From a virus (taxonomy: Duplodnaviria; Caudoviricetes), in the IMG/VR virus record IMGVR_UViG_3300010347_000503, positions 1 to 64,000 of that record: a DNA stretch of 64,000 bases. One strand, written 5' to 3'. The translations under genes were made by a program, and so were the position numbers. How positions within the stretch are numbered: the first letter of the stretch is position 1; each line of letters begins with the position of its first letter. Below, one piece after another: positions 1 through 64,000 of this stretch. Below the pieces are notes generated by a model. The model did no database searches and was not told the DNA's origin. It saw only the letters and a list, made by a program, of their open reading frames with translations.

Positions 1-191
1 TTTGGAGAGCTTTCTTCGTTTTTTGAAATTGAAAAAATATTTGGAGAGAGTTTTGCTCAGCACAAAGCCAAATACAAAAAATTTTTTTGAAAAATCCGGA
101 AATAGTACCCCCATACAAAAAGCCAAACATTGCGTAGAGCTTACAAAAAACGCCGGCGCGCAAACAACCAAGGCGCGCCGAATTGAACAAT

Positions 192-248
192 CGAACAGAT
201 GTTCGATGTTTGTTTGGTCGAACATCTGTTCGGTCGAACGAACGTTCG
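192..248. promoter_or_regulatory. Cluster of three Gram-positive LexA (SOS/Cheo)-type boxes
   Basis: CGAAC-AGAT-GTTCG (192-205), CGAAC-ATCT-GTTCG (219-232) and CGAAC-GAAC-GTTCG (235-248) match the Bacillota SOS-box geometry CGAAC-N4-GTTCG. Confidence 0.6.
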
Positions 249-267
249 AATCCTAAAATGTACACAC

Positions 268-372
268 AACTAACTCAAATTGCATACAACTAACTTAAGT
301 TAGCTATAACTAACTCAGGTTAGTCTTGACTAACTCGGGTTAGGTAGATTGAACCTAAGTTAGTTATAGCTA
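268..372. repeat. Tandem CTAAC-N4-GTTAG dyad array (about 20-bp period)
   Basis: CTAAC-TTAA-GTTAG, CTAAC-TCAG-GTTAG, CTAAC-TCGG-GTTAG and TGAAC-CTAA-GTTAG occur in series. Confidence 0.8.
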
Positions 373-469
373 ATTTTAAATTTTAATAAAAAATGCAAAA
401 AATGTATTTTTACCTGCTGCCGGCAGCGCATAGTCGCCATTGCAGCACGCCAACAGTGAGATCCCCATT

Positions 470-1560
470 TCATTGTAACACAGAACAAGAGAAATGTCAA
501 TACTTTTTAGAAAAATTTTTTTAAAAAAATTTTTAAAAAATTTCTTGACAATCTGCGCGGAGCGTGGTATAATAGAAGTGAAGCCTTTGAAATGCAGCGA
601 GGCGTGCTAACATGCTGCGAGGCGACTCGCGTTTTTTGCGAGTCGCCAACATCTGTAAACGATCGAGCGCAGCTCGAAATTCCACGAGAGCATCCCATTC
701 AAGTATAACACATCTGAAAAGTCTTGTCAATACTTTTTTGAAAAAATCTCAAAAAAAATTTTTTAAAAAAATCTACTAGCAACTCTTGACAAAACTAGAC
801 TTTTGTAGTAGAATAAAAGAGAGTGCTGTAGTCCAGTTAGTCGCAACTAACTCAAGTTAGTTCATTGCAACTTAAGTTAGTTTGAAAGGAAAAGCATTAG
901 TCTTAACTAACTTGAGTTAGTTTAAACTAACTACAGTTAGCCTATTGCAATCCAAGTTAGTTTGAAAGGAAAAGTATTCGGGATAACTAACCACAGTTAA
1001 GCGTAGCTAACCGCCAAAGCCCGAAAAATTATACCACACATGGCACAAATTTGTCAAGCACTTTTTTCGAGCAAAAGAAAAAATATTTTTTTCTTGACAA
1101 CAAGAGAACAATGTGATACAATGGAGGGTTAGGACAGTGCGGTTAGTTTAAACTAACTACAGTTAGATCAATGCAACAAAAGTTAGTTTGAAAGGAAAAG
1201 TATTTCATACAACTAACTTAAATTAGATAATACTAACTACAGTTAGACAAGACTAACCATAGTTAGGCGATTGTAACAAGAGTTAGTTTGAAAGGAAAAG
1301 TATTAGTTTAAACTAACTACAGTTCAAGCAGCTTAAACTCTAATTAGACACAACTAACTCAAGTTCAAGCTGCTTGAACTATAGTTAGACGGAACTAACT
1401 CAAGAGCCACAACCTTTTATTATAACACAACAAAAGAAAAAAGAAAAGCACTAAAAAAGTGCTTGACAAACAAACAAAAGAAGAGTATAATAGATAGTTG
1501 CTTTTTAAAGATAATAAATAAACCATCTATTATACTACTTTTGTAAAATAATGTCAAGCA
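470..1560. promoter_or_regulatory. Four back-to-back pairs of consensus sigma70 promoters with no ORFs
   Basis: Plus-strand TTGACA-17-TA(T/G/C)AAT near 545, 786, 1094 and 1464. Minus-strand equivalents near 472-500, 702-730, 1028-1057 and 1528-1557. Confidence 0.7.
835..1400. repeat. Second and third CTAAC-N4-GTTAG arrays, with four copies of GTTAGTTTGAAAGGAAAAG(T/C)ATT
   Basis: Many copies of AACTAACT(N)3-4GTTAG. The longer unit recurs near 879, 957, 1182 and 1282. Confidence 0.8.
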
Positions 1561-1817
1561 CTTTTTTTAAAATTATTTTTTTAAAATAAAAATGTAGAAA
1601 ATACGGGGTGAAGTCTGTTTTCGATGCTTGAAAGCCAGTATTTACGGGCATTAAAAAAGTTTGCACCCTTGAAAGCCAGTATCTATGCGGGATCCAGGGA
1701 TCCGGTCGCCGCAAACGCAATAACCACGGGCATAAAAAAAATGTTGACAGACTGATTTTTTTGTGATACTATTATCTCAACAACAAAACAAGCACCCACG
1801 AAAGAGAGGTAAAAGGT

Positions 1818-1952
1818 ATGACAAGAGAGTATGTAGCAATTTTCAAGGATGACACAATGGCAATCTTCACCGCAAAAGACATGCACGATGCGTGGCGGAT
1901 GGCTCTTGAAAAATGGGGATGGATGGTTCACTCGGTAGACGTTTGGAACTAA
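1818..1952 (+). CDS. Hypothetical 44-aa early protein
   Basis: Promoter near 1745, RBS GAGAGG, MTREYVAIFKDD..., followed by a terminator hairpin. Below the ORF-track cutoff. Confidence 0.65.
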   Translation: MTREYVAIFKDDTMAIFTAKDMHDAWRMALEKWGWMVHSVDVWN

Positions 1953-2108
1953 TCCATAAAGGGGAACGGCAAAAAGCCGTTCCCCACACTTCAAAAAAAT
2001 TTTTAATAAATTTCAAAAAATCTATTGACAATCTTTTTGAAGTGTGATAAAGTATAATCAGAAACAGAAAACAAGCACCGCAAGGGGAAAGGGTAAAGGG
2101 TAAAACAA

Positions 2109-2234
2109 ATGTTTAAGGTTACATTCTTTAAGAAGAACACAAGCGAAAAGAGATTTAAGGTTTTAACAATTGATGAGTTAATCGCTCTACAGAAATTAAA
2201 AAACTACACAATCACAAGAGTAGATATTTTCTAA
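2109..2234 (+). CDS. Hypothetical 41-aa early protein
   Basis: Own promoter, purine-rich leader, MFKVTFFKKN..., and a downstream hairpin terminator. Confidence 0.55.
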   Translation: MFKVTFFKKNTSEKRFKVLTIDELIALQKLKNYTITRVDIF

Positions 2235-2369
2235 AAATAAATCGGGGGATTGAAAAAATCCCCCGAGCCACCACAAAAAAATTTTTCAAAAAAGTGTTGA
2301 CAAAGAAAAGCGGATGTGGTATCTTATAATCAGAACAGCAAACAGCCACAAAAACAGGAGGGTAAAGGG

Positions 2370-2561
2370 ATGACAAGAGAGGAAATGATAGCTTTAACCG
2401 AGGAAATTCAGGAAAAGGCAGAGGAACTGATGGAGTTAGTTAAGAAGTACAACAAAGAAGCCGAGGAAATGGGCGGGAGATACGAAAAGGAATTGAAAGA
2501 CTACTACTGGAAAAACGAATTTAAAGAACTGGAAAAAGCACTCTACAAAAATACACCTTGA
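2370..2561 (+). CDS. Hypothetical coiled-coil early protein
   Basis: RBS CAGGAGG; ATG at 2370 (MTREEMIAL). Confidence 0.7.
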   Translation: MTREEMIALTEEIQEKAEELMELVKKYNKEAEEMGGRYEKELKDYYWKNEFKELEKALYKNTP

Positions 2562-2717
2562 AAACTAAATAAAATCGGGGGCAAAAAGCCCCCGACAACA
2601 CCAAAAAAAATTTTAAAAAAATTTCAAAAAAGTGTTGACAAGGGAAAATAAAAGTAGTATTATAAGATCATAGCAAACAACACAGCACACCGCAAGGCGG
2701 TAGAAAGAGAGGACAAA

Positions 2718-3125
2718 ATGAGAATTTGGGAAGAAATCGAAAAGCACTTACAGTTAGCACAGAATACCCCCTATGGGAAAGATGCTTTAGAGCATTACAA
2801 AAAAGCAAGAGCATTATACGAGGTTTTCCTTGTAGAGAATGAGCAAAAATGGGAAGACTACAAAAAACAGTTTGATGAAACAGAAAAGTACCCCGCTACC
2901 GCAAAAAATAGGAGGGCGCTGAAAATGACAAAAATAAATTACGGATACTACAAATACTGTAAGAAAAGCGGATGGGCGTCCGAGTTGGCGCTGAAAATGG
3001 CAAAGGAAATTTACGGATACTACAGATACTATAGGAAAAGCGGATGGGCGCCCAAACTGGCGCTGAAAATGGCAAAAGATGAGTGGGCACTTTGGCAGAA
3101 ATTAAGAAAGGCGCTGGGGGAATAA
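2718..3125 (+). CDS. Hypothetical protein with an internal 24-aa tandem repeat (YGYY..Y.KSGWA..LALKMAK)
   Basis: RBS GAGAGG; the repeat is visible in both protein and DNA. Confidence 0.75.
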   Translation: MRIWEEIEKHLQLAQNTPYGKDALEHYKKARALYEVFLVENEQKWEDYKKQFDETEKYPATAKNRRALKMTKINYGYYKYCKKSGWASELALKMAKEIYGYYRYYRKSGWAPKLALKMAKDEWALWQKLRKALGE

Positions 3126-3869
3126 CCCCCAGCACCACCACAAAAGAAGAGGAGAAAAGAGGATGGCATACATAGTAAAAATCAATACTGAAGTTGGGCA
3201 TAAGAGTTTGACAATCATAGCAAACAGCAAGGAGGAAGCCGAAACAAAAGCAAAAGAAAATAAAGACTACCGAGGCACGATAGATGTGCGGTTGTGGGAA
3301 CCGGTATATTTTGAATAAACAGGTAACAGGCGGGGTGCGGTTCCCGCCTTTCCTATCGTCTTATGCCCGAACGTCCGTTCGGGCACGAATTATTATTATA
3401 CTACAGGTCGTCGCATTTTGTCAAGAGATTTTTTGTAAATTTTTTTTAAATTTTTTATCCCAAAATCGGCAGCAGGATTAGTCATAACTAACTTAAATTA
3501 GATTAGACTAACCGAGGTTAGTCGCAACTAACCGGCTCAGCTCGAATTTGCGCGAGCACCCCATTTCATTATAACATCAAAACGAAAATTTGTCAATAGG
3601 TTTTTGAAAAATTTTCCTAAAAATATTTTTACTTTTTCTATTGACATTTATTGCCTTTTGTAGTATAATAAAATAAAAACCCTCTTACAGATCCGCAAGA
3701 GGGTCTCTCCTTTATTATACCATGGAAATGATATTTTTGTCAATAGTTTTTTGAAAACTTTTTTTAAGAAAATTTTTGAAAAACTTATTGACTTATTACT
3801 ATAATGTGATATACTTATATCATAACAAGGGGATACAGTAAGCCCCACAGATAAGGAAGAGAGGTATAG

Positions 3870-3974
3870 ATGATGGAAATGAAAGAAAAGGTTTTATGTG
3901 CAATCGGGACAATTTTCGTGTTGGGTCTGCTATTATTATCTAGCACATTAGAATATACACTAATGATACAATAA
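3870..3974 (+). CDS. Small membrane peptide (34 aa)
   Basis: RBS GAGAGG; hydrophobic core VLCAIGTIFVLGLLLL. Confidence 0.5.
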   Translation: MMEMKEKVLCAIGTIFVLGLLLLSSTLEYTLMIQ

Positions 3975-4186
3975 AACTCTTTCCTCTTGTCAATAGACAA
4001 TTTTGCTAAAGATGTTTGAAAAACCTTGTGCATTTTGCCTATTGACTTTTGAAATAATATATAATACCCCTAAAAAAAATTTGAAAATTTGTGCATTTTG
4101 CCTATTGACAGCCCCCAATTTTTGTGATATAATTTGGCGGCGCGCGAACGCCCACCGCGCGCCGCTTGTTTGTTTGTTCGGTTACT

Positions 4187-4232
4187 CGAACAGTTGTTCG
4201 ATCGAAAATGTGTTCGAGCGAACAGCTGTTCA
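4187..4232. promoter_or_regulatory. Three LexA-type boxes at an exact 16-bp period
   Basis: CGAAC-AGTT-GTTCG (4187), CGAAA-ATGT-GTTCG (4203) and CGAAC-AGCT-GTTCA (4219), downstream of the promoter at 4105-4132. Confidence 0.6.
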
Positions 4233-4549
4233 GATCCCGAATTGTATGCGCAACTCAGTTTAGTTGTATGAACACCTTTAGACAACTTGGATCCGGTTGA
4301 AGTTGTCTAGAGTTGTTCATACAACTACTCCAAATTATTTATCGTGGGCGGGCGCTGGCGCCCGAAATATTATATCACAGGGCATCGCAGTTTGTCAAGA
4401 CTAATTTTTGAAAAAATTGCACAAAAATTTTACGCCCGATTTATGAAACTTTTTTGCGAAAGTCTATTGACAACAGGGGGTGAGTATGATAATATATAAT
4501 CAGACAGAGGGGATACGGTAAGCCCCCACAAAAGAGAGAGGTAAAGGAT

Positions 4550-4798
4550 ATGAACGAAGAAATGATGATGGTTATTGTTGACAAGGCAAGAAAGAAAGTA
4601 AATAATTGGCTTGAAACAGCTAAAGAATGTGTAAAAGATTATCACGGTGTTAGATTTTGTATGAATCAGGCTGATGCTATATGGTCATTCGTTACGACTG
4701 ATTGCACTCCTACTTATGAGGCTTATACAGAGTTATCAAAAGAATGGCGAGAAGTATATAAACCTCAGTTTGAAGCCCTTGTGGATGAGGCGGATTAA
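4550..4798 (+). CDS. Hypothetical early protein
   Basis: Promoter, RBS GAGAGG and terminator; from the ORF track. Confidence 0.75.
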   Translation: MNEEMMMVIVDKARKKVNNWLETAKECVKDYHGVRFCMNQADAIWSFVTTDCTPTYEAYTELSKEWREVYKPQFEALVDEAD

Positions 4799-4895
4799 AT
4801 AATCCGCCTCATAAAAAAAATAAAAATAGTTGTTGACAAAATCAAAAAAAATGATATAATAAGATTATAAAGAAAAAGAAAGAGAGGAAAATAAA

Positions 4896-5087
4896 ATGAC
4901 AACAGAAGAAATGATTATGTACGACCAGTTGGTAGATATGGGAATTGCAACAACAGATGAACTCAACTTTGCAAGAAACCTTATGGGCGGCGAGTGGATA
5001 GAAGTTTTAAACGCTGTACTGTTTGTTCGCACCGGATATAGGTCGATGGAACAGATGTTAGAAGCGGAAGATGAAGATTTCGAGTGA
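4896..5087 (+). CDS. Hypothetical acidic early protein
   Basis: Promoter and RBS GAGAGG; from the ORF track. Confidence 0.75.
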   Translation: MTTEEMIMYDQLVDMGIATTDELNFARNLMGGEWIEVLNAVLFVRTGYRSMEQMLEAEDEDFE

Positions 5088-5360
5088 TTGCCCTCCTCTC
5101 TCTAATAGGGATCCCCTGAATTTTAGGGGATCTCCTTTTTTTATGGCGGCACGCGATGGACCGCCGCGTGCCGGGTTGTATGTTTGGATCATATTTCTGA
5201 ATGTTTGTCAAGCCTTTTTTTGTAAAAAAATATACAAAAAAATATCCCGTAATTTGTGCAATTTTTTATATAAAAATATTTGACAACAACCCTAGGATAT
5301 GGTATATTATACTTGTAGCAAGGAAGTAAATCCCAACAGAAAGAAAGAGAGGAAAATGTT

Positions 5361-5561
5361 ATGGTTTATTTTATCGAGTATGCAAAGGTGTCTCCCGCAA
5401 TTTTGGATATGATTATTACAACGGCTTGTCCTAACGCCTATACTATGAGCTATCCGGTGGAAGATGCGGATGATATGTTCGAGTTAGCTGTTTGTTTCTG
5501 GGAAGATGCAACCAACCTTGACTTGTGTAAGGTAGAAAGAACACTGGCACCCTATGTATAA
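5361..5561 (+). CDS. Hypothetical early protein
   Basis: Promoter and RBS GAGAGG; from the ORF track. Confidence 0.7.
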   Translation: MVYFIEYAKVSPAILDMIITTACPNAYTMSYPVEDADDMFELAVCFWEDATNLDLCKVERTLAPYV

Positions 5562-5591
5562 TAGGGTGTTCCATAAGAACAGGAGGAATAG

Positions 5592-5762
5592 ATGATGAGA
5601 GTTATTGAATGGATTGAACAAAAACCACGTGATTTATATGGACGTAATATCCGTATATTAAACTTAACTACTAATAGAGATATGGGCGACTGGACTGATT
5701 ATAAGGATCGCATTGTTTTAAAAGTTAAAGTTACCATAAAATATATTTTCTTATATATTTAA
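5592..5762 (+). CDS. Hypothetical 56-aa protein
   Basis: RBS CAGGAGG; MMRVIEWIEQ... Confidence 0.55.
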   Translation: MMRVIEWIEQKPRDLYGRNIRILNLTTNRDMGDWTDYKDRIVLKVKVTIKYIFLYI

Positions 5763-5824
5763 TATTGACAAATAAAATAAAATATGATATAATGTTTTTA
5801 ACAAAAGAAAAGAGAGGTAACAAA

Positions 5825-6136
5825 ATGGAATATCAAGTAACCCTGTTTTGTAGCACAAAGAAATATCGCCCTATATCTTGCATTGTCAAGAGAAATGATA
5901 AAGTAGATATTCATAATGCTACTGTAAAGCGTCAATTGCTGAATGAGGGGATGAAAAAAATCTGTATTCAGCGTGGTTGGACGGCTCGTGATCTTGCAAC
6001 CTTTGGTTATGCTATGGGAAAAGTGCGGGAATATGACAAAGAAAAACTTGACAAAGAGGCGGAAGAGCGGTATAATAAAATAAAGGAAGAGAAATACGCA
6101 TCGGGCGAGTGGAAACGTCCCAAAAGAAAGGAGTGA
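5825..6136 (+). CDS. Hypothetical protein
   Basis: RBS GAGAGG before ATG 5825 (MEYQVTLFCS). Confidence 0.75.
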   Translation: MEYQVTLFCSTKKYRPISCIVKRNDKVDIHNATVKRQLLNEGMKKICIQRGWTARDLATFGYAMGKVREYDKEKLDKEAEERYNKIKEEKYASGEWKRPKRKE

Positions 6137-6140
6137 TATT

Positions 6141-6326
6141 ATGTTTACTACTTTAGAAATCGTTTTAATTGCTGTATTGGTTTATTTATTAATCGGAATT
6201 GCGATTACAATGCTTGTTGCAAGAGATGGTGTTATGGATACTGCTGATATTGCTTTAACTACCTTTTTATGGGCGAGAATACCTCTTATCTTGATCCGTA
6301 ACAAATTAAAGAAAATTATCGAGTGA
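6141..6326 (+). CDS. Small membrane protein
   Basis: RBS AAGGAG; two hydrophobic segments. Confidence 0.65.
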   Translation: MFTTLEIVLIAVLVYLLIGIAITMLVARDGVMDTADIALTTFLWARIPLILIRNKLKKIIE

Positions 6327-6734
6327 TCGTACTCTCTCTTTCCTTTGGGCGCCCCTAAAATTGGGGCGCCCTTTTCCGGGGCAAAATTTTTTTTGAAAAA
6401 TTTTAAAATAATACTTGACATTTACCCCTAATGTGCGACGGGGCGCGCACGTTCCTTGCGCGCCCCAATTTTCCATTATACCACAGCCGCCACCATTTTG
6501 TCAATAGGAAATTTGCACAATTTTTTAGAATATTTTATCCCAAAATTAGTGCAATATTCCAACTTGAAAAATTAAAAATATTTTGTTATAATTATAAATG
6601 TAAAGAGATAAGAAAAGGGCGGAAAACAAAAAGACCCCGCTAAACAAAAAAAATAAAAAAATCTCTTGACAAATAAAATTAAATATGATAAAATAAAGAT
6701 GTAAACAAAAACAACACACAAAAGAAAGGAATTG

Positions 6735-7094
6735 ATGAAAATGGAAAAGATGACAAATGTAAAGGCACTCTCTTATGTAATCGAGAACTTCGAGAATGAG
6801 GTTCCGGCTGATGTGTTCGAGAAGTTGGTTGCTATCCGTACTTCTTTCGAGAAGAAATCCGCAAGCAAGAAACTGACTGCTAATCAGGAAGAAAACGAGG
6901 GCTTTAAGGCTACTATTATCGAGGTACTCACTAATGCAGACAAGGCGCTGACTGTAACTGAAATTCAGACCGTAAATGCTGAACTCAGCGCACTCTCTAA
7001 TCAGCGTGTATCCGCACTCTTGAGACAGCTGATTGATGCTAACAAGGTCGTTAAGACAGTAGACAAGAAAAAGTCGTTTTTCTCTATCGCATAA
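6735..7094 (+). CDS. Winged-helix DNA-binding protein (paralog of 11727-12080)
   Basis: C-terminal LSNQRVSALLRQL..V.KT..KK..F wHTH-like pattern, nearly identical in motif to the second copy. Confidence 0.7.
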   Translation: MKMEKMTNVKALSYVIENFENEVPADVFEKLVAIRTSFEKKSASKKLTANQEENEGFKATIIEVLTNADKALTVTEIQTVNAELSALSNQRVSALLRQLIDANKVVKTVDKKKSFFSIA

Positions 7095-7156
7095 TAGCAA
7101 CTTGCGGATGGGGGTAGGGTAGTGAAACTACCCCCCAACAAAAAGAGGGTAACAAA

Positions 7157-7483
7157 ATGAACAAAGAAAAGCTAATTCTTGAAATTATGGCGGATGCTGA
7201 AAAAGACGGCGAGCCTGTTACAAGAGAAGAGGCAGAGAAAATGGCGGAAATGGAAATAAAAGCTAACGCCTCCCGCCGATATGAAAAAGCGGAAACCGCA
7301 CGCAAACCCGCAAAAAGAGAAGTCAAGAAAGATCCAGAAAAAATTGAAATAATCAAAAAAATTTGTGATTTTCTCTTGACAAATGGCGAGGAAAGTGCTA
7401 CAATAGTAAATGAACAAAAGGAAATACAGTTTAGAGAGTTTTCAATCACTCTCACCAAACACAGAAAGGGGAAAACAAAATGA
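7157..7483 (+). CDS. Hypothetical protein (distantly resembles 12141-12548)
   Basis: RBS GAGGG; from the ORF track; same position after the wHTH gene. Confidence 0.7.
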   Translation: MNKEKLILEIMADAEKDGEPVTREEAEKMAEMEIKANASRRYEKAETARKPAKREVKKDPEKIEIIKKICDFLLTNGEESATIVNEQKEIQFREFSITLTKHRKGKTK

Positions 7484-7656
7484 TTAAGAGAATGGTAACT
7501 TTTGAGGAATGTCCGAAAACCAAGGCGGAGTTCATCGCCAAGTGGAGCGCAGACCGCGACTTCCGCTATCGTGCAAAGGCAAGCGGTTTCAAGGTTCTGT
7601 TTGGAACCAATGTAGTTTTCCCCACGGGGAAAGTAGCAGGGGAAAAGGTCAAGTAA
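7480..7656 (+). CDS. Hypothetical 58-aa protein
   Basis: ATGA overlap with the upstream stop; MIKRMVTFEECPK... Confidence 0.6.
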   Translation: MIKRMVTFEECPKTKAEFIAKWSADRDFRYRAKASGFKVLFGTNVVFPTGKVAGEKVK

Positions 7657-8080
7657 GACCTCCCCACCTGCGCCCATAGCCTAGTGGTTAGGCACACGAC
7701 TCGACAACTTGACAAGTTTAAAAATTTTTGGTATAATATACATGTAACAAAAAATAAAAGAGGGCGTCGCCTAAAGGTATGGCACCAAACTTTTAATTTG
7801 GTCAATGGGGGTTCAATTCCCCCTCGGGCGCACTCGTCAACATACGTTTCGTTCCCTCTCTTTCTTTAGGCGATGACTTCGGTTATCGCCCATTTTCTTT
7901 TCAGTGGGTCGCGCAGGAACGGCGCGACCCAAATTTACCATTATACCACCTCCCGCACATTTTGTCAAGCAAAAATTAATTAAAAATTATACAAAAATTT
8001 ATCCTAAAATTTATCTATTTTGTCTATTGTATTATTCTGATAATTTGATATAATAATATTATCAAATGAAAGAGAGGTAA

Positions 8081-8353
8081 ATGCAGATGTTAATCTACTC
8101 TAATATTGCAAGTAAGAGAACCTATGTAGAATGGTGGGGCGGTAGTACAAAGCATCCCGATGTCCGCCACTGTTATCAGGATGATGTTGAGAAAGAAAGA
8201 TTTACCCCTAACAAATTTTTAGGTGATGAATACAGTGTATTTCAATGGCTTGTAATGTGTTGTAGTAATTTGAGTTTTGGTACGAACTCTTCACTAAAAG
8301 ATTTATTAGAATTAACAAAAGAATATACAGAACCCTTAAAAAGATGGGGTTGA
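8081..8353 (+). CDS. Hypothetical protein
   Basis: Promoter and RBS GAGAGG. Confidence 0.7.
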   Translation: MQMLIYSNIASKRTYVEWWGGSTKHPDVRHCYQDDVEKERFTPNKFLGDEYSVFQWLVMCCSNLSFGTNSSLKDLLELTKEYTEPLKRWG

Positions 8354-8403
8354 CAAACAACCCCATAGATGGTATAATAAAGAAAAAACAGGAGGAATAA
8401 AAA

Positions 8404-8631
8404 ATGACAATCGTTGGTCCAAGAGTAAAGGTATCTTTTACAAAAGAAGAGTTGGATGCATTCTCTATTGTTGCAGATATTATCAAAGGATTGCGAGTAA
8501 AAGAGGTGGATGGCTTTATTGAAGCGGTAACTGCTTATGATAGCATTTTCTATGATGAGTTTGGTGATAAAACCACTGTATTTGAATTTGAATTTTTAAA
8601 TAATATGGATAAGGAAGAAGAGGAGGAATAA
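8404..8631 (+). CDS. Hypothetical acidic protein
   Basis: Promoter and RBS CAGGAGG. Confidence 0.7.
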   Translation: MTIVGPRVKVSFTKEELDAFSIVADIIKGLRVKEVDGFIEAVTAYDSIFYDEFGDKTTVFEFEFLNNMDKEEEEE

Positions 8632-8742
8632 GGGACTGAACAAATGTTCGGCCCGGGCAAAAAATTTTATAAAAAATTTATTGACAAACAATAGAAAGTG
8701 TAGTATAATGAATACATAAGATAAAGAAAAGAGAGGAAAAAA

Positions 8743-8994
8743 ATGAAAGAATTTTTCAACATTAACGAACCTTATAAGTTTGAAATGAACGACTTGCGGG
8801 CAGTAATTCAGATTATCAATGTTGTACTGATTATGATTTTTGGTCTGTCTGTTTCGTGGTTTGGTCTGGCTCTTGCGGTGTTTGGTCTTATTAAAGATTT
8901 TACCACAGATAGACACATTAACTCGATTGCTATGCACACCGCAAGCGCAACTTTAAACATTTACTTTTTAACACTTTTGTATGGAGGTATGTAA
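8743..8994 (+). CDS. Membrane protein
   Basis: RBS GAGAGG; 2-3 hydrophobic segments. Confidence 0.7.
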   Translation: MKEFFNINEPYKFEMNDLRAVIQIINVVLIMIFGLSVSWFGLALAVFGLIKDFTTDRHINSIAMHTASATLNIYFLTLLYGGM

Positions 8995-8995
8995 A

Positions 8996-9175
8996 ATGAT
9001 TTATAAAAAACTTTACACTTTTAAAATGCCTAGTTTTGAGTATTTTAAAGATGAATTAGAATGGGGCATTGAAACTTTAGATGATTTATTATACATGCTC
9101 GATAAGATGACAGAGGATGAACTTCGTGAATTTGGAGATGTTGAAATAGATACAAAATTAATTATTGACAAATAA
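8996..9175 (+). CDS. Hypothetical acidic protein
   Basis: RBS GGAGG at 8983-8987; MIYKKLYTFK... Confidence 0.65.
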   Translation: MIYKKLYTFKMPSFEYFKDELEWGIETLDDLLYMLDKMTEDELREFGDVEIDTKLIIDK

Positions 9176-9231
9176 ATAAAAATATGATATAATAATAATG
9201 TAAACAAACAAAAGAAAGCGAGGTAAGAAAA

Positions 9232-9360
9232 ATGACAGCATTAACTTATGAATGTGTAACCAAGGATGGTAAAAAAGTAGAGGTAAAGACCTACGCTGAA
9301 GCGTTGAAGATTAAGGCGGAGGGCGGTACTTTCAAGGCGAAGTACACGAAAATCAAATAA
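9232..9360 (+). CDS. Hypothetical 42-aa basic protein
   Basis: Promoter and RBS GAGG; MTALTYECVTKDGKKVEVKTYAEA... Confidence 0.6.
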   Translation: MTALTYECVTKDGKKVEVKTYAEALKIKAEGGTFKAKYTKIK

Positions 9361-9594
9361 GTCGAGCGGGCGGGAGAAATCCCTGCCCTTTTCATCAGCG
9401 CGCGATGGGTCGCCGCGCGCTGAAATTCACCATTATACCATACCCCAAGGTTTTTGTCAAGCGTTTTTTAGAAAAAAATTATACAATTTTTTATCCCGAA
9501 ATTTGTGCAAAAAGTTAGCGAAAAATTATTGACTTATGTATTTAAAATGATATAATAATAGTATAGTAAATAAAAGAAAGAGAGGTAAATAAGA

Positions 9595-10062
9595 ATGAAC
9601 AAAACTTTAGTATTTGACATGGATGGCACAATCGCTAATCTGTATGGGGTAGAAAACTGGCTCGATGATTTAAGAGCGGAAAATCCTCGCCCTTATGTCG
9701 ACGCAGAACCGATGTATAATATGGTCGTTCTGAATGGTCTTTTGAAAATGTTTAAAGAAATGGGCTGGCGTATTGTGGTGACAACGTGGTTGTCAAAGGG
9801 TAGCACTCCCGCATATGATGCTCTTGTCCGTGAAGCAAAAATTGAATGGCTTACAAGATATGATTTCCCCTACGATGAAATCCACCTTGTAAAGTATGGC
9901 ACAACGAAAGCAAATTGTACACGGCGTATAGGCGGTTTTCAGGTACTTGTTGATGATAATGAGCAGGTACGCAAGGGATGGACACTCGGTGATACAATTA
10001 ACGCAAACGAAAATATCATTAAGGCTCTTTTGGAACTGTTAGAAACTGAGGTGGTGGGGTAA
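9595..10062 (+). CDS. HAD-superfamily phosphatase (5'(3')-deoxyribonucleotidase-like)
   Basis: N-terminal LVFDMDGTIANLY and C-terminal LVDD motif. Confidence 0.75.
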   Translation: MNKTLVFDMDGTIANLYGVENWLDDLRAENPRPYVDAEPMYNMVVLNGLLKMFKEMGWRIVVTTWLSKGSTPAYDALVREAKIEWLTRYDFPYDEIHLVKYGTTKANCTRRIGGFQVLVDDNEQVRKGWTLGDTINANENIIKALLELLETEVVG

Positions 10063-10101
10063 AACCCCCCACCCCGCAATAAAAAGGAGGTATATGCAAA
10101 A

Positions 10102-10362
10102 ATGGCAAAAGTGTTAAAATTAATTAAACATCAAGAAATTGAAATTCCGATAGAGAGAATTGAAAAAGATTGGAAAGAATATAATGGTGAGTGCCTAGCC
10201 TATGGTGACGAAGATTCTATGATAGAAACTCTTGAGGATTATATTGAGAGTGTAGAAGAGGATTATCTCGCAGACTTTGACCAGGTTATATATGATTATG
10301 CAGAAATTGCAAAAGGGCTAAAGGATAAAAGAGAATGGGAAATTGTAGAAGAGGGGGAATAA
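10102..10362 (+). CDS. Hypothetical acidic protein
   Basis: RBS AAGGAGG. Confidence 0.7.
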   Translation: MAKVLKLIKHQEIEIPIERIEKDWKEYNGECLAYGDEDSMIETLEDYIESVEEDYLADFDQVIYDYAEIAKGLKDKREWEIVEEGE

Positions 10363-10680
10363 TCCCCCTCTTTCTATGAGTGGACCGCGCGCGAACGCGC
10401 CCGGTCCAAAATTTCATTATAACACAGGTTCTAAGGTTTTGTCAAGTGAAAATTGCAAATTTTTTAAAAAAATATTTTTCCTAAAATAATTGACAAATAA
10501 ATAAAAATATATTATAATGATTATAGTAACAAGATAAAGGGGCTTGTAAAACTTGAAACGAAACCCCGACAAGTGTGTAAGGAAGTCAATGTGCGCATAG
10601 GGTTGGAATAATCTTGAAAAAGGGCATTGACAATCTCCTTTAACTATGTTACAATAGTAATAGAAAGAGAGGTAAGAACT

Positions 10681-11187
10681 ATGAAAGGGATGAAGAAACT
10701 TAACAAGGCAATTAAAGCGGAAGTTGCGAAGTTTGGAATTGAAAAAATCTCCATGGGTGACTGGGAATGGCGGATGGATAACCACTCTATTGAATACACC
10801 TTACTTGAAAATCGTATGGAAGATATTTTCTTTCTGAAATTTGTAAAAGAGCGTTTTGGATATAAACCACTTAACTGTTTCATGCTTTCTTTATTCCATG
10901 AAATCGGGCATAACATGACGTATGAGGATTTAATGGAAAGTGATGTCATTTATGATTTTTGTCAGGCGGAAAAGAACCGCATCGAAAAAGAGATGGCATC
11001 CATTGAAACAAAAAAGCAAGCAAAAAAACTTGAATATCAGTATTTCAACCTCCCCGATGAGATTGTGGCAACTGCTTGGGCGGTAGACTACATGGAAACC
11101 CATGAAGAGGAAATCATGGGAATGTGGGAGAGAATTAAAAAAGAAATTGTAAAATTTTATGAAAAAAACCTTGACACGGAAGAATAA
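10681..11187 (+). CDS. Hypothetical protein with a possible HExxH zinc motif
   Basis: LFHEIGH motif; RBS GAGAGG before ATG 10681. Confidence 0.6.
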   Translation: MKGMKKLNKAIKAEVAKFGIEKISMGDWEWRMDNHSIEYTLLENRMEDIFFLKFVKERFGYKPLNCFMLSLFHEIGHNMTYEDLMESDVIYDFCQAEKNRIEKEMASIETKKQAKKLEYQYFNLPDEIVATAWAVDYMETHEEEIMGMWERIKKEIVKFYEKNLDTEE

Positions 11188-11726
11188 ATGTAGTATAATG
11201 ACAATGTAAAATAACAAAGAGGGCTAAAAAGCCCTCTTTTTATGAGTGGCGCGTTTTGGAACAAAACGCGCCAAATTCACCATTATACCATACCCTTGAG
11301 ATTTTGTCAAGCGAAAAATCAAAAAAAATTGTACAAAGATCTATCCCATAATTAGTGCATCTTTCCGATATTGATTTTTTAAAAATTTTTTGTTATAATA
11401 AATACATAAGATAAAGAAAGAAATAAAAAGTGGAAGAGGAAAGTTTCAAGCAACTTCAATCGGTCTCACCGCCACTTCAAAAAATAGGAAAAACCAAAAA
11501 AAATGCTTGACAAGCACAAAAGAATATGATATAATAAATACATAAGATAAAAGGAAGCGACTTAACAGGGCGGGAAACCCTAAATAGTGCGCACGGGGTA
11601 AACAAGACAGTCAATTCCGAGGTTTGAAAACCTACTAAAAAAAATTCAAAAAAGTGCTTGACAATTAAAACTGAATATGGTACAATAATAATGTAAACAA
11701 AAACAATCCAACCAAGAGAGGAATTG

Positions 11727-12080
11727 ATGAAAATGGAAAAGATGACAAATGTAAAGGCACTGGCGTTCGCAATCGAGAATGGTGACTTTCCGCAGGAAGT
11801 AACCGACAAGTTGGTAGCGATTAAGACTTCCTTTGAAAAGAAGTCGGAAAACAAAAAGCCTACCGCAAATCAGGCGGCAAATGAGGACTACAAGGCAACT
11901 ATCCTCAATGTACTTGATGGAGTAGGCGCAGTAACCGTCACCGAGTTACAGGGTAAGGATGAAACCCTTGGCGCATTGTCTAATCAGAGAGTGAGCGCAC
12001 TTCTTCGTCAGTTGGTTGAGGCTGGTAAGGTCGTCAAGACGATGAACAAGAAGAAAGCACTTTTCGCACTTGCGGAATAA
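11727..12080 (+). CDS. Winged-helix DNA-binding protein (paralog of 6735-7094)
   Basis: Shares MEKMTNVKAL, TANQ..NE..KATI and LSNQRVSALLRQL with the first copy. Confidence 0.7.
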   Translation: MKMEKMTNVKALAFAIENGDFPQEVTDKLVAIKTSFEKKSENKKPTANQAANEDYKATILNVLDGVGAVTVTELQGKDETLGALSNQRVSALLRQLVEAGKVVKTMNKKKALFALAE

Positions 12081-12140
12081 ATCATATAGGCAGTGGGGGC
12101 AAGGCACATAATCCCTTGCCCCACTTGAAAGGGGGAACAA

Positions 12141-12548
12141 ATGCGATACACATTAGCAAATGGCAAGACAATTTCAATTCCCGATGATGAAATAAAAGCA
12201 AATATGAAACTAGGTATCACCGAAAATGAAGCGGTTGAAATGTGGCTTGAGGATAATGAGTATGAAGTCAACGAGGAACAAACCGCATTAGAGGAAAAAG
12301 CCAAGGGTATGAAAATTGACCACGGAGCAGGCAACGCAGAACGTAAAAAGTCCTCTAAACCTAGAACCGTACACACTTCAGACGAGAAAAAAGAGCTATT
12401 TGAAACCATTTTAGCTAATATTGACCGCGCGGAGGGCGTTGAACGTGAAAATATCGAAATTTTAAAGGAAAATAAGCTGATTCAGGTGAAAATCGGGGCA
12501 AAAACTTTCAAAATTGACCTAATTGAGTGCAGACCGCCTAAAAAATAG
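12141..12548 (+). CDS. Hypothetical protein
   Basis: RBS GGGGG; from the ORF track. Confidence 0.7.
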   Translation: MRYTLANGKTISIPDDEIKANMKLGITENEAVEMWLEDNEYEVNEEQTALEEKAKGMKIDHGAGNAERKKSSKPRTVHTSDEKKELFETILANIDRAEGVERENIEILKENKLIQVKIGAKTFKIDLIECRPPKK

Positions 12549-12786
12549 GCGGTTTTTGTTATGAGTGGCGCATTTTCGAACGAAAATGCGCCAAATTTCC
12601 ATTATAACACAGGTTTTGAGGTTTTGTCAAGTGATTTTTTCAAAAAAAATGCACAAATTTTGATCCCGAAATTTGTGCAACATTCACCGCAAAAATCGCT
12701 TGCATTTCTATTCTATTGTGTTATAATGAATACATAAGGTAACAACAAACAACACCAACAAAAAGAAAGAGAGGTTTTAAACCAAA

Positions 12787-13746
12787 ATGAAAAAAAAGTA
12801 TTATCTTGTACTTGACACCGAAACCGCAACACTGCCGTTCGCAAATGATTTATGCAAGTCTACAAAGGACAAGCAGAAAATCGCAATCGCAAAACCGCTT
12901 GTATATGACATCGGTTGGGTAATTATTGACCGTCTGGGTAATATCGTCAAGAAAGTTAATTATCTGGTTCAGGAAACTTTCTTTGTACCAAACGTATTCA
13001 ACACCGCATATTATAAGGACAAGCGCCCTATTTATATGAACTTGCTTGCAAATGGTTTGATAACCGCAAAATGTTGGAACGATATTATGAATGAACTTGA
13101 ATACGACTTGTCGGGATGTGACCTTGTAACCGCTTATAACGCTTGTTTCGACTTCAAGAAAGCAATTCCGTTTACCGAACGCTATATATATCATTTGTAT
13201 CGGAGTGATTATAATGAGTGGGAAGCAGGACAGCGCAAGCACTGTAATCGCCTTGTGAATGGGGCAAAAGATGATAGCGATGGAAACCCCGAATATTTAA
13301 CCCCTGTATTCAAGTTAAGATGTAAGGAATATCCGATGTGCGACTTGTGGGGGCTGGCTTGTGAACGTCTTATCAATATAGACAAATACCGCAATTATTG
13401 TTTAGAGTATGGACTTTTAACAGCAAGCGCAATCTATTTCAAAACAAGTGCGGAAACAAGTTTCCAGTATCTTATGCAAAATTACGACTTTATCGAAGAC
13501 CACACCGCTTTAAACGATGCAATTATTGAAAGTCAGATTTTAGCAAAAGGTCTGAAAAAAGGTGCGGTAAATCCGATGGTGACTGCTTTTCCGTTCCGTG
13601 AACTCGGCACAACTTACGATTATGTGCTGAACAAAAAGCCGAAATATAGAGAAAATCTGCGGAGTTGCCTTGAGGAATATATGGAAACACTGAACGAGGG
13701 AACGGCATATTATACACGGATGGAAAGCATTTTAGCACAGCTTTAA
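12787..13746 (+). CDS. DEDDh 3'-5' exonuclease
   Basis: LDTET (ExoI), AYNACFD (ExoII) and HTALND (ExoIII). Confidence 0.8.
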   Translation: MKKKYYLVLDTETATLPFANDLCKSTKDKQKIAIAKPLVYDIGWVIIDRLGNIVKKVNYLVQETFFVPNVFNTAYYKDKRPIYMNLLANGLITAKCWNDIMNELEYDLSGCDLVTAYNACFDFKKAIPFTERYIYHLYRSDYNEWEAGQRKHCNRLVNGAKDDSDGNPEYLTPVFKLRCKEYPMCDLWGLACERLINIDKYRNYCLEYGLLTASAIYFKTSAETSFQYLMQNYDFIEDHTALNDAIIESQILAKGLKKGAVNPMVTAFPFRELGTTYDYVLNKKPKYRENLRSCLEEYMETLNEGTAYYTRMESILAQL

Positions 13747-13983
13747 AAAGCGGGGAACCCCTAGGGGCTCCCTTTTCTAATGCCTTGAGCGGTGCGTGCA
13801 GGAACGGCACGCACCGAATTCACAATTATATCATATTTTCAAGGTTTTGTCAAGTAAAAATTCAAAAAAAAATGCACAAAATTTTATCCCATAATTTGTA
13901 CTTGACGATATAAAAAAATTATATTATAATGATTATAACAAAACAAATAATAATTATAGAAAATGAAAGAGAGGAAAAGAAAA

Positions 13984-14172
13984 ATGTTTGAAAATTTAAA
14001 AAAGGAATTAGATATTAGTAAAACTATAATAGCTGTAACAGATATATTTACTGATTTTTATGCAAGTACAGAAAGAGAGGGTATTCAATTAAAGACACAA
14101 AAAGGAAATTATATTGAATTATATAATGATGGTACTTGGACATATTATGAGGGAGAAAATGATGAGAATTGA
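13984..14172 (+). CDS. Hypothetical protein
   Basis: RBS GAGAGG; from the ORF track. Confidence 0.6.
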   Translation: MFENLKKELDISKTIIAVTDIFTDFYASTEREGIQLKTQKGNYIELYNDGTWTYYEGENDEN

Positions 14173-14265
14173 TGGAGAAAATAAAAGAAATTTTCAAAAA
14201 GATCTTGACAAAGCGTTGAATCAGTGATATAATAAATATATCAAAACAAGAGAGGAGATAATCAA

Positions 14266-14493
14266 ATGAGAAAATTTCGTCCCGAAAGTTGGCAGTCACA
14301 AGCAAGAGAAAGAGGTGATATGCTTTATCGCAGACTTGCCGATGGTATTTATAGCAATGAAAATCAGATAATTAAATATTTTGCTCTCGGTTATGAGTTT
14401 GATATGGATAGACAGAGAAGAAAATATGTAGAGCAGAGAGCCGCAAAAAGAGTAAACAGATTAATAAATAAATATGATATAAGGGAGGACTAA
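14266..14493 (+). CDS. Hypothetical basic protein
   Basis: RBS GAGGAG; has a promoter. Confidence 0.65.
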   Translation: MRKFRPESWQSQARERGDMLYRRLADGIYSNENQIIKYFALGYEFDMDRQRRKYVEQRAAKRVNRLINKYDIRED

Positions 14494-14496
14494 AAA

Positions 14497-14688
14497 ATGA
14501 CATTTGAAAAATTAGTAGATGAAGTACAGGGTAGCATAGAATACGCGTTAGGACATTTAATCTTTTTTGTAAATATGGCATATCGAGATGACCTTTCAAA
14601 AGAAGAGATTTTCAAAGCAATCAGACGAGGTCTTGAGGCTGTAGTCAGTGGATATGAAAGTGAGTATGATGAAGATGACGAAGAATGA
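14497..14688 (+). CDS. Hypothetical acidic protein
   Basis: RBS GGAGG. Confidence 0.65.
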   Translation: MTFEKLVDEVQGSIEYALGHLIFFVNMAYRDDLSKEEIFKAIRRGLEAVVSGYESEYDEDDEE

Positions 14689-15447
14689 AATTCAGTCACT
14701 CATCGGAGCTTTTGCAAAAGAATATGGTGTGGGGGATTGACATCCCCCATTTTTTATTATCCTAGGGTTAGTTACAACTAACTTGCCCGGCGCGCGCACG
14801 AACGTGACGCGCCGATTCCAGCCCCGCGATCCCCATAGGCATTTTTCATATGGATGTTTGAACTGTTTGTTTCATTTCCTCCGTCCCGAAATTCAATCCC
14901 ATATGCCGCACCAACTTGACTTTTTAAAAAATTTTTGATATAATATTAAAAAAACCCTAAAAAAATCCGGTTCCCGCTCCCCTTAAGTGAATTTGCTTCT
15001 TTCGTTACGAAACGGTAAAATATTCGTGCGATGGGTTTTAATTACAATAGAAAGGACTACAGCTAACGCTGTGGTTATATTTCTAGTAAAGCCGCTCGAC
15101 TTGATTTTTTATAAAATTTATGATATAATTAATATATAAAAGAAGCGGGGTGTGGTGCCAATACGGGAGCGCAAACACTTGAGCTGCTTATATATATAAG
15201 CGCTTGACTTTTTTAAAAATTTATGATATAATATTAAAAAAACCCTATTTTTTTTCGCCACCCTAATTTTGGGCTGTAGCCTTCACCGCCATAAAAATGA
15301 TAAAATATTCGCGGCACTAGTTTTTATTGCAGTACAGCTCACAAGAGCACCCGTAAAATCCAAAAAACTCAACGAACCTCTCTCTTGACATTTTTGAAAA
15401 TTTATGATATAATATAATTATAAACAATAGAAAGGAATAATAAAGAG

Positions 15448-15617
15448 ATGATGACACGAGAATATGAACTTATTAAAGAACTTGTAGAGCGGGGAACCTG
15501 CCTTGAGTATATGAAAAGAAAATCAAAGATGTAGATTTTCCAAAAACAAAAGTAGAAGTGAAATTAAGTGATGATGCGATGAACACCTGGTTGAAAAGAA
15601 ATGGTTACTCTTTCTGA
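15448..15617 (+). pseudogene. Small ORF apparently broken by a 1-nt frameshift
   Basis: MMTREYELIKELVERGTCL is continued plausibly in the -1 frame (VYEKKIKDVDFPKTKVEV...GYSF*). Confidence 0.35.
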
Positions 15618-15705
15618 GTAACCATTTTTTGCACCTTGAAAATTGAATACGATTGCGGGAAGGGGGATTAAATAAAAAATAGATAAAACTGGTCCAGGGC
15701 CACCC

Positions 15706-15834
15706 AACATCGCTTATTTAACATCGCTTATTTAACATCGCTTATTTAACATCGCTTATTTAACATCGCTTATTTAACATCGCTTATTTAAGTATTACCC
15801 AACATCGCTTATTTAAGTCCAACATCGCTTATTT
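15706..15834. repeat. 14-bp iteron-like repeat AACATCGCTTATTT x8
   Basis: Six perfect tandem copies at 15706-15789, plus copies at 15801 and 15821. Confidence 0.9.
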
Positions 15835-15870
15835 AAGTATTTTTTCCAATTTCTTTCAGGCGGTAGATCG

Positions 15871-16320
15871 TTAGGTCTGCTGCTCCCGCTGCTTATCTAC
15901 CCAACAATTATCTTCTAAATAAGCATCAAATCCTGCCGCTAATCTATTATACACTTCATTCGTAAAACATTCGTCTAATATAGACTTCTTTAATTTATTT
16001 TCTACAGGCAACTTATCAACCATATTATATATTTCTATCATTCTCATAAGAGTATCTTTACTTTCTTTTTTCAATAAATAAAAATAAATATCTTCATCAA
16101 CTACATGATATATATTATCATCAAATATATAATTATCTTCTAACATACATACTTTCAGTTCTGCTATAGTTCTTTCTTCTACTTCTTTTATCTTAACAGG
16201 ATCTCTAGTCTCTTTTAAAATTTTTTCTGCCTCTTCAGAATAAACTCTATAACCCAAATCTTCTGCGATCATTTTTATAGTTTCATTTCTCATTTTTTCC
16301 AACGGTATCACAAATTTCAT
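15871..16320 (-). CDS. Hypothetical protein
   Basis: RBS GGAGG; from the ORF track. Confidence 0.7.
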   Translation of the reverse strand: MKFVIPLEKMRNETIKMIAEDLGYRVYSEEAEKILKETRDPVKIKEVEERTIAELKVCMLEDNYIFDDNIYHVVDEDIYFYLLKKESKDTLMRMIEIYNMVDKLPVENKLKKSILDECFTNEVYNRLAAGFDAYLEDNCWVDKQREQQT

Positions 16321-16406
16321 ATTAAGCCTCCATTTTCTACCCTGATTTTCATTTTATATACCCCCATTCATTCATATCCAGCCCATCTTAAACATATCTA
16401 CCCCCA

Positions 16407-17195
16407 TTAAAATCCCCATTCTTCTACGAAATTCTGAATTTTACTTTCCAACTCGCCTTCGTCTTGCTTTATATTATTATTATTATTTTTATTATCTCTT
16501 ATATTATATTGTGAATTGTCACGCTTACACTCTTTGTAGATCAATGAATTACACTCATCGCTATCAGTGTAAGTTTGTGAATTACACTCTTTAAGAGTGT
16601 AATTCATACAATTACCCTCATCAGTGTAATTCATACAATTACCCTCATCAGTGTAATTCATACAATTACCCTCATCAGTGTAATTCATACAATTACCCTC
16701 ATCAGTGTAAGTTTGTAACATACTCTCATCAGTGTAATTCATACAATTACTCTCATCAGTGGTATTGATTAAACTACTCTCATCAGTGTAAGTTTTACAA
16801 TTACTCTCTTTTAAATTAACAAATTTTGCTCCATCTTGATAAATTTTATCATAATGAATAATAATATAACTTTTACCTTCTGCTTCTTCTAAAGATAACC
16901 AACCTTTTTCTATTAAAGCAGTTCTATTTTTATAATACGCATCTTTACTAATATTGCAGCGGGAGGTAATAGTCTCCAAGCTAATATCAAATTTTTCTTC
17001 CGCGTTTCCAGTTAAAAATAACATTATTTTATACTGAACAATAGCTTTAGGATCTAAACAATTAGCAATAATAGCTTCTAATTCATGCGGACGAATTGCT
17101 TTTCCCCAAGCTTTTCTTTCAATATTTAAATAAATAGGATCTTTTTTACCAATACTTCTTATTTTAGGAGCTTGACCTAAATTATTTTTTGGCAT
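16407..17195 (-). CDS. Replication initiator-like wHTH protein with an internal 9-aa (27-bp) repeat
   Basis: HTH-like FDISLETITSRCNISKDAYYKNRTALIEKGWL, then repeated NCMNYTDEG. Confidence 0.6.
   Translation of the reverse strand: MPKNNLGQAPKIRSIGKKDPIYLNIERKAWGKAIRPHELEAIIANCLDPKAIVQYKIMLFLTGNAEEKFDISLETITSRCNISKDAYYKNRTALIEKGWLSLEEAEGKSYIIIHYDKIYQDGAKFVNLKESNCKTYTDESSLINTTDESNCMNYTDESMLQTYTDEGNCMNYTDEGNCMNYTDEGNCMNYTDEGNCMNYTLKECNSQTYTDSDECNSLIYKECKRDNSQYNIRDNKNNNNNIKQDEGELESKIQNFVEEWGF
16555..16810. repeat. 27-bp direct repeats (CTCATCAGTGTAATTCATACAATTACC) inside the Rep-like gene
   Basis: Three perfect tandem copies plus several degenerate copies. Confidence 0.9.
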
Positions 17196-17213
17196 ATTTG
17201 GCTACCCCCTCTA

Positions 17214-17387
17214 TCAAGATTTTTGAGTAAATTGTTTTAAAGCCAACTGAAACTCTTTACTATCTTCAAAGAAGTAGCAATTAAATTCTGGTTTGTGAGG
17301 ATTTATGCCAACTTTAACAATAGCAAAACCTAATTTTTGTAAGGCTAAAGCTATTCTCTTTGTATATATTATATAGTATTTTGGCAT
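17214..17387 (-). CDS. 57-aa protein resembling DUF5659-type small phage proteins
   Basis: MPKYYIIYTKRIALALQKLGF...NPHKPEFNCYFFEDS; not in the ORF track; overlaps the RHH stop. Confidence 0.6.
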   Translation of the reverse strand: MPKYYIIYTKRIALALQKLGFAIVKVGINPHKPEFNCYFFEDSKEFQLALKQFTQKS

Positions 17388-17530
17388 TTTGTTTCCCCTT
17401 CTTCTTTTTTAATATAATATTTTTGAAGTATTTCTTTAGCCACCCAAGAAATACTTCGATCATTTTCCTGAGCTGTTTTTGTTAATTTTTCTTTTAACTC
17501 CTCAGAAATACTAATTGTAATTCTTTCCAT
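17369..17530 (-). CDS. Ribbon-helix-helix (CopG/Arc-like) regulator
   Basis: MERITISISEELKEKLTKTAQENDRSISWVAKEILQKYY; RBS AAGGAGG. Confidence 0.8.
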   Translation of the reverse strand: MERITISISEELKEKLTKTAQENDRSISWVAKEILQKYYIKKEEGETKCQNTI

Positions 17531-17561
17531 TTTATTCCTCCTTATTTTATGCATCATTTCA

Positions 17562-17597
17562 CTTCACACATCTTCACTGTGCTTCACTGTGCTTCAC
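17562..17597. repeat. Four CTTCAC direct repeats at a 10-bp period upstream of the RHH gene (candidate operator)
   Basis: CTTCAC at 17562, 17572, 17582 and 17592. Confidence 0.6.
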
Positions 17598-17685
17598 AAG
17601 TATATAAAAATAAAGCGAAGCATATTTAAATACTCCGCCCAGTTTTTTCTTAAAATTTTGCGGAAACCCTTGCTTTTATGCTGCA

Positions 17686-17835
17686 TTAGGGCTCGTTCTC
17701 CACATCTACACCTTCCTCCACAACAATTTTTTCATACCTAAAAGATTCTGGTTCATTATAAAAAGATACAAATATAGCCCAAATAATCCCCAAACCTAGG
17801 ATTACCGCAATAACTTTCAAAACCTTAATCACCAT
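17686..17835 (-). CDS. Small membrane protein (49 aa)
   Basis: MVIKVLKVIAVILGLGIIWAIFVSF...; RBS GGAGGGTG. Confidence 0.55.
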   Translation of the reverse strand: MVIKVLKVIAVILGLGIIWAIFVSFYNEPESFRYEKIVVEEGVDVENEP

Positions 17836-17841
17836 AAAAGC

Positions 17842-18054
17842 TCACCCTCCCGCAAATAGATAATTAAGTCCCCAAATACTAACAAACAAAAGCAAAAAAG
17901 CTAATACAACACTAATAACTTGAACTATAATTTTTCTACTCCTCTCCGCTTTCTTTTGTGGATCATAAATGAAATTAAGAGAAAAACATATCAATATCAC
18001 AGTAAAAAAGTTCAAAAATATTCCAGTCCAAATATAAAATATTATATCACCCAT
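17842..18054 (-). CDS. Two-TM membrane protein
   Basis: RBS AAGGAGG before ATG 18054. Confidence 0.65.
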   Translation of the reverse strand: MGDIIFYIWTGIFLNFFTVILICFSLNFIYDPQKKAERSRKIIVQVISVVLAFLLLFVSIWGLNYLFAGG

Positions 18055-18171
18055 ATCTTTTATTTCCTCCTTTATATTTCTATAATAACATAAATTTTCT
18101 GACAAATCAAATTAATGCATCATATTTGCTTTTTTCAAAATTTTATGATATAATAAAAATATAGAAATAAT

Positions 18172-18405
18172 ATGGAAGAAATAAAAATGATAACAAGCTA
18201 TTTAATATATATTATTCTTGGTATTATTTTCTTTACAATAGGCTATTGTGTAGGATCTATATCCTATTCAAAAGAAGTAGAAACATTAGAAGATTTATCG
18301 CGGGAAGCCGATTCTAAAACAAATAAAAACCGAATAATATTGTCCGTTCTCGTAATTTCGGAAAGTAAATTGAAATTCTTGGATCCCCTTTATTTTTTCT
18401 TATAA
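18172..18405 (+). CDS. Membrane-anchored hypothetical protein
   Basis: From the ORF track; N-terminal TM; has a promoter. Confidence 0.45.
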   Translation: MEEIKMITSYLIYIILGIIFFTIGYCVGSISYSKEVETLEDLSREADSKTNKNRIILSVLVISESKLKFLDPLYFFL

Positions 18406-18488
18406 AGGGGATTTTCTTCATACTTTATTTTTTATAAAATTTTTGATATAATAATAATAATATAAGAAGAGAAAAGGAGTTGATAATA

Positions 18489-19175
18489 ATGAGTTACGAA
18501 GATTACTTAAAGTTAGACATTCCCGCAGAGTTTGGACCACAGGATTGGGACGATGAAATTTTTGACGACTATTTTATTTATAGTCAGCTCAATCCCTCTG
18601 TTGTTACTAAATGGGGTGTAACTCAATTTGTTATTATCGACAATAGATTAGATGAAGTTATTAAAATCCCGTTTACTGGTTGTTTTGCAACTCAATATGA
18701 TCACGAAACTGGAACATATAATTATGAAAATGCAGAATTTGAATGTTATACTCGTAACTATATGAAAATTGCGGAAGATATTTATAACAGGGCTGAAAAT
18801 GCGGGAGTTGCTGAGTTCTTCGCTAAGATGACATTTATAGGAGAAACCAAGAATGGGATACCCGTCTTCCGCCAGGAATATGTTACCCCATATGATGATT
18901 ATGCAAGTGATTCTACTCCTAGTGAAAATAGTCTTACTCTTGTAAAGAAAAACAAAGATAAAGACTATGATAGTTATAAAAAATGGTCTATTTTCGCGAA
19001 TGATTGGACTGCTTATGCGGTAGATATTTATGGTTTTGATTATGTTAGTAGATTTTTAGACTTTGTTTTAAAAGAACAGAATCATGGCAAATTATTGGAT
19101 TTGCATTTAGGAAATTATGGATGGCGGAAGGACGGAACTCCTGCTATTTTGGATTGGGCAGGGTATGAAGAATGA
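18489..19175 (+). CDS. Protein-kinase-like fold protein
   Basis: VIKIPF (VAIK-like), DLHLGNYG catalytic loop and ILDWAG (DFG-like). Confidence 0.65.
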   Translation: MSYEDYLKLDIPAEFGPQDWDDEIFDDYFIYSQLNPSVVTKWGVTQFVIIDNRLDEVIKIPFTGCFATQYDHETGTYNYENAEFECYTRNYMKIAEDIYNRAENAGVAEFFAKMTFIGETKNGIPVFRQEYVTPYDDYASDSTPSENSLTLVKKNKDKDYDSYKKWSIFANDWTAYAVDIYGFDYVSRFLDFVLKEQNHGKLLDLHLGNYGWRKDGTPAILDWAGYEE

Positions 19176-19342
19176 TTAATACATGGATAGAAAAATATTA
19201 TACAACAGAAGATGATTGGGGAGTAATTAATCATCATTATTATATTTGTCCTAAATGTGAAATAAAAGTTAAAGAAAAAAGTAATTATTGCCCGAACTGC
19301 GGAGCAAAAAAACAGGAGGTAGAAGAAAATGAAAAAACCTAA
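19172..19342 (+). CDS. Zinc-ribbon protein
   Basis: CPKC...CPNCG. Confidence 0.65.
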   Translation: MINTWIEKYYTTEDDWGVINHHYYICPKCEIKVKEKSNYCPNCGAKKQEVEENEKT

Positions 19343-19586
19343 AACTATTGGAGAATGGATTTACCCTTTAAAATCTACTTGTTCATTATATCTTGTAATT
19401 TGGCATAAAGAAGATAATAATGATCCTTTATGGGAAGGTTTTCTTTCTGATTTTCCTATGAGCCTTATGGATCTTAAGTTAGATTATAATTATAAAGGTG
19501 GCGGAGATTATATACCTATCGACTTTCGTCATGGACTTGGTCCGAATGGAAAACGAACAGGTTTTGTAATTTTAGTAAAAGATTAA
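19329..19586 (+). CDS. Hypothetical protein
   Basis: RBS CAGGAGG. Confidence 0.65.
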   Translation: MKKPKTIGEWIYPLKSTCSLYLVIWHKEDNNDPLWEGFLSDFPMSLMDLKLDYNYKGGGDYIPIDFRHGLGPNGKRTGFVILVKD

Positions 19587-19598
19587 AGGAGAAAAAAT

Positions 19599-20333
19599 AT
19601 GAAGAATTATAAATTTGAAGTTGGCGATATGATTAAAATTTTAGATGGTCATGAAATTAAAGATTATGCGGGCGGATGGTGTCCTGATGATATGAATCAT
19701 CTTATTGGTAAAACATATAAAATATTTGATATTTGCGATCCAAAGTATAGAGGAGAAAGAGTTCACTATAGAATTCGAGATGAAAAAGGTGATCCATGGA
19801 GCATTGATGCACGCGGGGCAGAAAAAGTAGAAAAAAATAAGTCAATCTATAAATTTGAAGTTGGCGATATGATTAAAATTTTAGATGGTCATGAAATTAA
19901 AGATTATGCGGGCGGATGGTATCCTGATGATATGAATCATCTTATTGGTAAAACATATAAAATATTTGATATTTGCGATCCAAAGTATAGAGGAGAAAGA
20001 GTTCACTATAGAATTCGAGATGAAAAAGGTGATCCATGGAGCATTGATGCACGCGGGGCAGAAAAAGTAGAAAAAAATAAGTCAATCTATATTTTTGAAC
20101 ATATATCAAAGAAAGGTCGTCGCGTAGTTAATGCTTGGCAGGACGATGTTGTTGGTAGTGCAGTATGCCACCCTGAAGATGAGTTTGACTATTACTACGG
20201 TATAGAATTAGCTCTCAAGAGATTGAGAGAAGCACAAGCGAGAGAAGCAAAAAAAGAAGCTATCGCAAAGAAGAATGCGGAAATCGAAGCATTAATGGAA
20301 AACAATTATACAGCAAAAGGATTTATGATTTAA
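19599..20333 (+). CDS. Hypothetical protein with a 240-bp internal tandem duplication (KOW/SH3-like domain x2)
   Basis: FEVGDMIKILD domain repeated; the copies differ at one base seen. Confidence 0.75.
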   Translation: MKNYKFEVGDMIKILDGHEIKDYAGGWCPDDMNHLIGKTYKIFDICDPKYRGERVHYRIRDEKGDPWSIDARGAEKVEKNKSIYKFEVGDMIKILDGHEIKDYAGGWYPDDMNHLIGKTYKIFDICDPKYRGERVHYRIRDEKGDPWSIDARGAEKVEKNKSIYIFEHISKKGRRVVNAWQDDVVGSAVCHPEDEFDYYYGIELALKRLREAQAREAKKEAIAKKNAEIEALMENNYTAKGFMI

Positions 20334-20422
20334 ATAAAAAAGGCACTTTAAAGTGCCTTCTTTATTTTTCAAAAAATTTTTGATATAATATATATAAGAA
20401 ATAAAGAAAAGGAGAAAAAATA

Positions 20423-20575
20423 ATGCAGACATTATATGAATTATGGTGCAAATGGTTTGGTCATAAATGGATTGTTACTATTAATAATGCTTATCAGAAA
20501 GTAGAAATCTGTGAAAGATGTGGAAAGATTCGTAAGCATATTAAAAGATATATTCCTAGTGACGAAAGGCGGTGA
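20423..20575 (+). CDS. Hypothetical 50-aa protein (C..GH..C..C)
   Basis: RBS AAGGAG; has a promoter. Confidence 0.5.
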   Translation: MQTLYELWCKWFGHKWIVTINNAYQKVEICERCGKIRKHIKRYIPSDERR

Positions 20576-20580
20576 TATTA

Positions 20581-20742
20581 ATGAAACAGTATATTGTATA
20601 TTATATTTGGAAAGATTTAGATAGTGGAGAAACAAGAGAAACAGTAAGTGACTATCCAAAATATGAAATTGGTGATAGATTTGGTAACTGGGTAGTTATT
20701 GATTACGCGGAAGAGTTAATTGATGATGAGGAGGAAATATAA
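20581..20742 (+). CDS. Hypothetical 53-aa protein
   Basis: RBS GGCGGTG; overlaps the next start. Confidence 0.55.
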   Translation: MKQYIVYYIWKDLDSGETRETVSDYPKYEIGDRFGNWVVIDYAEELIDDEEEI

Positions 20743-21620
20743 TGTCTGAATATGTAATGGCTCCTTCATATTGTGATTATGAAACAATTGGTAGCCCCTA
20801 CTTTAAGAATGGTAAGATGTACACAAGAGCACGTATAAAGTGTGACCGTTGTATAAATGGGGTATATGTATGCAGAATTGAAAATGGGCAGCCTGTACCG
20901 CATCCTGTTGCGGATGGCGTGTGCTTTAGATGCAACGGGTCTGGCTATATCTCTAAGGAAGTTAGACTCTATTCTGTCGCAGAAGCAGAAAAGATGGAGA
21001 AACGTAATGAGGAAGCCCGCATTAAGAGAGCGGCTGCCGCAGAAGCTAAAATGAAAGCAGAATATGCAGAGAAGAAAGCAAAATGGATTGAGGATCATGG
21101 ATTTTCTAATGATGGCGTAACTTATGTCATTACTACTGGCGATTCTTATTCTATCAAAGATGAACTCAAAGCTGCGGGATTTATTTTTGACTATACTTTA
21201 AAATGGCATAAGGCGGAAGTTCCTGTAGAATATGCTGACCGTGTAAAAGAAATTAAAATGGATGATATTATTGAATTTTCTGCTTGGGGTGAAGGACATT
21301 ATAAGAACGGCGCCGCAGATTATATTGAAAAAGTTTTAGTCGAAAACTCTGAAGATGCATCTTCCGCCTGGATTGGGACAAAAGGAGATAAGATTGATGT
21401 TGATGTTACTTTTGTTTCTAAACGCGGATACCAGAGTAAATATGGTTATTCTAATGTATATACATTTAGAACTGCGAAAGGTAATCTTCTTACTTGGTTT
21501 TCTACTGTTGAAGTTAAGAAAGAAATTGGTGAAAAATTTAATCTTACTGCAACTATTAAAGATCATAGTGAATACAAAGGAATTAAATCTACAGTTATTA
21601 CAAGAGGGAAAATAAAGTGA
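20742..21620 (+). CDS. Hypothetical protein with N-terminal Zn motifs and a C-terminal OB-like domain
   Basis: CDRC...CFRCNGSG; beta-rich C-terminus. Confidence 0.7.
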   Translation: MSEYVMAPSYCDYETIGSPYFKNGKMYTRARIKCDRCINGVYVCRIENGQPVPHPVADGVCFRCNGSGYISKEVRLYSVAEAEKMEKRNEEARIKRAAAAEAKMKAEYAEKKAKWIEDHGFSNDGVTYVITTGDSYSIKDELKAAGFIFDYTLKWHKAEVPVEYADRVKEIKMDDIIEFSAWGEGHYKNGAADYIEKVLVENSEDASSAWIGTKGDKIDVDVTFVSKRGYQSKYGYSNVYTFRTAKGNLLTWFSTVEVKKEIGEKFNLTATIKDHSEYKGIKSTVITRGKIK

Positions 21621-21970
21621 ATTAGTATTGCTTAATTATAGAAGTAAATAAGACATAAGTAAAAGGAGATAAAGAAATGTATGATTTAGAGGATTTCTTA
21701 CAAGGGGCATTAATGAATGAACCAAGCGGTATCTGAAGGAGAAATGAGTTGTTATTGGGATCATTATGTAGATGATGAAGTAAAGAGTAAATTAGAAACT
21801 CTTGGATATAAAGTAACATCTGGTTCTCAATATAATGAAAGTTATATTAATATTAGTTGGAAATTATAAAATAAATAATCTTAAAGGTGGAAAAATCTTC
21901 CGCCTTTACTTTTTTAAAAAATTATAATATAATATATATAGAAAAAGAAAAAAGAATGAGGTGATATATA

Positions 21971-22168
21971 ATGAATTTTACAGAAAGTTTAACAAAAAGA
22001 ATTTATGGACGTGGAAGAAAACAAGAACTGGTAGAAACAATGTATTGTGAAAATTGCGGGAAGCGGGTACCAGTTCGAGATGCGCGAATGTGTTATACGA
22101 CAAAAGGAAAAGTGAAAGTATGTGAAGAATGTTATTGTCGTTATAATGCAAGTAATAGATTGCCATAA
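21971..22168 (+). CDS. Zinc-finger protein
   Basis: CENCG...CEEC. Confidence 0.65.
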   Translation: MNFTESLTKRIYGRGRKQELVETMYCENCGKRVPVRDARMCYTTKGKVKVCEECYCRYNASNRLP

Positions 22169-22189
22169 CAAAAGAGAGGAGATAAAGTA

Positions 22190-22432
22190 ATGAAATTAAC
22201 ATATGTTCCTGTATTACATTTTGGAGAACCTAATTTAAACCAGGTTGGTTTTTATATGCTTGCAGAATCTCAAGAACGTGCAGATAAAATTATTGAATTT
22301 TGTAAGCAAGTAATTGATGATGGATATGATCCTAATGATTGTGATATTGATTATGAATATGTATGTGATTCTGATTTGCTTAGAATTAAATGTGAAGTAG
22401 AAAAATATTATCGAGAAAAAAGGAGAAAATAA
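22190..22432 (+). CDS. Hypothetical protein
   Basis: RBS GAGGAG. Confidence 0.65.
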   Translation: MKLTYVPVLHFGEPNLNQVGFYMLAESQERADKIIEFCKQVIDDGYDPNDCDIDYEYVCDSDLLRIKCEVEKYYREKRRK

Positions 22433-23808
22433 TGAATCAATATATTGATTTGGTTCAGAAAATTCCTGAATCTGATTTTAAGAATATGGAAAAATACATT
22501 AATTATACAGCTTATAAAAATAGATTTATTGGGAAAAAAGATTTACTACCTCAAGCTATAAGTTTGGAAGAATGGCTTCAGCAGTGGAGCCATTCTAAAC
22601 AAACTCTTTTTAAGTTAATGGGAAATAAATTAATTCAATCCTATCCTTTCTCTTGTGAAAAAAATAATGAAGCAATAGAAAAAGAAATGACTTTATTAAT
22701 TAACAATCACAAATTTTTTAATGGTGGTCTTGATGATTTAATTTTTTATATTAATAGAGAAATAACTGAAAAATATCCTATTGATTTTGATTGTGATTCA
22801 AGCGATTTTATAGCAGAGCAACGAAAAAAAAGAGATAAAATTTTCTCTTTTATTAATCAATTTGATTTTTATCCTATAAAATTATTTGCTAAAAATGAGC
22901 CACTTAAATTTGGAATTAAATATAAATTTAAAAATAAAAAGAAGACACTTCAAATTCCAATTTCAACTTCACCAATGCGGGCTATAGGTAAATTAGTAGA
23001 TTATTTTAAAGAAGAAGCGCCTAAAGCTAAAGAGCAATTTGAAGATTTTAGAATTAAACATTCTCAAATTTTAAATGATAAACATATCGAAGGGGAATTT
23101 TGTATTTCTATACACCCCTTTGATTTTATTACTATGAGTGATAATTCTTTGGGTTGGACATCTTGTATGAATTGGATAGATAAAGGTTGTTATCATACAG
23201 GAACAATAGAAATGATGAATTCAAATAATGTTGTTTGTTGCTATTTAAAAGCTAAAAATGATTTTTCTTGGGGTAGTGGTAATGAAAATGAAGGTCATTG
23301 GAATAATAAGAGATGGAGAAATTTAGCTTATGTAACAAAAGATATTATTTGCATGGGTAAATCTTATCCTTATCAACATAATGAAATGTCTAATTTTGCT
23401 CTTAAAAAACTTAAAGAACTTGCGGAAAATAATATTAATTGGACTTACTCTTTTGGTCCTGAACCATATAATGATATGAAATATTTCAATACTGAATATC
23501 CTTTTAGACGGCTGAGAGACTATAAAAAAATGGGTAATCTTACAAAACATAGTATTATTTTTGACACAAAAGGAATGTATAATGATTTTGTAAGTGACCA
23601 TAAAGTAACAAGGATGTGTATAAGAAATAAAGTAAAACAGTCTAAAATTATCTCTATTAGCGGAAGAGCTAATTGTCTTTGCTGTAATAAGACAATCATT
23701 AAAAGAGATAGCTATTATGATGGAGAGATTGAAGATTATAATGATAGATATACAAATGTAGCAAGTGTATTTTGTGAAGATTGTATTATAATCTTTATTG
23801 ATGGTTGA
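22432..23808 (+). CDS. Conserved-looking phage hypothetical protein (458 aa)
   Basis: Long ORF; ISIHPFDFITMS...WTSCM motif; C-terminal CxxC pairs. Confidence 0.8.
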   Translation: MNQYIDLVQKIPESDFKNMEKYINYTAYKNRFIGKKDLLPQAISLEEWLQQWSHSKQTLFKLMGNKLIQSYPFSCEKNNEAIEKEMTLLINNHKFFNGGLDDLIFYINREITEKYPIDFDCDSSDFIAEQRKKRDKIFSFINQFDFYPIKLFAKNEPLKFGIKYKFKNKKKTLQIPISTSPMRAIGKLVDYFKEEAPKAKEQFEDFRIKHSQILNDKHIEGEFCISIHPFDFITMSDNSLGWTSCMNWIDKGCYHTGTIEMMNSNNVVCCYLKAKNDFSWGSGNENEGHWNNKRWRNLAYVTKDIICMGKSYPYQHNEMSNFALKKLKELAENNINWTYSFGPEPYNDMKYFNTEYPFRRLRDYKKMGNLTKHSIIFDTKGMYNDFVSDHKVTRMCIRNKVKQSKIISISGRANCLCCNKTIIKRDSYYDGEIEDYNDRYTNVASVFCEDCIIIFIDG

Positions 23809-23984
23809 AATTTCTTATTTGAATTTTTTAAAAAATTTTGTTATAATAAATACATAAGATAAAGAGAAGCAAAAAAGTGAACGAAATAAAAAACTTCTTG
23901 AAATCTTAAAAAATTTTTGTTATAATATATACATAAGATAAAGAAAAAAATAAAATAAATATTTATTAAAAGGAGAAAATTATT

Positions 23985-24422
23985 ATGGCTAACACTAATA
24001 AGGCAACAAAGAAAGACGTATTGAGCGCAATTGCAACGGTTATCACCGAGGATTTTGAAGTTCAGGTTGGTGATGTAACTGTTACCGCGGAAGATGTAAA
24101 TGCTTATATTGAGAAGACTATTGACCAGCTGAATGCAAAAAATGAAAAAGCTAAGGTCCGGGCGGCAGAGAAAAAGGCGGATGGCGATGAGCTGAGAGCA
24201 AAGATTGAAGCAATTCTGACTGATGAATATCAGACTGGAGATCAGATTACTGCGGCTATTGGGGATAAGGAAGTTACCAAGGCGAAGGTTATCGCAAGAC
24301 TTACTCAGCTGTGTAAAGTAGATAAAGCTCGTAAGACTCAGGTTAAGACAGAAAATGGACGAAAGATTGTTGCATATGCAGCAGGTCCAGCTCTGGAAGC
24401 AGATGAAGAAGTAGAAGAGTAA
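23985..24422 (+). CDS. wHTH-containing DNA-binding protein, distantly like 6735/11727
   Basis: Strong RBS, tandem promoters, and an HTH-like C-terminus (TGDQITAAIG...KVIARLTQL). Confidence 0.6.
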   Translation: MANTNKATKKDVLSAIATVITEDFEVQVGDVTVTAEDVNAYIEKTIDQLNAKNEKAKVRAAEKKADGDELRAKIEAILTDEYQTGDQITAAIGDKEVTKAKVIARLTQLCKVDKARKTQVKTENGRKIVAYAAGPALEADEEVEE

Positions 24423-24529
24423 TATATACTTACATATAAGTAATATAAGAGCAAGGTGCAGAAAGTGCCTTGCTTTTTTAATTAATTTTTGTTATAATAT
24501 AATTAAGAAAATATTTTTGGAGGTTTATA

Positions 24530-25375
24530 ATGAATTTTGCAGTTAATTATAGAAAAGACTTCCGCTATTTTGATATAGTAGATGAAGTTATTTTTAAATA
24601 TACTGGTTCTGAATCAATAGTAGATGTTTTACCAACTTTAATCACAGAGAATCAAAAAGCAGTATTAGATATTAGTACAATAGAAGATGTTAATACAATT
24701 ATTCCATTTTTAAATGTTCTTAAAACAAAACATTCTAATTTTATTGTAAAAATAAATTTTATTGACCAAAAAGATTTTATAGAGGTTCTTGAAGAAAATG
24801 ATATTGACTTTTTCTTTATGAATTATTGTACTTATATTGATTCAGTTTATACTATGAAAGAATTAGGTGCTAAAGAAGTTTATATTACAGAAAATTTAGG
24901 ATTTCAGCTTCAAGATTTACAAGGATTGCGGAAGGCGGGGTTAAAACTTAGAATAATTCCTGATATAGTCCAGCGGGCAGGCGGCACAAAACCTATCATT
25001 CCCGCAATTTTAGGATTCTGGATTAGACCTGAGGATTTAAAAATATATGAAAAATATGTAGATACAATTGAATTTTTTAGACATGATGATCGTCTTTCTG
25101 TTGTTTATAAAATTTATAGAGATGGCGTTTGGGAAGGAAAACTTTGCGATATTATTCAAGATGCGGAAGACCTTGATATTGAAAGTAATAGATTAGGTAC
25201 TAATTTTGGATTATTAAGATTAAATTGTAGAAAAAAATGTCTTTTTGATGAAGATAAATGTAATTTATGTCCTTCTTTTCAAAATTTTGCATATAAATTA
25301 AAAGATGCTCATTTAGTATCAGATGAAAAAAGAGATAAAAAGTGGAGATTAAAAGATGAGTCTAAAATTAATTAA
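24530..25375 (+). CDS. Peptidase U32-like protein
   Basis: TIM-barrel-like pattern, IRPEDL motif and a C-terminal Cys cluster (CRKKC...CNLC). Confidence 0.45.
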   Translation: MNFAVNYRKDFRYFDIVDEVIFKYTGSESIVDVLPTLITENQKAVLDISTIEDVNTIIPFLNVLKTKHSNFIVKINFIDQKDFIEVLEENDIDFFFMNYCTYIDSVYTMKELGAKEVYITENLGFQLQDLQGLRKAGLKLRIIPDIVQRAGGTKPIIPAILGFWIRPEDLKIYEKYVDTIEFFRHDDRLSVVYKIYRDGVWEGKLCDIIQDAEDLDIESNRLGTNFGLLRLNCRKKCLFDEDKCNLCPSFQNFAYKLKDAHLVSDEKRDKKWRLKDESKIN

Positions 25376-26084
25376 AACATTATGTGAAACAGATACAGAT
25401 GATTTAGAAATTTTGCTATTTGATTTTTTAGCAAAAAATTATGCAAGAGTAATTAGTAAAGATGGTTATTATATGTTTGCAGAAGGTAATATTCCTGTTT
25501 GTTTAATAGCTCATATTGATACTGTAAGTTTAGATTACTATAATTCTTTACCTAATATGTGTTTATATGATAATGAGCAAGATATATTTCATGTAGTAGG
25601 GGGAGGAACTTTAGATGATAGATTAGGTATTTATATGATTTTAAGAATTATTCAAAGTGAATATAAACCAAGTATAATTTTTACAAATGGAGAAGAATTA
25701 GGTGGCTTTGGCGCAGAACAATTAATAAAAGATTATTTAAGCTGTCCTTTTGATATTAATTTTATAATAGAATTAGATAGAAAAGGAAAAAATGACTCTG
25801 TTTATTATACTTGTAATAATAAAAATTTTCAAAATTATATAAATTCTTTTGGATTTAAAACAGCAATAGGAACTTTTACAGATTGTTTAATTATAGGAGA
25901 AGCATGGAATATAGCCGCAGTAAATTTAAGTTGTGGATATGAATTAGAACACTCTATTTATGAATACGCTCATTTAAATTGGACTGAAAAAAATATTCAA
26001 AAAGTAAAAAAAATTCTTGACGACTGGGTAGGGGCAAAAAATGATCCTTCTTTAAAAATGATATATAATATCAAAGAAAAATAA
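25356..26084 (+). CDS. M28/M20-family Zn peptidase-like protein
   Basis: AHIDTV, LDDRLG, GEE, ELDR and EH metal ligands. Confidence 0.7.
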   Translation: MSLKLIKTLCETDTDDLEILLFDFLAKNYARVISKDGYYMFAEGNIPVCLIAHIDTVSLDYYNSLPNMCLYDNEQDIFHVVGGGTLDDRLGIYMILRIIQSEYKPSIIFTNGEELGGFGAEQLIKDYLSCPFDINFIIELDRKGKNDSVYYTCNNKNFQNYINSFGFKTAIGTFTDCLIIGEAWNIAAVNLSCGYELEHSIYEYAHLNWTEKNIQKVKKILDDWVGAKNDPSLKMIYNIKEK

Positions 26085-26096
26085 GGAGGAAAAGAA

Positions 26097-26842
26097 ATGC
26101 CTAGAAAAGCAGAAGATTTATCTAATAAAAAATTTGGAAGATTAACTGTTATTGAACGAGATTATAATCATGCTAAAAAGGGAGTCTTTTGGAAATGTTT
26201 ATGTGATTGTGGAAAAGAAAGAGTTGTTAGATCTGATAGACTAAAAAGTGGAGAAACTAAATCTTGTGGCTGTTATTCAAAAGATAAGTTAATTGAATAT
26301 AATCAAAATACAACTGCAAAAAATTTAATAAATCAAAGATTTGGAAAATTAACTGTAATTGAAAAACAGATAAAAGAGATGGTGGCAGTATAGTATGGAA
26401 ATGCCAATGTGATTGTGGAAGTATTCGTTATGTAAGAGGTACTTCTTTAATAGCAGGAGTTACAAAATCTTGTGGTTGTGTGAATTCTTGGGGAGAAGAA
26501 AAAATAAGTAATATTTTAAAAGAAAATAATATTTATTTTATTAAAGAAAAAACTTTTGATGATTTAAAATATTCTGATTCTCATAGAATGGCTCGTTTTG
26601 ATTTTGCTATTTATAATGAAAATAAAGAAAATTTTTATTTATTAGAATTTGATGGCAATCAACATATTAAACAGACATGGTATAGCCATGATGATTTAGA
26701 AAAAAGACAAGAGCATGATGAAATAAAAAATAAATATTGTAAAGATAACAATATTCCATTAATTAGAATACCTTATACTCATTTAAATGATTTGTGTTTA
26801 GATGATTTAAAACTTGAAACTAGTAATTTTATTCTTCATTGA
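26097..26842 (+). pseudogene. Homing endonuclease-like gene (Cys-rich repeats plus a DUF559/Vsr-like nuclease), frameshifted near 26365
   Basis: WKCLCDCG repeat; adding one A at GAAAAAC gives a continuous frame into SCGCVNSWGEEKI...FDF...EFDG.QH. Confidence 0.7.
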
Positions 26843-26898
26843 TTTTTAATAAAATTTTTGATATAATATATATGTAATAAATAAAAAGGAGATAAAAA

Positions 26899-27180
26899 AT
26901 GGCTGCAAAAGGAAGTCAGGCAAAAGAAGAGATTACAAAGAAGATTTTGGAAGTCTTTGATGGTGCTTTCATTAACGAAAAAGAGATTCGGATTCCATGG
27001 GTTGAGAATGGAGAGATTGTGCAGATTAAAGTAGCATTAACTTGCGCAAAAGTTAATATTGAAGGCGGGGCTGGAGTTGCTCCAGTGCAGCAGAATACCA
27101 CGGTTTCCGCAGAGGATAGACAGATTACACCAGACGAGAAAAAAGAAGTAGACGATCTAATTACAAGACTTGGACTGTAA
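26899..27180 (+). CDS. Hypothetical protein
   Basis: Promoter and RBS AAGGAG. Confidence 0.75.
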   Translation: MAAKGSQAKEEITKKILEVFDGAFINEKEIRIPWVENGEIVQIKVALTCAKVNIEGGAGVAPVQQNTTVSAEDRQITPDEKKEVDDLITRLGL

Positions 27181-27192
27181 GGAGAAAAAGGG

Positions 27193-27477
27193 ATGTTATT
27201 TAAAATGACGGAATGGCAATCAGCATCGGGAAATTGGTATTGTGGTTGTGTAGACAATTTAGCTGGAGATTCTGGTGCTTGGTACCTGCCAGCCCGCATT
27301 TTAAATATTACTCCCGTAGCTTTTATTGAATTATTAATAACAAAATTTAAGCCAGATGATGTTTGGTACAGTAAAGAAAAATGTATTTTGGTTTACTCTT
27401 GGAAAAGCCAGACTAAAATGAGAGCTTATAAAAATTGGTTGAATGCGGAAGCTCGTAAGAAAAATTTTCAAATTTAA
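27193..27477 (+). CDS. Hypothetical protein
   Basis: RBS AAGGAG. Confidence 0.75.
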   Translation: MLFKMTEWQSASGNWYCGCVDNLAGDSGAWYLPARILNITPVAFIELLITKFKPDDVWYSKEKCILVYSWKSQTKMRAYKNWLNAEARKKNFQI

Positions 27478-27579
27478 TGGACAAAGATCTAAAAAGTAAG
27501 TGGAGTTATTTTAATATAATAATACTTACTTGAAAAACTTAAAAATTTTTGTTATAATATATACATAAGATAAAAAAAA

Positions 27580-27696
27580 TGAGTGGTGGCGGAAAAGGTA
27601 GACGCTAAAAGGGCTCGGTACTTGATAGGGGAGAGGCAAAGAATTTGTGTCCTATCAACACAAAATTCATGTAAGGTGCAAATCCTTACCCACTCA
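27580..27696 (+). ncRNA. tRNA-like RNA (Leu-type D arm, T arm) with the anticodon region replaced by about 65 nt
   Basis: TGAGTGG/CCACTCA acceptor; GCGGAAAAGGTAGACGC D arm; GTAAGG-TGCAAAT-CCTTAC T arm; no canonical anticodon arm. Confidence 0.5.
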
Positions 27697-27700
27697 ATAA

Positions 27701-27771
27701 CCACGATTAGTACAATGGTAGTGCCTCCGTCTGATACGCGGATAACGGTGGACCGTAACCACCATCGTGGA
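27701..27771 (+). tRNA. tRNA-Ile(GAT), degenerate T loop
   Basis: TCCGT-CTGATAC-GCGGA; acceptor CCACGAT/ATCGTGG. Confidence 0.7.
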
Positions 27772-27889
27772 GTAGACACATTAACAGCAAATGTTTATAA
27801 TGGTGAAGAAAATCAAATGGGTTGATTTTTAGAGTGAACTTTGAGCGAGTTTTGATTAATCACTTCTTTCTCTCGCTCTTAAAAAAAAT

Positions 27890-28318
27890 AATAAGTTGGA
27901 AGTGGTCCTTACTGGTGGGTTGGTCATAAACCAGTCGTTTATAGAGATGCCTAGCATAGACCCTCTCACTTAGGTGCGAGAAGCCTTAAAGACGCGCGGT
28001 CAATGCTCTCGGTAATTAAAAGGTTTCCTAACGAGGTAAATAAAAAAGGAAAGTAATAGTTTGCAAACGAAAGGTATTGGTTGGTAGCCATTGGACAGAT
28101 CCAAAAATATCAACAAGATTTGAACTTCAAATCTATGAGTATCACGGCTAACGAAGAAATTTCACGCCGGTCGGAATGAGAAATTTCAGGCGGTCTTGCG
28201 GAAGACAAGGTTGAGTGACTCTGAAATCTTCCTTTATTATGCTCTGCCCCCCGCAAAGGGCAAGTAAAGAATGGGATGCGGCGGTGTCTCCTATGGAGGA
28301 GCCTGATACACCGGTCAC
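27890..28318 (+). ncRNA. Large structured ncRNA candidate (about 430 nt)
   Basis: ORF-poor, GC-elevated spacer inside the tRNA operon with several hairpins (e.g. GCCCCC-GCAA-AGGGC, GTCTT-GCGG-AAGAC). Confidence 0.45.
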
Positions 28319-28332
28319 AAATTCAGGCATAT

Positions 28333-28410
28333 GGTCCCTGAGTCTGCGGTAGGCGTGGACGCCGCCCTGTCACGGCGGAAACTAGACGGGTTCGACCCCC
28401 GTAGGGATCG
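28333..28410 (+). tRNA. tRNA-Asp(GTC)
   Basis: CCGCC-CTGTCAC-GGCGG; GGTTCGA T loop. Confidence 0.8.
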
Positions 28411-28421
28411 TTTAAAAATTT

Positions 28422-28493
28422 GGTTGCGTAGTGTAGCGGTTAACACGCCTGACTGTCTCTCAGGTAGCGTGGGTTCGAATCCCACCGTGATCG
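28422..28493 (+). tRNA. tRNA-Asp(GTC), second copy
   Basis: CCTGA-CTGTCTC-TCAGG; canonical D and T arms. Confidence 0.8.
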
Positions 28494-28494
28494 T

Positions 28495-28632
28495 TTTGCA
28501 GTAGCTCAATTGGAAGAGCGCTAGATGGTCTAATCTAGGTCACATTGACGATACGTCATAGTTAGAGCCAATGGATTAGTCACCCATTTAGGTTTCGGTA
28601 TGATGGTGCGGGTTCGAGTCCCGCCTGCATAG
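28495..28632 (+). ncRNA. tRNA-like RNA with an expanded (about 65 nt) variable region and a non-7-nt anticodon loop
   Basis: TAGCTCAATTGGAAGAGC D arm; CTAGA-TGGTCTAA-TCTAG; GCGGG-TTCGAGT-CCCGC T arm. Confidence 0.55.
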
Positions 28633-28635
28633 TTA

Positions 28636-28717
28636 GGGAGTTGAGCAATAAGACCATCCGGTTGGTAAGGCAGTAAGCCTCTGTAGAAAGAGGCGGGGTA
28701 GTACCCGCAACTCTTCC
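28636..28717 (+). ncRNA. Small tRNA/tmRNA-TLD-like RNA
   Basis: GGGAGTTG/CAACTCTT closing stem; GCGGG-GTAGTA-CCCGC T-like arm; no anticodon arm. Confidence 0.35.
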
Positions 28718-28726
28718 TCTCTATAT

Positions 28727-28798
28727 TGGGGTATAGTACAACGGTTAGTGCAGGCGTCTTATAAGCGTCTAACCTGGGTCCGACTCCCAGTACCCCGA
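28727..28798 (+). tRNA. tRNA-Ile(TAT)
   Basis: GGCGT-CTTATAA-GCGTC; acceptor TGGGGTA/TACCCCG. Confidence 0.8.
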
Positions 28799-28875
28799 CT
28801 AAAAAAGTTATTTGACATTTCTTAAAAATTATGATATGATATATATATCAAAAGAAAAAATAAGAGGTGATAAAA

Positions 28876-29178
28876 ATGATTGTTGCTATTCATGCATATG
28901 AAGAAATTTATGGTGGATTACATGGAATTGAAGATTATCTTGTTACTGAAGTAAAAGATTTAAAAATAGCAGAAGATATTGCATCAGATTTAGCTTATAA
29001 TGTAGTTGAGGATTATTCTTATAATTTTGATGAAGAAGATTTAGAAGATCCTGAATTATGTTGGGAAATCTATGAAATAATTGATACAAAAGGTAAAACT
29101 GTAGAAAAATTGAATATTGAATATCATTATGATTCAGAGGGTTTTCTTACTGAATATAATTGCGTTCAAGTAGTTTAA
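28876..29178 (+). CDS. Hypothetical acidic protein (paralog of 32923-33228)
   Basis: MIVAIHAYEE...; has promoter and RBS. Confidence 0.7.
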   Translation: MIVAIHAYEEIYGGLHGIEDYLVTEVKDLKIAEDIASDLAYNVVEDYSYNFDEEDLEDPELCWEIYEIIDTKGKTVEKLNIEYHYDSEGFLTEYNCVQVV

Positions 29179-29235
29179 AAAGTTATTTGACATTTTAAAA
29201 AAAATATGATATAATATATATATCAAAAGAAAAAA

Positions 29236-29470
29236 TTGGGGAGTTACCATTTAAAGAGCCTATCTTCCCCCTTACAAGCGCAAAGTAAGGTTATTAAAAA
29301 GACTTGGAAAGTCGAAAAGGGAGATTAACCGCTACATTACAATTCCGGTGCGGTATATAAAATGCGGAAAGCACTGCCCGAGTACGGGGTGCGGTGAACT
29401 AATCTGCATAGGTTGTGACTGGTGTAATTTTTGCACGATGCAGAGATTTAAGGGTTTCAAGCGGAAAAGA
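29236..29470 (+). ncRNA. Structured ncRNA candidate directly after a strong promoter
   Basis: Helices GGGGAG/CTTCCCC, CTTAC/GTAAG, GACTT/AAGTC and AGATTA-ACCG/CGGT-TAATCT. Confidence 0.4.
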
Positions 29471-29481
29471 AACGGGCTTAT

Positions 29482-29554
29482 GGCGGATTCGTCTAGCGGC
29501 TTAGGATCCCTGATTCTCAGTCAGGGGACATTGGTTCGAATCCAATATCCGTCA
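29482..29554 (+). tRNA. tRNA-Glu(CTC)
   Basis: CCTGA-TTCTCAG-TCAGG. Confidence 0.85.
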
Positions 29555-29808
29555 TTTCCACAGAGCATAGAAACCAAAGTGGAGTATTGTAGCATCCCCC
29601 TTTATGGCTGAACAAATAACTCGCTTTCCATAAGAAAGAGAATCAGGACTGGGTGTAAAGCTGACTTGGTAGGCTATGGTGGATAAAAACTGGATACTGC
29701 GGAGAAAACCTGTTCTAACCAGTATAAAAAAGTAACAACAACCGCTTACTCAGAGCGTATAGATGGGGTGGAGGGTTTGCTAGTTTTCCTAGGTAAAAAC
29801 TAGTATAT

Positions 29809-29880
29809 GGCGGGTTCGACAAGTGGCTAAGTCGCGTCTCTTTCACGGACGAGTCAGGGGTTCGATCCCCCTACCCGCTA
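29809..29880 (+). tRNA. tRNA-Glu(TTC)
   Basis: CGTCT-CTTTCAC-GGACG. Confidence 0.85.
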
Positions 29881-29952
29881 CGCAGAATGTTAAGTTCTGT
29901 CGCTTACCTCTTTTCTCTGGCTGGGCGACCAGTTAAAAAACGCCTATATTAT

Positions 29953-30025
29953 CGCGGGTTGGAGTAATTGGAAACTCACTTGCCTCATACGCAAGAGATT
30001 GCAGGTCCGAGTCCTGTGCCCGCAA
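29953..30025 (+). tRNA. tRNA-Met(CAT), initiator-like (C1:A72 mismatch)
   Basis: CTTGC-CTCATAC-GCAAG. Confidence 0.8.
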
Positions 30026-30027
30026 TT

Positions 30028-30140
30028 AAAGACTCTAACAGCAATTTTGCTGGCTCCTAGCCAGGGTAGTCTAAAGGTTAAGACATTCAACATTAAATTG
30101 AAAAATAGTGGTTCGAATCCACCCCCTTAAATAAGTCTTG
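30028..30140 (+). ncRNA. YrlA/Y-RNA-like element: AAGAC/GTCTT stem, AACAGCAA motif and an embedded tRNA-like D/anticodon/T domain
   Basis: TAGTCTAAAGGTTAAGAC, TTCAA-CATTAAA-TTGAA and GTGG-TTCGAAT-CCAC enclosed by the terminal stem. Confidence 0.5.
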
Positions 30141-30208
30141 TAATAATAATTGACATTAATAAAAAATTATGATATAATATTTATATAATAAAATAAAAGG
30201 AGAGAAAA

Positions 30209-30337
30209 ATGATAAAGACAGAAAAGTTAGCATTAATTAAGGATAGATATAATAAGTTGGCGGGAACCCCGAAGAATGTAAAGGCGCCGGGTGTAGTGCG
30301 AAAATTGGCAAGACAAATTCGTAATATGGAAAAGTAA
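30209..30337 (+). CDS. 42-aa basic hypothetical protein
   Basis: Promoter and RBS AAGGAG; MIKTEKLALIKDRYNKL... Confidence 0.65.
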   Translation: MIKTEKLALIKDRYNKLAGTPKNVKAPGVVRKLARQIRNMEK

Positions 30338-30339
30338 AA

Positions 30340-30660
30340 ATATTAGGAAGCGTTTGTTGTGAAAGGCAACTTGGTACAATAGTCCAATAACTATTGATAG
30401 TGTGAGATAGAGCTTTGAGTCTTATGACTCCGCAGGCAGCGCAGGAATCACTCATGCATACCCTCTGTGGATAAAGGCTCTAATATATTTAAGCGGAAGA
30501 TAATTAATCTTTCGTATATTACTTAGCACTGAAGTTATGCGGTGTACGAGGGTGACGCAAACAGGTCTTATTCTTTGCTTCGTTATAAAAAACCTACTTT
30601 CTCCGAAATGAGAAAATAAAACTATTCTAATTCAAACAATAAGATAAGAGTTAGAGATTC
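30340..30660 (+). ncRNA. Structured ncRNA candidate with a possible pseudoknot
   Basis: Helix 30408-16/30473-82; ACCCTC (30460)/GAGGGT (30548) crossing it; several hairpins. Confidence 0.4.
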
Positions 30661-30662
30661 AC

Positions 30663-30747
30663 GGGCGTGTGCCGAAACTGGAGAGACGGAGCGGATTTAA
30701 AATCCGCTACATTAGAAACGCTGTGGGTTCGAATCCCACCACGCCTA
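30663..30747 (+). tRNA. tRNA-Leu(TAA)
   Basis: GCGGA-TTTAAAA-TCCGC; long variable arm. Confidence 0.85.
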
Positions 30748-30753
30748 CTTAAT

Positions 30754-30825
30754 GCAGTCATAGTTTAACGGTTAGAATTGGTGCTTGCCATGCACCGGAT
30801 ACGAGTTCAATTCTCGTTGGCTGCT
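30754..30825 (+). tRNA. tRNA-Gly(GCC)
   Basis: GGTGC-TTGCCAT-GCACC. Confidence 0.85.
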
Positions 30826-30850
30826 TAATCTTAATATTGGAATAAGATAT

Positions 30851-30924
30851 GCCCGACTACCCCAACTGGCAGAGGGATATGATTAAGGGTCATAGCAGTC
30901 TGGATTCGAATTCCAGGTCGGGCA
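30851..30924 (+). tRNA. tRNA with AAG (Leu) anticodon and short variable arm
   Basis: TATGA-TTAAGGG-TCATA; 5-nt variable loop. Confidence 0.7.
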
Positions 30925-31045
30925 TTTATAAAAAAATTTATAATCGAATAAAGTGACTGTCGTAATAGACCTGGTCCACCACCTGATACTTAAAGTCGGG
31001 GAACTCCAGAGGAAGTCCTCTGCAAGGCGGGTTGAGCCGCCAAAT

Positions 31046-31116
31046 AGGCCTCTGGTGTAACGGTAGCATACGCGGCTCCAACCCGCTTGGTCAGGGTTCG
31101 AATCCTTGGGGGCCTG
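31046..31116 (+). tRNA. tRNA-Trp(CCA)
   Basis: GCGG-CTCCAAC-CCGC. Confidence 0.8.
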
Positions 31117-31127
31117 GTTAATATAAT

Positions 31128-31218
31128 AGGGGTGTAGCATAATGGTTAATGCAGCTGTCTCTAAAACAGCCAGGTGCGTCCAAACCACCGGATGTGGGTT
31201 TAAATCCTACCACCCCTG
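31128..31218 (+). tRNA. Amber suppressor tRNA (CTA), long variable arm (Ser/Tyr-like)
   Basis: GCTGT-CTCTAAA-ACAGC gives anticodon CTA; discriminator G. Confidence 0.8.
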
Positions 31219-31220
31219 TA

Positions 31221-31334
31221 TCGAGAGGTAGTTTAATGGCAGAACGCTGTTTTTGAATTTAGAAATAAATTTTTACAGCAGTTTCTTTTTGCTTGGGGAG
31301 CCGGTAATGCAGGTTTGAATCCTGCCCTTTCGAT
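31221..31334 (+). tRNA. tRNA-Pro(GGG) interrupted by a 41-nt insert (31250-31290) in the anticodon stem
   Basis: Removing the insert yields CTGGC-TTGGGGA-GCCGG. Confidence 0.6.
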
Positions 31335-31489
31335 TAAGAGCTTTATAGGAAAAAGGGGTTGGTACCTCCTATATAAAAATTAACCTAAGTCTAATTATTA
31401 ATACCAACAGTAATTAGATAAGCGACGGACAGTTCGGGTTGATGTGTATATGGGTTCGATTCCCATCTTAAGTAACTGAGTCTTGTTTA

Positions 31490-31578
31490 TACGGGTTTAC
31501 TCTAATTGGTAAGAGACTGGTCTTGAAAACCAGCGTAGCTGTCAAAGGCGATCGGGGTTCGAGTCCCTGAGCCCGTGG
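31490..31578 (+). tRNA. tRNA-Ser(TGA)
   Basis: CTGGT-CTTGAAA-ACCAG; long variable arm. Confidence 0.85.
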
Positions 31579-31862
31579 TTAAAGAGAGGGAGGAGTTTCA
31601 GAAGCGCTGCTATCTGGGGCTTTTTTCTTTTATGTGCTGAAAATATTTATTTTCAGCACTTTTTTATTTAGAATAAAGTTACAATAATCTGCTCGGGCGG
31701 CAAACGTGCGTCACGTGGGAAACAATTAGGTGTTTTGACTTTTTTCAAGGCAATTTTTATTATTGGACAATTTTAGAAATAAGGTCTCCCGCGATTTTTA
31801 TATTTTAATAAAGAATATACTCTTTTATAACAGAGTCAATTTATTAAAAGGAGGAAACAATA

Positions 31863-32042
31863 ATGTTTAAAATAATATCTAACCTTGAAGCTGGAGTTGT
31901 TGAGATTATGGCAGATGAAAGATCAGATATAGATAATTTACCAGATACTTCAGAAGTAAGTATGGGAAGTAATTGTCTTGTAATTGAAGATGGTTCTGTA
32001 TGGATTCTCAATAGCGAGGATGAATGGGTTGAAATTGAATAA
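31863..32042 (+). CDS. 59-aa acidic protein (possibly virion-associated)
   Basis: RBS AAGGAGG; MFKIISNLEAG...GSNCLVIEDGSVWILNSEDEW. Confidence 0.6.
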   Translation: MFKIISNLEAGVVEIMADERSDIDNLPDTSEVSMGSNCLVIEDGSVWILNSEDEWVEIE

Positions 32043-32074
32043 ATAAATCTGTATAGAAAGGAGATTTATTTATT

Positions 32075-32866
32075 ATGAAAATAGAAGGAAATATAAAACA
32101 ATTATTTTATATAGATATAATAGATACAAATAGATGGATTCAAAAAGGTTTTGATAAAGACGGAATAAAATTTGAAGATAGAGAAATTAAGGATATTCAA
32201 GGAACTCTTTGCACAATGAAATACGCAATAATAAGATTCAATAAAAATGCACAAGGACAATCTCAAGCTAGCGGAAAAGGAGGGGTTGTAAAAATAGGTT
32301 ACTCTTGTAGACCTTCTATTACTAGATTTCCTATATTTTTAACTTATCCTAATGATGCAAATGAATATTGTATTTATATAGGAAAAACTGGATTATTTGA
32401 ATCTCAAACTGATACTTGGATGGATGTAAATAACGAAGATCCAAAAGCAAGAGAAGAGCAAGTAAGTGTTGTAGAAGTAACTTCTATAGCGATTCCATGG
32501 GCCTATCCTAATGGAATTACTACTTTTAATGAATTTGAATCAATTATTGACTATGTTGAATCAACTGATAAAGAAGGCACTTATAATATAAAAAATCAAC
32601 CAGATCCATATAATCATTCTATAAAGCCTATTGTAACTAATAGAGATTTTTCTTGTAGACAACATATTATAGCTTATGTTGATTCAGAAGATCGTTTTAT
32701 TTTTAAAGTAAAAGCAAAAAAACCATCATTAAAATGTAATAACTGTCAAGAAGGAGTTCATGCAACGGTAAATGCTGATAATGAAACTGCTTATTTTTAT
32801 AGTATATGTAAACAGCATATATATTTTTCAGGTGCAAGAGAAACTTTTTCTGTAAATTTTATTTGA
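32075..32866 (+). CDS. Hypothetical protein
   Basis: RBS AAGGAG; 263-aa ORF. Confidence 0.7.
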   Translation: MKIEGNIKQLFYIDIIDTNRWIQKGFDKDGIKFEDREIKDIQGTLCTMKYAIIRFNKNAQGQSQASGKGGVVKIGYSCRPSITRFPIFLTYPNDANEYCIYIGKTGLFESQTDTWMDVNNEDPKAREEQVSVVEVTSIAIPWAYPNGITTFNEFESIIDYVESTDKEGTYNIKNQPDPYNHSIKPIVTNRDFSCRQHIIAYVDSEDRFIFKVKAKKPSLKCNNCQEGVHATVNADNETAYFYSICKQHIYFSGARETFSVNFI

Positions 32867-32922
32867 TTTTTTAAAAAATTTTTGATATAATATATATATC
32901 AAATGAAAAAAGAGGAAAAAAT

Positions 32923-33228
32923 ATGATAGTAGCTATTCACGTATATATGGAAACATTTCATGGATTTCATGAACTAGATGATTATACTATTAAAAAAGTA
33001 AATGATGTTTTTGAAGCAGATGACCTAGCGAATAATATATGCGAAATTATTATTAAAAAATGTATTGATGATGAATATGATATTAATGATTGTGATATTG
33101 ATTATGAAATTTATGAATTAGAGTTAGATAAACTACCTATTGGAAAAGAACTTTGTGATTTAGCTCAAAATTTTTCTCTTGATAAAGGTAATTTTTTAAA
33201 AATGTATAATGCAAAAAGGTTGTTTTAA
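32923..33228 (+). CDS. Hypothetical acidic protein (paralog of 28876-29178)
   Basis: MIVAIHVYME... Confidence 0.7.
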   Translation: MIVAIHVYMETFHGFHELDDYTIKKVNDVFEADDLANNICEIIIKKCIDDEYDINDCDIDYEIYELELDKLPIGKELCDLAQNFSLDKGNFLKMYNAKRLF

Positions 33229-33285
33229 AAAATTATTTGATATTTTTAAAAATTTATGATATAATAAATATGTAATAAAAAAGAA

Positions 33286-33347
33286 AAGGCACCTACAGCA
33301 AATTTATTTTATACTTCTACTTTTAATAGTAAATTTTGTGCCTTGAC
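33286..33347 (+). ncRNA. ACAGCAA-stem element (Y-RNA-like family)
   Basis: AAGGCAC/GTGCCTT stem with CTACAGCAA directly inside. Confidence 0.4.
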
Positions 33348-33350
33348 AAT

Positions 33351-34091
33351 CGGGGTGTAAGTCAGTTGGTAGACTGCGTGATTTGGTAAAAAAACTTTAA
33401 TATAACTCCAAATAAACCATGGATGAAACACTTATTCGTGGCGATGTAAATGAACTCCAATGTATTTTAGACTTCCAAAAAAGAGGGTATTATTGCAGTA
33501 TTCCTTTCAGCGGTTCTTGTAGATACGATGTAGTTGTAGATATAAATAATAAATTATATCGTATTCAATGTAAATCATCTACTTTTCATGAAGAAGATGG
33601 AACATTAAGAATGTATGCTATTAGAACTACAACAAATACTCAAAAAACAATAAGGTATTCCTATTCAAAAGAAGAAGTAGATTTCTTTTATACAAGTTGG
33701 AATAATTATGGCTTTTTAATTCCTGTGAATGAAGTTTCAACGACTAAATATTTAAGAGTAAAAAAGCCAAAAAATGGAATACAAGAGGGGATGTCTATTG
33801 CTGCTGATTATCTTATTGACAATGTTTTAGAAGCTATTGTTAATAATAAATCAATCAGTAAATATCAAGATAATAGATTTATTTCATGGAAAGAAAATGA
33901 ACTTGAAAAAGTTTGGTCTGTTGATGAATTAAAATCTGTTTATCAAGATAGACAAATAAGATATATAAAGGAGTGCATCGCAAACAACAAAATGGCTTAT
34001 CAATATAATTGGAAGTATAAGGAGTTCCCTGAGTTATAAGAGTATTTTTTACTGGATCACGATGCCGTGGGTTCGAGTCCCGCCACCCCGA
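33351..34091 (+). tRNA. tRNA-Pro(TGG) split by a 668-nt insert (33387-34054) at the anticodon
   Basis: 5' half CGGGGTG...CGTGATTTGG and 3' half GATCACG...GTTCGAGTCC...CACCCCGA join into a canonical tRNA-Pro. Confidence 0.85.
33419..34039 (+). CDS. PD-(D/E)XK homing endonuclease-like protein (I-Ssp6803I/PDDEXK_5-like) inside the tRNA-Pro insert
   Basis: GDVNE...RYDVVVD.....RIQCKS pattern. Confidence 0.75.
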   Translation: MDETLIRGDVNELQCILDFQKRGYYCSIPFSGSCRYDVVVDINNKLYRIQCKSSTFHEEDGTLRMYAIRTTTNTQKTIRYSYSKEEVDFFYTSWNNYGFLIPVNEVSTTKYLRVKKPKNGIQEGMSIAADYLIDNVLEAIVNNKSISKYQDNRFISWKENELEKVWSVDELKSVYQDRQIRYIKECIANNKMAYQYNWKYKEFPEL

Positions 34092-34283
34092 TTAACCTTT
34101 TTGCTATTCAGCACCTTAAAATAAGGTATAGGTTAAAATATAATTTTTTAAGCGAAAATTATATTTCAAGGAAATTGTGAATATTGGTGGAAAAAATATC
34201 TATAAATGATATTTAAAAGAAAGCTCTATGGCTTAGATAGAGATCAATGAAATCACCAATACAAACTTTCTTTTAAATATTAT

Positions 34284-34356
34284 AGCTCATTAGCAGAATG
34301 GAATATGCGGGCGCCTCAAAAGTGTCAATTTCTGGGTTCGAATCCCAGATGGGCTA
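34284..34356 (+). tRNA. tRNA with CAA (Leu) anticodon and short variable arm
   Basis: GGCGC-CTCAAAA-GTGTC; canonical T arm. Confidence 0.65.
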
Positions 34357-34463
34357 GTGGTACTTAATAGTACCTGTAATGTACCTCTCCTTTCATCGTA
34401 AGTTGTGGTTATCAACGTGCTATAAGCGGGAACTGCTAGAGATCTTGAATCTGGTTCCCGTAT

Positions 34464-34534
34464 AGGGGATTAGCTTAATGGTAGAGCAGCGGGTTTTGAT
34501 CCCGCGTGTGTGGGTTCGACTCCCGCATCCCTTA
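34464..34534 (+). tRNA. tRNA-Gln(TTG)
   Basis: GCGGG-TTTTGAT-CCCGC. Confidence 0.85.
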
Positions 34535-34684
34535 TTTACAGGGGTTAGTAATCTCTGTATAGTGAAAAAAATATCCATTAGAAAGTCGCCTGGATAAGGC
34601 GCGCGCATCTTTTAAAGAGTGGATCCGGATTCTTTGCCCATATAGGGACACTAATGGCGTTTGCGGTCGACGATAAACCGCTTT

Positions 34685-34757
34685 ATCCCTGTAAGCTAAT
34701 GGAATAGACTACTAGGTTACGACCCTAGATGTGTGGGTTCGAATCCCGCTGGGGATG
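34685..34757 (+). tRNA. tRNA-Arg(ACG)
   Basis: CTAGG-TTACGAC-CCTAG. Confidence 0.8.
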
Positions 34758-34760
34758 TAA

Positions 34761-34832
34761 GCAGGCGTAGTCTAATGGAAAGAACAGGGCACTTCTAATG
34801 CTCTAATGGGGGTTCGATTCCCTCCGCCTGTA
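34761..34832 (+). tRNA. tRNA-Arg(TCT)
   Basis: GGGCA-CTTCTAA-TGCTC. Confidence 0.85.
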
Positions 34833-34865
34833 GTTAGTCCTACTTTGCAAAAAGGAGGTATTAAA

Positions 34866-35159
34866 ATGTCTCGTTCATACAAAAAGAGTCCAGTTTATAC
34901 AGATGGTAACGCGGGTACAACAAAAGAAATGAAGCGTTTAGCTAATAAAGTAGTTAGAAATACAGATTTTGATAAATTACCAATGAAAGGGAAAGGATAT
35001 AAAAAATGTTTTCAATCTTGGAATATTCACGATTGGAGAGATAGATATACTAAACAAGAATGGGCAAATTATTATAATAAACAAATTAATCATTGGTGGT
35101 TTACAGATACATATGAAGAACATATGAAACAATGGGATAAAATGTATCGGAGAAAATAA
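34866..35159 (+). CDS. Basic hypothetical protein (MSRSYKK...)
   Basis: RBS AAGGAGG. Confidence 0.75.
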   Translation: MSRSYKKSPVYTDGNAGTTKEMKRLANKVVRNTDFDKLPMKGKGYKKCFQSWNIHDWRDRYTKQEWANYYNKQINHWWFTDTYEEHMKQWDKMYRRK

Positions 35160-35161
35160 AA

Positions 35162-35397
35162 ATGAAAACTGAAATAAAAATCAATGTTAATGATTTAGAA
35201 ACTTTTATAGCAGCATTAAATAATGCTATTATTGCTTATAATGATATTAGAGAGCGCCTTTCTTTTTTGGTATTGAGGAAGAAAATTTAAACTCTAAATG
35301 GTATGAAAATACTGGTCTTAATTATGAAATATTAACTGAAAGAATTGAAGAATTAAAATATGTATATGACCAATTATTAGAATTGGAAAATAAATAA
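35162..35397 (+). pseudogene. Small ORF with an apparent 1-nt frameshift at a T6 run (about 35263-35268)
   Basis: One extra T gives a continuous ...RERLSFFGIEEENLNSKWY...ELENK*. Confidence 0.4.
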
Positions 35398-35751
35398 GGG
35401 GTCGAAACAGTTTCGACGGGGTCTTGAAAATTATTAGTTCGCACGAAATGATATGCGCGTTATGCAATCAAACTTAAAATAAACGCAAAAGTTATTTCTT
35501 TTAATTCTTATAGACCGGTAGCTATGGCTGCCTAATATAATGAATACCTCAAGTAATTCTATCGCTTCTGGTCAATGCTTGAGTGTTTAAGTAAAAGAAG
35601 CAAGTCGGTTCTTTGTAAACGCAGTTAGGAACAAAGTGGTGGGTCTAGGCAAAAACCTGTTAAAGTGAGAGAACACTTAGAAAACGCTATTGCGTAAAAA
35701 ACTAATAATTAGTATGGATTTCGGACGCGGGGGCAGAGCCCGCCGGCTCCA
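35398..35751 (+). ncRNA. ssrA: tmRNA; tag reading frame 35485-35535 AKVISFNSYRPVAMAA*
   Basis: GGGGTCG...TTCGAC 5' end, G3.U70 acceptor with CGGCTCCA, ATAAAC-GCA resume context, and a tag ending in AA. Confidence 0.9.
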
Positions 35752-35755
35752 CTTT

Positions 35756-35826
35756 AAGACGCTAACAGCAAAAATTTTAATATTTTTCCTACCAAATTTT
35801 TAGGATTCATTATAAAGCGTCTTGAC
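35756..35826 (+). ncRNA. ACAGCAA-stem element (Y-RNA-like family)
   Basis: AAGACGCT/AGCGTCTT 8-bp stem with AACAGCAA inside. Confidence 0.45.
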
Positions 35827-35891
35827 ATTTTAAAAAAATTATGATATAATATATATATCAAAACAAACAAAGAAAGGTAAATAAAAATCAA

Positions 35892-36197
35892 ATGGCAAAA
35901 AATTGGACATTGATTTACACAAATGCAGACACGACAACAGAAACAAGAGCAGAGAAAGTGCGGAAGGCGCGTAAGATTGATAATACAATCAGAAATATGA
36001 AATCACCGACCGCAGATCAATTAAAAAGAGAATCAGAGTTTACCTATGAAGTTAAAACTCTTGAGGAAGAGAAATTGCTTCGAGCTTTCGATGAAAAAAA
36101 GGTAAAATCAAAGGCGGCAATCAAGCAGGCATTGCGAATTAAAAGAGAACGAGCTGCCGCAGAAAAGAAAAAGGAAGCAGAAGCAGTAGAATCTTAA
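35892..36197 (+). CDS. Basic helical hypothetical protein
   Basis: Has a promoter; from the ORF track. Confidence 0.7.
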   Translation: MAKNWTLIYTNADTTTETRAEKVRKARKIDNTIRNMKSPTADQLKRESEFTYEVKTLEEEKLLRAFDEKKVKSKAAIKQALRIKRERAAAEKKKEAEAVES

Positions 36198-36265
36198 TAG
36201 ATAAATGCCAAGAGCAAATGATGGCATTAAAGTTATGGGCGGTTGACTGACCTAAAGTTATAGAT

Positions 36266-36338
36266 GCTCCTGTAGTTCAAACGGATAGAACCCCGGCTTT
36301 GTAACCCGGTAATCTCGGATCATACCCGAGTGGGAGCT
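36266..36338 (+). tRNA. tRNA-Thr(TGT)
   Basis: CCGGC-TTTGTAA-CCCGG; atypical T loop. Confidence 0.7.
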
Positions 36339-36424
36339 TTAAAAATTTTTCCAAATTTTGGGCGCAAGTTCATATAAGTATTAGATTTAATAAACATAAA
36401 AGTGCTTCTATGAATAAAAATGAT

Positions 36425-36541
36425 CCAAATTAAATTGGTAAAGATTATGGAGTAACCGATAATACAATAAGAAAATGGTGTGTTGCAGAAAATTTACCAA
36501 AAAGAAAAAAAGATATAAATGAAATATCTGATGAAAATTAG
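36425..36541 (+). pseudogene. Remnant of a homing-endonuclease C-terminal HTH
   Basis: GKDYGVTDNTIRKWC..NLPKRKKDI fragment with no intact start or N-terminus. Confidence 0.45.
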
Positions 36542-36557
36542 ATTAATATTTAAAAAC

Positions 36558-36628
36558 GCACTCGTAGTTTAAAGGAAAAATACTAGGCTTCCAACCTGGA
36601 GTTGTGGTGTCAGGATCCATCGGGTGCT
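36558..36628 (+). tRNA. tRNA-Gly(TCC), degenerate T arm
   Basis: CTAGG-CTTCCAA-CCTGG. Confidence 0.65.
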
Positions 36629-36629
36629 T

Positions 36630-36740
36630 TAGGGCGAACAGCAAATCTTCTTCTAAATTAATAGAAGAACAAGAATAATTATGATGATACAAATTATTCA
36701 AGGATTGTAAAAGATGTAATCTTTTTCCTGCCCTTAGACA
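36630..36740 (+). ncRNA. ACAGCAA-stem element enclosing three hairpins (cloverleaf-like)
   Basis: AGGGC/GCCCT stem, GAACAGCAA, and hairpins TTCT..AGAA, GAATAATT/AATTATTC, AAGGATT/AATCTTT. Confidence 0.45.
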
Positions 36741-36862
36741 ATTAAAGGAAGAAGAGAAGCCATGATGAGAGTGTAAAACTCACTCCATTTTACAATCATA
36801 TACTTATTAGATCCGCCCCCACATATTATACTATACGATAACTTTGTGGGGGCATTTTTTTT

Positions 36863-36936
36863 GTGATGGTCATCCAAGTGGCTTAAGGTACGCGGCTGCA
36901 ACCCGCGGATCGTAGGTTCGAATCCTACCCATCACT
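36863..36936 (+). tRNA. tRNA-Cys(GCA)
   Basis: CGCGG-CTGCAAC-CCGCG. Confidence 0.85.
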
Positions 36937-36960
36937 TTTAACAAAAGAAAGGAGTATCAT

Positions 36961-37212
36961 ATGTATGCGGCGTTAATAAATAAAACGTATATGGCAAAAG
37001 GTCGTCAGATAATTCTATTTGACACAATAGAACAAGCACAAATGTTTGTTCAGGATTTCTTTCAATATGCAATAACTAAGGCTGCAAGCGGTGCTGGAAA
37101 CGTATTTGATGTAATGGCTGCTCAAGGTAATGTAGATATTGAAGAATTCAAACTTGGTAAATATGATACAGATGTACAAACAGTAAATTTTACTGATTTG
37201 GACAGAAAATAA
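36961..37212 (+). CDS. Hypothetical protein
   Basis: RBS AAGGAG. Confidence 0.7.
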   Translation: MYAALINKTYMAKGRQIILFDTIEQAQMFVQDFFQYAITKAASGAGNVFDVMAAQGNVDIEEFKLGKYDTDVQTVNFTDLDRK

Positions 37213-37267
37213 AAAAATAAGGTTATGAAAATAACCACAACTAAAAGTTGAAAAGGAGATAAAAGGA

Positions 37268-38828
37268 ATGAACACTTTTTTGAATGAAATGAAGAACGCT
37301 TCTAACTATGCAGTAACAGAGAACGGGGCTTTAGCACATAAAACCACACGTTCCGCAGTTTACGATATGTTTGCTCTTGGCGGTGCTTACCGCAAGAGAA
37401 GTGATGAAGACTGTATTCTCTTATTCAAGAACGCTCTTGAAGAGAATGAGACTCTGGCATTGAAGTGTCTGTTTTATTTACGTGATTGCCGCGGAGGTAA
37501 GCTCTTTGCCTAGCCTCCCTATATAGTGATATATAGTAAAAAATTCTGTGAACCCAAGCAAAAGGGGTGTCAGATTTAATCTGGCTAACGGTTCAGAAGA
37601 TAGAAATATCGTTATGAGTAAGGGAACCTAAGTCTTATAAAGATATGGTAATACCGTGCCAAGCTACATTTGGTCAATTTTATAAAAATATTTTCTTATT
37701 ATTTTAATATCTCTATGTAAGATTAGAACAGGGAGAAAAAATATGGGATATATTTATAAAATTGAAAACTTAATAAATCATAAAATTTATATTGGGCAAA
37801 CTACTAAAGAACGACCTACTGATAGATTTAGTCAGCATCGTTATTTAACTAGGCATCCAGAACAAGAAACTTCTATTAGTTATCTTCATAGAGCGATGAA
37901 TAAATATGGGGTAGAGAATTTTTCTTTTGAAATTATTGAAGAAATTGAAGATAATCTTCTTAATGAGAGAGAGCAATATTGGATAAAAGAAAAAGAATCT
38001 TTAATGCCAAATGGCTATAATATGACAATAGGTGGAGAAGGAACCATAGGATATTCAAGAATTCAATCTAAAGAAGAAAAAATGAAAAGAAGTAAATCAG
38101 TAAAAAAATTTTATGAGAATAATCCAGAAGCTATTAAAAAATTAAGAGAAAGAACTTTATCTTTATGGCAAGATGAAGAATACAGAAAACGAGTGACGGA
38201 AAGTAATAAAAAATTTTATTCTGAACATCCTGATAAATTTAAAGGAGAAAATAATCCAATGTATGGTAAACATCATACAGAAGAATCATTAGAAAAAATT
38301 CGTAACCATGCCGCAACTCGAAAAAATAAAATTGCCCAATTAGATAAAGACACTTTAGAAATTATTAACATTTATGATGGAATAAAAGATGCTGAAAAAG
38401 CGTTAGGTGTTGGTCATGGATGGATATCTAAAGCGGCAAGACAAGATAAAATTGCTTATGGATACAAATGGAAACTTATGTAGAAGGTGTAACGACTAAT
38501 ATGTAGAATAGAGATTAGCACTATTCGAAGCGCAGAACTCTTTCTTAATTTTGGTTAAGAGAGATGAAGAGATAGTCTGCGAAATTATGAAAATAATTTT
38601 ATCGCCGTGCAGGGTGAAAGACGCTTCTTCCGCGTTTGCTATAAGTGGTTAGCTACTAAACACGCAGATATTGCTCGTAAATACATTGAGTGCATCCCAT
38701 ATTATGGACGCTATGATGATATTTATTGCTTATTTAATACTCCTCTTGAACAAGATGCTTTAGCTTTTATTAAAAAAGAAATTGATAATGGCTTAGAAAT
38801 TTTAGGTGCGTTAGATGAGTTGGGATAA
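37268..38828 (+). CDS. rsr: Ro60/TROVE N-terminal part; exons 37268-37498 and 38610-38828
   Basis: TENGALAH..T, LFYLRDCRGG|QGERRFF and YGRYDD TROVE motifs; in frame after splicing. Confidence 0.85.
37499..38609 (+). mobile_element. Group I intron carrying a homing endonuclease
   Basis: P1 GGAGGT/GCCTCC with a U.G splice pair; core AATACCGTGCCAAGC, GTAACGACT and AAGAGATAGTCT; terminal G38609. Confidence 0.9.
37743..38483 (+). CDS. GIY-YIG homing endonuclease (NUMOD-type C-terminal modules)
   Basis: GYIYKIENLINHKIYIGQT; ENNPMYGKHHTEES. Confidence 0.9.
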   Translation: MGYIYKIENLINHKIYIGQTTKERPTDRFSQHRYLTRHPEQETSISYLHRAMNKYGVENFSFEIIEEIEDNLLNEREQYWIKEKESLMPNGYNMTIGGEGTIGYSRIQSKEEKMKRSKSVKKFYENNPEAIKKLRERTLSLWQDEEYRKRVTESNKKFYSEHPDKFKGENNPMYGKHHTEESLEKIRNHAATRKNKIAQLDKDTLEIINIYDGIKDAEKALGVGHGWISKAARQDKIAYGYKWKLM

Positions 38829-38847
38829 AAGTAAAAGGAGAATAAGT

Positions 38848-39903
38848 ATGGAAAATAATACAGGATTAATTTTTAAATGGTTAAAGTCAGAAAATGCTTC
38901 TTCTAAAGAAAAAGCAATAGCTGTAAAAATAAGAAAATATCTTGGAATGACACATAAAGAATATAGAAAAATGCTTTCTTACGGAAGAGAAAAGACAAAT
39001 GTTTTAGAAAAATTAATGTCTTCAAATGAGTGGAATAAAATAGACTTTTCTAAAATCCCTTCTAAGGCTGGTTTAATCTATAAGAATGCATTCGCAAGAC
39101 GAGATATTATTGCAAAGAAGTATGAAGATTTTGCAAAAGATAAGAATACTACAGTTAATGCTGCGACTTTATATCCTTATGAAGTTGTTGCTAAAGCAAT
39201 TGATACTTTTGGCTGGAGTTGTTGGGATAGAGGAACAGCAACTGAAACGGATAGAGCTATGATTGAAAAATATTGGAATAATCTTACAGATTATTTTAAT
39301 GGAAAACAGTCTAATATGCTTTGCGTAGTAGATACTTCAGGTTCTATGCACGGAACTCCTATTAATGTAGCTATTTCTCTTGGTATTTATTGTGCAGAGC
39401 GAGCTGGCGGTCCTTTTAAAGATCACTATATTAGTTTTAGTTCTCGTCCGCAGTTAATTAAGGTTGAAGGTGTTGATTTTGTAGATAAGGTTAAACGCAT
39501 CTATCTAACAAATTTGTGTGCGAATACTAATCTTACACGCACTTTCGATATGCTTCTTGAAATTGCAAACCGCCCTGGAGTAAAAGAGGAAGATATTCCA
39601 GAAACTATCTGTGTAATTAGTGATATGGAAATTGATTGCATGTCAAATTGGGGTTCTTCTAATACACAGACTGAAATGGAAAAAGTAAGAGAGAAATGGG
39701 CTAGATATGGACATAAACTTCCTAAGTTAGTATACTGGAATGTCGATGCTCGTAATAATATTATCTTGGATGGCGGTCCGGATGTTACATTCGTATCTGG
39801 TATGAGTCCAGTCATTTTCGAGAATGTCTTGACAGGTAAAACTGGTTGGGATTTATGTCTTGAGAAATTGCTTTCTAAGAGATATGAAGCTATCACTGCT
39901 TAA
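38848..39903 (+). CDS. rsr: Ro60/TROVE C-terminal part with vWA domain
   Basis: KWLKSENASS, VVDTSGSM MIDAS and ISDME; own RBS AAGGAG. Confidence 0.85.
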   Translation: MENNTGLIFKWLKSENASSKEKAIAVKIRKYLGMTHKEYRKMLSYGREKTNVLEKLMSSNEWNKIDFSKIPSKAGLIYKNAFARRDIIAKKYEDFAKDKNTTVNAATLYPYEVVAKAIDTFGWSCWDRGTATETDRAMIEKYWNNLTDYFNGKQSNMLCVVDTSGSMHGTPINVAISLGIYCAERAGGPFKDHYISFSSRPQLIKVEGVDFVDKVKRIYLTNLCANTNLTRTFDMLLEIANRPGVKEEDIPETICVISDMEIDCMSNWGSSNTQTEMEKVREKWARYGHKLPKLVYWNVDARNNIILDGGPDVTFVSGMSPVIFENVLTGKTGWDLCLEKLLSKRYEAITA

Positions 39904-39977
39904 TATAATATAATAAATAATAAATAAAAGGAAGGTTTGACCTTCCTTTTTAATTTTATACAAAGGAGGTACTATTG

Positions 39978-40835
39978 ATGATAATAAGTTCTTTAGCTAA
40001 AACTGTGATTATTTCCCCTAACAAAAGTATAAGACAACAAAATAAATATTATTGTAAAATAGATACAATAACAATTCATGTCATGGCGGGAAATCTTTCT
40101 GTAGAAACTTGCGGAAATGTATTTAAAGATCCAAAAAGACAAGCTTCTTCTAATTATGGCGTAGATAGTAAGGGCAATATTGCTTGTTATGTTCCAGAAG
40201 AATATAGATCTTGGGCAACAAGTAATAAACCAAATGATTATCGTGCTATTACAATAGAAGTAGCTAATGATAAAGGAAAACAAACTGGATATCATGTAAC
40301 TGATACAGCATTAAATTCTTTAGTAACTTTAATTGCCGATATCTGCAAAAGAAATGGCATTAAAAAATTAATTTGGTCTGATAATAAAAACAATAGAGTA
40401 AATCATTTAAATGGTTGTAATATGACTGTTCATAGAGATTATGCTGCGAAAGCTTGTCCTGGAGATTACTTAATGAGTAAGCATCCTTGGATTGCAGAAA
40501 GTGTTAATAATTTGCTTGCGGGAGCCCCTGTTCCAGTCCCCGCCCCATCAAATTATATATATGAAAATATTGATTACACTTCTGTTTTTGATCCAGTATT
40601 TTATTCTAATAAATATTCAGATTTAAAAGCGGCTTTTGGTAATAATACTACTTTACTATTTAATCATTTTATTAAAAATGGAATAAAAGAAGCAAGACAA
40701 GCTATTACAACTTTCGATCCAAAAATATATAGACAGAAATATCCAGATTTAAATGCTGCTTTTGGAAATAATTGGGAATATTATTACAAACATTATTGCA
40801 CAATAGGCAGAAATGAAGGTAGAACAGGAATTTAA
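39978..40835 (+). CDS. N-acetylmuramoyl-L-alanine amidase (Amidase_2 endolysin) with C-terminal binding repeats
   Basis: ITIHVMAG, ASSNYGVD, SWAT, ITIEVAN and HRDYAAKACPG. Confidence 0.85.
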   Translation: MIISSLAKTVIISPNKSIRQQNKYYCKIDTITIHVMAGNLSVETCGNVFKDPKRQASSNYGVDSKGNIACYVPEEYRSWATSNKPNDYRAITIEVANDKGKQTGYHVTDTALNSLVTLIADICKRNGIKKLIWSDNKNNRVNHLNGCNMTVHRDYAAKACPGDYLMSKHPWIAESVNNLLAGAPVPVPAPSNYIYENIDYTSVFDPVFYSNKYSDLKAAFGNNTTLLFNHFIKNGIKEARQAITTFDPKIYRQKYPDLNAAFGNNWEYYYKHYCTIGRNEGRTGI

Positions 40836-40837
40836 TA

Positions 40838-40872
40838 ATGCGGGAGATGGAACTCCATCTCCCGCATTTTTT
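40838..40872 (+). terminator. Intrinsic terminator
   Basis: ATGCGGGAGATGG-AACT-CCATCTCCCGCAT followed by a T-run. Confidence 0.8.
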
Positions 40873-40942
40873 ATTACTATTGATTTTTATTAAAATTTTT
40901 GATATAATATATATAAATAAAAAAGAAAGAAGATGTTTATTG

Positions 40943-41716
40943 ATGGGAAGAACATTTGTCAGTAGTGATTGGCATGGATGTGAAGTAGCTAAAAAAGTAT
41001 TTGATTTTCTTAAGCCAGATGATACTTTATATTTTCTTGGAGATGCAGCAGATCGAGGTCCAATTGGTGCTGAATTAATAGAAAATATATTGAATGATAA
41101 TAGAATAATTTATCTTAAAGGAAATCATGAAGAATTTTTTATTGAATGTATGTTAAATATTTATGATACTAATTATGTAGGTGGCATGAATGGTGTCTGG
41201 TATTATCGAAATGGTGGAGAATCTACAATTGATGCCTTTATAGATAAAAAGAAATACACAAGAGAGCAGATAATTAGTATTATTGAAAAAATTAAAAAAC
41301 TTCCTACAGTATGTAATTACAGAAATAAAAAAGGTAATAATATTATCCTTGAACATGCAGGATATACTCCTTGGGAGTTTAAAAAAATGCAACGTCACGA
41401 TCCGCTTTGGGATAGAACTCATTTTTTCGATGCTTATGATCAAAAGGGTGCTAACACTTATATTATTCATGGTCATACGCCAGTTCAATATCTTCAATTT
41501 TATTATGGTTATATAGATCAACCTAAAAGAACTATTGAAGATTTAGAAATAAAAAAAGCTTGGGAAAATGATGAACCAATGGGGAATTGGAAACCTACTA
41601 TTCTTCATTATTGTAATAGACATAAAATTGATATTGATATGTGTACTATTACTAGTAATAGAGTCGCATTATTAGATCTTGATACTTTTGAAGAAATTTA
41701 TTTTGATGCAGATTAA
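40943..41716 (+). CDS. Calcineurin-like metallophosphoesterase (Ser/Thr phosphatase-like)
   Basis: SDWHG, LGDAADRG, KGNHE and HGHTP. Confidence 0.9.
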   Translation: MGRTFVSSDWHGCEVAKKVFDFLKPDDTLYFLGDAADRGPIGAELIENILNDNRIIYLKGNHEEFFIECMLNIYDTNYVGGMNGVWYYRNGGESTIDAFIDKKKYTREQIISIIEKIKKLPTVCNYRNKKGNNIILEHAGYTPWEFKKMQRHDPLWDRTHFFDAYDQKGANTYIIHGHTPVQYLQFYYGYIDQPKRTIEDLEIKKAWENDEPMGNWKPTILHYCNRHKIDIDMCTITSNRVALLDLDTFEEIYFDAD

Positions 41717-41734
41717 ATGAAAGGAGAATAAAAT

Positions 41735-42157
41735 ATGGGACTTGACAATGGTATTATTATTCGTGGAAAAACTGAAAAAGGAACAAATTATCTTAAAAAT
41801 AATTTTAGTAATTGTTATGATAAATATATCGAAGGTTTTGAGTTTGGCTATTGGAGAAAATGCTGGAATATAAGAAGAAAATTTATTGATGACTTTGGCT
41901 ATGATACTGAAAGACAAGAAATAAAATTTGAATTAGATGATATTCCTCTTATTATAGAAACTCTTAAATATTTTCTTAATGAAGATAATTGGGAGTATGG
42001 TAAATGTTATTCTCAAGTTTTTAGTTGGATTGAAGAACTTCCTAGTATCGCAAATGCTATGCAAAATCTTTGGAGATTTTATGATAATTTAGATATTGAT
42101 CCAAACAATGAATTAACAGATGAAGATTTTGAAATTTATTTTTATGATAGTTATTAA
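41735..42157 (+). CDS. Hypothetical protein (MGLD..., YWRK)
   Basis: RBS AAGGAG. Confidence 0.75.
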   Translation: MGLDNGIIIRGKTEKGTNYLKNNFSNCYDKYIEGFEFGYWRKCWNIRRKFIDDFGYDTERQEIKFELDDIPLIIETLKYFLNEDNWEYGKCYSQVFSWIEELPSIANAMQNLWRFYDNLDIDPNNELTDEDFEIYFYDSY

Positions 42158-42192
42158 ATAAAAGTGATTTTATAATAAAAGGAGAATGATTT

Positions 42193-43452
42193 ATGATAAA
42201 TAGAAATACTCAGATGCGCGAACTCGCATACGTCGTTACGGTTGACGCAGTAGAGCCTATTTCTGGTCGTGACCGTGTAGAATGTGCTAGAGTAGGTGGT
42301 TGGACTTGTATGGTTCCAAAGGGTGCATTTAAAGCTGGTGATCCGGGTATCTATTTTGAGATTGACTCTCAGGTTCCTGTAGATAAAGATCCGTTTAAGT
42401 TCTGTGAGAAATATAAGGGACGCATTAAGACTCAGAAATTCAAGACCCCGGATGGTCAGTTCTGGTCTCAAGGTCTCTTAATGGCTGCCGCAGATTTTGG
42501 TTGGACTACTGATTTTGCTCAGTTTGCTGGAGATTTTGGTTTTATTGTAGATGATAAGGGCGTGCAGCATATTCCTGGAGAAGAGTCTGCATTTTTAACT
42601 ACTCAGCTTGGCGTAACTTATTATGAGATAGAGGACCAGAAGCGGAAGGCTGCATCTACTGTTGATAAGTATAAGAAAATGGCTGGACGTCATCCACAGC
42701 TTTTCAAGAACAATGCTATTGTAAAATGGCTTTATAAGCGGAATTGGGGTAAAAAGCTGCTGTTTGTTTTCTTTGGAAAGAAAAAGGACAAGACTGCGTG
42801 GCCGCAGTGGGTAGTTAAAACGGACGAGGAACGCGTTCAAAATATTCCTTTTATACTCCAGAGTGATATTCCTTGGTACGCAACTGAGAAGATCGATGGA
42901 ACCAGCACAACTTTCACTATGAAAGGAAGAGGACGCAAAAGAGAGTTTTATATCTGTTCTCGTAATGTATGTTTTGATACTCCTGAGAAGATGGAAAAGG
43001 GTGCTTGGTACGATACCAATGTATATCAAGAGATGGCGATTAAATACAATGTAGAGCAGGTACTTGCAGATATTATGGATTTATTCAAGGATCTTGAGTT
43101 CGTAACTCTTCAGGGTGAGACCTTCGGGGCTGGTATTCAGAAGAGAGATTACGGAATGAAGGATCATGATTTCCGCGCTTTCAATCTGATCTTCGGTTAT
43201 AAGAATGGAGAAAAAGAGCGTTTTAATCCGCGGAGAATGACTGACTTCCTTAAACAATTCGGTATTCCTTCTGTGCCGATTGTAGATGAACATTTCATTC
43301 TTCCGGATACTGTTGAAGAGCTGCTTAATATTGCAACTGACAAATCTGAAATTGATGGCGGAATGCGGGAAGGTTTAGTATTCCGTTCTGCAGATGGCAC
43401 TCAGAGTTTTAAAGCAGTATCTAATGAATTTTTATTGAAATATCATCAGTAA
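42193..43452 (+). CDS. ATP-dependent RNA ligase (Rnl2/DRB0094-like)
   Basis: N-terminal OB-like module; TEKIDGTS (motif I), QGETFG, FNL, REGLVF and FKAVSNEFLLK. Confidence 0.85.
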   Translation: MINRNTQMRELAYVVTVDAVEPISGRDRVECARVGGWTCMVPKGAFKAGDPGIYFEIDSQVPVDKDPFKFCEKYKGRIKTQKFKTPDGQFWSQGLLMAAADFGWTTDFAQFAGDFGFIVDDKGVQHIPGEESAFLTTQLGVTYYEIEDQKRKAASTVDKYKKMAGRHPQLFKNNAIVKWLYKRNWGKKLLFVFFGKKKDKTAWPQWVVKTDEERVQNIPFILQSDIPWYATEKIDGTSTTFTMKGRGRKREFYICSRNVCFDTPEKMEKGAWYDTNVYQEMAIKYNVEQVLADIMDLFKDLEFVTLQGETFGAGIQKRDYGMKDHDFRAFNLIFGYKNGEKERFNPRRMTDFLKQFGIPSVPIVDEHFILPDTVEELLNIATDKSEIDGGMREGLVFRSADGTQSFKAVSNEFLLKYHQ

Positions 43453-43582
43453 TAAAAATGGCGGGAACCGGGTCTAGACCCGCTCCCGCATTTCTTCTTT
43501 TAATACTCTTTTTTTATTTTTTATAAAATTTATGATATAATATATATATATAATAAAAAATAAAGAAAGAGGTGTTTATCAT

Positions 43583-43891
43583 TTGACAAAAAATAAAATG
43601 ATTCAAAGTGAGTTCTATTGTACTAAATGCGGTAAAAAAGGACTTCCAGTTTGGCGCAGGAAAGGTGACGCAAGAGAAGATGGACATTTAAAAGCATTAT
43701 ATTGTCTATTTTGTAATGATTATACAAACCATGTTGAATGTAAACCTAATACTCCATATTCTTTTGAAGATTTTAAATTAGAATATGAATATAATAATTT
43801 CACAAAAGATGGTTTAAGAATTTATACTTTAAAACAATTAAAAAATTTAGTTAGAGAAGAGAAAATTGAAAAAGTGAGGGAATTAAAATGA
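43583..43891 (+). CDS. Zinc-binding hypothetical protein
   Basis: CTKCG...GHLKALYCLFC. Confidence 0.7.
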   Translation: MTKNKMIQSEFYCTKCGKKGLPVWRRKGDAREDGHLKALYCLFCNDYTNHVECKPNTPYSFEDFKLEYEYNNFTKDGLRIYTLKQLKNLVREEKIEKVRELK

Positions 43892-44409
43892 AAAAATTAT
43901 TTATTATGGTAGGCTGCCCAGGATGCGGGAAATCTACTTATTTAAAAAATAATGAAAAATTCTTCCATAAATCTCATATTATAATTTCAAGAGATGAAAT
44001 AAGATTTTCTCTTTTAAAAGAAGGAGATTCTTATTTTTCAAAAGAAGATATAGTATATAAAGAATTTATTAAACAAATTAAAGCTGGATTAAAAATTTAT
44101 GAAGAAGTATATGTCGATGCAACTCATTTAAATGTGAGTTCCCGCAAAAAATTATTTTATGCTTTAGGTGATGCTATTAAAAATGTAGAACTTTATGCTA
44201 TTGTCATAAAAGTACCTCTTGAACAAGCACTTGTGCAAAATCAAAAAAGATTTGGAACAAAAACATATGTGCCAGAAGAAGCTCTGCGGAATATGTATAA
44301 AAATTTTATGCTTCCTACTTTAAATGAAGGATTTAAAGAAATTTGGTTATATATTTCAGAAGGTATTGATAAACCTTGTCATTTTCAAAATATTAGAAAA
44401 AGATTTTAA
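43888..44409 (+). CDS. P-loop kinase (AAA_33, polynucleotide-kinase-like)
   Basis: GCPGCGKST, SRDEIR, DAT and RKKL. Confidence 0.8.
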   Translation: MKKLFIMVGCPGCGKSTYLKNNEKFFHKSHIIISRDEIRFSLLKEGDSYFSKEDIVYKEFIKQIKAGLKIYEEVYVDATHLNVSSRKKLFYALGDAIKNVELYAIVIKVPLEQALVQNQKRFGTKTYVPEEALRNMYKNFMLPTLNEGFKEIWLYISEGIDKPCHFQNIRKRF

Positions 44410-44426
44410 AAAGGGATAGAGATAAT

Positions 44427-44609
44427 ATGAAAACAAAATTAGATAAAGAAAGAAAATATGCTTTTTGGTTAAGATTTGATCAGAAAAATTTTACAGGAAT
44501 TTATAAATGTCCTGATTGTGGAAAAGAATATACTTTTAAAGAAGCAACTGGAAAAGAAAAAAATCAAATTGGACATAATTGTCCTCATTGTGGAGTAAAA
44601 TTGAATTGA
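44427..44609 (+). CDS. Zinc-ribbon protein
   Basis: CPDCG...CPHCG. Confidence 0.7.
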   Translation: MKTKLDKERKYAFWLRFDQKNFTGIYKCPDCGKEYTFKEATGKEKNQIGHNCPHCGVKLN

Positions 44610-44746
44610 ATTAAGGAGAAAAATTACAACTGACTAACATTTTTTATAAATGCTGGTCAGTTGTAAGCAACAGTAAATGCAAGAATACGCAATGGATAGG
44701 ATAGCATAAAAGCTATTACTACTCCTTTAAGGAGGTGATTTAAAAA

Positions 44747-45309
44747 ATGAGTGCTATATACCTTACATCGGATTGGCACTTTGGTTAACAGGCCATGACC
44801 GAGACTTTATCTATCAACCTCGCGGATTTAGTTCCATGGACGAGATGAATGAAGAAATAATTACTAGATATAATGAAATTGTTAAGCCAGAAGATGATGT
44901 ATATGTACTTGGTGATTTAATGCTTGGTAATAATGAAATTGGTCTCAAATGTATTAAAAATCTTAAAGGTAATATTCATGTCATCCGCGGAAATCATGAT
45001 ACTAATACTAGAATGGATCTTTATAATAATTGCTATAATATAGTAGAAATTTGTGAAGGTAAGTTTTTAAACTATAAAGATTATCATTTTTATCTTAGTC
45101 ATTATCCTTGTTTGGCAAGTTATTATGATGAGCATAGTCCAGTTAAGCTTAAGCGAAAAATGACTAGTCTATGTGGTCATAAGCATACTCAAAATGCTTT
45201 TGAAGATTTTGATAAGGGATTGATTTATCATTGTGAAGTAGATGCACATGATTGTTATCCCGTTTCTATTGAAGAAATTATTAAAGATATAAAGGAGATT
45301 ATTATATGA
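44747..45309 (+). CDS. Metallophosphoesterase interrupted after codon 13 by GGT-TAA-CA-GGC
   Basis: RBS AAGGAGG, then MSAIYLTSDWHFG*; HDRDF...LGD...GNHD...SHYP...CGHKH continues in another frame. Confidence 0.75.
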
Positions 45310-45578
45310 ATAAACTATCATCAAAAGATACAAAATTTTCTGAGGCTGTTGCATTTCTTATTACTGCGATAATTATAAGTATCATTTCACCATTCCTTGT
45401 TTTTTGGATAAGCTATATTATAGGATATTTTGTAAAATGGACAATTGGAAATATTTTAATACAAGGACTTATGTTATTTAATATTAATATACCCATTGAA
45501 AAGATTCCATTGGTTTGCGGTGTACTAGGTTTTATTTCAAGTTATTTTAATACTACTATTCAAAATAAATCTAACTAA
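45306..45578 (+). CDS. Membrane protein
   Basis: Multiple hydrophobic segments; RBS AAGGAG. Confidence 0.7.
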   Translation: MNKLSSKDTKFSEAVAFLITAIIISIISPFLVFWISYIIGYFVKWTIGNILIQGLMLFNINIPIEKIPLVCGVLGFISSYFNTTIQNKSN

Positions 45579-45684
45579 ATAAATAAAAGGCTTAATTAAA
45601 AATATTAAGCCTTTTTATTTTGACTTTTTAAAAAATTTATGTTATAATTAAGATAATAATATAAATATAAGAAAGGAATATTTT

Positions 45685-46113
45685 ATGAAATTTATTTCTG
45701 CTGACTATAATAAAGAAAATGGTCACTCAACAGTTATAGTGCAACATTTAGGGAAAAAATTTGTCGGTGAAGGAAGATTTAATCCAGAAGATAAATCTGG
45801 AGCATCTGAATTTGCTGGTTGCACTTATGCAGAAACAAGAGCAACTATCAAAGCTCTTAAATATGAACTTAATATTGCTAAAAATAAAATGCGGGAAGCA
45901 CAAGATTTCGTAAAATCTTGTGAATGTTATAAAGATTTTGATCCAAATTCTTCTAGCGCAAAAGTTTTTTATAGACAATTAAATCGAAGAATTAAAAGAG
46001 TAGAAGATTTAAAGAATGAAATTAAAACAATGCAGCTCTCTTTAAAAGCTTCTATTGAAGCTAGATATAATAAAATTATGAAGATTTTAGAGAAAAAAGA
46101 CAAAAAAGGTTAA
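45685..46113 (+). CDS. Hypothetical protein
   Basis: Promoter and RBS. Confidence 0.75.
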   Translation: MKFISADYNKENGHSTVIVQHLGKKFVGEGRFNPEDKSGASEFAGCTYAETRATIKALKYELNIAKNKMREAQDFVKSCECYKDFDPNSSSAKVFYRQLNRRIKRVEDLKNEIKTMQLSLKASIEARYNKIMKILEKKDKKG

Positions 46114-46179
46114 TTTATTTAGTCCATTTTTTTATATCTTTATAGAAATTAACCTTTAAAACGAAAGGTGGACTTATAA

Positions 46180-47415
46180 ATGATAAAATTTTATGACACA
46201 TGTAGTTTGTTGGAACTTCAAGAGGAAGTATTCAACGATTCCAAGTTTTATATCTCCAGCATTACTCTTTCTGAACTGGAACAGATAAAAACCTCTGGAA
46301 CAAGAGATGAAGAAATTAAGTGGAAAGCGCGGCAGGTGCTTAACTGTCTCCGTCAACATAAACAATCTTATGAAATTATTATTTTTGACAAAGAAGTTGA
46401 AGCATATTTAGATGATTTACAATTAATTTCTAATAATGATAATAAAATAATCGTTTCTGCATATATGCGAAATCAGAATGAGCCTATTACTTTTGTAACT
46501 AATGATTTAGCTTGTGAAGCAATCGCTAATTCAGTTGGTTTAAAAACAGAAATGATTTCTGATAACATTGTAGATGATGATTACACTGGATATAAAATAA
46601 TTAAATTATCTGATGAAGAATTAGCTGATTTTTATATGCATATTCTTCAAGAAAATCAGAATAAATATAATTTATTAACAAATGAATATCTTTTAATTAA
46701 AGATAGTAATAATCATATAGTTGATAAATATAGATGGAATAATAAATATGAAAGTATTGGTTTTATTAAAGCAGAGTCTAAAATGTTTGGTAAAGTAACA
46801 CCAAAAGATGATTTACAATTACTTGCATTAGATGCATTAAATAATAATCAAATTACTATGCTTAGAGGCCCCGCGGGAAGTGGTAAATCTCACCTGGCTT
46901 TTGGATATATGTTTTCTTTATTGGATCAAGGTAAGATTGGAAAAATAATTATTTTCTGCAATACTGTTGCAACAAAAGGATCAGCTAAATTAGGCTACTA
47001 CCCTGGTTCCCGCACAGAAAAATTACTTGATAGTCAAATTGGTAATTTTCTTGAAAGCAAATTAAGTAGTCGTATTGAAGTAGAGCGTTTAATTGAAGAT
47101 GGAAGTCTCATTTTACTTCCTATGAGTGACATTCGTGGTTATGACACAACAGGAATGAATGCCGCAATTTATATCACTGAGGCACAAAATCTTGATATTG
47201 AACTAATGAAACTCGCTCTTCAACGTATTGGTGAAGACTCTATATGTATCCTTGATGGTGATGATAAAACTCAGGTTGATATGTCAATGTATGCGGGAAG
47301 TCATAATGGCATGAAGAGAGTGAGTAAAATATTTAGGGGTGCTGATTTCTATGGCGAGATCGCTCTCCAAAAAATCCATAGATCAAAAATTGCAGAATTG
47401 GCTCAACAATTATAA
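46180..47415 (+). CDS. phoH: PIN-PhoH (PhoH2-like) ATPase/RNase
   Basis: N-terminal FYDT..., NDNKII, VTND (PIN); GPAGSGKS, RG, TEAQN and GD..QVD. Confidence 0.85.
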   Translation: MIKFYDTCSLLELQEEVFNDSKFYISSITLSELEQIKTSGTRDEEIKWKARQVLNCLRQHKQSYEIIIFDKEVEAYLDDLQLISNNDNKIIVSAYMRNQNEPITFVTNDLACEAIANSVGLKTEMISDNIVDDDYTGYKIIKLSDEELADFYMHILQENQNKYNLLTNEYLLIKDSNNHIVDKYRWNNKYESIGFIKAESKMFGKVTPKDDLQLLALDALNNNQITMLRGPAGSGKSHLAFGYMFSLLDQGKIGKIIIFCNTVATKGSAKLGYYPGSRTEKLLDSQIGNFLESKLSSRIEVERLIEDGSLILLPMSDIRGYDTTGMNAAIYITEAQNLDIELMKLALQRIGEDSICILDGDDKTQVDMSMYAGSHNGMKRVSKIFRGADFYGEIALQKIHRSKIAELAQQL

Positions 47416-47457
47416 AAAGCTCCATAAGGAGCTTTTTTATTTTAAGGAGGCGAAATT

Positions 47458-47904
47458 ATGTTCAAAAAGATTTCAGAAATAATAGCCAATAAAAAACTAC
47501 AAAGAACTACAGATAAAATAAATTTAGAAAAACGAATATGGCTTCAAGAAAAACCTTTAATTGAACAAGAGAATCAAATAAACAATGAAAAACAAGAATT
47601 AAAACGAAAAAAAAGAGAAACAAAACTTCCATCTTGGAGTAAATTACTTTTAATATTTTTATTTATTAATTTTACTGTATTAGAATTATTTATAGGTTTT
47701 ATTACTTTATATAGTTTCAAATTAGCTGCGGAAGTTGGCTTAATGCCGGATCTTACTCCATTAATTACTTTAATAACCGCGGTTGTGGGTGAGACTATTT
47801 CATATTGGATCTATTGTGCAAAATCTAAAGCTGAAAATGTTAAAGATGGAATTGTTTATGAAACTACTATGTATAATCTAAGAAATAATGCGGAAGATGA
47901 ATAA
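47458..47904 (+). CDS. Two-TM membrane protein (holin-like, speculative)
   Basis: WSKLLLIFLFINF...; second TM; KSKAEN. Confidence 0.55.
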   Translation: MFKKISEIIANKKLQRTTDKINLEKRIWLQEKPLIEQENQINNEKQELKRKKRETKLPSWSKLLLIFLFINFTVLELFIGFITLYSFKLAAEVGLMPDLTPLITLITAVVGETISYWIYCAKSKAENVKDGIVYETTMYNLRNNAEDE

Positions 47905-47921
47905 TCTTCCGCATTTTTTTA
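47889..47921 (+). terminator. Intrinsic terminator
   Basis: TGCGGAAGAT-GAATA-ATCTTCCGCA followed by a T-run. Confidence 0.75.
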
Positions 47922-48171
47922 TTATATTTTTATACTTTTGAGCTGTAGCTAAGTTAAAATTGCAAACTAGTTTGACTTTTATAAAAATTTATGTTATAAT
48001 TATTATATAGTTCAATAGAGATTAGATATTGCTAAATAAAATTAGAATAAAAAAGAAAAATAGAATTTTAATAAAAATAAAAATAGCACAAGTAAAAACT
48101 TGGGTAACTTTAAATAATTTATTTTTTATAAAAAGTATATATAATATCAAAAATAGTAAAGGAGGAAAGAT

Positions 48172-48999
48172 ATGTTATATACTTTAAAAGATGGATCTCA
48201 AATAGAATCCGTGCCTATAGGACAATCATCTGTGAAAATAGGAGAAATTAGTCCCAATGGAATGTTAACTGTTTGCGATAGAGGACCAGCACCTTCTTCT
48301 GGAAGAGGAGCAACTGTGATTTGTAAATGTCGCTGTGGAAAATATACTTTATTAAAATTACAAGCGTTTAGAGATGGAACTACTAAATCTTGTGGATGTT
48401 ATAATAAAAAAGTACATCAAAAACTTTGTAAAGAAATAGGGAAAAAACAATATTTTAAAGATTATTCTTCTCCTGATTTAAATATAAATCCTTATTATAA
48501 TTTTATAAGTCCTACTGAAGAAATAACTCCATTAGGAGTAAAATGGATTATAAAATGTAAAAAATGTGGAAAAGAATTCATTGAGGTTCCAAATCAATTA
48601 ATTTCAGATAAAAGATGCAGAGGAAATAATCCATGCTCTTGTTGGAAACAAACAAGTAAAGGTGTTTTAAAATTAATTAATTTATTAGAAGAAATGAATA
48701 TTCAATATTTTACTGAATATTCATTTCCTACTTGTTTAAGTATTAAAAATAATCCTTTAAAATTTGATTTTTATTTGCCAGAACAAGATTTACTTATTGA
48801 ATATGATGGAGAACAACATTTTGAAGATAAAGGAATGTTTGGTGATAAATATCATGAACAAAAATTTAAATTACAACAAGAGTATGATAAAATAAAAAAT
48901 GATTGGTGCTTAAAAAATAATAAAAAACTTATTAGAATAAGCTATAAAGATTATAATAATATAAATCAACATTATATAGAAAGGATTTTAAATGAATAA
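48172..48999 (+). CDS. Homing endonuclease-like protein (Cys-rich repeats plus a DUF559/Vsr-like nuclease)
   Basis: CKCRCG, TKSCGC and LKFDFY...IEYDGEQHF. Confidence 0.75.
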   Translation: MLYTLKDGSQIESVPIGQSSVKIGEISPNGMLTVCDRGPAPSSGRGATVICKCRCGKYTLLKLQAFRDGTTKSCGCYNKKVHQKLCKEIGKKQYFKDYSSPDLNINPYYNFISPTEEITPLGVKWIIKCKKCGKEFIEVPNQLISDKRCRGNNPCSCWKQTSKGVLKLINLLEEMNIQYFTEYSFPTCLSIKNNPLKFDFYLPEQDLLIEYDGEQHFEDKGMFGDKYHEQKFKLQQEYDKIKNDWCLKNNKKLIRISYKDYNNINQHYIERILNE

Positions 49000-50926
49000 T
49001 AATTATAACTTAGATAGTGTTCAAAAATTAGATTTCTTTTCTGCGGTTCGTAAGTATCCGGGAATGTATATTGGTTCTAAAGATGCTGATGGATTACATC
49101 ATCTTGCTAAAGAAATAATTTCAAATAGTATTGATGAATATTTGAATGGTTCTTGTACTGAAATTGCAGTTACATTAGTAAAAGATGGAAGTTTAAAAAT
49201 AAGAGATAATGGTCGTGGTATTCCTATTGGCAAAAAACAAGGAAGCGAAAAGACTGCTTTAGAGTTATGTTTTACAGAAGAGCATGCAGGTGGTAAGTTC
49301 CTTAATGCAACAGGAGAAAGTGGTTATAATTCTGCTGGTGGTATGCATGGACTTGGTACTAAATGCGTTAATGCTCTTTCTGATAAAATGATAGTTATTA
49401 ATCAAAGAGATGGACAGAGAGAAACTCTTGAATTTATAAATGGAGAACAAAAGAAAAACGAAACAATTAAAATAAATAGTAAAGAAACTGGTCTTATAGT
49501 CCAATTTTATCCTAGTGCTAAATATCTTGAAGTAATAGATTTTGATGAAGCAAGATTAAAGAAAATGTTAGAAGAATTTAGCTTTCTTTGTAAAGGCTTG
49601 ACTTTTACTTTTATTAATGAAAAAGTAGGAGATGCATCTTTTGTAACATATAAATCAAAAAATGGATTATATGATTATCTTACTTATTTAACTAAAGATA
49701 AGGAAATGCTTTGTAAACCTTTTTATTTTGAACAAGAGGAAGGAACATATAAAGTAGAAGTAGCCTTTGGGTATAATAACAGTTATTCTTCTACTGTTAA
49801 ATTATATACAAATAATATTCCTCAGTTTAAAGGGACTCATTTAACAGGATTTAAAACAGCTTTTACAATGACTTTAAATTCTTTTGCTAGAGAGAAAGGT
49901 TGGTTAAAAGATAAAGATGAAAATCTTACTGGATCTGATTTAGAAGAAGGGCAACTTTTAGTTATTAATTTTAAAATGATCGATCCAGTATTTAAAGGTC
50001 AGAATAAAGAAGAATTATCTTCAACTGAAGGTAGAACATATGTTCAGAAATTCTCTATTGCTGCTTTAAAAGAATTATTTGGATATAATGAAAAAGATAT
50101 TAAAATAATTTTTGATAAATCTATTAATGCGCGGAAGGCGCGGGAAGCCGCTAAAAAAGCTAGAGATGCAGCCCGCAACATTACACCGAAAGATAAGAAA
50201 AAGCAACTTTTAAATCTTCCTACTAAATTGGTAGATTGTTGGAGTAAGGATAGACTGAAATGTGAGATATTAATTGCAGAAGGTGATTCTGCTGCAAATG
50301 GTTTGGTTGAAGGTAGAAATTCAGAAATTCACGCTATCTTCCCTATCAGAGGTAAAATTATTGCAGCATATAAGAATTCAACTGAAAAGATTTTTGCAAA
50401 CCAAGAAGTTGTAAATCTTATTAAAGCCATTGGTCTTGATCTCGATCCGAAGACGCATAAATTGATTTATGATATAAAGAAACTTAGATATGGCAAAATT
50501 CTTCTTTGTGCGGATGCTGATCCGGATGGAGCTAGCATTAGAAATCTTTTGATTGAGATGTTCTGGTGGTTGTGTCCAGAATTGATTTTAAATGGGCATA
50601 TATATACAACAATGCCACCTTTGTTTAGAATTACAACAAAGAAGAATGAATATATTTATTTGAAAGATGCGGCGGCGCTTGAGCAGTATAAAGCTCAGCA
50701 TCAAGGTGAAAAGTATCAGATTAATAGAAATAAAGGTTTAGGCGAGCAAGATGCAGATGAGCTTTGCGAAGCATTACTCAATCCCGCTACAAGAAATATT
50801 GCTCAATTAGTCGTATCTGATGAAAAGAAAGCTGCGGTATTAATAGAGACACTTCTCGGTCCAAGCGTACCGCCTCGAAGAGCATTCTTATTACAACACG
50901 CAGAGGAGGCAAATGACTGTGAATAA
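48992..50926 (+). CDS. gyrB: Type IIA topoisomerase (gyrase) subunit B
   Basis: VRKYPGMYIG, EIISNSIDE, GGMHGLG, AEGDSA, PIRGK and DADPDG. Confidence 0.92.
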   Translation: MNNNYNLDSVQKLDFFSAVRKYPGMYIGSKDADGLHHLAKEIISNSIDEYLNGSCTEIAVTLVKDGSLKIRDNGRGIPIGKKQGSEKTALELCFTEEHAGGKFLNATGESGYNSAGGMHGLGTKCVNALSDKMIVINQRDGQRETLEFINGEQKKNETIKINSKETGLIVQFYPSAKYLEVIDFDEARLKKMLEEFSFLCKGLTFTFINEKVGDASFVTYKSKNGLYDYLTYLTKDKEMLCKPFYFEQEEGTYKVEVAFGYNNSYSSTVKLYTNNIPQFKGTHLTGFKTAFTMTLNSFAREKGWLKDKDENLTGSDLEEGQLLVINFKMIDPVFKGQNKEELSSTEGRTYVQKFSIAALKELFGYNEKDIKIIFDKSINARKAREAAKKARDAARNITPKDKKKQLLNLPTKLVDCWSKDRLKCEILIAEGDSAANGLVEGRNSEIHAIFPIRGKIIAAYKNSTEKIFANQEVVNLIKAIGLDLDPKTHKLIYDIKKLRYGKILLCADADPDGASIRNLLIEMFWWLCPELILNGHIYTTMPPLFRITTKKNEYIYLKDAAALEQYKAQHQGEKYQINRNKGLGEQDADELCEALLNPATRNIAQLVVSDEKKAAVLIETLLGPSVPPRRAFLLQHAEEANDCE

Positions 50927-53267
50927 TACAATGGAATTAACTCAAGAGTTAGGTCAGAACTTTCTTGACTTTTCATATGAAGCAAATAGTCAGAGAGCAT
51001 TTGCTGATGCTAGAGATGGTCTTAAACCTGGTCAAAGAGCTTGTATTTGGGAAATGTATAATGAAGGATATAGTAGCAATAAGCCCCACGTAAAAGCAGC
51101 AAAAATTGCAGGCGGTATTATTGCTAACTGGTGGCCTCATAGTAATGATGCAATTTATGATACATTCGCAAGAATGTCTCAAACTTGGATTAACAATATT
51201 CCAGAAGTAGATTGGCACGGCGCAAATGGTTCTATTCAAATTAGTGGTGAGCCGGCTGCTATGCGTTATACCGAAGCCCGCCTAGCAAAAGTAATAGAAG
51301 AAGGAATGTTAAATAACATTAAGAAAAATAATGTCCCTATGATTCCTAACTTCTCAGAAGATGATGAATGGCCTCAGGTTCTTCCAGCGCTTATGCCACG
51401 ATTAATGATTAATGGATGTCAAGGTATTGGTAGTACAATAGCCAATGTATGGTTGCCGCATAATTTAACAGAACTTGCAGCAATTATTATCAAATATCTT
51501 GAAACAGGAGAAATAGATTATGATAATATCTTTCCTGATTTCCCTACTGGCGGTATTATCATAAATAAGAAAGATTTAGTTCCAATTTATAAAACTGGTA
51601 AAGGTAAAGTTATACTGCGCGGGAAGGCTGATATTAAGGGAAAAAGTATCTTCATTACAGAAATACCCTACCAAGTTTATGTAGAACCATTTATTGCACA
51701 AATTAAAGAGCTTATTCAGAAAGATGAATTGACAGGTATTTCTAATATTTTAAACAAGAGCGATAAGAAAAAACTCTTAATTGAAATTGAATGTGATGAA
51801 GCACCTGCAGGGGTTCTTAATCAGCTTTATAGAAAAACTACATTACAAAAATCTTATTCTGCTAATCAATTTGCTCTTGTAGGAAAGACACCTAAGTTAT
51901 TAACTTTAAAAGAGTATCTTGATATTTATATTCAACATAATTATGATTGTATCAAAAGAGAGCATGAATTTGATTTAAATAAAGCAAAAGATAGGTTAGA
52001 AATTGTTGAAGGTCTTATAAAAGCATTAGAAGATATTGATAATATTATTGCTTTAATTAAGAAAAGTGATAGTTCTTCTGATGCAGTTAAAAATCTTGTT
52101 GCTAAATATCAGTTTACAGAAAGACAAGCGAAAGCTATTGTAGATATGAAACTCGGTAAATTAGCACATCTTGAAAAAGTTGAACTTAATCAAGAAAGAA
52201 TTGATTTAACTTCAACAATAGAAAAATGTGAAGAAGTTATTAATAATGTAAGTAAACAAAAAGAAATTTATCTTGAAAGATTTAATTCTTTTGTGAAGAA
52301 GTATGCGGGAGCCCGCCATACTGAACTTACACATATTGATATCAAACCAGAAGAAAAAGAAATAGAAACGGTAGTTCCTGTCGATGTAGTAGTAGTAACA
52401 ACTCAATCTGGTCTGATTAAGAAAGTTCCTGTATCTAGTTATAAAGTACAGAGACGTGGCGGGAAGGGCGTTAAATCAGAAGATGATGCAGTTATGTCTA
52501 CTATTAAGACAAACACAGTAGACTATATGATGTTCTTCACCAACACTGGTAAGATGTATCGTACTGTTGTTGATAACATTCCTGATGGAACAAATGCAAC
52601 AAAAGGCGTTCCTATTAATAGTTTAGTACAACTCGATCAGAATGAAAAGGTTATAGCTGTGACTTCACTACACAGAACTACGTTGCCGAAATTTGCCATT
52701 TTTATAACAAGACAGGGAATGTTTAAAAAGACATTTTTGAACGAGTATCTCGGTGCGAAGAGAAATGCGGGAATCGCTGCTATTAAGCTACGTGAAGGTG
52801 ATAGCGTCGCGGCAGTAAGTTTCCAGGATGATGAAGAAATGATTATCGTTAGTAAGAATGGTATGAGTATCAGATTCGTAACAAAAGATATTGGCGCTAT
52901 TGGTAGATTATCTATTGGTGTAAAAGGCATTAATCTTGCGGAGGATGATGAAGTAGTTGCAGCACTTCCGGTTCATAAAGAAACTGATAAACTTGCAATC
53001 TTTACCGCAAACGGTCTTGGAAAGAAAGTTGAACTTAAAGAGTTTATGATTCAAGGTAGAGGCGGAAAAGGTACAATAGCAAGTAAAGTATCTGAAACTG
53101 GAAATGTAGTAGGTGCGGCGATGGTGTCTGATGAAGATAATATCCTCGTCACCGGAAATAAGACTTCAATCTGTTTCTCCGCAGCAGAAGTATCTTCTGG
53201 CTCAAAAGCAAGTAATGGTAATATGGTGATTAAAGATAATAGGATTATCTCTATAACAAAGATTTAA
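50913..53267 (+). CDS. gyrA: DNA gyrase subunit A
   Basis: DGLKPGQR, AAMRYTEARL, GyrA-box QRRGGKG and beta-pinwheel repeats. Confidence 0.92.
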   Translation: MTVNNTMELTQELGQNFLDFSYEANSQRAFADARDGLKPGQRACIWEMYNEGYSSNKPHVKAAKIAGGIIANWWPHSNDAIYDTFARMSQTWINNIPEVDWHGANGSIQISGEPAAMRYTEARLAKVIEEGMLNNIKKNNVPMIPNFSEDDEWPQVLPALMPRLMINGCQGIGSTIANVWLPHNLTELAAIIIKYLETGEIDYDNIFPDFPTGGIIINKKDLVPIYKTGKGKVILRGKADIKGKSIFITEIPYQVYVEPFIAQIKELIQKDELTGISNILNKSDKKKLLIEIECDEAPAGVLNQLYRKTTLQKSYSANQFALVGKTPKLLTLKEYLDIYIQHNYDCIKREHEFDLNKAKDRLEIVEGLIKALEDIDNIIALIKKSDSSSDAVKNLVAKYQFTERQAKAIVDMKLGKLAHLEKVELNQERIDLTSTIEKCEEVINNVSKQKEIYLERFNSFVKKYAGARHTELTHIDIKPEEKEIETVVPVDVVVVTTQSGLIKKVPVSSYKVQRRGGKGVKSEDDAVMSTIKTNTVDYMMFFTNTGKMYRTVVDNIPDGTNATKGVPINSLVQLDQNEKVIAVTSLHRTTLPKFAIFITRQGMFKKTFLNEYLGAKRNAGIAAIKLREGDSVAAVSFQDDEEMIIVSKNGMSIRFVTKDIGAIGRLSIGVKGINLAEDDEVVAALPVHKETDKLAIFTANGLGKKVELKEFMIQGRGGKGTIASKVSETGNVVGAAMVSDEDNILVTGNKTSICFSAAEVSSGSKASNGNMVIKDNRIISITKI

Positions 53268-53420
53268 GTGGGAGATGTCAAGCATCTCCCGCTTGACTTT
53301 TATAAAAATTTTTGTTATAATATAATTATGTTGGTCAAACAACAAAAAGTTATATTGCATAATAATTAAATATATTATGTATATTTGGGATCATTATAAA
53401 TAATGGAGGTTATATTTATA

Positions 53421-54080
53421 ATGAATGAGTTTCAAAAATCTTATATTTTAATTTTTACATCTTTATTAAGTATCATTTTACTTGCTTGCTCTCTGCGTCT
53501 GATGAATGACGTTAACGTACTAAACCAAAGAGTTGATAAACTTATAGAATATCAACAATCAACTCAAGTACCTGATGATTCAACACTTGCTGTGTCAGGT
53601 GAAATAACAATCGCAGGACTAGACGAAATAGTAGTAACAGAAGAAGATAAAGTAGTTGAAGAAGAAATAGAAATTAATGATGATCCCACATTAGCCAAAA
53701 GTAGATATGCAGATACTATTGATGGATTAACTAATTATGAAAAAGATTTAATCTGTCGCATTGCTTTCAGAGAAGCGGGAAACCAAAGTGAAGAAGGAAA
53801 ACGCGCAGTTATAGAAGTTATATTAAACAGACTGAATAGTGATGTATGGCCCAATACAGTAGAAGGTGTACTAAGTCAATCCCACCAATTTTCAACATGG
53901 CGCGGAAGAGCTAACGTATCAGCAGAGAATGTAGCAAGCATACAACCAATATTAGATAAAGTAGGTACAGAAGAGCCTATATTATCAGAAGATTATATAT
54001 ATTTTAATTCTTTATCTAATCCTAAAATGAATAACAGAGTAAAAATTCAAGATCATTGGTTCGGAACGGGGAATAGTTAA
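53421..54080 (+). CDS. SleB/Hydrolase_2 cell-wall hydrolase with an N-terminal TM
   Basis: IAFREAG, AVIEVILNR, WPNTVEGV..Q..QFS and HWF. Confidence 0.8.
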   Translation: MNEFQKSYILIFTSLLSIILLACSLRLMNDVNVLNQRVDKLIEYQQSTQVPDDSTLAVSGEITIAGLDEIVVTEEDKVVEEEIEINDDPTLAKSRYADTIDGLTNYEKDLICRIAFREAGNQSEEGKRAVIEVILNRLNSDVWPNTVEGVLSQSHQFSTWRGRANVSAENVASIQPILDKVGTEEPILSEDYIYFNSLSNPKMNNRVKIQDHWFGTGNS

Positions 54081-54161
54081 TACTATTCCCCGTTTTTGAC
54101 ATTTATAAAAAATTATGATATAATATATATATGTAAGAAATAAAAAAGAAAGAAGAAAAAC

Positions 54162-56120
54162 ATGGATTATATAGCGCAAAATATAAAAGATTTAATTTGG
54201 AAACTTAATAGATATACAAAAAATTATGATGAAGGCCATCCGCTTATCTCTGACAAAGAATGGGATGAACTTTATTTTGAGTTACAGAAAATGGAAGAAG
54301 AAACTGGTATTATTTATCCAGACTCTCCAACGCAGTCCATTTCCTATACTGTTGTTGATAATCTTAAAAAAGTAGAACATAATCACCCTATGCTTTCTCT
54401 TGCTAAAACAAAAGATATAGAAGAAATCAAGAGTTTTGTCAAGGGACATGACTGGTGTGGTATGTTTAAACTTGATGGATTAACTTGCTCTTTAACATAT
54501 GAAGATGGTAAATTAGTAAGGGCAGAAACCCGAGGAAATGGTATTATAGGTGAGGACATTCTTCATAATATTATGGTGATGGAAAGTGTTCCTAAAGTAA
54601 TTCCAAATAAAGAAATAACAGTAATAGATGGTGAAGTAATTTGTAAATATCCAGATTTTGAAAAATTTGCAGATGAATATAAACATCCTCGTAATTTTGC
54701 AAGTGGAAGCATTAGATTACTAGATGCTAAAGAGTCTGCAGCCCGCAATCTTACGTTTGTAGCTTGGGATTTGATTAAAGGGCGGGATGATATTGATTTC
54801 TTCTTTTGGAGACTTGAAAAACTTGATGAATGGGGTTTTGAAACAGTCCCAAGAGTAGGAGATATGGAAACAGTAGAAGATACCATTGAGGTATTGAATG
54901 AAATGAATGAATCTCATATCTATCCTATTGATGGTTATGTATTTAGATTTGAAAGTCAAAAATATTATAATAGTTTAGGTAATACAGATCATCACTTCAG
55001 GGGAGATATGGCTTTCAAATTCTACGATGATGAATATGAAACAGAATTGAAAAACATTAGTTATGATGTCTCAAGAAACGGTATTCTTACTCCAGTTGCA
55101 ATATTTGAACCTATTGAAATAGATGGAACTACTGTTAAAAAATGTTCATTATTTAATTTATCTGTTTTAGAAGAAAAATTAGGTAAACCTTATGTAGGAC
55201 AAAAAATTTGGGTAGTAAAAAGAAATCAAATTATTCCATATATTGAACGAGCTGAAAAAAATTGCGGGAGGTTATCATTGGGAATTTGTATGAATAATAT
55301 AGTATATATAAATATACCAACAGAATGCCCTATATGTGGACAAAAATTAATTATAGATACCTCTCCATCAGGGGTAAAGATATTAAAATGTATTAATAAA
55401 GATTGCAATGGAACATTGTTACATAAGCTAGAGCATTTTTGCTCTAAAAAAGGAATGAATATTTTAGGTCTTGGTGAAAAAACTATTGAATTTTTAATTC
55501 AAAAAAATTGGATTGCTAATTTTTCTGATATTTATAATTTAGAAAAATATAAAATAGAATGGAGTCAAGAACCTGGTTTCGGAGAAAATAGTGTAAATAA
55601 AATATTAGAGTCAATAGAAAAATCTAAAAAATGTACATTAGAATCTTTTATTAGTGCTATTGGGATTAATGGTATTGGATCTACAGTTGCAAAAGAAATC
55701 GTAAAGCATTACCCTACTTGGACAGAGTTTAGGGCGGCAATTGGCAGTAACTGGTATGAAATTGATGGATTTGGTCCAGAAATGAGTAAAGCAATTAATA
55801 AGTTTGATTACGATGAAGCAGATGAAATTGCAGCGATGTTTACTTTTAAGCAGCCAGAGGTTCAGCCTGAAATTCAACAGGCTGCCGCTATTAAAGATAA
55901 AGTGTTTGTTATCACTGGTAAGTTAACTTCTGGTCAATTTAAAAATAGAGATGCGCTTAAAGCAGATATTGAAGCAAATGGTGGAAAAGTAACTGGTTCA
56001 GTATCTTCTAAAACTAATTATCTTATTAGTAATGAAGATTCATCTTCCGCAAAGTCGCTTAAAGCAAAAGAACTTGGGGTAACGGTCATTACAGAAGATG
56101 AATATCTGTCAATGAAATAA
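54162..56120 (+). CDS. ligA: NAD-dependent DNA ligase
   Basis: KLDGL, TRGNG..GED, PRNFASG, Zn finger and BRCT. Confidence 0.92.
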   Translation: MDYIAQNIKDLIWKLNRYTKNYDEGHPLISDKEWDELYFELQKMEEETGIIYPDSPTQSISYTVVDNLKKVEHNHPMLSLAKTKDIEEIKSFVKGHDWCGMFKLDGLTCSLTYEDGKLVRAETRGNGIIGEDILHNIMVMESVPKVIPNKEITVIDGEVICKYPDFEKFADEYKHPRNFASGSIRLLDAKESAARNLTFVAWDLIKGRDDIDFFFWRLEKLDEWGFETVPRVGDMETVEDTIEVLNEMNESHIYPIDGYVFRFESQKYYNSLGNTDHHFRGDMAFKFYDDEYETELKNISYDVSRNGILTPVAIFEPIEIDGTTVKKCSLFNLSVLEEKLGKPYVGQKIWVVKRNQIIPYIERAEKNCGRLSLGICMNNIVYINIPTECPICGQKLIIDTSPSGVKILKCINKDCNGTLLHKLEHFCSKKGMNILGLGEKTIEFLIQKNWIANFSDIYNLEKYKIEWSQEPGFGENSVNKILESIEKSKKCTLESFISAIGINGIGSTVAKEIVKHYPTWTEFRAAIGSNWYEIDGFGPEMSKAINKFDYDEADEIAAMFTFKQPEVQPEIQQAAAIKDKVFVITGKLTSGQFKNRDALKADIEANGGKVTGSVSSKTNYLISNEDSSSAKSLKAKELGVTVITEDEYLSMK

Positions 56121-56195
56121 TGAAAATTAGCTGAAATCACTTGCAATTTTAGAAAATTTTTGTTATAATAGTATATGTAAGGAGATAGATAAAAT

Positions 56196-56375
56196 ATGAA
56201 AAACAAAGATTTAGAAAAAATTGCAAAGAAAGTTCTGGAGTTGGAACAAGCATGCCGACACGGCGATAACCTACCTGAGAATATGACTAAAATGGATATG
56301 ATTATGAGTTCCTTGGAGCCAGATGATCTGTTCGCTTTAGTGAAACTTTTAGAAGAAACGTCTTGCAATTTATGA
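56196..56375 (+). CDS. Hypothetical 59-aa protein
   Basis: Promoter and RBS AAGGAG. Confidence 0.55.
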   Translation: MKNKDLEKIAKKVLELEQACRHGDNLPENMTKMDMIMSSLEPDDLFALVKLLEETSCNL

Positions 56376-56480
56376 AAAATTTTGTTATAATATATATATA
56401 AAAGTGAGAGATATAAAAATAACATATCTATCTACTTTATAAATAAAATAAAAAAATAAAATTTTAAGGAGAATTTAAAA

Positions 56481-56780
56481 ATGGGAAAAAGTGTTAGTGA
56501 AAAGAGTTTAGTAGTATTGAATTATCTTAACAGTATCGGTGATGAGAACGTTACAGCAGCAGATATTGCTGAAGCACTTGGTATGGAAAAGAAATCTGTA
56601 GATGGTATTGTTACATCTGGTTTGATTCGTAACAAGGGACTTGCAGAGAGAATTCCAGCAGAGATTGAACTTGAGGATGGTACTCATAAGACAGTTAAGT
56701 TTATTAAGTCTACTGCGGCTGGTAAGGCTTATGATCATGAGGCAGCTAAGGCAGAGGATGCTGCGGCTTCAGCTGAGTAA
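56481..56780 (+). CDS. wHTH DNA-binding protein
   Basis: VTAADIAEALGMEKKSVDGIVT...KGL. Confidence 0.7.
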   Translation: MGKSVSEKSLVVLNYLNSIGDENVTAADIAEALGMEKKSVDGIVTSGLIRNKGLAERIPAEIELEDGTHKTVKFIKSTAAGKAYDHEAAKAEDAAASAE

Positions 56781-56862
56781 TTGAAATTATAAATTACTTC
56801 TTATGATAAAAATAAAATGGGTGAAGTTTTAAACTTCACCCATTTTCTTTAAGGAGAAACTT

Positions 56863-57960
56863 ATGATAATAAAAATTCTAGGAATAATTTGTATAATATG
56901 CTCAATAATTTGCATATATAGTTTTTTACATTATACAAAAGAAATAAAAAATATACATAAATTAAATGCTAATATAGATGAACTAAATAAACAATCTAAA
57001 GAAATACAAAATGATATAGATAATAGGTTGCAACAAGTTGAAAATTTAAAAAATAAATTGTATAATATAAATAAAGAAATAAATGATAAAGTATATTATT
57101 CAGAACAAAAAATAAATTCTTTAGATAAAACTATTGAAGATAAACAAAAATATCTTGATAATATTCAACAAAATGTAACAAAAACTATTGATTCACAAAA
57201 ACAATTATCTCAATCAGCATTTGAAAATTATTGTGAAATTTTAATAAAAAATTATGAAGAAAAAGAAAAAGAATATGAACAAAGTATTCAAAAACTTAAT
57301 GATTCATATTTTAATATACAAAATAATATAAATAAAGATTTAGAACAAAAGAAAGAAGATAATCAAAAATATCTTGAAGAAGAAAAGCAAAAAATTGCGG
57401 AGGAGCTGTCTAAAGAACGGGAGATCTTAGAAAAAGTTCGTCAAACCCGCGCTGCCGCACTTCAAGCACAATTAAAAGAACAAGAAATTAAAGAAAAGCT
57501 TTCTTTCTATTGTTTAACTATAAAAGATTCTGAATTAGATGATATAAAAGTTCTTGAACGTGTTAAGGAACAGCTTCATGCCCCGCGTATACTGTCGATG
57601 CTAGTATGGCAAACTTACTTTCAGAAACCTATGACAAGTCTTTGTAATAATATTATAGGGACTGGAGTAAAAAGTGGAGTGTATAAAATAACTAATCAAA
57701 AAAATAATATCTGCTATATTGGTCAAGCGACTAATTTATCGGACCGTTGGAAACAACACGCAAAATGTGGATTAGGTATAGATACTCCTGTTGGAAATAA
57801 GTTATATAAAGCTATGAGAGAAGATGGCTTATGGAATTTTTCTTTTGAAGTTTTAGAGTTCTGCACGCCCGCAGAGTTAAATGAAAAAGAAAAATATTAT
57901 ATAGAATTATATCAATCAAAAGATTATGGATATAATAGTCAAAATGGAAATTCTAAATAA
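56863..57960 (+). CDS. TM plus coiled-coil plus C-terminal GIY-YIG nuclease-domain protein
   Basis: N-terminal hydrophobic helix, long heptad region, SGVYKITN...YIGQA...RWKQH and EKEKYYI. Confidence 0.75.
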   Translation: MIIKILGIICIICSIICIYSFLHYTKEIKNIHKLNANIDELNKQSKEIQNDIDNRLQQVENLKNKLYNINKEINDKVYYSEQKINSLDKTIEDKQKYLDNIQQNVTKTIDSQKQLSQSAFENYCEILIKNYEEKEKEYEQSIQKLNDSYFNIQNNINKDLEQKKEDNQKYLEEEKQKIAEELSKEREILEKVRQTRAAALQAQLKEQEIKEKLSFYCLTIKDSELDDIKVLERVKEQLHAPRILSMLVWQTYFQKPMTSLCNNIIGTGVKSGVYKITNQKNNICYIGQATNLSDRWKQHAKCGLGIDTPVGNKLYKAMREDGLWNFSFEVLEFCTPAELNEKEKYYIELYQSKDYGYNSQNGNSK

Positions 57961-57974
57961 AAGGAGAATATAAA

Positions 57975-58616
57975 ATGGCAAAAGTAGATTATGAAACTCA
58001 AGAAATTGATATTAATGAATTAGCCAATGCTCTTGTTGAAAATGTAAAGGGAGATATTAAAAGTTTCAATGATTTTATTGATCTGGATGCCGCATTAAAT
58101 AGAGAAATTGCGATAGGTGAAATTGAAGATGGTTTAGGCTCTGCGGTTGATGCTTATATCCGTTATTGGAATAAATGTGATGAAAATATTCCTATAGAAG
58201 ATCGTAAACCTATTAAACTTATTATTGACTCTTGTGGTGGATTTTTAACTGATAGTTTTACTATTATTGATGCAATTAAAATGAGTAAAACTCCTGTTAT
58301 TGGTATTTGCACAGGTAATGCTTATTCTGGTGGATTTTTTATTTTTATTTCTTGTAATAAGAGAATTGCATATCCACATTCTTCTTATTTGTTCCATGAA
58401 GGAGCTACTTCTAATGGAGGTACAGCCGGACAGTTTGCTAATTATGCTGCTTTTTATAAAAAACAATTAAATCAATTAAAAGATATTGTTATTGAAAATA
58501 CAAATATCACAGAAGAAGAATATAAAGATATTAAGAAAGATGATGTTTGGTATGATGCAAAAGAAGCTATTGAAAAAGGTATTGTTGATGAAATTGCGGA
58601 GGAATTTATAGTATGA
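57975..58616 (+). CDS. clpP: ClpP-like protease
   Basis: IIDSCGG, AYSGG (catalytic Ser), LFHE and W.DAKEAIEKGIVD. Confidence 0.75.
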   Translation: MAKVDYETQEIDINELANALVENVKGDIKSFNDFIDLDAALNREIAIGEIEDGLGSAVDAYIRYWNKCDENIPIEDRKPIKLIIDSCGGFLTDSFTIIDAIKMSKTPVIGICTGNAYSGGFFIFISCNKRIAYPHSSYLFHEGATSNGGTAGQFANYAAFYKKQLNQLKDIVIENTNITEEEYKDIKKDDVWYDAKEAIEKGIVDEIAEEFIV

Positions 58617-58661
58617 GGTCTTCAATAAATATAACGATAAATAAATTATTAGGAAAAGAAG

Positions 58662-59486
58662 GTGATTAAAATAGTTTTTACAAATACTTGGACAGGTAAT
58701 TGGGAAAATGCTTTCAGGGGATTAAGACATCCCCTAGAAAGTTATGCTAAATCTGATAGTGAATTTGGTATTGCAGATAATGATATTTGGATGGATGAGG
58801 TTGCTAATGATGTTGTATATTCATATATTAATAATTGGAAAGATGAAAGAATTGATCCAAATGAAGAAGAAATAAGAGAATGGTTATTTGATAATGGAGG
58901 ATATATTCGCGGAAGTGGGAAACAAGCTGGTGAATATGTTTTCATTGGTGCTAATGATCTTGATCTTGCACAGCGCATGATTAAGGCGGGGAATCCTAAT
59001 GATAAGTTTCTACGACAAATTTTTGTTAGTGTAGATATAACTGCTCCACTCTATTGGTGGAAAGAAATGGATACTTATAAAGTAGCAACTGTAGCTAATT
59101 CTACATCTACAATGCACAAATTAGCATCAACGCCAATTACAAAAGATTGCTTTGAAATGGACGATTATAATGGTTCACTTAAAGTGTATGATAGAGAGCC
59201 GTTCAATATTGATGATTATGTAGATGATATATGGGATAATATTATTGACTATTGTGAAACTCTTCGTAAAAGATACCTTGAAACAAAAAACATAAAATAT
59301 TGGAAAGAACTTATTCGTATTCTTCCTGAGTCTTGGCTACAAACACGTACATTTACTTGCAATTATGCTGTGCTTAGACAGATTTATCATTGGCGTAAGT
59401 CGCATAAACTGACCGAGTGGTGGTCTTTCTGTGACTGGATAAGATCTCTCCCATATGCTGAACAATTAATTACATTTGAAAATTAA
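58662..59486 (+). CDS. ThyX-like flavin-dependent thymidylate synthase (divergent)
   Basis: FLRQIFV..ITAPLYWWKEMDTY, NSTSTMH, ILPES and RKSHKL.EW. Confidence 0.5.
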   Translation: MIKIVFTNTWTGNWENAFRGLRHPLESYAKSDSEFGIADNDIWMDEVANDVVYSYINNWKDERIDPNEEEIREWLFDNGGYIRGSGKQAGEYVFIGANDLDLAQRMIKAGNPNDKFLRQIFVSVDITAPLYWWKEMDTYKVATVANSTSTMHKLASTPITKDCFEMDDYNGSLKVYDREPFNIDDYVDDIWDNIIDYCETLRKRYLETKNIKYWKELIRILPESWLQTRTFTCNYAVLRQIYHWRKSHKLTEWWSFCDWIRSLPYAEQLITFEN

Positions 59487-59537
59487 TAAAAATTATGATA
59501 TAATAATTATATATTAAAGGAAATGGAGAATTAAAAA

Positions 59538-59900
59538 ATGTCAAAGAAAGAAACTTTTATTAATGAAGTATTAGTGTTGGCGGGAGATGCTCCAGAAAAG
59601 GTATTCTCTCAGGATGCTCTTGATTTTTGGAATGGACTTCAAGTAAGTGGAGATAAGGAAAAACCAAAATTTACAGAGAATGGTAAATTGGTTTTAAATT
59701 ATATGAAAGAACATAAAGATCAGTATAATAATCTTTTTAAAGCAAAAGATATTGGTGAAGGTCTTGGTATCTCTTCAAGAACAGCATCTGGAGCAATGCG
59801 GAAGTTGGTAACAGATGGCTATGTAGAAAAAGTAGGAACTGATCCTATTGTTTATGCAATCACGTCAACGGGGATTGAGACTGATACTTCTGCAGAATAA
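59538..59900 (+). CDS. wHTH DNA-binding protein
   Basis: AKDIGEGLGISSRTASGAMRKLVTDGYVEK. Confidence 0.75.
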   Translation: MSKKETFINEVLVLAGDAPEKVFSQDALDFWNGLQVSGDKEKPKFTENGKLVLNYMKEHKDQYNNLFKAKDIGEGLGISSRTASGAMRKLVTDGYVEKVGTDPIVYAITSTGIETDTSAE

Positions 59901-59986
59901 AGTTGAAAAATTAAAAAAATTTTGATATAATTATTATATAGTCTTTAGAAAAATAAAGATATAAATTTTTAAGGAGAAAAGAAAAA

Positions 59987-60949
59987 ATGAGAAAAGCATT
60001 GAATAAGGTTACATTGAGTGGTAGAGTTTATGATCATAAGTTGGCACTGAAGACGGTACAGGACTCAAGCAAGCAGAGCTATGGTACAGAATTTATTAAT
60101 GGTACTATTGATATTGCTACAGATGATGCTTGTTTAAATATTGTTCAGGTACATTTTACTTATGTAACTGAAATGACAAAGCAGGGTAAGAAAAATGCAA
60201 CTTATACAGTTTTGAAGAATATTATTGATAATGGTAAGACTGTTATTGCTGATGGTAAGGATGTAGCACTTTGTGTTAAGGTTGATACAGCAATCGGTTT
60301 GAATGATTTTTATTCAACTCGTAATGGAGAAGAGACTCTGGTTTCCGCAAAGAGATGCGAGGGTGGTTTTGTATCAACAGTTAAGACCTTGCCTGAAGAG
60401 AAAGATAGAAATAAATTTGAGTGCGATATGTTGATTAATGGCACTCACGTAGTTGAAAAGGACGAAGAGAAAAATATTGCAGAAGATTATCTTGTAGTTA
60501 AAGGCGCAGTATTTGACTTTAGAGGTGCAATTCTTCCGGTTGAGTTTGTAGTTAAGAGCAAGGGTGGAATTAATTATTTTGAATCTCTTGATGCATCTCC
60601 AAAAAATATGACATTCACTAAAGTTTGGGGTTCCATTAATTGCACAACCATTGTTACTAAGAAAGAAGAGGAATCTGCATTCGGTGAAGCTATGGTAACA
60701 GAGTACACCAATACCAAGAGAGAGTGGATTGTAACAGGTACTTCTAAGCCGGATTCAACATATGAGATTGGCGATGAAAAGAATGGTATTACTGAAGATG
60801 AAATTAAGAAAGCTCTTGCTGATAGAGAAGTTAAATTGGCAGAAGTAAAGAAGAATCAGGAAGAGTGGCAGACAAAGAAAAATGCGGGAGATGAGGTTCC
60901 TTTTGGAAACACAAAGGCTCCTGCTGCGGATGGCGGATTTAACTTTTAA
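59987..60949 (+). CDS. Single-stranded DNA-binding protein-like (OB folds, acidic/aromatic tail)
   Basis: NKVTLSGRV start, beta-rich body, DEVPF...GFNF tail, and position in the replication cluster. Confidence 0.55.
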   Translation: MRKALNKVTLSGRVYDHKLALKTVQDSSKQSYGTEFINGTIDIATDDACLNIVQVHFTYVTEMTKQGKKNATYTVLKNIIDNGKTVIADGKDVALCVKVDTAIGLNDFYSTRNGEETLVSAKRCEGGFVSTVKTLPEEKDRNKFECDMLINGTHVVEKDEEKNIAEDYLVVKGAVFDFRGAILPVEFVVKSKGGINYFESLDASPKNMTFTKVWGSINCTTIVTKKEEESAFGEAMVTEYTNTKREWIVTGTSKPDSTYEIGDEKNGITEDEIKKALADREVKLAEVKKNQEEWQTKKNAGDEVPFGNTKAPAADGGFNF

Positions 60950-61112
60950 TCAAAGAATAAAAATAAAGGGGAGTAAAATTACTCCCCAATATTTTTAATC
61001 TATTTTTATGAACAATTCTTTTAATATAAAGAGAAATTAATTGCTGGGCGGTCAATGATCGTGTCCCAAAATCAAAAAGTTGTTTTGAATTTTTTTAAAG
61101 GAGATTTTTAAA

Positions 61113-62165
61113 ATGGCAAGTATTGATATTTTTAGTGTAAAACCTCATCAAGTAAGTCGTGATATGCGCGGTTATTCTGTATTTATGTATGGCGGATGGA
61201 AAACAGGTAAGACAACTACCGCAGTTAAATTCCCAAAGCATTTTTTGTTAGCTTTTGAAAAAGGTTACTCTGCAATTCCTGGAGCAATGGCTCAACCTAT
61301 TAATTCCTGGGGCGAATTTCGTCAAGTTCTTCGCCAGCTTAAAGAACCAAATGCGAAAACTATGTTTGAAACAATTATTGTCGATACCGCAGATATTGCA
61401 TATGACTATTGTGTAAAATATATCTGTGATAATTATACTAGACCCGATGGTGGAACTGGCGTAGATTCCGTATCTGATATTCCTTTTGGTAAGGGTTATG
61501 GAATGATTGAAAAAGAATTTGATTCTTGTCTTCGTCAGATTGTTCAATTAGGTTATGGTCTTGTAGTTATCTCTCATGAAACTGATAAGACTTTTAAAAA
61601 TGAAAGTGGAACAGAATATAATAAAATTGTTCCTACTCTTGATAAGAGAGCTAACAATGTTCTTGCAAGAATGAGCGATATTATCGGTTATACTAGATCC
61701 GTTCCAGATGAATCTGGTAAAGAAAAAGTTGTAATGTTTATGCGCGGTACTTCTCGTTATGAAGCTGGTTCTCGTTTTAAATATACACCTGATTATATTG
61801 ATTTAAGCTATGATAATCTTGTTAAAGCTATTGGAGATGCTTTGGATAAGCAAATGGAGGAAGATGGTTCTGATCTTTTCACAAAAGAGAGAGAAAATGT
61901 ACATCTTGATACTACAACCGATCTTGATTTTGATGATTTAATGAAGAGATTTAATACTATTATTGCTAATATTCCTGGCTCTTCTGATGGAAAAGCTGAG
62001 ACTGAAGAAGGTATTAAGTTTAGAGATTATTGGCAGCCAAGAATTACTCAAATCATTGAACGTTATCTTGGTAAAGGTAAGAAAGTACGTGATGTAACAA
62101 GAGAGCAAGTAGAAGCTATGGACTTAATTGTTACTGAATTGGAAGATATTATTAAAGAGAAATAA
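61113..62165 (+). CDS. AAA_24/Sak4-like ATPase
   Basis: YGGWKTGKTT, IIVDTAD and ISHE. Confidence 0.75.
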   Translation: MASIDIFSVKPHQVSRDMRGYSVFMYGGWKTGKTTTAVKFPKHFLLAFEKGYSAIPGAMAQPINSWGEFRQVLRQLKEPNAKTMFETIIVDTADIAYDYCVKYICDNYTRPDGGTGVDSVSDIPFGKGYGMIEKEFDSCLRQIVQLGYGLVVISHETDKTFKNESGTEYNKIVPTLDKRANNVLARMSDIIGYTRSVPDESGKEKVVMFMRGTSRYEAGSRFKYTPDYIDLSYDNLVKAIGDALDKQMEEDGSDLFTKERENVHLDTTTDLDFDDLMKRFNTIIANIPGSSDGKAETEEGIKFRDYWQPRITQIIERYLGKGKKVRDVTREQVEAMDLIVTELEDIIKEK

Positions 62166-62257
62166 TTAATGCGGGAGATAAGTTATCTCCCGCTTGATTT
62201 TATATAAAAATTATGATATAATTATAATATAGTATAAAAAAAGTAGGTGAAAAATAT

Positions 62258-62776
62258 ATGGGGCATCCTGTTATATGTGCAGTATGTGGGAAAAAATTTG
62301 ATAGGGACTTAGTTCAAGCAGTTAAATTCAGCGCCCGCCGCTATGCTCATTATGAATGTAAACCAGATGGAGAATTAGTTCCTTTAGATTTAAAAGAAGC
62401 AGATCCAGATCTTATTAAACTAAAAGAATATATAAAGTCTTTATTTGGAGATAATACTAATTGGGCATTAGTAAATAAGCAGATTAAAAAATTTAAAGAT
62501 GAAAATGGATATTCTTATTCGGGTATATTAAAGTCTTTAATATACTTTTTTGAAGTTAAAAACAATCCTATAAATAAAGCGAATAATTCTATAGGCATTG
62601 TGCCTTTTGTCTATAAAGATGCATATAATTATTACCTAGCTCTGTATATTGCACAGCAAGCTAATGAAAATAAGACAATTAATGTGCAAGTCAAAGAAAT
62701 AACAATAAAACCTCCAGAAAAACAAAATCATTTACGAAGAATATTTTTTGATTTGGAAGGGTGGGAAGAAGAATGA
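62258..62776 (+). CDS. Zinc-binding hypothetical protein upstream of the helicase
   Basis: CAVCG...HYEC. Confidence 0.65.
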   Translation: MGHPVICAVCGKKFDRDLVQAVKFSARRYAHYECKPDGELVPLDLKEADPDLIKLKEYIKSLFGDNTNWALVNKQIKKFKDENGYSYSGILKSLIYFFEVKNNPINKANNSIGIVPFVYKDAYNYYLALYIAQQANENKTINVQVKEITIKPPEKQNHLRRIFFDLEGWEEE

Positions 62777-64000
62777 AGAGTAGTCGTTATACAGAAATTT
62801 CTAATCTGGTTCAAGTAATTGGATGTGTATATAAAAATCCAAAAATATTTGAAAAAGAAGATAAATATACATTTAAAGAACATGATTTTTATGATGATTT
62901 TCATAAAATTGTATTTACTTGTATTTATCAGCTTTGGCAATTAGGAGCAAAAGAAATCACACTTCCCGCAATTGAAGATTATTTAAGTCAAAGACCTAAA
63001 GCTGCTGGATTCTTTAAAGCAAATAATGGTGCAGAATTTCTTTTGCGGGCGGCGGATAATGCAAATTTAAGTACCTTTGATTATTATTATAATAGAATGA
63101 AAAAAATGTCCTTACTTAGAGGTTATGAATCTTTAGGTATGGATCTTGATTGGCTTTATAATCCTGATGAAATTCATAATTTAAAGAAAAAACAAGAACA
63201 AGAAGATTGGTTAGATAATGCAACAGTAAGAGAAATTGACGAAAAAATTAATGATAAAATTGATGCAATTAGAGAAAGTTGCGTTGAAGATGTACAAGAG
63301 TATGGTTGTCAATTAGGCACAGGAATTGATGAATTACTTGATAATTTTGCTAAAACTCCTGCTATTGGTTATCCATTTTATGATATTTACTTTTCTACTG
63401 TAACTCGCGGAGCTCGCCTAGGGAAATTTTATTTGAGATCTGCCGCAACTAACGTAGGTAAAACTCGTGCAGCAATTGCAGATGCTTGTTATATTGGTTG
63501 CAGCCAAATGTATGATGCAGATCAGAAAAAATGGATTACGACAGGTGCCGCAGAATCAGTTTTATTTATTGCAACAGAACAAGAAATAGATGAAATTCAA
63601 CCATCCGCACTTGCGTTCTTATCAGGAGTTGAAGAAGATCATATTCAAATGAATAATTATTATGCTGGTGAATGGGAACGTATTGAAAAAGCTAAACAAT
63701 TATTAAAACAAGGAAAAGTTCAATTTGTTTGTTTACCAGATTTTGGAACTGAAGATATTGAAATTGTAATAAAGAAGTATATTAGAGAAAAACAAGTTAA
63801 ATATGTTTTCTTTGATTATATTCATACTTCAACAAAGATTATTTCTGAAATTGGCGGCGGCTCTGGTATTAAATTAAGAGAAGATAATATTCTTTTTCTT
63901 ATGTCGTCAAAATTGAAAGAGATTGCATTAAAGCATAGTGTATGTATAGTTTCAAGTACGCAGCTAAATGCATCATATCAGACATCTGAAACTCCAGATC
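62773..64000 (+). CDS. Replicative DnaB-like helicase (runs off the window end)
   Basis: Open frame from ATG 62773; SAATNVGKTR Walker A, FIATEQ, FDYI and STQLN; not in the ORF track. Confidence 0.85.
   Translation, partial: MKSSRYTEISNLVQVIGCVYKNPKIFEKEDKYTFKEHDFYDDFHKIVFTCIYQLWQLGAKEITLPAIEDYLSQRPKAAGFFKANNGAEFLLRAADNANLSTFDYYYNRMKKMSLLRGYESLGMDLDWLYNPDEIHNLKKKQEQEDWLDNATVREIDEKINDKIDAIRESCVEDVQEYGCQLGTGIDELLDNFAKTPAIGYPFYDIYFSTVTRGARLGKFYLRSAATNVGKTRAAIADACYIGCSQMYDADQKKWITTGAAESVLFIATEQEIDEIQPSALAFLSGVEEDHIQMNNYYAGEWERIEKAKQLLKQGKVQFVCLPDFGTEDIEIVIKKYIREKQVKYVFFDYIHTSTKIISEIGGGSGIKLREDNILFLMSSKLKEIALKHSVCIVSSTQLNASYQTSETPD

Follow-up and report, generated by a model that had tools for sequence, protein, structure and literature searches.

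An inverted repeat recurs between small gene cassettes in the early region of a tailed phage (Duplodnaviria; Caudoviricetes), which raises the question of whether it is a crossover site for a tyrosine recombinase, as a sequence-only reading had proposed, or a control region for transcription. The window consisted of the first 64,000 nucleotides of IMG/VR record IMGVR_UViG_3300010347_000503. A degenerate 30-mer describing the dyad, with up to 3 mismatches allowed, matched six times in the window (5231, 6524, 9480, 11330, 12650 and 13873), always on the plus strand, against an expectation of 0 matches from 100 shuffles, so the repeated motif was real. Its most conserved letters, GTGCA and TCCC, contained G/C. 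The copy at 12650–12679 (ATCCC at 12663–12667) had the perfect 11-nt arms described for it. Further copies were located at 5231–5260 (variant left box; ATCCC 5244–5248; right box 5253–5260), 9480–9509 (ATCCC 9493–9497; right box 9502–9509), 11330–11359 (3 mismatches; ATCCC 11343–11347) and 13873–13902. The copy reported at 7988–8017 was present on the same strand but degenerate, with ATCCT at 8001–8005 and a decayed right box. The partial copies also existed, in different forms: a lone ATCCC at 3457–3461 (plus strand), without a right box or rightward promoter, a left box alone at 4418–4425, and, near 6535, a full unit with its left box shifted by 10 bp. A decayed core, TTCCT, was found at 10478–10482.

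The first 14 kb contained at least 13 copies of a module of approximately 200 bp, of which the dyad was one part. The order within the module was an upstream terminator, a GC palindrome, a leftward promoter (PL), the left box (TGCACAAA), ATCCC, the right box (TTTGTGCA), a rightward promoter (PR) and the genes. PL was a sigma-A promoter that matched the consensus at 12 of 12 positions in 13 copies. On the minus strand, palindrome and PL together spanned 3364–3424 (PL 3424–3395), 6440–6504 (palindrome 6440–6466, PL 6504–6475), 7905–7968 (7905–7931, 7968–7940), 9395–9460 (9395–9423, 9460–9432), 10381–10445 (PL 10445–10416, beside the decayed core), 11246–11310 (PL 11310–11282), 12566–12630 (12566–12593, 12630–12601) and 13797–13853 (PL 13853–13825); all were 12/12 promoters, with a TG-extended −10 from the second onwards. 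PR was located on the plus strand at 5280–5308 (module 5204; 11/12; 19 bp past the right box), 6564–6592 (−35 TTGAAA; 10 bp past), 9529–9556 (TTGACT; 19 bp), 11371–11399 (TTGATT; 11 bp), 12700–12727 (TTGCAT with a TG-extended −10, read directly; 20 bp) and 13902–13930 (TTGACG), where the −35 abutted the right box and overlapped it by one base. Single promoters had a single box. One of these, a lone rightward promoter at 4105–4133 (unit 4088–4133, plus strand) with one TTTGTGCA box placed 9 bp before its −35, indicates that a box goes with a single promoter. Every cassette had its own promoter and terminator, as had been noted from the sequence, and the combination of a strong sigma-70-type promoter and a stem-loop was repeated between small ORFan genes. 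A search against Rfam gave only tRNAs and a tmRNA, with no match in the modules. The strand of the GC hairpins could not be assigned, since the wobble counts were nearly equal (63 G-U vs 67) and most stems were perfectly Watson–Crick paired. The hairpins were also considered as CRISPR-repeat mimics, which was rejected because the stem sequences differed between copies.

The boxes were placed regularly with respect to the promoters. ATCCC started 33 bp from the PL −35 in all nine window modules, including the one with the lone ATCCC (−35 at 3419–3424), and at +32/33 in relatives. The left box was positioned at +9 or +19 from the PL −35, two positions 10 bp apart, and the arm-to-arm spacer was 8 or 18 bp. 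The PR −35 was found at +48, +58 or +68 from that of PL, and −1, 9 or 19 bp past the right box. A comparison of 407 promoters placed the box upstream of the −35 by 9 bp (46), 10 bp (6), 19 bp (20) or −1 bp (3). The sites were thus fixed and helically phased relative to both divergent promoters, as expected of operator or activator sites. The 11-8-11 layout of the sequence-only reading did not hold throughout: across 54 distinct modules of the window phage and relatives, the left box preceded TCCC by 13–14 nt in 22 and by 24–25 nt in 29. The longer form, which departs from the fixed spacer of 6–8 bp of a loxP/dif-type core site, included the plus-strand copy at 6514–6553 (left box 6514–6521, 10 bp further out; ATCCC 6537–6541; right box 6546–6553). 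In the same 54 modules the arms drifted independently, with 42 one-sided vs 3 compensatory changes.

The early region was an array of small cassettes that were gained, lost and reordered among relatives. This part of the proposed integron-like shuffling array stood, but the recombinase-driven mechanism did not. Seven of eight mapped junction sets were located at a promoter −10, a conserved leader, a ribosome-binding site or the edge of a GC hairpin, and one in the right box; none fell in ATCCC, the core in which breakpoints had been predicted. Cassette indels and replacements among relatives L060–L064 (events A–C) had their junctions in repeated motifs, as did events W1, W2, W3 and W5 relative to L069/L070. 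Tyrosine (PF00589) and serine (PF00239) recombinases, the first of which the earlier reading had called for, were absent from the 90.9-kb record (58% complete) and from five relatives that carry the module, of which three have an estimated completeness of 100%; the controls were positive. A Sak4-like single-strand annealing protein was encoded at 61113–62165 (plus strand) and could plausibly catalyse the exchange of cassettes at short homologies.

A loxP-, dif- or attC-like crossover site in an integron-like cassette system would account for the inverted arms, the conserved asymmetric core, the single orientation between cassettes and the variable cassette content. The resemblance to these sites is superficial, since the spacer varies, the lone promoters carry single boxes, no recombinase was detected in the six genomes and the junctions lie mostly elsewhere. 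Integron cassettes are promoterless and share a common Pc beside intI, whereas here the cassettes had their own promoters and no integrase was found. The one deletion/insertion junction within a dyad, in the right arm beside the core, fell within one of the three longest blocks of identity common to both repeats, as plain homology would predict. We therefore regard the crossover reading as very improbable and largely refuted. That the dyad is an RNA hairpin or intrinsic terminator is likewise highly unlikely. A terminator scan picked out the copy at 12650–12679, which has a T run behind it on the minus strand, and a T run also follows the right arm in some relatives; however, the arms did not co-vary, the left arm shifts by 10 bp, and the position between divergent promoters means that the dyad is not expected to be transcribed in the window. 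The alternative offered in the sequence-only reading, a repressor operator between divergent promoters, was much closer to the sequence evidence. The dyad is best read as a transcription control region and not as a recombinase crossover site, and cassette turnover proceeds via ordinary homology of the surrounding repeats.

A rival within transcription control is that the boxes are an unusual UP-type element, in which the host polymerase would itself bind the AAATTT tract and the flanking bases through its alpha-CTD, without the help of a dedicated factor. Upstream positions of about −40, −50 and −60 are docking sites of the polymerase alpha-CTD or of class-I-type factors. The box centres were near −41, −51 and −61, on one helical face in 10-bp steps and in an A/T-rich context with A/T tracts, as in UP elements; a related phage had an A-rich box at the same place, and early promoters must work without phage proteins. 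Unlike UP elements, the boxes had conserved G/C and occurred only at some promoters of a single phage clade, many equally strong promoters of the same genome being without a box. The composite of box and promoter was also rare (13 single matches, vs 2 in the control) among 200 bacterial genomes from a candidate host family, and a UP element leaves ATCCC unaccounted for. On this evidence we consider a UP-type element unlikely.

The arrangement of boxes and promoters suggests that the dyad probably controls a bidirectional early promoter unit and is contacted by a factor or by alpha-CTD. Each arm would be a promoter-upstream box (TTTGTGCA, read toward its own promoter) on the same helical face, approximately 9 or 19 bp upstream of the −35, one box serving PL and the other PR. 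Two back-to-back promoters with their own boxes produce an inverted repeat. ATCCC, beside the right box and 33 bp from the PL −35, would be a putative third conserved contact. A sequence-specific protein may bind the boxes and contact RNA polymerase at PL and PR alike. If it acted as p4 of phi29 does, this factor could retain polymerase at the perfect-consensus PL and assist PR, with its weaker consensus. The inverted-repeat sites of p4 lie between the divergent A2b/A2c and A3 promoters, where the bound protein can reach the alpha subunit of polymerase, and in this type of control one protein can repress a strong promoter and activate a weak one. In both phages, inverted-repeat sites, putative protein sites in ours, lie upstream of and between divergent promoters. 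The two systems differ in that their sequences are not similar, our phage has only a candidate binder, the unit is present in more than 10 repeats vs one, and both promoters are of the early class.

A more specific version of transcription control, possible but doubtful at present, is that ATCCC plus box serves a clade-specific phage regulator as its operator, and that this regulator switches the bidirectional early promoter from PL capture to PR. Polymerase would first be captured by the perfect antisense PL, which would fire only into the GC palindrome and act as an insulator or as the source of a short hairpin RNA, and would then be redirected to the weaker, gene-ward PR. The units would double as portable recombination joints for host-takeover cassettes. 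If true, large Bacillota gut phages would possess a regulatory cassette for early genes of a new kind.

The best candidate for the box-binding factor, we infer, is a 117-aa winged-helix early protein (6741–7094, plus strand), which was conserved and duplicated. The paralogue (115 aa; 11733–12080, plus strand) had 62% identity; of the two-gene module said to be duplicated, only this first gene was, and the genes that follow are unrelated (E = 11). The predicted fold (pLDDT 91) had a C-terminal winged helix like the DNA-binding domains of Fur, Zur, ArsR, MarR and TubR. The protein was found in every complete module-bearing relative tested, and neither it nor its neighbours had a match in Pfam or PHROGs. 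The link with the box was weakened by the related phage L066, in which the winged-helix gene is present in 3–4 copies and the recognition helix is unchanged, yet there is only one TTTGTGCA module; its approximately 35 early promoters have a different, A-rich upstream box at the same position. Palindromes of a second repeat family, GTTAGT-N4-ACTAAC, are an equally good target for the protein. Since early promoters fire before phage proteins exist, a phage-encoded factor would be limited to feedback. HU/IHF-like (PF00216) and sigma (PF04542) genes were absent from the 90.9-kb record, and a TF1-like binder can thus not be proposed. None of the consensuses of Spo0A, Rex, NrdR, CodY, the DnaA box and IHF fitted. 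The invariant 17-nt unit provides a DNA target for finding the regulator of host takeover.

The modules resemble the promoter-early stem-loops (PeSLs) of T4-type phages (Arbiol et al. 2010, PMC2839356; Comeau et al. 2014, PMC4122927). Both are small repeated cassettes with a strong sigma-70-type promoter and a stem-loop, flank small genes of unknown function, and contain the junctions of indels and replacements between close relatives, without a site-specific recombinase. The phage here belongs to a different clade from the T4-type phages and has a probable Bacillota host. Its module also faces both ways, since an antisense promoter of perfect consensus points into a GC palindrome, and it has the TTTGTGCA boxes and ATCCC in addition. 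As at PeSLs, the repeated regulatory sequences supply short homologies for cassette gain, loss and swap, and cassette turnover in these phages runs on such homologies and not on an integron-like enzyme.

This early-promoter architecture is conserved and so far undescribed. No INPHARED phage matched the region by megablast, and the only hits for the box sequence in the literature were unrelated primers. A host-regulon reading was set aside on account of the rarity of the composite in the 200 genomes, with the reservation that their family is a candidate host only. Within metagenome-assembled genomes (MAGs), the composite was confined to a few contigs, which are taken to be phage contigs, for some of them because the module locus is on the contig; the bins holding module contigs were taxonomically mixed. 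The motif could serve as a practical marker for early regions in metagenomic phage contigs. The module was kept in approximately 16 IMG/VR contigs and 18 MAG contigs from gut and rumen, its clade being one of widespread uncultured phages of 130–200 kb in these habitats.

The degenerate 30-mer behind the sequence-only reading, which took the 11-8-11 dyad as a possible tyrosine-recombinase crossover site, was matched six times in the window with ≤3 mismatches, always on the plus strand, and never in 100 shuffles. The motif is therefore real and of one orientation, and the coordinates of its copies had been correctly assigned. With a conserved nonamer as anchor, a module of approximately 200 bp was found in at least 13 copies between positions 1,000 and 14,000. 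Each module begins with the terminator of the upstream cassette, followed by a perfect palindrome rich in G and C. The leftward promoter (PL) comes next, then an A/T-rich stretch that contains the left box, the ATCCC core and the right box, and finally a rightward promoter (PR) with the cassette genes, all encoded on the plus strand. In 13 copies, PL matched the sigma-70/sigma-A consensus at 12 of 12 positions, and nearly all of these had a TG-extended −10; PR of those modules was mostly imperfect (−35 hexamers such as TTGACT, TTGATT, TTGCAT and TTGAAA). The best-conserved part of the module was ATCCC, two variable bases and AATTTGTGCA, together with the PL −35.

The boxes kept fixed distances to the promoters. 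ATCCC started exactly 33 bp past the last base of the PL −35 in all nine window modules that retained the core. Across the window and relatives, the left box was located at +9 or +19 from the PL −35, ATCCC at +32/33, the right box at +41/42 and the PR −35 at +48, +58 or +68. Among 407 promoter-like sites from this genome and related loci, TTTGTGCA (≤1 mismatch) ended 9 bp (46 sites), 10 bp (6), 19 bp (20) or −1 bp (3) upstream of the −35 hexamer; in the opposite orientation it peaked only at 31, 41–42 and 51 bp, corresponding to the box of the partner promoter. Judged by this spacing, each dyad arm is the box of one promoter, since lone promoters carried a single box at the usual offset (e.g. 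box 4088–4095, promoter 4105–4133), and the inverted repeat arises because PL and PR stand back to back. The 11-8-11 geometry does occur but is a minority form, as the left box started 13–14 nt before TCCC in 22 of 54 distinct modules and 24–25 nt before it in 29. A conserved stem formed by the arms was ruled out because the arms drift independently (42 one-sided, 3 compensatory and 5 non-compensatory changes in the 54 modules).

We conclude that the dyad region is a transcription control region. Upstream of both promoters, the boxes occupy a single face of the helix near −41, −51 and −61. This geometry is shown, and we infer that the boxes are bound and affect transcription: a sequence-specific protein or alpha-CTD would read them and contact the polymerase, with ATCCC as a putative additional, polar contact. 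In phage phi29, a single upstream-binding protein, p4, both holds polymerase back at a strong promoter and attracts it to a weak one. The pairing of a perfect PL with a weaker PR suggests that a similar logic may apply here.

The candidate for binding the boxes is a duplicated 117/115-aa protein (copies 62% identical), the only DNA-binding-looking early family common to all relatives, which was found in every complete module-bearing genome tested. It had 801 homologues and no Pfam or PHROG match. Its predicted fold (pLDDT 91) resembled, over the C-terminal 70 residues, winged-helix domains of Fur, Zur, PerR, ArsR, MarR and TubR, a weak similarity (Foldseek E approximately 2e-3). The related locus L066 (ENA k141_430434) encoded three to four copies of the winged-helix gene with an unchanged recognition helix, yet had only one TTTGTGCA module. 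It contained approximately 35 consecutive rightward early promoters and no antisense promoters. Where TTTGTGCA would stand, each of these promoters had a different, A-rich box that ended in GTTTCA and lay 8 bp before the −35. This pattern counts against the winged-helix protein as the box binder; its target could instead be the GTTAGT-N4-ACTAAC family. This 16-bp palindrome occurred in at least 15 copies, strictly every 20 bp, in non-coding DNA close to promoters (256–380, 833–960, 1119–1400 and 3474–3532), an array resembling iterons.

The sequence-only reading had proposed an integron-like array served by a tyrosine recombinase. No Phage_integrase or Resolvase domain was detected in the source IMG/VR record (90,893 bp, linear, 32% G+C, approximately 58% complete; the window is its first 64 kb) or in five module-bearing relatives, of which three are estimated to be complete and one has terminal repeats; control genomes were positive. 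The record encodes topoisomerase II, an NAD-dependent ligase and a Sak4-like annealing protein (61113–62165). Cassettes are indeed gained, lost and rearranged: HAD nucleotidase, exonuclease-like and winged-helix genes were common among relatives in differing order, and cassette-sized indels distinguished close relatives. Eight junction sets were mapped, three among loci L060–L064 and five (W1–W5) between the window and L069/L070, which are 85–97% identical to it. Junctions of the first three fell at the promoter −10, at the conserved leader just downstream of it, at the RBS or where the upstream gene ends. W2 and W5 had joints at the −10 and RBS, and W3 joined a promoter to the edge of a GC palindrome. 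W4 was a rearranged tRNA (7671–7832), intact and single in L069 and L070; the window has the old 5' half, an inserted promoter (7709–7737), and a new 5' half with the old 3' half, called as a tRNA at 7764–7832. Although breakpoints had been expected at the ATCCC core, only W1 touched the dyad. There, L069 has a 567-bp cassette between two module copies, and window module 5204 is a chimera of both: its core is of the left-copy type, and the switch lies within the right-box 8-mer AATTTGTG. This 8-mer ranks among the three longest identities between the two L069 copies, as plain homology would predict. Apart from cassette turnover itself, the integron-like interpretation was thus not supported. 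The junction pattern is shared with the promoter-early stem-loops (PeSLs) of T4-type phages, for which a pattern of this kind has been described (PMC2839356). We regard the feature as a new variation on known kinds, combining a control site of divergent promoters with a regulatory cassette like the PeSLs.

An 18-mer search recovered the entire module in approximately 16 IMG/VR contigs of 80–200 kb, and a composite pattern search found 18 module-bearing MAG contigs of human, rabbit, yak and ruminant gut origin. The latter were mostly binned as Bacillota or Clostridia, and the taxonomic mixture of bins probably reflects mis-binned phage contigs. In complete relatives, module copies were grouped in one region of approximately 10 kb. 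In a candidate host family, 200 genomes gave just 13 single hits to the box-plus-promoter composite, and in MAGs it was confined to a small set of contigs; as far as this family represents the host, the rarity argues against a host regulon. We take the MAG contigs with the composite to be phage, which for some follows from the module locus on the contig.

The PL promoters (minus strand, 3364–13853) fire straight into 8–11-bp GC palindromes. In several relatives, including L034 and L051, the palindrome lies between convergent promoters, a second promoter facing PL; in the window this second promoter has mostly decayed to a −10-like remnant. The hairpin stems were essentially perfect Watson–Crick and wobble pairs showed no strand bias (63 vs 67), so the palindrome reads alike on both strands. 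Candidate roles for this arrangement are an insulator, a polymerase trap or a short RNA. A conserved ACATAAGATAAAGAAAG-like leader directly followed the −10 of many PR, even in distant relatives (8712–8730, 11400–11416 and 12728–12745; also L060 and L062), and doubles as a recombination junction. The Bacillota LexA (Cheo) box, CGAAC-N4-GTTCG, had eight window matches with ≤1 mismatch against 0.34 expected (192–248, 3368–3381, 4187–4232 and 8637–8650), including two triple arrays in non-coding stretches just downstream of promoters; by sequence, these are candidate LexA operators, or candidate decoys of a lytic phage. A 135-aa ORF (2718–3125) contained a tandem 72-bp repeat (2915–3058, 83% identity). 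The record carries approximately 20 tRNAs and one tmRNA. Within the tRNA island, an amber-suppressor-type tRNA (anticodon CTA, 31127–31219) and the phage tmRNA (35398–35754) hint at TAG recoding of late genes.

Follow-up and report, generated by a model that had tools for sequence, protein, structure and literature searches.

A covarying GC hairpin behind gene-less antisense promoters recurs at early-block boundaries of large gut phages as a putative boundary cassette

The DNA analysed here is a stretch of 64,000 nt of a viral genome (IMGVR_UViG_3300010347_000503:1-64000), hereafter called the window. In the 90.9-kb record, which comes from an uncultured gut phage, perfect TTGACA-17/18-TATAAT promoter sites number 34, compared with 0 for the reversed pattern, and 29 of the 34 lie in the first 15.4 kb. 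Thirteen perfect promoters are on the minus strand, all of them below 13.9 kb, and in the first 15 kb a stable hairpin follows every one. The nine minus-strand promoters listed in the initial annotation all match the consensus at 12 of 12 positions. The hairpins it had placed behind them were found as well, since the 60 nt past each of these promoters fold with a minimum free energy (MFE) of -17 to -26 kcal/mol, compared with mostly 0 to -10 past the gene-driving plus-strand promoters. The pattern of promoter plus hairpin is real and beyond chance.

Seven of the minus-strand promoters form a uniform family, in which the initial transcribed sequence GGTRAATT is followed by a GC palindrome of 27-29 nt. 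The hairpins of these core units begin 7-8 nt past the -10, close to the distance of about 10 nt given earlier. The core units are listed below with the E values of their matches to the covariance model R1, where available, followed by two sites at which the hairpin stands without a complete promoter and by two linked genes.

6440..6504, minus strand, core unit: promoter 6475-6504, 27-nt GC hairpin 6440-6466, 8 nt past the -10; R1 E 2.4e-7; upstream terminator at about 6349-6375, without a minus-strand U-tract.
7905..7968, minus strand, core unit: promoter 7940-7968, 27-nt hairpin 7905-7931; R1 E 7e-12; terminator 7869-7890, 14 nt from the unit, plus-strand only.
9395..9460, minus strand, core unit: promoter 9432-9460, 29-nt hairpin 9395-9423; R1 E 5e-6; terminator 9368-9388 directly upstream.
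10381..10445, minus strand, core unit: promoter 10416-10445, 28-nt hairpin 10381-10408; R1 E 1.5e-7; terminator beside it at 10353-10369.
11247..11310, minus strand, core unit: promoter 11282-11310, 27-nt hairpin 11247-11273; R1 E 1e-10; predicted RNA of ~65-70 nt, reaching as far as the bidirectional terminator 11216-11239, fold z-score -9.1.
12566..12630, minus strand, core unit: promoter 12601-12630, 28-nt hairpin 12566-12593; predicted RNA with fold z-score -8.1; terminator 12531-12555, plus-strand only; conserved upstream dyad with GGGAT at 12650-12679.
13790..13853, minus strand, core unit: promoter 13825-13853, 27-nt hairpin 13790-13816; R1 E 4.5e-10; predicted RNA of ~70 nt, reaching as far as the bidirectional terminator 13753-13772.
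5147..5215, minus strand, decayed unit: 27-nt hairpin 5147-5173, -35 TTGACA kept, -10 lost (TCCAAA); upstream terminator 5108-5134; hairpin-only R1 match, E 0.002.
14788..14814, no strand assigned: promoter-less 27-nt GC hairpin of the core-unit kind on the right-hand edge of the early block, past the terminator 14729-14750.
6735-7094: winged-helix paralogue gene, the first gene past the unit ending at 6504.
11727..12080, plus strand: winged-helix early protein gene, the first gene past the unit ending at 11310.

The units divide the region between 3.3 and 14.8 kb of the window into blocks of 1-3 genes. In gene order, the cassette consists of a canonical terminator, the 27-nt GC palindrome, and a backward, gene-less, full-consensus sigma-A promoter with its upstream element. 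All elements of the backward promoters are optimal: A/T-rich upstream DNA, the -35, a spacer of 17-18 bp, TG, the -10, and GG past the -10.

Other phages were searched with a pattern that comprised only the promoter and the initial transcribed sequence, the hairpin being left out. A GC hairpin was present at the identical offset in 80 of the 80 pattern-found sites on other phage contigs. Across the family, the promoter-to-hairpin offsets are bimodal (2-4 and 7-8 nt), and the hairpin is 27 nt long in 62 of 109 distinct units, although many members are close relatives and such counts therefore overstate the independent cases. The upstream element with GGGAT/dyad is conserved in the backward units, and a convergent 'near' promoter partner is present in the relatives.

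The stems diverge between units and covary. Paired cells make up 92.7%, compared with 70.5% in shuffles, and the slid controls gave 27-43% pairing. Two-sided changes were seen in 79 cells (24 in shuffles) and one-sided changes in 3. The covariation score of 0.551, compared with 0.158 after shuffling, was reached by 0 of 500 shuffles, and the earlier claim of compensatory variation and selection on structure thereby gains formal support. The cassette recurs and covaries in other phages, and the repeated antisense-strand unit of promoter and hairpin described in the initial annotation is upheld. In four complete genomes (164-198 kb), the R1 matches lie on one strand in a single zone of 10-14 kb, with 7-9 copies per genome. 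Meanwhile, the loop motif GAAC/GTTC that had been pointed out is specific to the window phage and not family-wide. For the deposited relative phAss-1, the classification gives genetic code 15, and the host is predicted to belong to the Clostridia. The recurrence of the cassette in many large, related phages makes a function very probable, the likeliest being control at block boundaries or antisense control.

Neither gathering thresholds nor E<=1 yielded an Rfam match at the units, and a literature search found no published description of a backward hairpin-capped cassette. The sole Rfam match in the window search was tRNA-like (7764-7832).

The hairpin-capped type accounts for 90 of the 161 antisense-facing promoters and for 6 of the 546 sense promoters, and no RBS-bearing ORF was found downstream of the backward promoters. 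A gene-sense terminator lies within 170 nt in 93 of the 109 units, at 8-17 or 45-53 nt. Of the 109 units, 61 have a terminator-like site in the promoter sense no more than 130 nt away, compared with 69 of 545 controls. The upstream terminator had been described as bidirectional, which holds for about 3 of the 8 window units (56% of the family), the remaining window units being without a minus-strand U-tract. The proposed short RNA of about 60-80 nt is likewise a fair prediction for those roughly 3 of 8 units only. The palindrome itself does not qualify as a typical intrinsic (rho-independent) terminator: the GC-rich stem is present but the U-tract is weak, with a mean of 2.9 or 2.2 U, depending on direction, in the 8 nt past the stem, and even a loose test (5 U in 8 nt) was passed by 43 of 109 units in the gene sense and 23 of 109 in the promoter sense. 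It makes a poor intrinsic terminator in either direction, and its own insulating contribution may therefore be limited.

What the sequence establishes is the layout of the cassette, its fixed distances, its orientation, its covariation, and its recurrence in a clade of large gut phages. That the promoters are active, where they start, and where the RNAs end are predictions. For the RNAs predicted in the window, folding gives two hairpins, at z-scores between -4 and -9. The sequence of the RNA body differs in each unit, the common part being AAUU plus a variable stem, and RNAs that share so little do not support a trans-acting role for the decoy sRNAs proposed earlier.

The reading that we favour, tentatively and at somewhat less than even probability, is that of a natural boundary cassette, terminator plus antisense promoter, that seals and tunes the early blocks. 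Host RNA polymerase would start 1-3 nt ahead of the palindrome and make a non-coding RNA whose 5' end is capped by a very stable hairpin, and this RNA would run back into the preceding terminator. Only where that terminator is bidirectional would transcription stop, at 60-130 nt; elsewhere an antisense extension into the upstream block is predicted. Convergent transcription would meet read-through polymerases head-on at positions fixed by the stem-loops, and the collisions would seal each early block from spill-over into the next. The backward promoter would also damp the expression of the block that it faces, and the antisense RNA may be a by-product or a second control layer.

When a terminator is combined with a constitutive antisense promoter, the upstream gene is repressed in proportion to the promoter strength (PMC4731013). 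The synthetic part of Brophy and Voigt (2016) shares with the cassette the order of elements, a terminator followed by a strong promoter aimed back at the gene, as well as the proposed action, polymerase collisions with some antisense RNA effect. That part was engineered and tested in E. coli, whereas the phage cassette is natural and present in 7-9 copies per genome; its antisense start bears a hairpin fixed at 27 nt, its upstream element is conserved, and its terminator is bidirectional in about half of the cases instead of unidirectional. Head-on collisions block read-through, with a nascent stem-loop setting the collision site (Wang, Watters, Ju, and Liu, bioRxiv 10.1101/2022.10.23.513370). 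Their system resembles the cassette in its converging polymerases, the meeting point set by stem-loops, and the lack of read-through over the boundary. In the bacterial collisions, however, both partners are real genes, whereas one partner in the phage cassette would be a promoter merely supplying the opposing polymerase. A strong antisense promoter would lower the phage's own early-gene expression, the benefit of which is an assumption, and the boundary model does not explain the upstream GGGAT/dyad, the fixed length of 27 nt, or the winged-helix link.

If the promoters are active, the cassette would be a family-wide natural case of promoters whose sole task is to fire at a terminator, a design otherwise limited so far to constructed synthetic circuits and to inference from convergent gene pairs. 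The cassette would also show how large virulent gut Firmicutes phages partition and dose dozens of small early genes of the host-takeover or anti-defence type. At ~130 bp the cassette is compact and might serve as an insulator part for Gram-positive hosts. The cassette is also a marker by which the early region of uncultured phage genomes can be recognised, since R1 picks out a single zone of 10-14 kb in each genome.

The OOP RNA of phage lambda is a short antisense RNA to the 3' end of cII. The units could encode cis-antisense small RNAs of this kind, with the RNA itself as the effector: it would pair with the early mRNA of the upstream block at its 3' end, trigger RNase III cleavage or otherwise alter stability, and make early expression self-limiting. 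We consider this unlikely, though a serious candidate. Lambda OOP (pO-oop-tO) and P22 sar are likewise short non-coding RNAs with a constitutive promoter facing the 3' end of the upstream gene and a defined terminator. Each unit carries a strong promoter directed against the upstream gene and, 1-3 nt from the predicted start, a 5' hairpin that would stabilise the RNA. In 56% of cases a defined 3' end is predicted, and the RNA body is unlike that of every other unit, as expected of cis-antisense RNAs. However, an RNA stopped at a bidirectional terminator overlaps the terminator hairpin of the mRNA and no coding sequence, two folded GC hairpins pair slowly, and the hairpin outlives the promoter at 5147, at 14788, and at 132-142 kb in the relative G001. 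Moreover, OOP is a single locus that overlaps the coding end of cII and acts with RNase III, whereas the phage cassette is present in many copies per genome, its overlap is often limited to the terminator, and its conserved feature is the 5' cap hairpin.

Promoter-early stem-loop (PeSL) cassettes are known from the T4-type phages RB49/phi1 (PMC2839356). By analogy, the ~130-nt cassette could be a linker through which homologous recombination lets ORFan blocks be swapped, lost, or gained, its transcription signals making the blocks self-contained. This is decidedly unlikely as the main explanation, although it is compatible with the boundary cassette. Both cassettes are repeated composites in which a strong host-type early promoter is joined to A/T-rich DNA upstream and to a stem-loop of GC pairs; in the cassette described here the promoter matches the consensus at 12/12 positions and has TG and A/T tracts. 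Both lie between ORFan genes in a plastic early region, and indels between close relatives stop in intergenic DNA that carries promoters. ORFan blocks are flanked by the cassette, and the relatives L001-L005, 90-98% identical, differ by indels of 0.2-1.7 kb. In L003, a consensus promoter is no more than 30 nt away from about 6 of 11 breakpoints, including one inside the upstream element of a backward unit, and 147 unit pairs share only the downstream flank, compared with 24 that share only the upstream one. Against this, most of the observed breakpoints, a small sample, are at ordinary forward promoters, and homology within the cassette is lowest in the stems. Homology would suffice for a linker, which leaves the backward orientation, the fixed offsets, and the diverged yet paired stems unexplained. 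In PeSL cassettes, the stem-loop acts on upstream transcription as a terminator or attenuator; in the cassette described here, the stem is very stable, the U-tract is weak (mean 2.9 U in 8 nt), and a canonical terminator already stands ahead of it in 93 of 109 units. A PeSL promoter is oriented with the genes and runs into the Shine-Dalgarno sequence and start codon of the gene that follows, and its stem-loop varies in position, the hosts being enterobacteria, whereas the cassette, with Gram-positive-type hosts, has a gene-less backward promoter and a hairpin of fixed length, fixed at 7-8 nt past the -10. A PeSL with a gene-ward promoter was rejected on the antisense-to-sense count (90 and 6) and the lack of a downstream RBS-bearing ORF.

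It is very improbable that the units act as a polymerase sink, in which gene-less super-promoters absorb host sigma-A holoenzyme, or as bulk structural decoys whose 5'-triphosphate hairpins saturate a host RNase or sensor. The optimal promoter elements, the short gene-less transcription units, and the leftmost 4.4 kb of the record, with 16 near-consensus promoters and few ORFs, would suit such a role. However, with 7-9 units per genome among about 30 equally perfect gene promoters in the region that holds the units, the added titration is small, which counts against the RNAP sponge of the initial annotation. The fixed terminator-side placement, the single orientation, and the paired stem are all needless for a sink, and no shared motif for a binding partner was found in the loops and stems of the family.

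A DNA-level role is highly improbable. The GC palindrome would go non-B (cruciform or a short Z-like tract) under supercoiling from the flanking promoters and be read by a phage protein, with the linked winged-helix family as the candidate. The stems are near-perfect Watson-Crick on both strands (G-U against A-C, 6 to 5), with one-sided changes rare, but the canonical terminators of these loci are equally symmetric (19 to 21), so that the G-U/A-C test has no discriminating power. Alternating purine-pyrimidine runs are longer, at 6.26, than in palindrome-preserving shuffles, at 4.80 (sd 0.17), but they are short (median 6). A winged-helix gene lies within 900 nt past 54 of 126 units (43%), and Z-alpha domains are among the best structural neighbours of the protein model (pLDDT 90), with Z 11.3 and an rmsd of 1.1 A over 62 residues; these matches are, however, tied within 1 Z with ordinary wHTH repressors, and the nearest solved chains by sequence are Hop2 and BlaI-type winged helices. 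The Z-alpha signature consists of Asn/Tyr in the recognition helix and Pro-Pro-x-Trp in the wing. A Z-alpha identity was rejected, as alignment A2 has no conserved Tyr, including in the recognition helix, or Pro-Pro, and the wing keeps only one aromatic residue, F113. The full version, a structure-specific DNA signal extruded or flipped by supercoiling and read by the multi-copy winged-helix early protein, we regard as a long shot; if true, it would place a protein switch on every early-block boundary. A cruciform or ssDNA signal for replication, as once suggested, finds no support in units that occur only at early-block ends, always by a terminator and always on one strand.

Elements of other kinds lie at the left end of the region:

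3364..3424, minus strand: LexA-box unit of core-like layout; its hairpin, at 3364-3385, represents a perfect LexA (Cheo) box of the Gram-positive type, CGAAC-N4-GTTCG.
3540..3596, minus strand: another class of gene-less backward promoter, with initial sequence GAAATGGGG and a weaker hairpin.
3641..3743, no single strand: convergent pair of perfect promoters, 3641-3669 (plus) and 3714-3743 (minus), firing into the single hairpin 3679-3704.
4105..4165, plus strand: near-type unit; promoter 4105-4133, hairpin 4137-4165, 3 nt past the -10.
4349..4398, minus strand: near-type unit; promoter 4369-4398, 16-nt hairpin 4 nt past the -10.

The perfect Cheo box at 3368-3381 overlaps the promoter start region of its unit and is kept in the relatives L001-L005. 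LexA-like boxes with at most one mismatch number 8 in the window, compared with 0.65 in shuffles. This unit is probably a LexA-operated backward promoter; of the unit listed near 3395, the promoter and the hairpin stand, the hairpin being this LexA box. The plus-strand element at 4105-4165 had been taken for the same unit, but its geometry differs, the hairpin lying 3-4 nt past the -10, as it does at 4369-4398. It converges with the unit ending at 4398 over a gene-free stretch that bears three LexA-like boxes. Gene-less backward promoters of the 3540..3596 class are also found at 472-500 and 702-730, and the class is present in L001-L006.

The perfect pattern TTGACA-N16–18-TATAAT was found at 34 sites of the source record, while the reversed pattern was found at none. 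Positions up to 15.4 kb account for 29 of the 34 sites; the 13 on the minus strand all lie below 13.9 kb. The 60 nt past each minus-strand promoter listed in the initial annotation folded with −17 to −26 kcal/mol; the same fold for the plus-strand promoters that drive genes gave mostly 0 to −10 kcal/mol. These results confirmed that consensus promoters on the minus strand lead into stable hairpins.

Seven of the units, named by the end coordinates of their backward promoters, are uniform (6504, 7968, 9460, 10445, 11310, 12630, and 13853). In this layout, a TG-extended TATAAT is followed by a GGTRAATT-like sequence and then by a 27–29-nt GC palindrome located 7–8 nt past the −10 element. The stems of the seven are all different. 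With the usual spacing of ~7 nt between the −10 element and the RNA start, the predicted 5′ end would fall 1–3 nt ahead of the stem. The promoter and hairpin described initially stand as parts of the repeated unit, and the conserved stretch proved to be longer: it reaches ~90 nt upstream of the −35 element, with phased A/T tracts, and includes a GGGAT motif at a constant distance of 37 nt from where the −35 element starts, within an imperfect TGCACAAATTT...AAATTTGTGCA dyad. The units split the window from 3.3 to 14.8 kb into blocks of 1–3 genes. The hairpin at 5147–5173 is kept though its −10 element is lost, and the one at 14788–14814 is present without a promoter. The conserved ATGAGTGG before the hairpin was ruled out as coding (ORF 12561–12737 and similar) because there is no RBS, the start directly follows a terminator, and the changes in the stem compensate one another instead of preserving codons.

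For the search of other phages, we used a pattern made of the promoter and the initial transcribed sequence only, with no hairpin specified. It matched 80 sites in 66 stretches of IMG/VR contigs, mostly 60–200 kb long, and a GC hairpin, with differing stems, was present at the same offset in 80 of 80 sites. Over all the fetched loci, 239 of 1182 near-consensus promoters had such a hairpin, and it should be noted that these family counts are not all independent events, as many members are close relatives. The promoter–hairpin offsets were bimodal, 7–8 nt (far) or 2–4 nt (near). A far promoter only accompanied 71 of the 171 distinct hairpins, 68 lay between converging far and near promoters, and 32 had a near promoter only. 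A palindrome length of 27 nt is shared by 62 of the 109 distinct far units.

The pairing was examined in a gap-free alignment of 46 units over the eight outer pairs. It reached 92.7%, compared with 70.5% in shuffles and 27–43% in slid controls. Changes on both sides of a pair occupied 79 cells versus 24 in shuffles, and the covariation score was reached by none of 500 shuffles. Thus, the proposed selection on structure through compensatory variation is borne out. As had been suggested, a covariance model (R1) was also built and used in a phage search; the window's record and four complete relatives of 164–198 kb each gave 7–9 matches, which in any one genome share a strand and all fall in one zone of 10–14 kb. 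Neither loop nor stem sequence is conserved across the family, and the GAAC/GTTC loop noted earlier, though present in this phage, is not a family-wide trait, GAAC being peculiar to this phage.

In the complete 164-kb relative G001 (locus 131500–143500), AAAATTC with its 27-nt hairpin persists at 132–142 kb, facing against the genes; ahead of it stands a conserved AAATTGTGCAAC motif in place of a sigma-A consensus, perhaps a different type of promoter or a site for a regulator. A motif similar to AAATTGTGCAAC is seen on the plus strand of the window at 12668–12690.

Three of the units listed initially, one with a LexA box and two of the near type, differ from the uniform seven. They are given here together with further elements of the window.

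3364–3385 (box 3368–3381), perfect Cheo (LexA) box in place of the core GC palindrome, kept in relatives
4105–4165 and 4349–4398, near-type units converging on a gene-free stretch
3641–3743, convergent promoter pair sharing one hairpin
472–500, 702–730, and 3568–3596, second class of backward promoters, gene-less, with the initial sequence GAAATGGGG
192–248, 3368–3381, 4187–4232, and 8637–8650, Cheo boxes

Allowing up to one mismatch to CGAAC-N4-GTTCG, the window has eight LexA (Cheo) boxes of the Gram-positive type, five of them perfect, versus 0.65 expected from shuffles. Three LexA-like boxes lie between the convergent promoters 4105 and 4398, in the gene-free stretch. The GAAATGGGG class, with its conserved initial sequence and a GCTCG...CGAGC hairpin, is also present in the relatives' loci L001–L006.

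The far promoters are oriented against the genes, as they made up 90 of 161 antisense-facing promoters and 6 of 546 sense ones. A canonical gene-sense terminator was found within 170 nt of the palindrome in 93 of 109 units, its stem 8–17 nt from the palindrome, or 45–53 nt where a near promoter intervenes. According to the U-tract counts, the palindrome is a poor intrinsic terminator on both strands; these counts and the canonical terminator ahead exclude it as the primary terminator.

The same layout, a terminator and then a strong backward promoter, is that of a synthetic part which represses the upstream gene in proportion to how strong the antisense promoter is (PMC4731013). Single-molecule work on convergent genes showed that the stop of read-through requires head-on collisions and that the nascent stem-loop fixes the collision site (bioRxiv 10.1101/2022.10.23.513370). 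From the shared layout and the collision work, our tentative interpretation of the unit is a boundary cassette, by which the early blocks would be sealed and dosed, and we rate this reading at slightly under an even chance. The 5′ hairpin would shield the antisense RNA against 5′-end-dependent decay and would possibly help to position the polymerase collisions. Such protection of RNA by a 5′ hairpin is a known effect in Bacillus. No published description of the cassette was found in literature searches on phage promoter-hairpins, antisense promoters, and related topics.

A terminator-like site within 130 nt in the promoter direction was present in 61 of 109 units, compared with 69 of 545 control positions. 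The prediction of ~60–80-nt RNAs holds in the window for units 11310 and 13853, which have a clear terminator of this kind (predicted RNAs of ~65–70 nt), and more loosely for unit 3424. It fails for the others: the remaining upstream terminators of the window have no minus-strand U-tract, so the predicted RNAs would extend antisense into the preceding genes. An OOP-like antisense RNA, as well as a PeSL-like recombination linker, is compatible with the boundary cassette and does not exclude it. A non-B DNA element and a polymerase sink or decoy RNA were considered as further rival readings. Each of the eight RNAs predicted in the window folds into two hairpins (z-scores −4 to −9), and neither an Rfam family match nor a plausible ORF was found in them. 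G-U and A-C counts were 6 versus 5 in the hairpins and 19 versus 21 in the canonical terminators of the same loci; as the latter are likewise symmetric, the comparison is uninformative on the selected RNA strand. A CRISPR-repeat-like or otherwise sequence-specific decoy RNA was rejected since stems and loops vary inside one genome.

A number of the backward units are followed by a gene of a ~120-residue protein family with a conserved KKPTAxQxANE motif, which is multi-copy in relatives and has two paralogues in the window.

6735–7094, first family paralogue
11727–12080, second family paralogue

The family is encoded in 54 of 73 search-set loci, all but one of which had been fetched by the DNA pattern or a protein match. 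A member lies within 900 nt after 54 of 126 far units, and it is the first gene following 43% of backward units. The protein model has a C-terminal winged helix (pLDDT 90), and its top structural neighbours include Z-alpha domains, tied with ordinary repressors. A Z-alpha identity was rejected, as the Z-alpha signature is not kept. This protein is a candidate regulator of the cassette and might act, for example, through the GGGAT/dyad element.

The window spans bases 1–64000 of the source record, a linear IMG/VR virus record of 90.9 kb with a completeness of 58% (CheckV); the GC content is 32.7%. The genes of the first 15 kb are small plus-strand ORFans preceded by strong Shine-Dalgarno sites, and a type II topoisomerase, NAD ligase, PhoH, and a DnaB-like helicase are encoded to the right of this early region. 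About 20 tRNA genes, among them one whose anticodon is CTA, and a tmRNA are also present.

31127–31219, tRNA of 93 nt and of the amber suppressor type, anticodon CTA
35398–35754, phage tmRNA

Reading TAG through gave no clear gene lengthening within the window, the late genes being outside it. No near-identical cultured phage was found by megablast, and the best identity of the topoisomerase across the phage collection was at most 36%. The deposited metagenomic genome phAss-1 (OQ749652), reached via a short DNA match, bears the same convergent units. It is assigned to the "code 15 clade" with a predicted host in Clostridia, and the words "promoter", "hairpin", and "terminator" occur nowhere in its paper.

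ORFs are very scarce in the leftmost 4.4 kb of the record, where 16 near-consensus promoters lie. CTAAC-N4-GTTAG dyads are found at the left end of the record (268–1400), inside the early block (3485–3535), and at its right end (14765–14785). The early region also holds a tRNA-like element at 7764–7832 (Rfam tRNA, 42.8 bits), uncalled by ARAGORN, which has its own perfect promoter (7709–7737) and terminator (7869–7890). The plus-strand perfect promoter 11171–11199 fires directly into the terminator 11216–11239, so an RNA of only ~35 nt is predicted. Two similar ~110-nt promoter-to-promoter leaders, at 10490–10640 and 11507–11670, precede genes 10681 and 11727; they could be either small RNAs or structured 5′ leaders that recur.

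What the first reader, a model, noticed from the sequence alone, without database searches (positions are those of the whole stretch)
27580..45309. Candidate phage tRNA splicing/repair system: interrupted tRNAs, Ro60, Y-like RNAs, RNA ligase, kinase and phosphoesterases
Seen: one contiguous block holds interrupted or expanded tRNAs, Ro60/TROVE, an Rnl2-like ligase (42193), a Pnk-type P-loop kinase (43888) and two metallophosphoesterases (40943, 44747). Known: T4 Pnkp+Rnl1 heal and seal anticodon-nuclease cuts, and bacterial Rsr/YrlA/RtcB operons handle damaged tRNA. Inference: a heal-and-seal pathway, enzymatically like fungal tRNA splicing, that could both counter host anticodon nucleases and mature the phage's own insert-bearing tRNAs.
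Basis: inference. Interest (0 to 1): 0.82.

Follow-up and report, generated by a model that had tools for sequence, protein, structure and literature searches.

The report
Phage RNA-repair genes beside ribozyme-less tRNA intron
A large uncultured gut phage carries a standard-looking kit for mending broken RNA next to its tRNA genes. One of those tRNAs is split by an endonuclease gene with no self-splicing RNA around it, so the kit may also splice that tRNA, which would be new for bacteria and their viruses.

Summary
The window (IMG/VR phage contig, about 30% GC) has a tRNA/tmRNA island at 27.6-37 kb. It is followed by a Ro60-like protein, a lambda-phosphatase-like esterase, an Rnl5-type (not Rnl2) RNA ligase, a T4-Pnk-like kinase and a second esterase.

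Ligase, Zn-finger protein, kinase and second esterase are syntenic in three relatives. This is a heal-and-seal RNA repair cassette of a known kind. No YrlA-type Y RNA was found; only odd tRNA-like RNAs.

The surprise is the interrupted tRNA. It is tRNA-Pro(TGG), split right after the anticodon by 668 nt that are almost entirely a PD-(D/E)XK homing-endonuclease gene. There is no room for a ribozyme and no group I signature.

At least 25 distinct such elements sit in anticodon loops of other phage tRNAs, including cultured Enterococcus phage EFP01. Their ends pair with each other and with their own anticodon loop (p=2.5e-14 and p=2e-7). Nearly all near-complete carriers encode an RNA ligase: Rnl5-type, or RtcB in EFP01.

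So tRNA splicing by the repair kit is plausible (about 0.4) but unproven, and the cutting enzyme is unknown. The same genome's tRNA intron and repair kit were also noted in other first-stage notes of this scan.

The parts
27580..27697 (+). tRNA-shaped RNA without a normal anticodon arm (acceptor, D and T arms kept)
   Evidence: MFE fold. Not called by ARAGORN or Rfam.
27701..36936 (+). tRNA island: 19 ARAGORN tRNAs plus Rfam-only tRNA hits, cut into units by repeated strong sigma-70-type promoters
   Evidence: Promoter repeat families D1, D2 and D10.
28495..28632 (+). 138-nt expanded tRNA-like RNA with about 65 extra nt after the anticodon arm
   Evidence: Rfam tRNA 36.4 bits with a large insertion; fold.
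31127..31219 (+). Class II amber-suppressor tRNA (anticodon CTA)
   Evidence: Rfam 58.8 bits.
31221..31334 (+). 114-nt class II tRNA-like RNA whose anticodon loop is replaced by a 25-nt hairpin
   Evidence: Rfam 43.8 bits; ARAGORN with a '20-nt intron'; fold.
33350..33386 (+). tRNA-Pro(TGG) 5' exon, ending at G36
   Evidence: An intact allele with an identical anticodon arm is in L029.
33387..34054 (+). 668-nt ribozyme-less insert at position 36/37 (35/36 also possible). Its ends pair with each other and with the anticodon.
33419..34039 (+). PD-(D/E)XK homing endonuclease (I-Ssp6803I family) with a C-terminal NUMOD1-like DNA-binding tail
   Evidence: PF11645 1.5e-24; 2OST 7.8e-7; alignment A2.
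34055..34092 (+). tRNA-Pro(TGG) 3' exon, starting at G37
35398..35754 (+). Phage tmRNA
   Evidence: RF00023 70.7 bits.
37268..37498 (+). Ro-like protein (DUF2828), N-terminal fragment, exon 1
   Evidence: The junction CRGG|QGERR matches full-length homologues.
37499..38609 (+). Probable group I intron: P1 ggaggt/gcctcc with U.G at the 5' splice site, terminal G
   Evidence: No Rfam group I hit.
37743..38483 (+). Intron-encoded GIY-YIG / NUMOD homing endonuclease
38610..38828 (+). Ro-like N-terminal fragment, exon 2, ending in its own stop codon
38848..39903 (+). Ro-like C-terminal fragment (rest of DUF2828 plus DUF7788 vWA/MIDAS domain), with its own ribosome-binding site and ATG
40943..41716 (+). 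Lambda-phosphatase-like metallophosphoesterase (MPE1)
42193..43452 (+). Rnl5-type ATP-dependent RNA ligase (N-terminal OB domain, about 140-aa insert, nucleotidyltransferase domain)
43583..43891 (+). Small zinc-finger protein, syntenic between ligase and kinase in two of three relatives
   Evidence: phrog_1257; synteny.
43888..44409 (+). Pnk-like 5'-OH polynucleotide kinase
44747..45309 (+). YfcE/aq_1665-like metallophosphoesterase (MPE2). It is the conserved partner of ligase and kinase. Here it is broken by 8 extra nt that include a TAA after codon 13.
46180..47415 (+). PIN-PhoH2 RNA helicase/nuclease; neighbour of the cassette, also in L002

Best explanation
The block is a phage RNA end-healing and sealing cassette placed beside the phage's tRNA/tmRNA island and a Ro60-like RNA-binding protein.

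Shown by homology:
- The kinase would phosphorylate 5'-OH RNA ends.
- A binuclear metallophosphoesterase would remove 2',3'-cyclic or 3'-phosphates. MPE2 is the conserved partner; MPE1 is a possible stand-in in this genome.
- The Rnl5-type ligase would join the resulting 3'-OH and 5'-phosphate ends.

Inferred:
- Its basic job is to mend tRNAs cut in the anticodon loop by transesterifying nucleases, such as host anticodon nucleases.
- In this phage group the same chemistry probably also makes tolerable, and may directly complete, the removal of a new kind of tRNA intron.

That intron is a homing-endonuclease gene cassette with no ribozyme, inserted right after the anticodon. Its transcript folds into one long hairpin that continues the anticodon stem. 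The enzyme that makes the two cuts is unknown.
For: Repair cassette:
- The ligase is related to NgrRnl (5e-30), has a KIDG lysine motif, and matches the DraRnl family TIGR02306.
- The kinase is related to T4 Pnk, C. thermocellum Pnkp, Pnkp1 and PSTK, with P-loop and Asp/Arg motifs.
- MPE1 has all lambda-phosphatase motifs.
- Ligase, kinase and MPE2 are syntenic in L002, L003 and L004, with the Zn-finger protein between ligase and kinase in L002 and L003. Ligase identity is 50-66%.
- Published surveys describe such phage cassettes.

Ro-like protein:
- The top 13 PDB fold matches of the homologue model are Ro60/Rsr/phage Ro60.
- It is present in 12 of 13 near-complete carriers, often 2-7 kb from the split tRNA.

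Intron without a ribozyme:
- Only 32 and 15 nt are non-coding.
- The C-terminal 65 aa are conserved protein, also in a free-standing copy.
- No Rfam group I hit here or in 15 other loci.
- The splice site lacks the group I U/terminal-G rule.

RNA-level design:
- Own ends pair at -11.2 against -4.9 kcal/mol for non-cognate ends, p=2.5e-14.
- Own exons with own intron ends gain -12.9 against -8.3 kcal/mol for chimeras, p=2e-7.
- Hairpins are continuous through the anticodon.
- On my reading of the boundaries, the last three intron bases are codon-like and pair with the anticodon.

Association with ligases:
- The ligase lies about 350 nt upstream of the tRNA pair that holds the orthologous split tRNA-Pro in G001.
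- 12 of 16 carriers at least 90% complete have a PF09414 hit.
- EFP01 has RtcB instead.
- The two ligase-less complete carriers, L062 and L063, carry a whole spare tRNA-Met inside the insert.
- This record has no other tRNA-Pro.
Against: - No splicing endonuclease was found: no EndA and no RtcB in this phage or its close relatives.
- The small unknown ORFs of the cassette gave no hint.
- The kinase/esterase chemistry fits cuts that leave 5'-OH ends. A metal-dependent nuclease (PIN, RNase III, PD-(D/E)XK) would leave 5'-phosphates and need no kinase.
- Solved Rnl5 enzymes are known, from my recollection, to seal nicks in duplexes, not anticodon loops.
- The cassette is present in relatives that lack the endonuclease: G006 is complete, and 3 of 11 gyrase-matched relatives have the ligase while none of the 11 has the endonuclease. 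So it does not depend on the introns.
- Carriers are related phages, so co-occurrence may be inheritance. 13 of 16 against 2 of 5 is not significant (about p=0.1, my estimate).
- The end-to-end stem is also present in a free-standing copy (L007), so part of the structure belongs to the endonuclease cassette itself.
- MPE2 is frame-broken in this genome.
- G038 is complete, has no known ligase and may hold an interrupted tRNA.
Confidence: 0.6

Rival explanations
1. The repair cassette is only an anti-defence or RNA quality-control device. The split tRNA-Pro is a dead gene, killed by a selfish homing endonuclease that targets conserved phage tRNA genes. The hairpin serves the endonuclease's own expression or mRNA processing.
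For: - The endonuclease is a complete modular DNA homing enzyme.
- Free-standing copies keep the terminal stem (L007).
- One homologous insert sits in a degenerate tRNA (L006).
- L062 and L063 bring their own spare tRNA.
- The cassette exists without introns.
- Phage tRNAs are often dispensable (general knowledge).
Against: - Exons are intact cloverleaves in about 35 loci across endonucleases only 30-45% identical.
- Intron ends are specifically complementary to their own anticodon loop, including codon-like triplets. A dead gene would not select for this.
- It is the only tRNA-Pro in the record.
Confidence: 0.3
2. The inserts are spliced, but independently of this cassette: by an unrecognised small ribozyme, by the endonuclease protein itself acting on the RNA hairpin, or by host enzymes such as a host RtcB.
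For: - The conserved hairpin has a small internal loop (A opposite CA or UA) 10-12 nt from the anticodon stem.
- On the 36/37 reading the two splice sites are 3 bp apart with 3' overhang polarity. From memory, this is the cut pattern of I-Ssp6803I on DNA; I could not check it.
- G038 has no phage ligase.
Against: - The conserved non-coding sequence is far too small for any known ribozyme.
- The first and last intron bases are not conserved.
- Nearly all reliable carriers encode their own ligase.
Confidence: 0.12
3. Kinase, esterases and ligase act on something other than tRNA, for example DNA nicks with RNA 3' ends, mRNA, or protein dephosphorylation by the NinI-like esterase. Their position next to the tRNA island is incidental.
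For: - MPE1 is nearest to protein phosphatases.
- Rnl5 enzymes prefer nicked duplexes (recollection).
- The cassette lies among DNA-metabolism genes: gyrase, NAD-dependent DNA ligase, DnaB.
Against: - The kinase's nearest relatives are RNA or tRNA kinases.
- The ligase-kinase-esterase triad mirrors bacterial Pnkp repair enzymes.
- In G001 the ligase gene abuts tRNA genes.
Confidence: 0.1

Closest known systems
T4 Pnkp + Rnl1 and bacterial Pnkp (Clostridium thermocellum Pnkp/Hen1) RNA repair
   Same: A 5' kinase, a 3' end-healing phosphoesterase and an ATP-dependent ligase are encoded together. C. thermocellum Pnkp also uses a lambda-phosphatase-type metallophosphoesterase. The kinase matches T4 Pnk and Pnkp kinase domains.
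   Different: Here there are three separate proteins plus a Zn-finger protein. The ligase is Rnl5-type rather than Rnl1 or Rnl4. No Hen1 was seen. The conserved esterase is a small YfcE/aq_1665-like enzyme.
Rnl5 ligases (Deinococcus DraRnl, Naegleria NgrRnl)
   Same: An N-terminal OB domain followed by a nucleotidyltransferase domain; 5e-30 to NgrRnl; KxDG motif.
   Different: About 140 extra residues lie between the two domains. The score is below the TIGR02306 cut-off: 87 against 151 bits. The substrate is unknown.
Bacterial rsr-yrlBA-rtcBA and Ro60/Y RNA systems, and phage Ro60 (mycobacteriophages, Thermus phage phiLo)
   Same: A Ro-shaped protein (helical ring plus vWA domain) is encoded near tRNA-like RNAs and an RNA ligase.
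   Different: There is no Pfam TROVE match; the family is DUF2828/DUF7788. No YrlA-type RNA was found. The gene here is split in two and carries an intron.
Group I intron in cyanobacterial tRNA-fMet encoding I-Ssp6803I
   Same: The same endonuclease family (PF11645, 2OST) and the same kind of target, the anticodon loop of a tRNA gene.
   Different: There is no ribozyme. The insert is essentially only the ORF plus short pairing ends.
Archaeal/eukaryal protein-spliced tRNA introns (EndA/Sen plus RtcB or Trl1)
   Same: The position is next to the anticodon, the intron pairs with anticodon-loop bases, some archaeal introns carry endonuclease ORFs, and a protein ligase is needed.
   Different: The position is 36/37 rather than 37/38. 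There is no bulge-helix-bulge motif, because both sites lie in a continuous helix. There is no EndA and no Tpt1. The host domain is Bacteria.

Membership tests
Rnl5 RNA ligase | N-terminal OB domain followed by a C-terminal nucleotidyltransferase domain | tested here: met
   PF21189 at residues 11-81 and PF09414 at residues 227-409. Two stretches match NgrRnl.
Rnl5 RNA ligase | Motif I lysine (KxDG) for adenylylation | tested here: met
   KIDG at residue 233.
Rnl5 RNA ligase | Score above the curated family cut-off (TIGR02306) | tested here: not met
   86.9 bits against a cut-off of 151. It is a divergent relative with a 140-aa insert.
Rnl5 RNA ligase | Seals 3'-OH/5'-phosphate RNA ends with ATP | not testable with these tools
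   Needs biochemistry.
Pnk-type 5'-OH polynucleotide kinase | P-loop GxxxxGK(S/T) plus a catalytic Asp and Arg about 20 residues downstream | tested here: met
   GCPGCGKS at residues 9-16 and SRDEIR at residues 34-39. Hits to T4 Pnk, Pnkp1 and C. thermocellum Pnkp.
Binuclear metallophosphoesterase, lambda-phosphatase type (MPE1) | DxH, GDxxDR, GNH(D/E) and GH motifs | tested here: met
   DWH, GDAADR, GNHE and HGH; 1G5B at 1.5e-6.
Metallophosphoesterase MPE2 | Intact reading frame carrying all metal-binding motifs | tested here: not met
   The DxH motif lies in a 13-codon piece, followed by TAA and a frame change. L002 has an intact colinear gene.
Ro60 / TROVE | Match to the Pfam TROVE domain | tested here: not met
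   Only DUF2828 and DUF7788 match. There is no sequence hit to Ro60 chains.
Ro60 / TROVE | Helical-repeat ring followed by a vWA/MIDAS domain (Ro60 fold) | tested here: met
   Model of homologue P0002 (pLDDT 76): the top 13 PDB matches are Ro60/Rsr/phiLo Ro60, E 1e-6 to 5e-4, TM 0.33-0.51, spanning most of the model. Moderate TM.
Ro60 / TROVE | Partner Y RNA (YrlA-like) encoded nearby | tested here: not met
   Best YrlA match is 28 bits against a gathering score of 69, spanning two tRNAs.
Group I intron (tRNA-Pro insert) | Conserved catalytic core of about 200 nt (P3-P9) | tested here: not met
   Only 47 nt are non-coding and the ORF tail is conserved protein. No RF00028 hit at E up to 10, nor at E up to 0.01 in 15 related loci.
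Group I intron (tRNA-Pro insert) | U before the 5' splice site and G as the last intron base | tested here: not met
   The 5' exon ends in G. The last base varies among homologues.
Group I intron (Ro-like gene intron, 37499-38609) | P1 with a U.G pair at the 5' splice site, terminal G, exact in-frame junction | tested here: met
   ggaggt/gcctcc pairing and the last base G. The junction equals that of uninterrupted homologues.
Group I intron (Ro-like gene intron, 37499-38609) | Match to the Rfam group I model | tested here: not met
   No hit. The 741-nt ORF inside may defeat the model, so I treat this as inconclusive for membership.
Archaeal-type (BHB) tRNA intron | Two 3-nt bulges separated by a 4-bp helix at the splice sites | tested here: not met
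   Predicted precursors form a continuous helix through both sites.
Archaeal-type (BHB) tRNA intron | EndA/Sen-type splicing endonuclease available | tested here: not met
   No PF01974 match in five related phage records. The host was not examined.
PD-(D/E)XK homing endonuclease (I-Ssp6803I family) | Match to PF11645 above cut-off and to the solved enzyme | tested here: met
   87 bits against a cut-off of 26; 2OST at 7.8e-7.

The most novel reading that the evidence does not exclude
Large phages of Gram-positive gut bacteria carry a previously undescribed class of tRNA intron. It is a homing-endonuclease cassette with no ribozyme, inserted immediately after the anticodon. Its last three bases mimic the codon and pair with the anticodon. 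It would be removed by protein enzymes, and the exons joined by the phage's own RNA ligase (Rnl5 plus kinase plus esterase, or RtcB). That would be protein-dependent tRNA splicing in the bacterial world, evolved on top of an RNA repair kit.
Probability: 0.35. Interest if true: 0.92.

Novelty: new variant of a known kind. Interest (0 to 1): 0.76.

Why it matters
Phage RNA repair kits are known. Protein-dependent tRNA splicing is regarded as a trait of archaea and eukaryotes, and every bacterial and phage tRNA intron I know of is a self-splicing group I intron.

Here a family of at least 25 distinct endonuclease cassettes sits in tRNA anticodon loops with no ribozyme. Their RNA structure is tuned to the anticodon, and the carrier phages nearly always bring an RNA ligase.

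If these tRNAs are spliced, it would show how a repair pathway can be co-opted for splicing. It would offer a living model for the origin of enzymatic tRNA splicing and add a new type of mobile intron.

It is directly testable, because a cultured phage (Enterococcus phage EFP01) carries one. If they are not spliced, the finding still documents widespread, unannotated destruction of phage tRNA genes by homing endonucleases.

Tried and rejected
- Near-identity search of the block against GenBank phages found no match.
- Rfam at permissive thresholds gave no group I or II intron, ribozyme or Y RNA over the island, over both introns or over 15 related loci.
- Bulge-helix-bulge, RNase III (2-nt overhang), RNase P/Z mimicry, hammerhead and kink-turn readings of the splice-site hairpin were considered by eye. 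I dropped them because the stagger and conserved bases do not fit.
- ARAGORN's identities (Thr-GGT here; Ser, Gln, Leu and perhaps Asp elsewhere) were rejected where the nearest intact tRNAs say otherwise.
- EndA, RtcB, Rnl1 and Tpt1 are absent from this phage group, except RtcB in EFP01.
- The unknown ORFs 41735-42157 and 45685-46113 are phage-only hypotheticals.
- A gyrase-matched control set was too small (11 records, 5 near-complete) for a significant co-occurrence test.
- The I-Ssp6803I specificity paper was not held, so its DNA cut pattern is quoted from memory only.

Full report
**What the window is.** The window is the first 64 kb of a 90.9-kb IMG/VR virus record judged about 58% complete, with about 30% GC. 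Gyrase, an NAD-dependent DNA ligase, DnaB and many homing endonucleases mark it as a large lytic phage. Relatives of its genes come from gut and rumen-type metagenomes and from phages of Gram-positive bacteria.

**The tRNA island.** ARAGORN finds 19 tRNAs between 27701 and 36936, and Rfam adds further tRNA hits and a tmRNA at 35398-35754. Repeated strong promoters (TTGACA, extended -10) cut the island into units, and one lies just upstream of the split tRNA.

Three RNAs are tRNA-shaped but abnormal:
- 27580-27697 has no normal anticodon arm.
- 28495-28632 is 138 nt.
- 31221-31334 is 114 nt, and a hairpin replaces its anticodon loop.

No YrlA-type Y RNA is present. The one sub-threshold match (28 against 69 bits) merely bridges two adjacent tRNAs. 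The ACAGCAA motif noted by another reader is mildly enriched, 16 copies against 7.9 expected. I could not tie it to a structure.

**The enzymes.**
- *Ligase (42193-43452).* It has an N-terminal OB domain and an RNA_ligase domain. It is most like Naegleria NgrRnl (5e-30) and the DraRnl family, and it keeps the KIDG lysine. It is therefore Rnl5-type, with an extra segment of about 140 aa.
- *Kinase (43888-44409).* It keeps the P-loop and the Asp/Arg of T4 Pnk. It matches T4 Pnk, Pnkp1, C. thermocellum Pnkp and PSTK.
- *MPE1 (40943-41716).* It has every lambda-phosphatase motif.
- *MPE2 (from 44747).* It is a small YfcE/aq_1665-like esterase. Compared with its intact homologue in L002, the window copy has 8 extra bases, including a TAA, after codon 13.

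tblastn against three relatives shows ligase, kinase and MPE2 as the conserved core, with the Zn-finger protein between ligase and kinase in two of them. MPE1 and PIN-PhoH2 travel with it only in L002. This is a heal-and-seal cassette of the kind surveyed by Iyer et al. 2021 (PMC7824862).

**The Ro-like protein.** Pfam calls it DUF2828 plus DUF7788, not TROVE. The family is very large: more than 6000 hits, in about 500-aa and about 360-aa size classes. An AlphaFold model of the 491-aa homologue P0002 (85% identical; pLDDT 76) has Ro60, Rsr and Thermus-phage Ro60 as its top 13 PDB matches, followed by vWA/MIDAS domains. So it resembles Ro60 in fold but is not shown to be a TROVE family member.

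In the window the gene is in pieces:
- Exon 1 ends at CRGG.
- An 1111-nt intron follows. It has a P1 helix with a U.G pair, a terminal G and a GIY-YIG endonuclease.
- Exon 2 resumes at QGERR, exactly as in uninterrupted homologues.
- Exon 2 then ends in a stop. A new ribosome-binding site and ATG start the 351-aa C-terminal part.

**The split tRNA.** ARAGORN reads Thr(GGT) with a 666-nt intron. The canonical fold is tRNA-Pro(TGG). An intact tRNA-Pro in L029 has the identical 19-nt anticodon arm, and the orthologous split gene in L005 is called Pro.

The insert is 33387-34054, at position 36/37, with 35/36 also possible. All but 32 and 15 nt is an ORF for an I-Ssp6803I-family PD-(D/E)XK endonuclease. 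Its C-terminal 65 residues (motif AYGYKWKY, NUMOD1-like) are conserved as protein, also in a free-standing copy. There is no group I hit even at E=10 and no U/terminal-G rule. This is not a self-splicing intron of any known kind.

**How common it is.** A profile scan of IMG/VR with six such endonucleases returned 79 loci. In about 35 of the 54 closest, ARAGORN joins flanking halves into a canonical tRNA around a 450-830-nt insert. The hosts are Pro, Thr, Asn/Asp, Lys, Gln, Met and others. One example is cultured Enterococcus phage EFP01, where neither the tRNA nor the intron is annotated. Fifteen loci gave no group I hit at E up to 0.01.

**RNA architecture.**
- In 25 non-identical elements the first and last 25 nt pair with each other far better than with the ends of other elements: -11.2 against -4.9 kcal/mol, p=2.5e-14. 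Clear compensatory changes are seen, for example TTGC/GCAA against TTAC/GTAA.
- Adding the exons, each element fits its own anticodon loop better than foreign ones: -12.9 against -8.3 kcal/mol, p=2e-7.
- The predicted precursor is one long hairpin. It consists of the anticodon stem, a 32.38 mismatch, a continuous helix through the anticodon and both splice sites, a small internal loop (A opposite CA or UA), then a second helix.
- After I corrected identities with the nearest intact tRNAs, most elements fit insertion at 36/37. The last three intron bases are then complementary to the anticodon: AAG for Lys, AAC for Asn, ACA for Thr, CAA for Gln, CTG or CTA for Pro. This boundary reading is my inference.
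- A terminal stem also flanks the free-standing copy in L007. Part of the structure therefore belongs to the cassette, but the pairing to the anticodon does not.

**Link to the ligase.**
- In G001 the ligase gene lies about 350 nt upstream of the tRNA pair that includes the orthologous split tRNA-Pro.
- Of 16 carrier records at least 90% complete, 12 have a PF09414 match.
- EFP01 lacks one but encodes RtcB, 9e-60.
- Two carriers, L062 and L063, have no ligase, but their inserts contain a complete second tRNA-Met, which makes splicing unnecessary.
- One carrier, G038, remains unexplained.
- The Ro-like gene is in 12 of 13 near-complete reliable carriers, in none of 5 gyrase-matched controls, and in the intron-free relative G006.
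- The cassette also occurs without the endonuclease, so it does not exist for the introns.
- The carriers are kin, so these counts are suggestive only.

**What is missing.** I found no enzyme for the two cuts: no EndA and no RtcB in the close group, and no Tpt1. Unknown ORFs gave nothing. A kinase implies 5'-OH ends, that is, a transesterifying nuclease. The phage's own PIN domain and the PD-(D/E)XK enzyme would leave 5'-phosphates.

**Verdict.**
- The repair cassette is real and of a known kind (about 0.8).
- A role against anticodon nucleases is the default inference.
- A second role in splicing ribozyme-less tRNA introns is plausible (about 0.35-0.4) and would be important.
- The main rival, about 0.3, is that these tRNAs are simply dead.

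Noticed in passing
window 44747-44800: The MPE2 gene has 8 extra bases (around GTTAACAG, with an in-frame TAA) after codon 13, compared with the intact colinear gene in L002. This could be a pseudogene, a footprint of a mobile element, or programmed frameshifting or bypassing.
   Followed up: partly
window 38780-38860: The Ro-like gene is genuinely split. The N-terminal part ends in a 13-aa unrelated tail and a stop. A ribosome-binding site and ATG then restart the C-terminal part. About a quarter of the listed homologues are about 360 aa, so the same split (or an insertion at this site) recurs.
   Followed up: partly
window 31127-31219: A class II amber-suppressor tRNA (anticodon CTA) lies in the island. 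Stop-codon reassignment in late genes was not examined.
   Followed up: no
window 28636-28722: A GC-rich 87-nt stretch between tRNAs folds into a cloverleaf-like four-way structure that no tRNA tool calls.
   Followed up: no
L053:2412-2998 and L029:3096-3417: ROOL RNA (RF03087; 265 and 154 bits) lies just downstream of the split tRNA in Enterococcus phage EFP01 and in another carrier phage.
   Followed up: no
L062:1430-2025 (and L063): The endonuclease cassette inside tRNA-Met also carries a complete second tRNA-Met gene. These complete genomes have no RNA ligase. It looks like a homing element that brings its own replacement for the gene it breaks.
   Followed up: partly
window 48172-48999 and 56863-57960: Further free-standing HNH and GIY-YIG endonuclease genes lie next to the gyrase and DNA ligase genes. 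The genome is heavily colonised by homing endonucleases.
   Followed up: no
window 27508-35874: Seven copies of a near-identical strong promoter (TTGACA, TGnTATAAT) head the tRNA transcription units. One, at 33215-33289, drives the split tRNA-Pro and hence the endonuclease ORF inside it.
   Followed up: partly

Follow-up and report, generated by a model that had tools for sequence, protein, structure and literature searches.

A homing-endonuclease cassette without a ribozyme in the anticodon loop of a phage tRNA-Pro gene

In the window analysed here, a 64,000-nucleotide stretch of a phage genome record (Caudoviricetes), a tRNA-Pro(UGG) gene is interrupted by a 668-nt insert between nt 36 and nt 37 of the tRNA, a junction written 36/37 below. 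The features of the locus are as follows.

33237–33265, + strand: strong promoter-like site that begins the locus about 85 nt before the tRNA and matches TTGATA-17-TGnTATAAT at 11 of 12 positions
33351–33386, + strand: 5′ exon of tRNA-Pro(UGG), nt 1–36
33387–34054, + strand: mobile insert, 668 nt, between tRNA nt 36 and 37
33387–33398, + strand: 5′ arm of the rod (TAAAAAAACTTT), which pairs with 34039–34051
33419–34039, + strand: open reading frame (ORF), 206 aa
34039–34051, + strand: 3′ arm of the rod (AGAGT-A-TTTTTTA), which overlaps the last base of the stop codon
34052–34054, + strand: anti-anticodon CTG, the last three bases of the insert
34055–34091, + strand: 3′ exon of tRNA-Pro(UGG), nt 37–73

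The two tRNA-Pro halves, when joined, form a 73-nt cloverleaf with the acceptor stem CGGGGTG/CACCCCG, the anticodon arm CGTGA-TTTGGGA-TCACG, and the T arm GTGGG-TTCGAGT-CCCGC. The anticodon, TGG, is at 33384–33386 and forms the last bases of the 5′ exon. From the window sequence by itself the junction is uncertain by one base (35/36 or 36/37), and comparison with 27 related loci and between empty and filled sites in cultured phages leaves 36/37 as the sole junction that fits. The window record and two relatives, one complete at 181 kb and the other of 122 kb, each have the split gene as their only tRNA-Pro. An internal promoter for the ORF was rejected, based on the absence of any + strand promoter-like site in the scan from the tRNA promoter to the start of the ORF. 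The ORF is therefore probably transcribed as part of the tRNA precursor.

Within the insert, 32 nt precede the ORF and 15 nt follow it (47 nt in total). Residues 7–132 of the encoded protein match Pfam family PDDEXK_5 (PF11645; E 1.5e-24, 87 bits against a cut-off of 26.1) and a phmmer comparison of the 206-aa protein with I-Ssp6803I (PDB 2OST) gives E 7.8e-7. The AlphaFold model has a pLDDT of 87.6, its top Foldseek matches being chains A–D of 2OST (E 6e-10, TM 0.76 by target), followed by Hjc resolvases. The residues of the YD...D...QxK motif (Y36, D37, D41, Q50, and K52) are invariant across 42 homologues. A C-terminal extension of about 65 aa, containing RQIRYIKE and WKYKEFP, is conserved, and is absent from the short-form relatives. 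Pfam identified no transposase domain in the ORF. When the filled site of Enterococcus phage EFP01 is compared with an empty site, insertion is exact, with neither target duplication nor deletion. Origin of the insert tail from a transposon or target-site duplication was rejected, because a direct-repeat model always leaves a loop of 6 nt and because the tail copies the anticodon in inverted orientation.

No group I, group II, or other ribozyme match was found in Rfam at E ≤ 10 over 33200–34250, nor any such match at E ≤ 0.1 in 16 related loci (52 kb in total). The short-form inserts consist of an ORF of 141–152 aa and about 45 nt only. Exons in the family end in G, T, or C rather than in the conserved U of group I junctions, and the last insert base varies among G, A, T, and C, where group I introns have a conserved G; the tail triplets are CTG, CTA, CGT, ACA, GAA, AAA, CAG, and AGC. 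A group I intron was rejected due to the lack of an Rfam core, the 47 nt outside the ORF, and the lack of the junction U and G. Group II introns have domains I–VI, including domain V, and usually an ORF for a reverse transcriptase; this possibility was likewise rejected, there being no Rfam match and the ORF encoding a PD-(D/E)XK nuclease. A preliminary description, made from the window sequence alone, had stated that the halves join exactly into tRNA-Pro(TGG), that the 668-nt insert is nearly all ORF, that it encodes a PD-(D/E)XK homing endonuclease, and that it has no room for a group I or II core. All four statements are borne out, and the covariance-model search it had proposed for a hidden group I or II core detected none. 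The insert is a mobile cassette for a homing endonuclease of the I-Ssp6803I (PD-(D/E)XK) family, without a ribozyme.

I-Ssp6803I itself is encoded by a 150-aa ORF in the 655-nt group I intron of the Synechocystis PCC 6803 tRNA-fMet gene (PMC1995217), and its target is a 23-bp pseudo-palindrome, the anticodon stem-loop DNA (PMC3384342). The phage insert and the Synechocystis intron both encode a PF11645 endonuclease, alike in sequence and fold, and both interrupt a tRNA anticodon loop. However, the Synechocystis intron splices itself by means of a group I core of about 200 nt, whereas the phage insert has only the short ORF flanks, no Rfam match, no conserved junction U or G, and ends that form a rod pairing with the anticodon.

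In this rod, the 5′ arm and the bases that follow it make up the motif AACTTTAATAYAA, which is conserved among the long-form relatives. The CTG tail pairs with G36, G35, and U34 (C-G, U.G, and G.U). The preliminary description had the insert ends prolonging the anticodon stem into a long duplex, for which it quoted 17 bp; the duplex is real and longer than that, with about 22 pairs interrupted by one 1x1 mismatch, and is present in the minimum-free-energy fold of the whole 741-nt precursor. It had also been right that this duplex is not a bulge-helix-bulge: the helix runs unbroken through both junctions, which are separated by 3 bp, and none of the alternative bulge-helix-bulge pairings fits. 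Insert base i1 pairs with i-4 in 27 out of 27 loci. Across these loci, which have 8 anticodons, the anticodon and tail are paired in 80 of 81 cells, where shuffled controls have 49.8 ± 4.0 and none of 20,000 shuffles reached the observed value. This pairing is not due to chance. The distal helix covaries (TTGC/GCAA, TGGC/GCCA, CTGC/GCAG, CCGC/GCGG, and TCAA/TTGA) despite its overlap with the final ORF codons. Both the anti-anticodon triplet and the distal helices lie within the mobile unit. Conceptual splicing across the family in every case gives back a loop of 7 nt that has U33 and a purine at position 37, with 16.92 of 17 stem positions paired.

This analysis identified 27 related inserts in eight anticodon classes, all at 36/37; the carriers include phages of the rumen and gut as well as the cultured phage EFP01. 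More than 120 protein clusters belong to the tRNA-Pro long form by itself, and the anticodon classes number at least eight. In EFP01 (NC_047796.1), whose split tRNA-Asn spans about 105243–105777, a 463-nt insert is present exactly at 36/37 of this tRNA, and the joined exons are identical to the intact tRNA-Asn of the insert-less phage iF6. EFP01 is the only carrier among 30 cultured Schiekvirus genomes that match; the other 29 do not have the insert. For tRNA-Pro, insert-less alleles also exist that are identical over nt 27–65, so that the comparison with relatives suggested in the preliminary description has yielded empty sites for both tRNAs. There is presence/absence polymorphism at one precise site, as is expected of homing.

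The endonuclease clades track the tRNA isoacceptor. The exons are intact, yet their divergence is almost independent of that of the endonuclease (Mantel r 0.37, 0.16, and −0.01). Due to this weak or absent correlation, co-divergence as a sign of long-term constraint was rejected; most of the exons are those of resident alleles, and they may be intact because the insert arrived recently. This uncoupling fits frequent homing into resident alleles.

Free-standing PF11645 genes were found in Salmonella phage PM10 and at two other loci (L003 and L046), with close relatives adjoining intact tRNAs. Free-standing relatives keep a stem enclosing the ORF, without any tRNA. In the L003/L020 copy, the stem is a 14-bp perfect inverted repeat, and in L046 it covers the ribosome-binding site AAGGAGA. 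They resemble T4 SegB, a free-standing homing endonuclease in a phage tRNA cluster, in being selfish, in targeting tRNA regions, and in spreading by recombination. Such free-standing genes lie between tRNA genes and break nothing, whereas the insert is inside an anticodon loop. In the same phage communities, there are also tRNAs with intact exons and inserts that contain no ORF (L033 and L019), and in another case (L053) a whole tRNA is nested in the anticodon loop of another tRNA, again with intact exons. The L033 and L019 inserts have no anticodon-paired rod and were therefore rejected as simple endonuclease-less derivatives of the cassette.

No paper describing this family was found, the closest parallel being the tRNA introns of Lak megaphages, which were called 'enigmatic' (Devoto et al., 2019; PMC6784885). 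Both concern gut or rumen phage tRNAs with unclassified anticodon-loop inserts, and one Lak insert is tRNA-shaped, like the nested tRNA in L053. The Lak insert described in the main text of that paper encodes a possible tRNA; the text mentions no endonuclease ORF or anticodon-paired rod and proposes no mechanism.

Whether the tRNA is restored was posed as an either/or in the preliminary description: an intron that proteins splice out, or a selfish element at the expense of the tRNA. Its account of the element stands. The evidence leans mildly towards the selfish explanation over protein splicing, because exon and endonuclease divergence are uncoupled, because only one in 30 cultured Schiekviruses carries the insert, and because the stem is retained in free-standing copies. 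We judge the chances to be about even that the insert is selfish and that the tRNA is not restored by splicing.

As a selfish element, the endonuclease would recognise the near-palindromic anticodon stem-loop DNA of insert-less tRNA-Pro alleles and cut around the anticodon. In the insert-less site, CGTGATTTGGGATCACG, the top strand is predicted to be cut between nt 36 and 37 and the bottom strand between nt 33 and 34, which would leave 3-nt 3′ overhangs. The cassette would then be copied into the break by recombination, its ends coming to lie, as they do in the window, exactly between nt 36 and 37. The insert, lying within the precursor, would be transcribed from the tRNA promoter. With the insert ends predicted to pair with each other, and the last three bases with the anticodon, the ORF would hang on a rod continuing the anticodon stem. 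The precursor would not be processed into a working tRNA and the phage would lose an accessory tRNA. The tRNA-shaped ends and rod may instead provide the selfish gene with a stable, correctly folded, and perhaps translationally restrained transcript, a proposed role for the rod in endonuclease expression, while the tail pairing may hide the anticodon of the broken tRNA. Persistence would be through repeated homing into intact alleles of co-infecting phages.

Homing endonuclease genes normally spare the host gene, through a self-splicing intron, an intein, or an intergenic position. Here, a large and diverse endonuclease family sits naked inside tRNA anticodon loops, and its inserts retain a conserved RNA rod pairing with the anticodon. 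Sacrifice of the tRNAs would mean that phage tRNA sets are routinely eroded by selfish genes, which may exploit the tRNA shape as a scaffold for their expression.

Several observations count against a selfish, unspliced insert. The near-complete anticodon–tail pairing is stronger than a mere stabilising stem seems to need, and the gene broken is the sole tRNA-Pro of three genomes. The ORF-less and nested inserts leave their exons intact without a selfish drive and, together with the conserved tRNA introns that Lak phages carry (PMC6784885), they suggest that some phages are able to remove anticodon-loop inserts. In addition, seven insert-bearing records encode an RNA ligase, which is RtcB in EFP01 and a PF09414 protein in the other six, the window among them. 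The candidate processing enzymes in the window are listed here.

40838–41716 and 44773–45309: metallophosphoesterases
42193–43452, + strand: RNA ligase (PF09414 with the PHA02142 OB domain), candidate sealing enzyme if the tRNA is spliced
43888–44409, + strand: P-loop kinase (AAA_33), polynucleotide-kinase type

We consider it possible but unlikely that the inserts are a widespread class of mobile phage tRNA introns, devoid of a ribozyme and excised by proteins. A structure-specific endonuclease would cut both junctions in the rod with a 3-nt stagger and an RNA ligase of the phage would reseal the anticodon loop. The rod places both junctions in one helix, 3 bp apart and with 3′ overhangs, and the tRNA body would hold the halves together. 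Sealing could be by the PF09414 ligase with the kinase and phosphoesterases, or by RtcB in EFP01; the cutting enzyme may be the intron-encoded PD-(D/E)XK protein, acting on an RNA mimic of its DNA target. The RNA helix of nt 27–36 with the tail and nt 37–43 copies the left half and centre of the presumed DNA target, and the junctions are placed as they would be by a symmetric cut around nt 35 with a 3-nt 3′ stagger. I-Ssp6803I cleavage leaves a 3-nt 3′ overhang. However, the stagger follows from insertion at 36/37 and the continuous rod, and is therefore not independent evidence. In favour of splicing are the constant junction, the covariation of the anticodon–tail pairing in 8 anticodon classes, the intact loop and stems always obtained by conceptual splicing, and the lack of a second tRNA-Pro gene in the three genomes. 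G.U pairs are common in the rod, indicating selection on RNA rather than DNA. The ligases point the same way, one of them about 0.5 kb upstream of the split tRNA, as do the ORF-less and tRNA-shaped inserts in neighbouring tRNAs, with the Lak introns as a published parallel.

Against this, we know of no protein splicing of tRNAs in bacteria and phages, nor of any bacterial or phage enzyme that makes the cuts required. RNase III leaves 2-nt overhangs and was rejected for the excision step: for a loop of 7 nt, the stagger in a fully paired helix has to be odd (1, 3, or 5), and the RNase III stagger of 2 would result in a loop of 6 or 8 nt, never 7. Five phage records, of which two are complete, lack any EndA-type endonuclease (PF01974), and neither EndA nor RtcB genes were found in the rumen phages. 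The fold of the encoded protein is that of DNA enzymes (I-Ssp6803I and Hjc), unlike EndA. A hydrolytic PD-(D/E)XK cut gives 3′-OH and 5′-P ends, which RtcB cannot join, making the scheme awkward in EFP01. The ligases are not specific to carriers and were rejected as insert markers: RtcB is present in EFP01 and absent from iF6, but is also in about 21 insert-less Schiekviruses, and the PF09414 ligase is also in an insert-less 240-kb phage. Finally, recent arrival can account for the intactness of the exons.

Logan contigs from four bovine-gut RNA runs, compared over 33200–34300, cover much of the ORF; none covers the 5′ exon and no exon joint is reported. One RNA contig contains an uninterrupted tRNA-Pro with the same anticodon and T arms. 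Due to its different D arm and acceptor stem, it is from another organism or allele and was rejected as a spliced product. The contigs count neither for nor against splicing.

The protein-spliced introns of archaea and eukaryotes are similar in that the insert adjoins the anticodon, pairs with it, extends its stem, and has no ribozyme. Those systems use EndA/Sen with RtcB or Trl1, and the carrier phages encode RNA ligases of both chemistries. They differ in insert position (37/38, versus 36/37 here), in the bulge-helix-bulge of two 3-nt bulges 4 bp apart in place of a continuous helix with junctions 3 bp apart, and in EndA, of which no homologue was found in the phage records. Bacterial 23S rRNA intervening sequences are excised by RNase III, the fragments are not religated, and the rRNA works in pieces. 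As in the phage insert, the extra segment is closed by a long helix and could be excised without a ribozyme by a double-strand-specific RNase, but a tRNA cut in its anticodon loop cannot function in pieces, and the stagger here is 3 nt rather than the 2 nt of RNase III. If the tRNAs are restored, a hitherto undescribed route of tRNA splicing by proteins exists in bacteria or their phages; removal by proteins would be the first case in the bacterial world of a pathway that splices tRNA with proteins only. EFP01 and its insert-less relatives make the splicing question testable at the bench.

It is highly improbable that the insert is a new, very small self-splicing intron, in which conserved internal loops of the rod would be the catalytic core and no protein would be needed. 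These loops are GCGAUUU opposite AUCUAAAA in the short form, and AACUU opposite GAGUA/GCAU in the long, Arg, and Thr forms. At the insert ends, two covarying helices do flank conserved unpaired motifs, the distal one covaries even where it overlaps the last ORF codons, and a self-contained mechanism would account for one mobile unit in very different hosts. However, no ribozyme was matched in Rfam, both junctions are embedded in a regular helix, which is poorly suited to in-line attack, and the group I hallmarks are absent, with variable exon and insert end bases. The motifs also differ among the endonuclease clades, which is better explained by protein-binding or translation signals.

Equally improbable is fresh wreckage, in which the cassette landed recently and the rod is a functionless accident of anticodon-stem symmetry: it is consistent with the identity of the EFP01 exons to those of an insert-less relative and with the uncoupled divergence, but is largely refuted by covariation of the triplet and distal helices across 8 anticodon classes and several deep endonuclease clades, as an accident would not yield 80 paired cells out of 81.

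The split tRNA-Pro(UGG) gene lies in a tRNA island at ~27.7-37 kb of the window; the window covers the initial 64 kb of a viral record of 90.9 kb, which CheckV estimates to be ~58 % complete.

Features of the window around the split tRNA-Pro(UGG) gene.
33351-33386, + strand: 5′ half of tRNA-Pro(UGG), nt 1-36, terminating in the anticodon TGG
33387-34054, + strand: insert of 668 nt, with a single ORF inside
33419-34039, + strand: insert ORF of 206 aa, with 32 nt upstream and 15 nt downstream of it within the insert
34055-34091, + strand: 3′ half of tRNA-Pro(UGG), nt 37-73
37743-38483: second free-standing homing endonuclease (GIY-YIG, NUMOD1 and NUMOD3), just past the tRNA island
38815-47415: RNA-handling gene cluster (DUF2828/DUF7788 match, metallophosphoesterase, PF09414 RNA ligase, AAA_33 kinase, second phosphoesterase, PIN-PhoH protein)
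42193-43452: the PF09414 RNA ligase; a P-loop kinase and two metallophosphoesterases are encoded close by

The preliminary description had the halves joining into a canonical tRNA-Pro, and a cloverleaf was indeed obtained in which none of the 17 pairs of the acceptor, anticodon and T stems is broken (anticodon arm CGTGA-TTTGGGA-TCACG); every figure in that description is correct. A strong promoter-like site precedes the split gene, and the promoter scan lists none on the + strand between it and the ORF start, which suggests that the ORF is probably expressed from the tRNA precursor.

The ORF product matches Pfam PDDEXK_5 (PF11645; E 1.5e-24, residues 7-132) and, by sequence, the solved I-Ssp6803I structure 2OST (E 7.8e-7). 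An AlphaFold model from 42 homologues (mean pLDDT 87.6) has four chains of 2OST as its top structural matches (TM 0.76 by target). Archaeal Hjc Holliday-junction resolvases come next, and the matches listed include no tRNA-splicing endonuclease. Residues Y36, D37, D41, Q50 and K52 are invariant across the 42 homologues. A conserved C-terminal extension of ~65 aa (RQIRYIKE, WKYKEFP), for which no structural match was found, is missing from the family's second, short form (141-152 aa).

The protein search identified 221 homologues; identity to the query is 66-100 % among the 120 listed, nearly all of which are 204-209 aa. In viral and metagenome contigs, scans revealed ~40 distinct related loci, from human-gut assemblies and what look, from JGI record names, like rumen samples; the RNA runs containing the window's sequence are from bovine gut. 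No description of the insert family was found in the literature. Junctions were placed with ARAGORN by enumerating all possible junctions, each tRNA being anchored on its T loop, and one insertion rule fits: exactly between nt 36 and 37, in 25 loci, two placed by hand and a cultured case. Inserts are carried by tRNA-Pro(UGG), Pro(CGG), Arg(ACG), Thr(UGU), Glu(UUC), Lys(UUU), Gln(UUG) and Asn(GUU), and family-wide each insert ends in three bases that form the reverse complement of its tRNA's anticodon, G.U allowed.

Last three insert bases by anticodon.
Pro TGG: CTG or CTA
Arg ACG: CGT
Thr TGT: ACA
Glu TTC: GAA
Lys TTT: AAA
Gln TTG: CAG
Asn GTT: AGC

This pairing holds in 80 of 81 cells, compared with 49.8 ± 4.0 when tails are shuffled among loci (0 of 20000 shuffles reach 80). 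The helix continues into the insert, where the first base pairs with the fourth from the 3′ end in all 27 loci, through four types of pair, and the second to fifth bases are mostly paired. Beyond a small conserved internal loop is a second short helix, which covaries despite overlapping the stop codon and last codons. In the minimum-free-energy fold of the full 741-nt precursor, this rod forms alongside the acceptor, D and T arms. Since G.U pairs are frequent, the constraint on the rod acts on RNA rather than DNA. A rod that is a mere accident is very improbable. RNase III was considered as a cutter of the rod and rejected, because a fully paired helix yields a 7-nt loop only if the stagger is odd, and RNase III cannot give the required ends.

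The insert-less alleles sought in related phages exist, both for tRNA-Pro and for tRNA-Asn. In two viral contigs, uninterrupted tRNA-Pro genes are identical to the window exons over nt 27-65. In Enterococcus phage EFP01, a cultured Schiekvirus, a homologue 35 % identical (HOR47_gp109, annotated 'hypothetical protein') lies inside an unannotated split tRNA-Asn(GUU) at ~105243-105777 of NC_047796.1 (locus L082:1115-1649). Its exons, when joined, match the phage iF6 tRNA-Asn at every base, and comparison of the two gives an insertion of 463 nt at 36/37 with neither duplication nor deletion; the insert is absent from the other 29 matching Schiekvirus genomes, in which the gene is intact. A 258-nt contig from the bovine-gut RNA library X5 (aligned to window 34054-34085) also contains a tRNA-Pro(UGG) without interruption. 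This agrees with the window in the anticodon and T arms but not in the D arm and acceptor stem, and is an insert-less allele from another phage or organism.

Clades in the nuclease-domain tree track the isoacceptor (Pro long form; Pro short form; Arg-ACG; Thr-UGU; Lys and Asn), and the free-standing copies in L046 and L020 fall beside or within the Pro long-form clade. Free-standing copies adjoin intact tRNAs and keep the ORF-enclosing stem, as a perfect 14 bp inverted repeat in L003/L020 and as a 7-bp stem over the AAGGAGA ribosome-binding site in L046. An odd tRNA-Pro-like lineage with A33 (loop YATGGRA) and a T stem of only 3 pairs (L018/L002 ~2930-3680; L046 upstream of 2501) is endonuclease-split in L018 and intact in L046, with the endonuclease free-standing ~30 nt downstream. 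A separate PF11645 clade, 31-36 % identical (L040:2392-3008, L041, and L042 with two tandem copies), has a conserved 85-nt leader and is seemingly inserted not at 36/37 but between the D arm and anticodon stem (~nt 26/27) of tRNA-Thr(CGU)-like genes.

There is about an even chance that the insert is selfish and unspliced, the rod serving endonuclease expression and masking the broken anticodon. Splicing of the insert by proteins, restoring the tRNA, is possible but rather unlikely. Conceptually spliced tRNAs have 16.92 of 17 pairs, against 16.70 in 194 uninterrupted tRNAs from the same loci, which could favour splicing. However, the distances among endonucleases show hardly any correlation with those among exons (Mantel r = 0.37 for the long form, 0.16 for the short form, -0.01 overall), therefore the exons are mostly invaded resident alleles rather than co-evolved passengers, and undamaged exons around an intact 620-nt ORF are expected even without selection on the tRNA. 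Splicing could also be favoured by the lack of any other tRNA-Pro in this record, a complete 181-kb relative and a 122-kb relative, and by an RNA ligase in seven insert-bearing records (PF09414 in five besides the window, once ~0.5 kb upstream of the split tRNA; RtcB in EFP01). These ligases are not carrier-specific, as RtcB is in ~21 insert-less Schiekviruses and PF09414 in an insert-less 240-kb phage; RtcB was not found in the rumen phages, nor an EndA-type endonuclease in five phage genomes. The cut of I-Ssp6803I on DNA resembles the 3-nt stagger between the two insert junctions, but this stagger follows automatically from insertion at 36/37 and a continuous rod, and hydrolytic PD-(D/E)XK cleavage would leave ends that RtcB is unable to join. 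Further points that could favour splicing are the other odd tRNAs of these loci (some with an ORF-less insert of 61-73 nt, one with an entire tRNA inside its anticodon loop) and the conserved tRNA introns reported for Lak megaphages (PMC6784885), which are called 'enigmatic' and in one case may encode a tRNA.

Against splicing and for a selfish, unspliced insert, free-standing copies retain the stem, which therefore serves the endonuclease gene itself, and if the ORF is expressed from the precursor a selfish gene would have its own reason for a tRNA-shaped, rod-closed transcript. Logan contigs from four bovine-gut RNA runs, being contigs, are neutral between the two readings: the ORF is covered, no joint is seen and the 5′ exon is uncovered.

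A new small ribozyme in the insert is very improbable. The preliminary description saw no room for a group I or II core, and Rfam models of group I, group II and small ribozymes agree, giving no match in 33200-34250 up to E = 10; across 16 related loci (52 kb) the same scan gave no ribozyme match up to E = 0.1. Short-form inserts (463-506 nt) are ORF in all but ~45 nt and therefore have no room for a known ribozyme core. Group I hallmarks are missing family-wide, with 5′ exons ending in G, T or C and inserts in G, A, T or C. The element is real, mobile and without a ribozyme; the remaining probability goes to mechanisms other than a selfish insert, protein-dependent splicing, a ribozyme or accident.

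Other unusual RNAs accompany these genes. One tRNA sits whole inside another at L053:1239-1391 (IMGVR_UViG_3300018430_000106): the anticodon loop of what is probably an Arg UCU tRNA encloses a complete tRNA, read by eye as Phe GAA. Cleavage around the nested tRNA by RNase P and RNase Z would leave the outer halves with a 3′-OH and a 5′-phosphate, ends that could be joined directly by an ATP-dependent RNA ligase. The arrangement resembles the Lak phage tRNA-in-tRNA (PMC6784885). The ORF-less inserts, of 61-62 nt in an otherwise perfect tRNA-Pro UGG (L033:4599-4736) and 73 nt in an otherwise perfect tRNA-Thr UGU (L019:55-201), leave the anticodon unpaired and therefore differ in kind from the endonuclease rods. 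Related phage tRNA islands contain a full ROOL RNA (L016:2843-3421, 312 bits), a tmRNA (L039:3023-3347, 78 bits) and weak YrlA-like (Y RNA-like) matches below the gathering score (L016:4584-4687, L034:821-931, L027:1377-1495). In the window, a 93-nt tRNA at 31127-31219 (called 'Pyl' by ARAGORN) has a long variable arm and the anticodon CUA; it is probably an amber suppressor and hints at TAG recoding in the phage. It is followed at 31221-31334 by a tRNA-like gene of 114 nt that scores 43.8 bits as a tRNA in Infernal and has ~24 nt between the anticodon-stem arms and a variable region of 29 nt.
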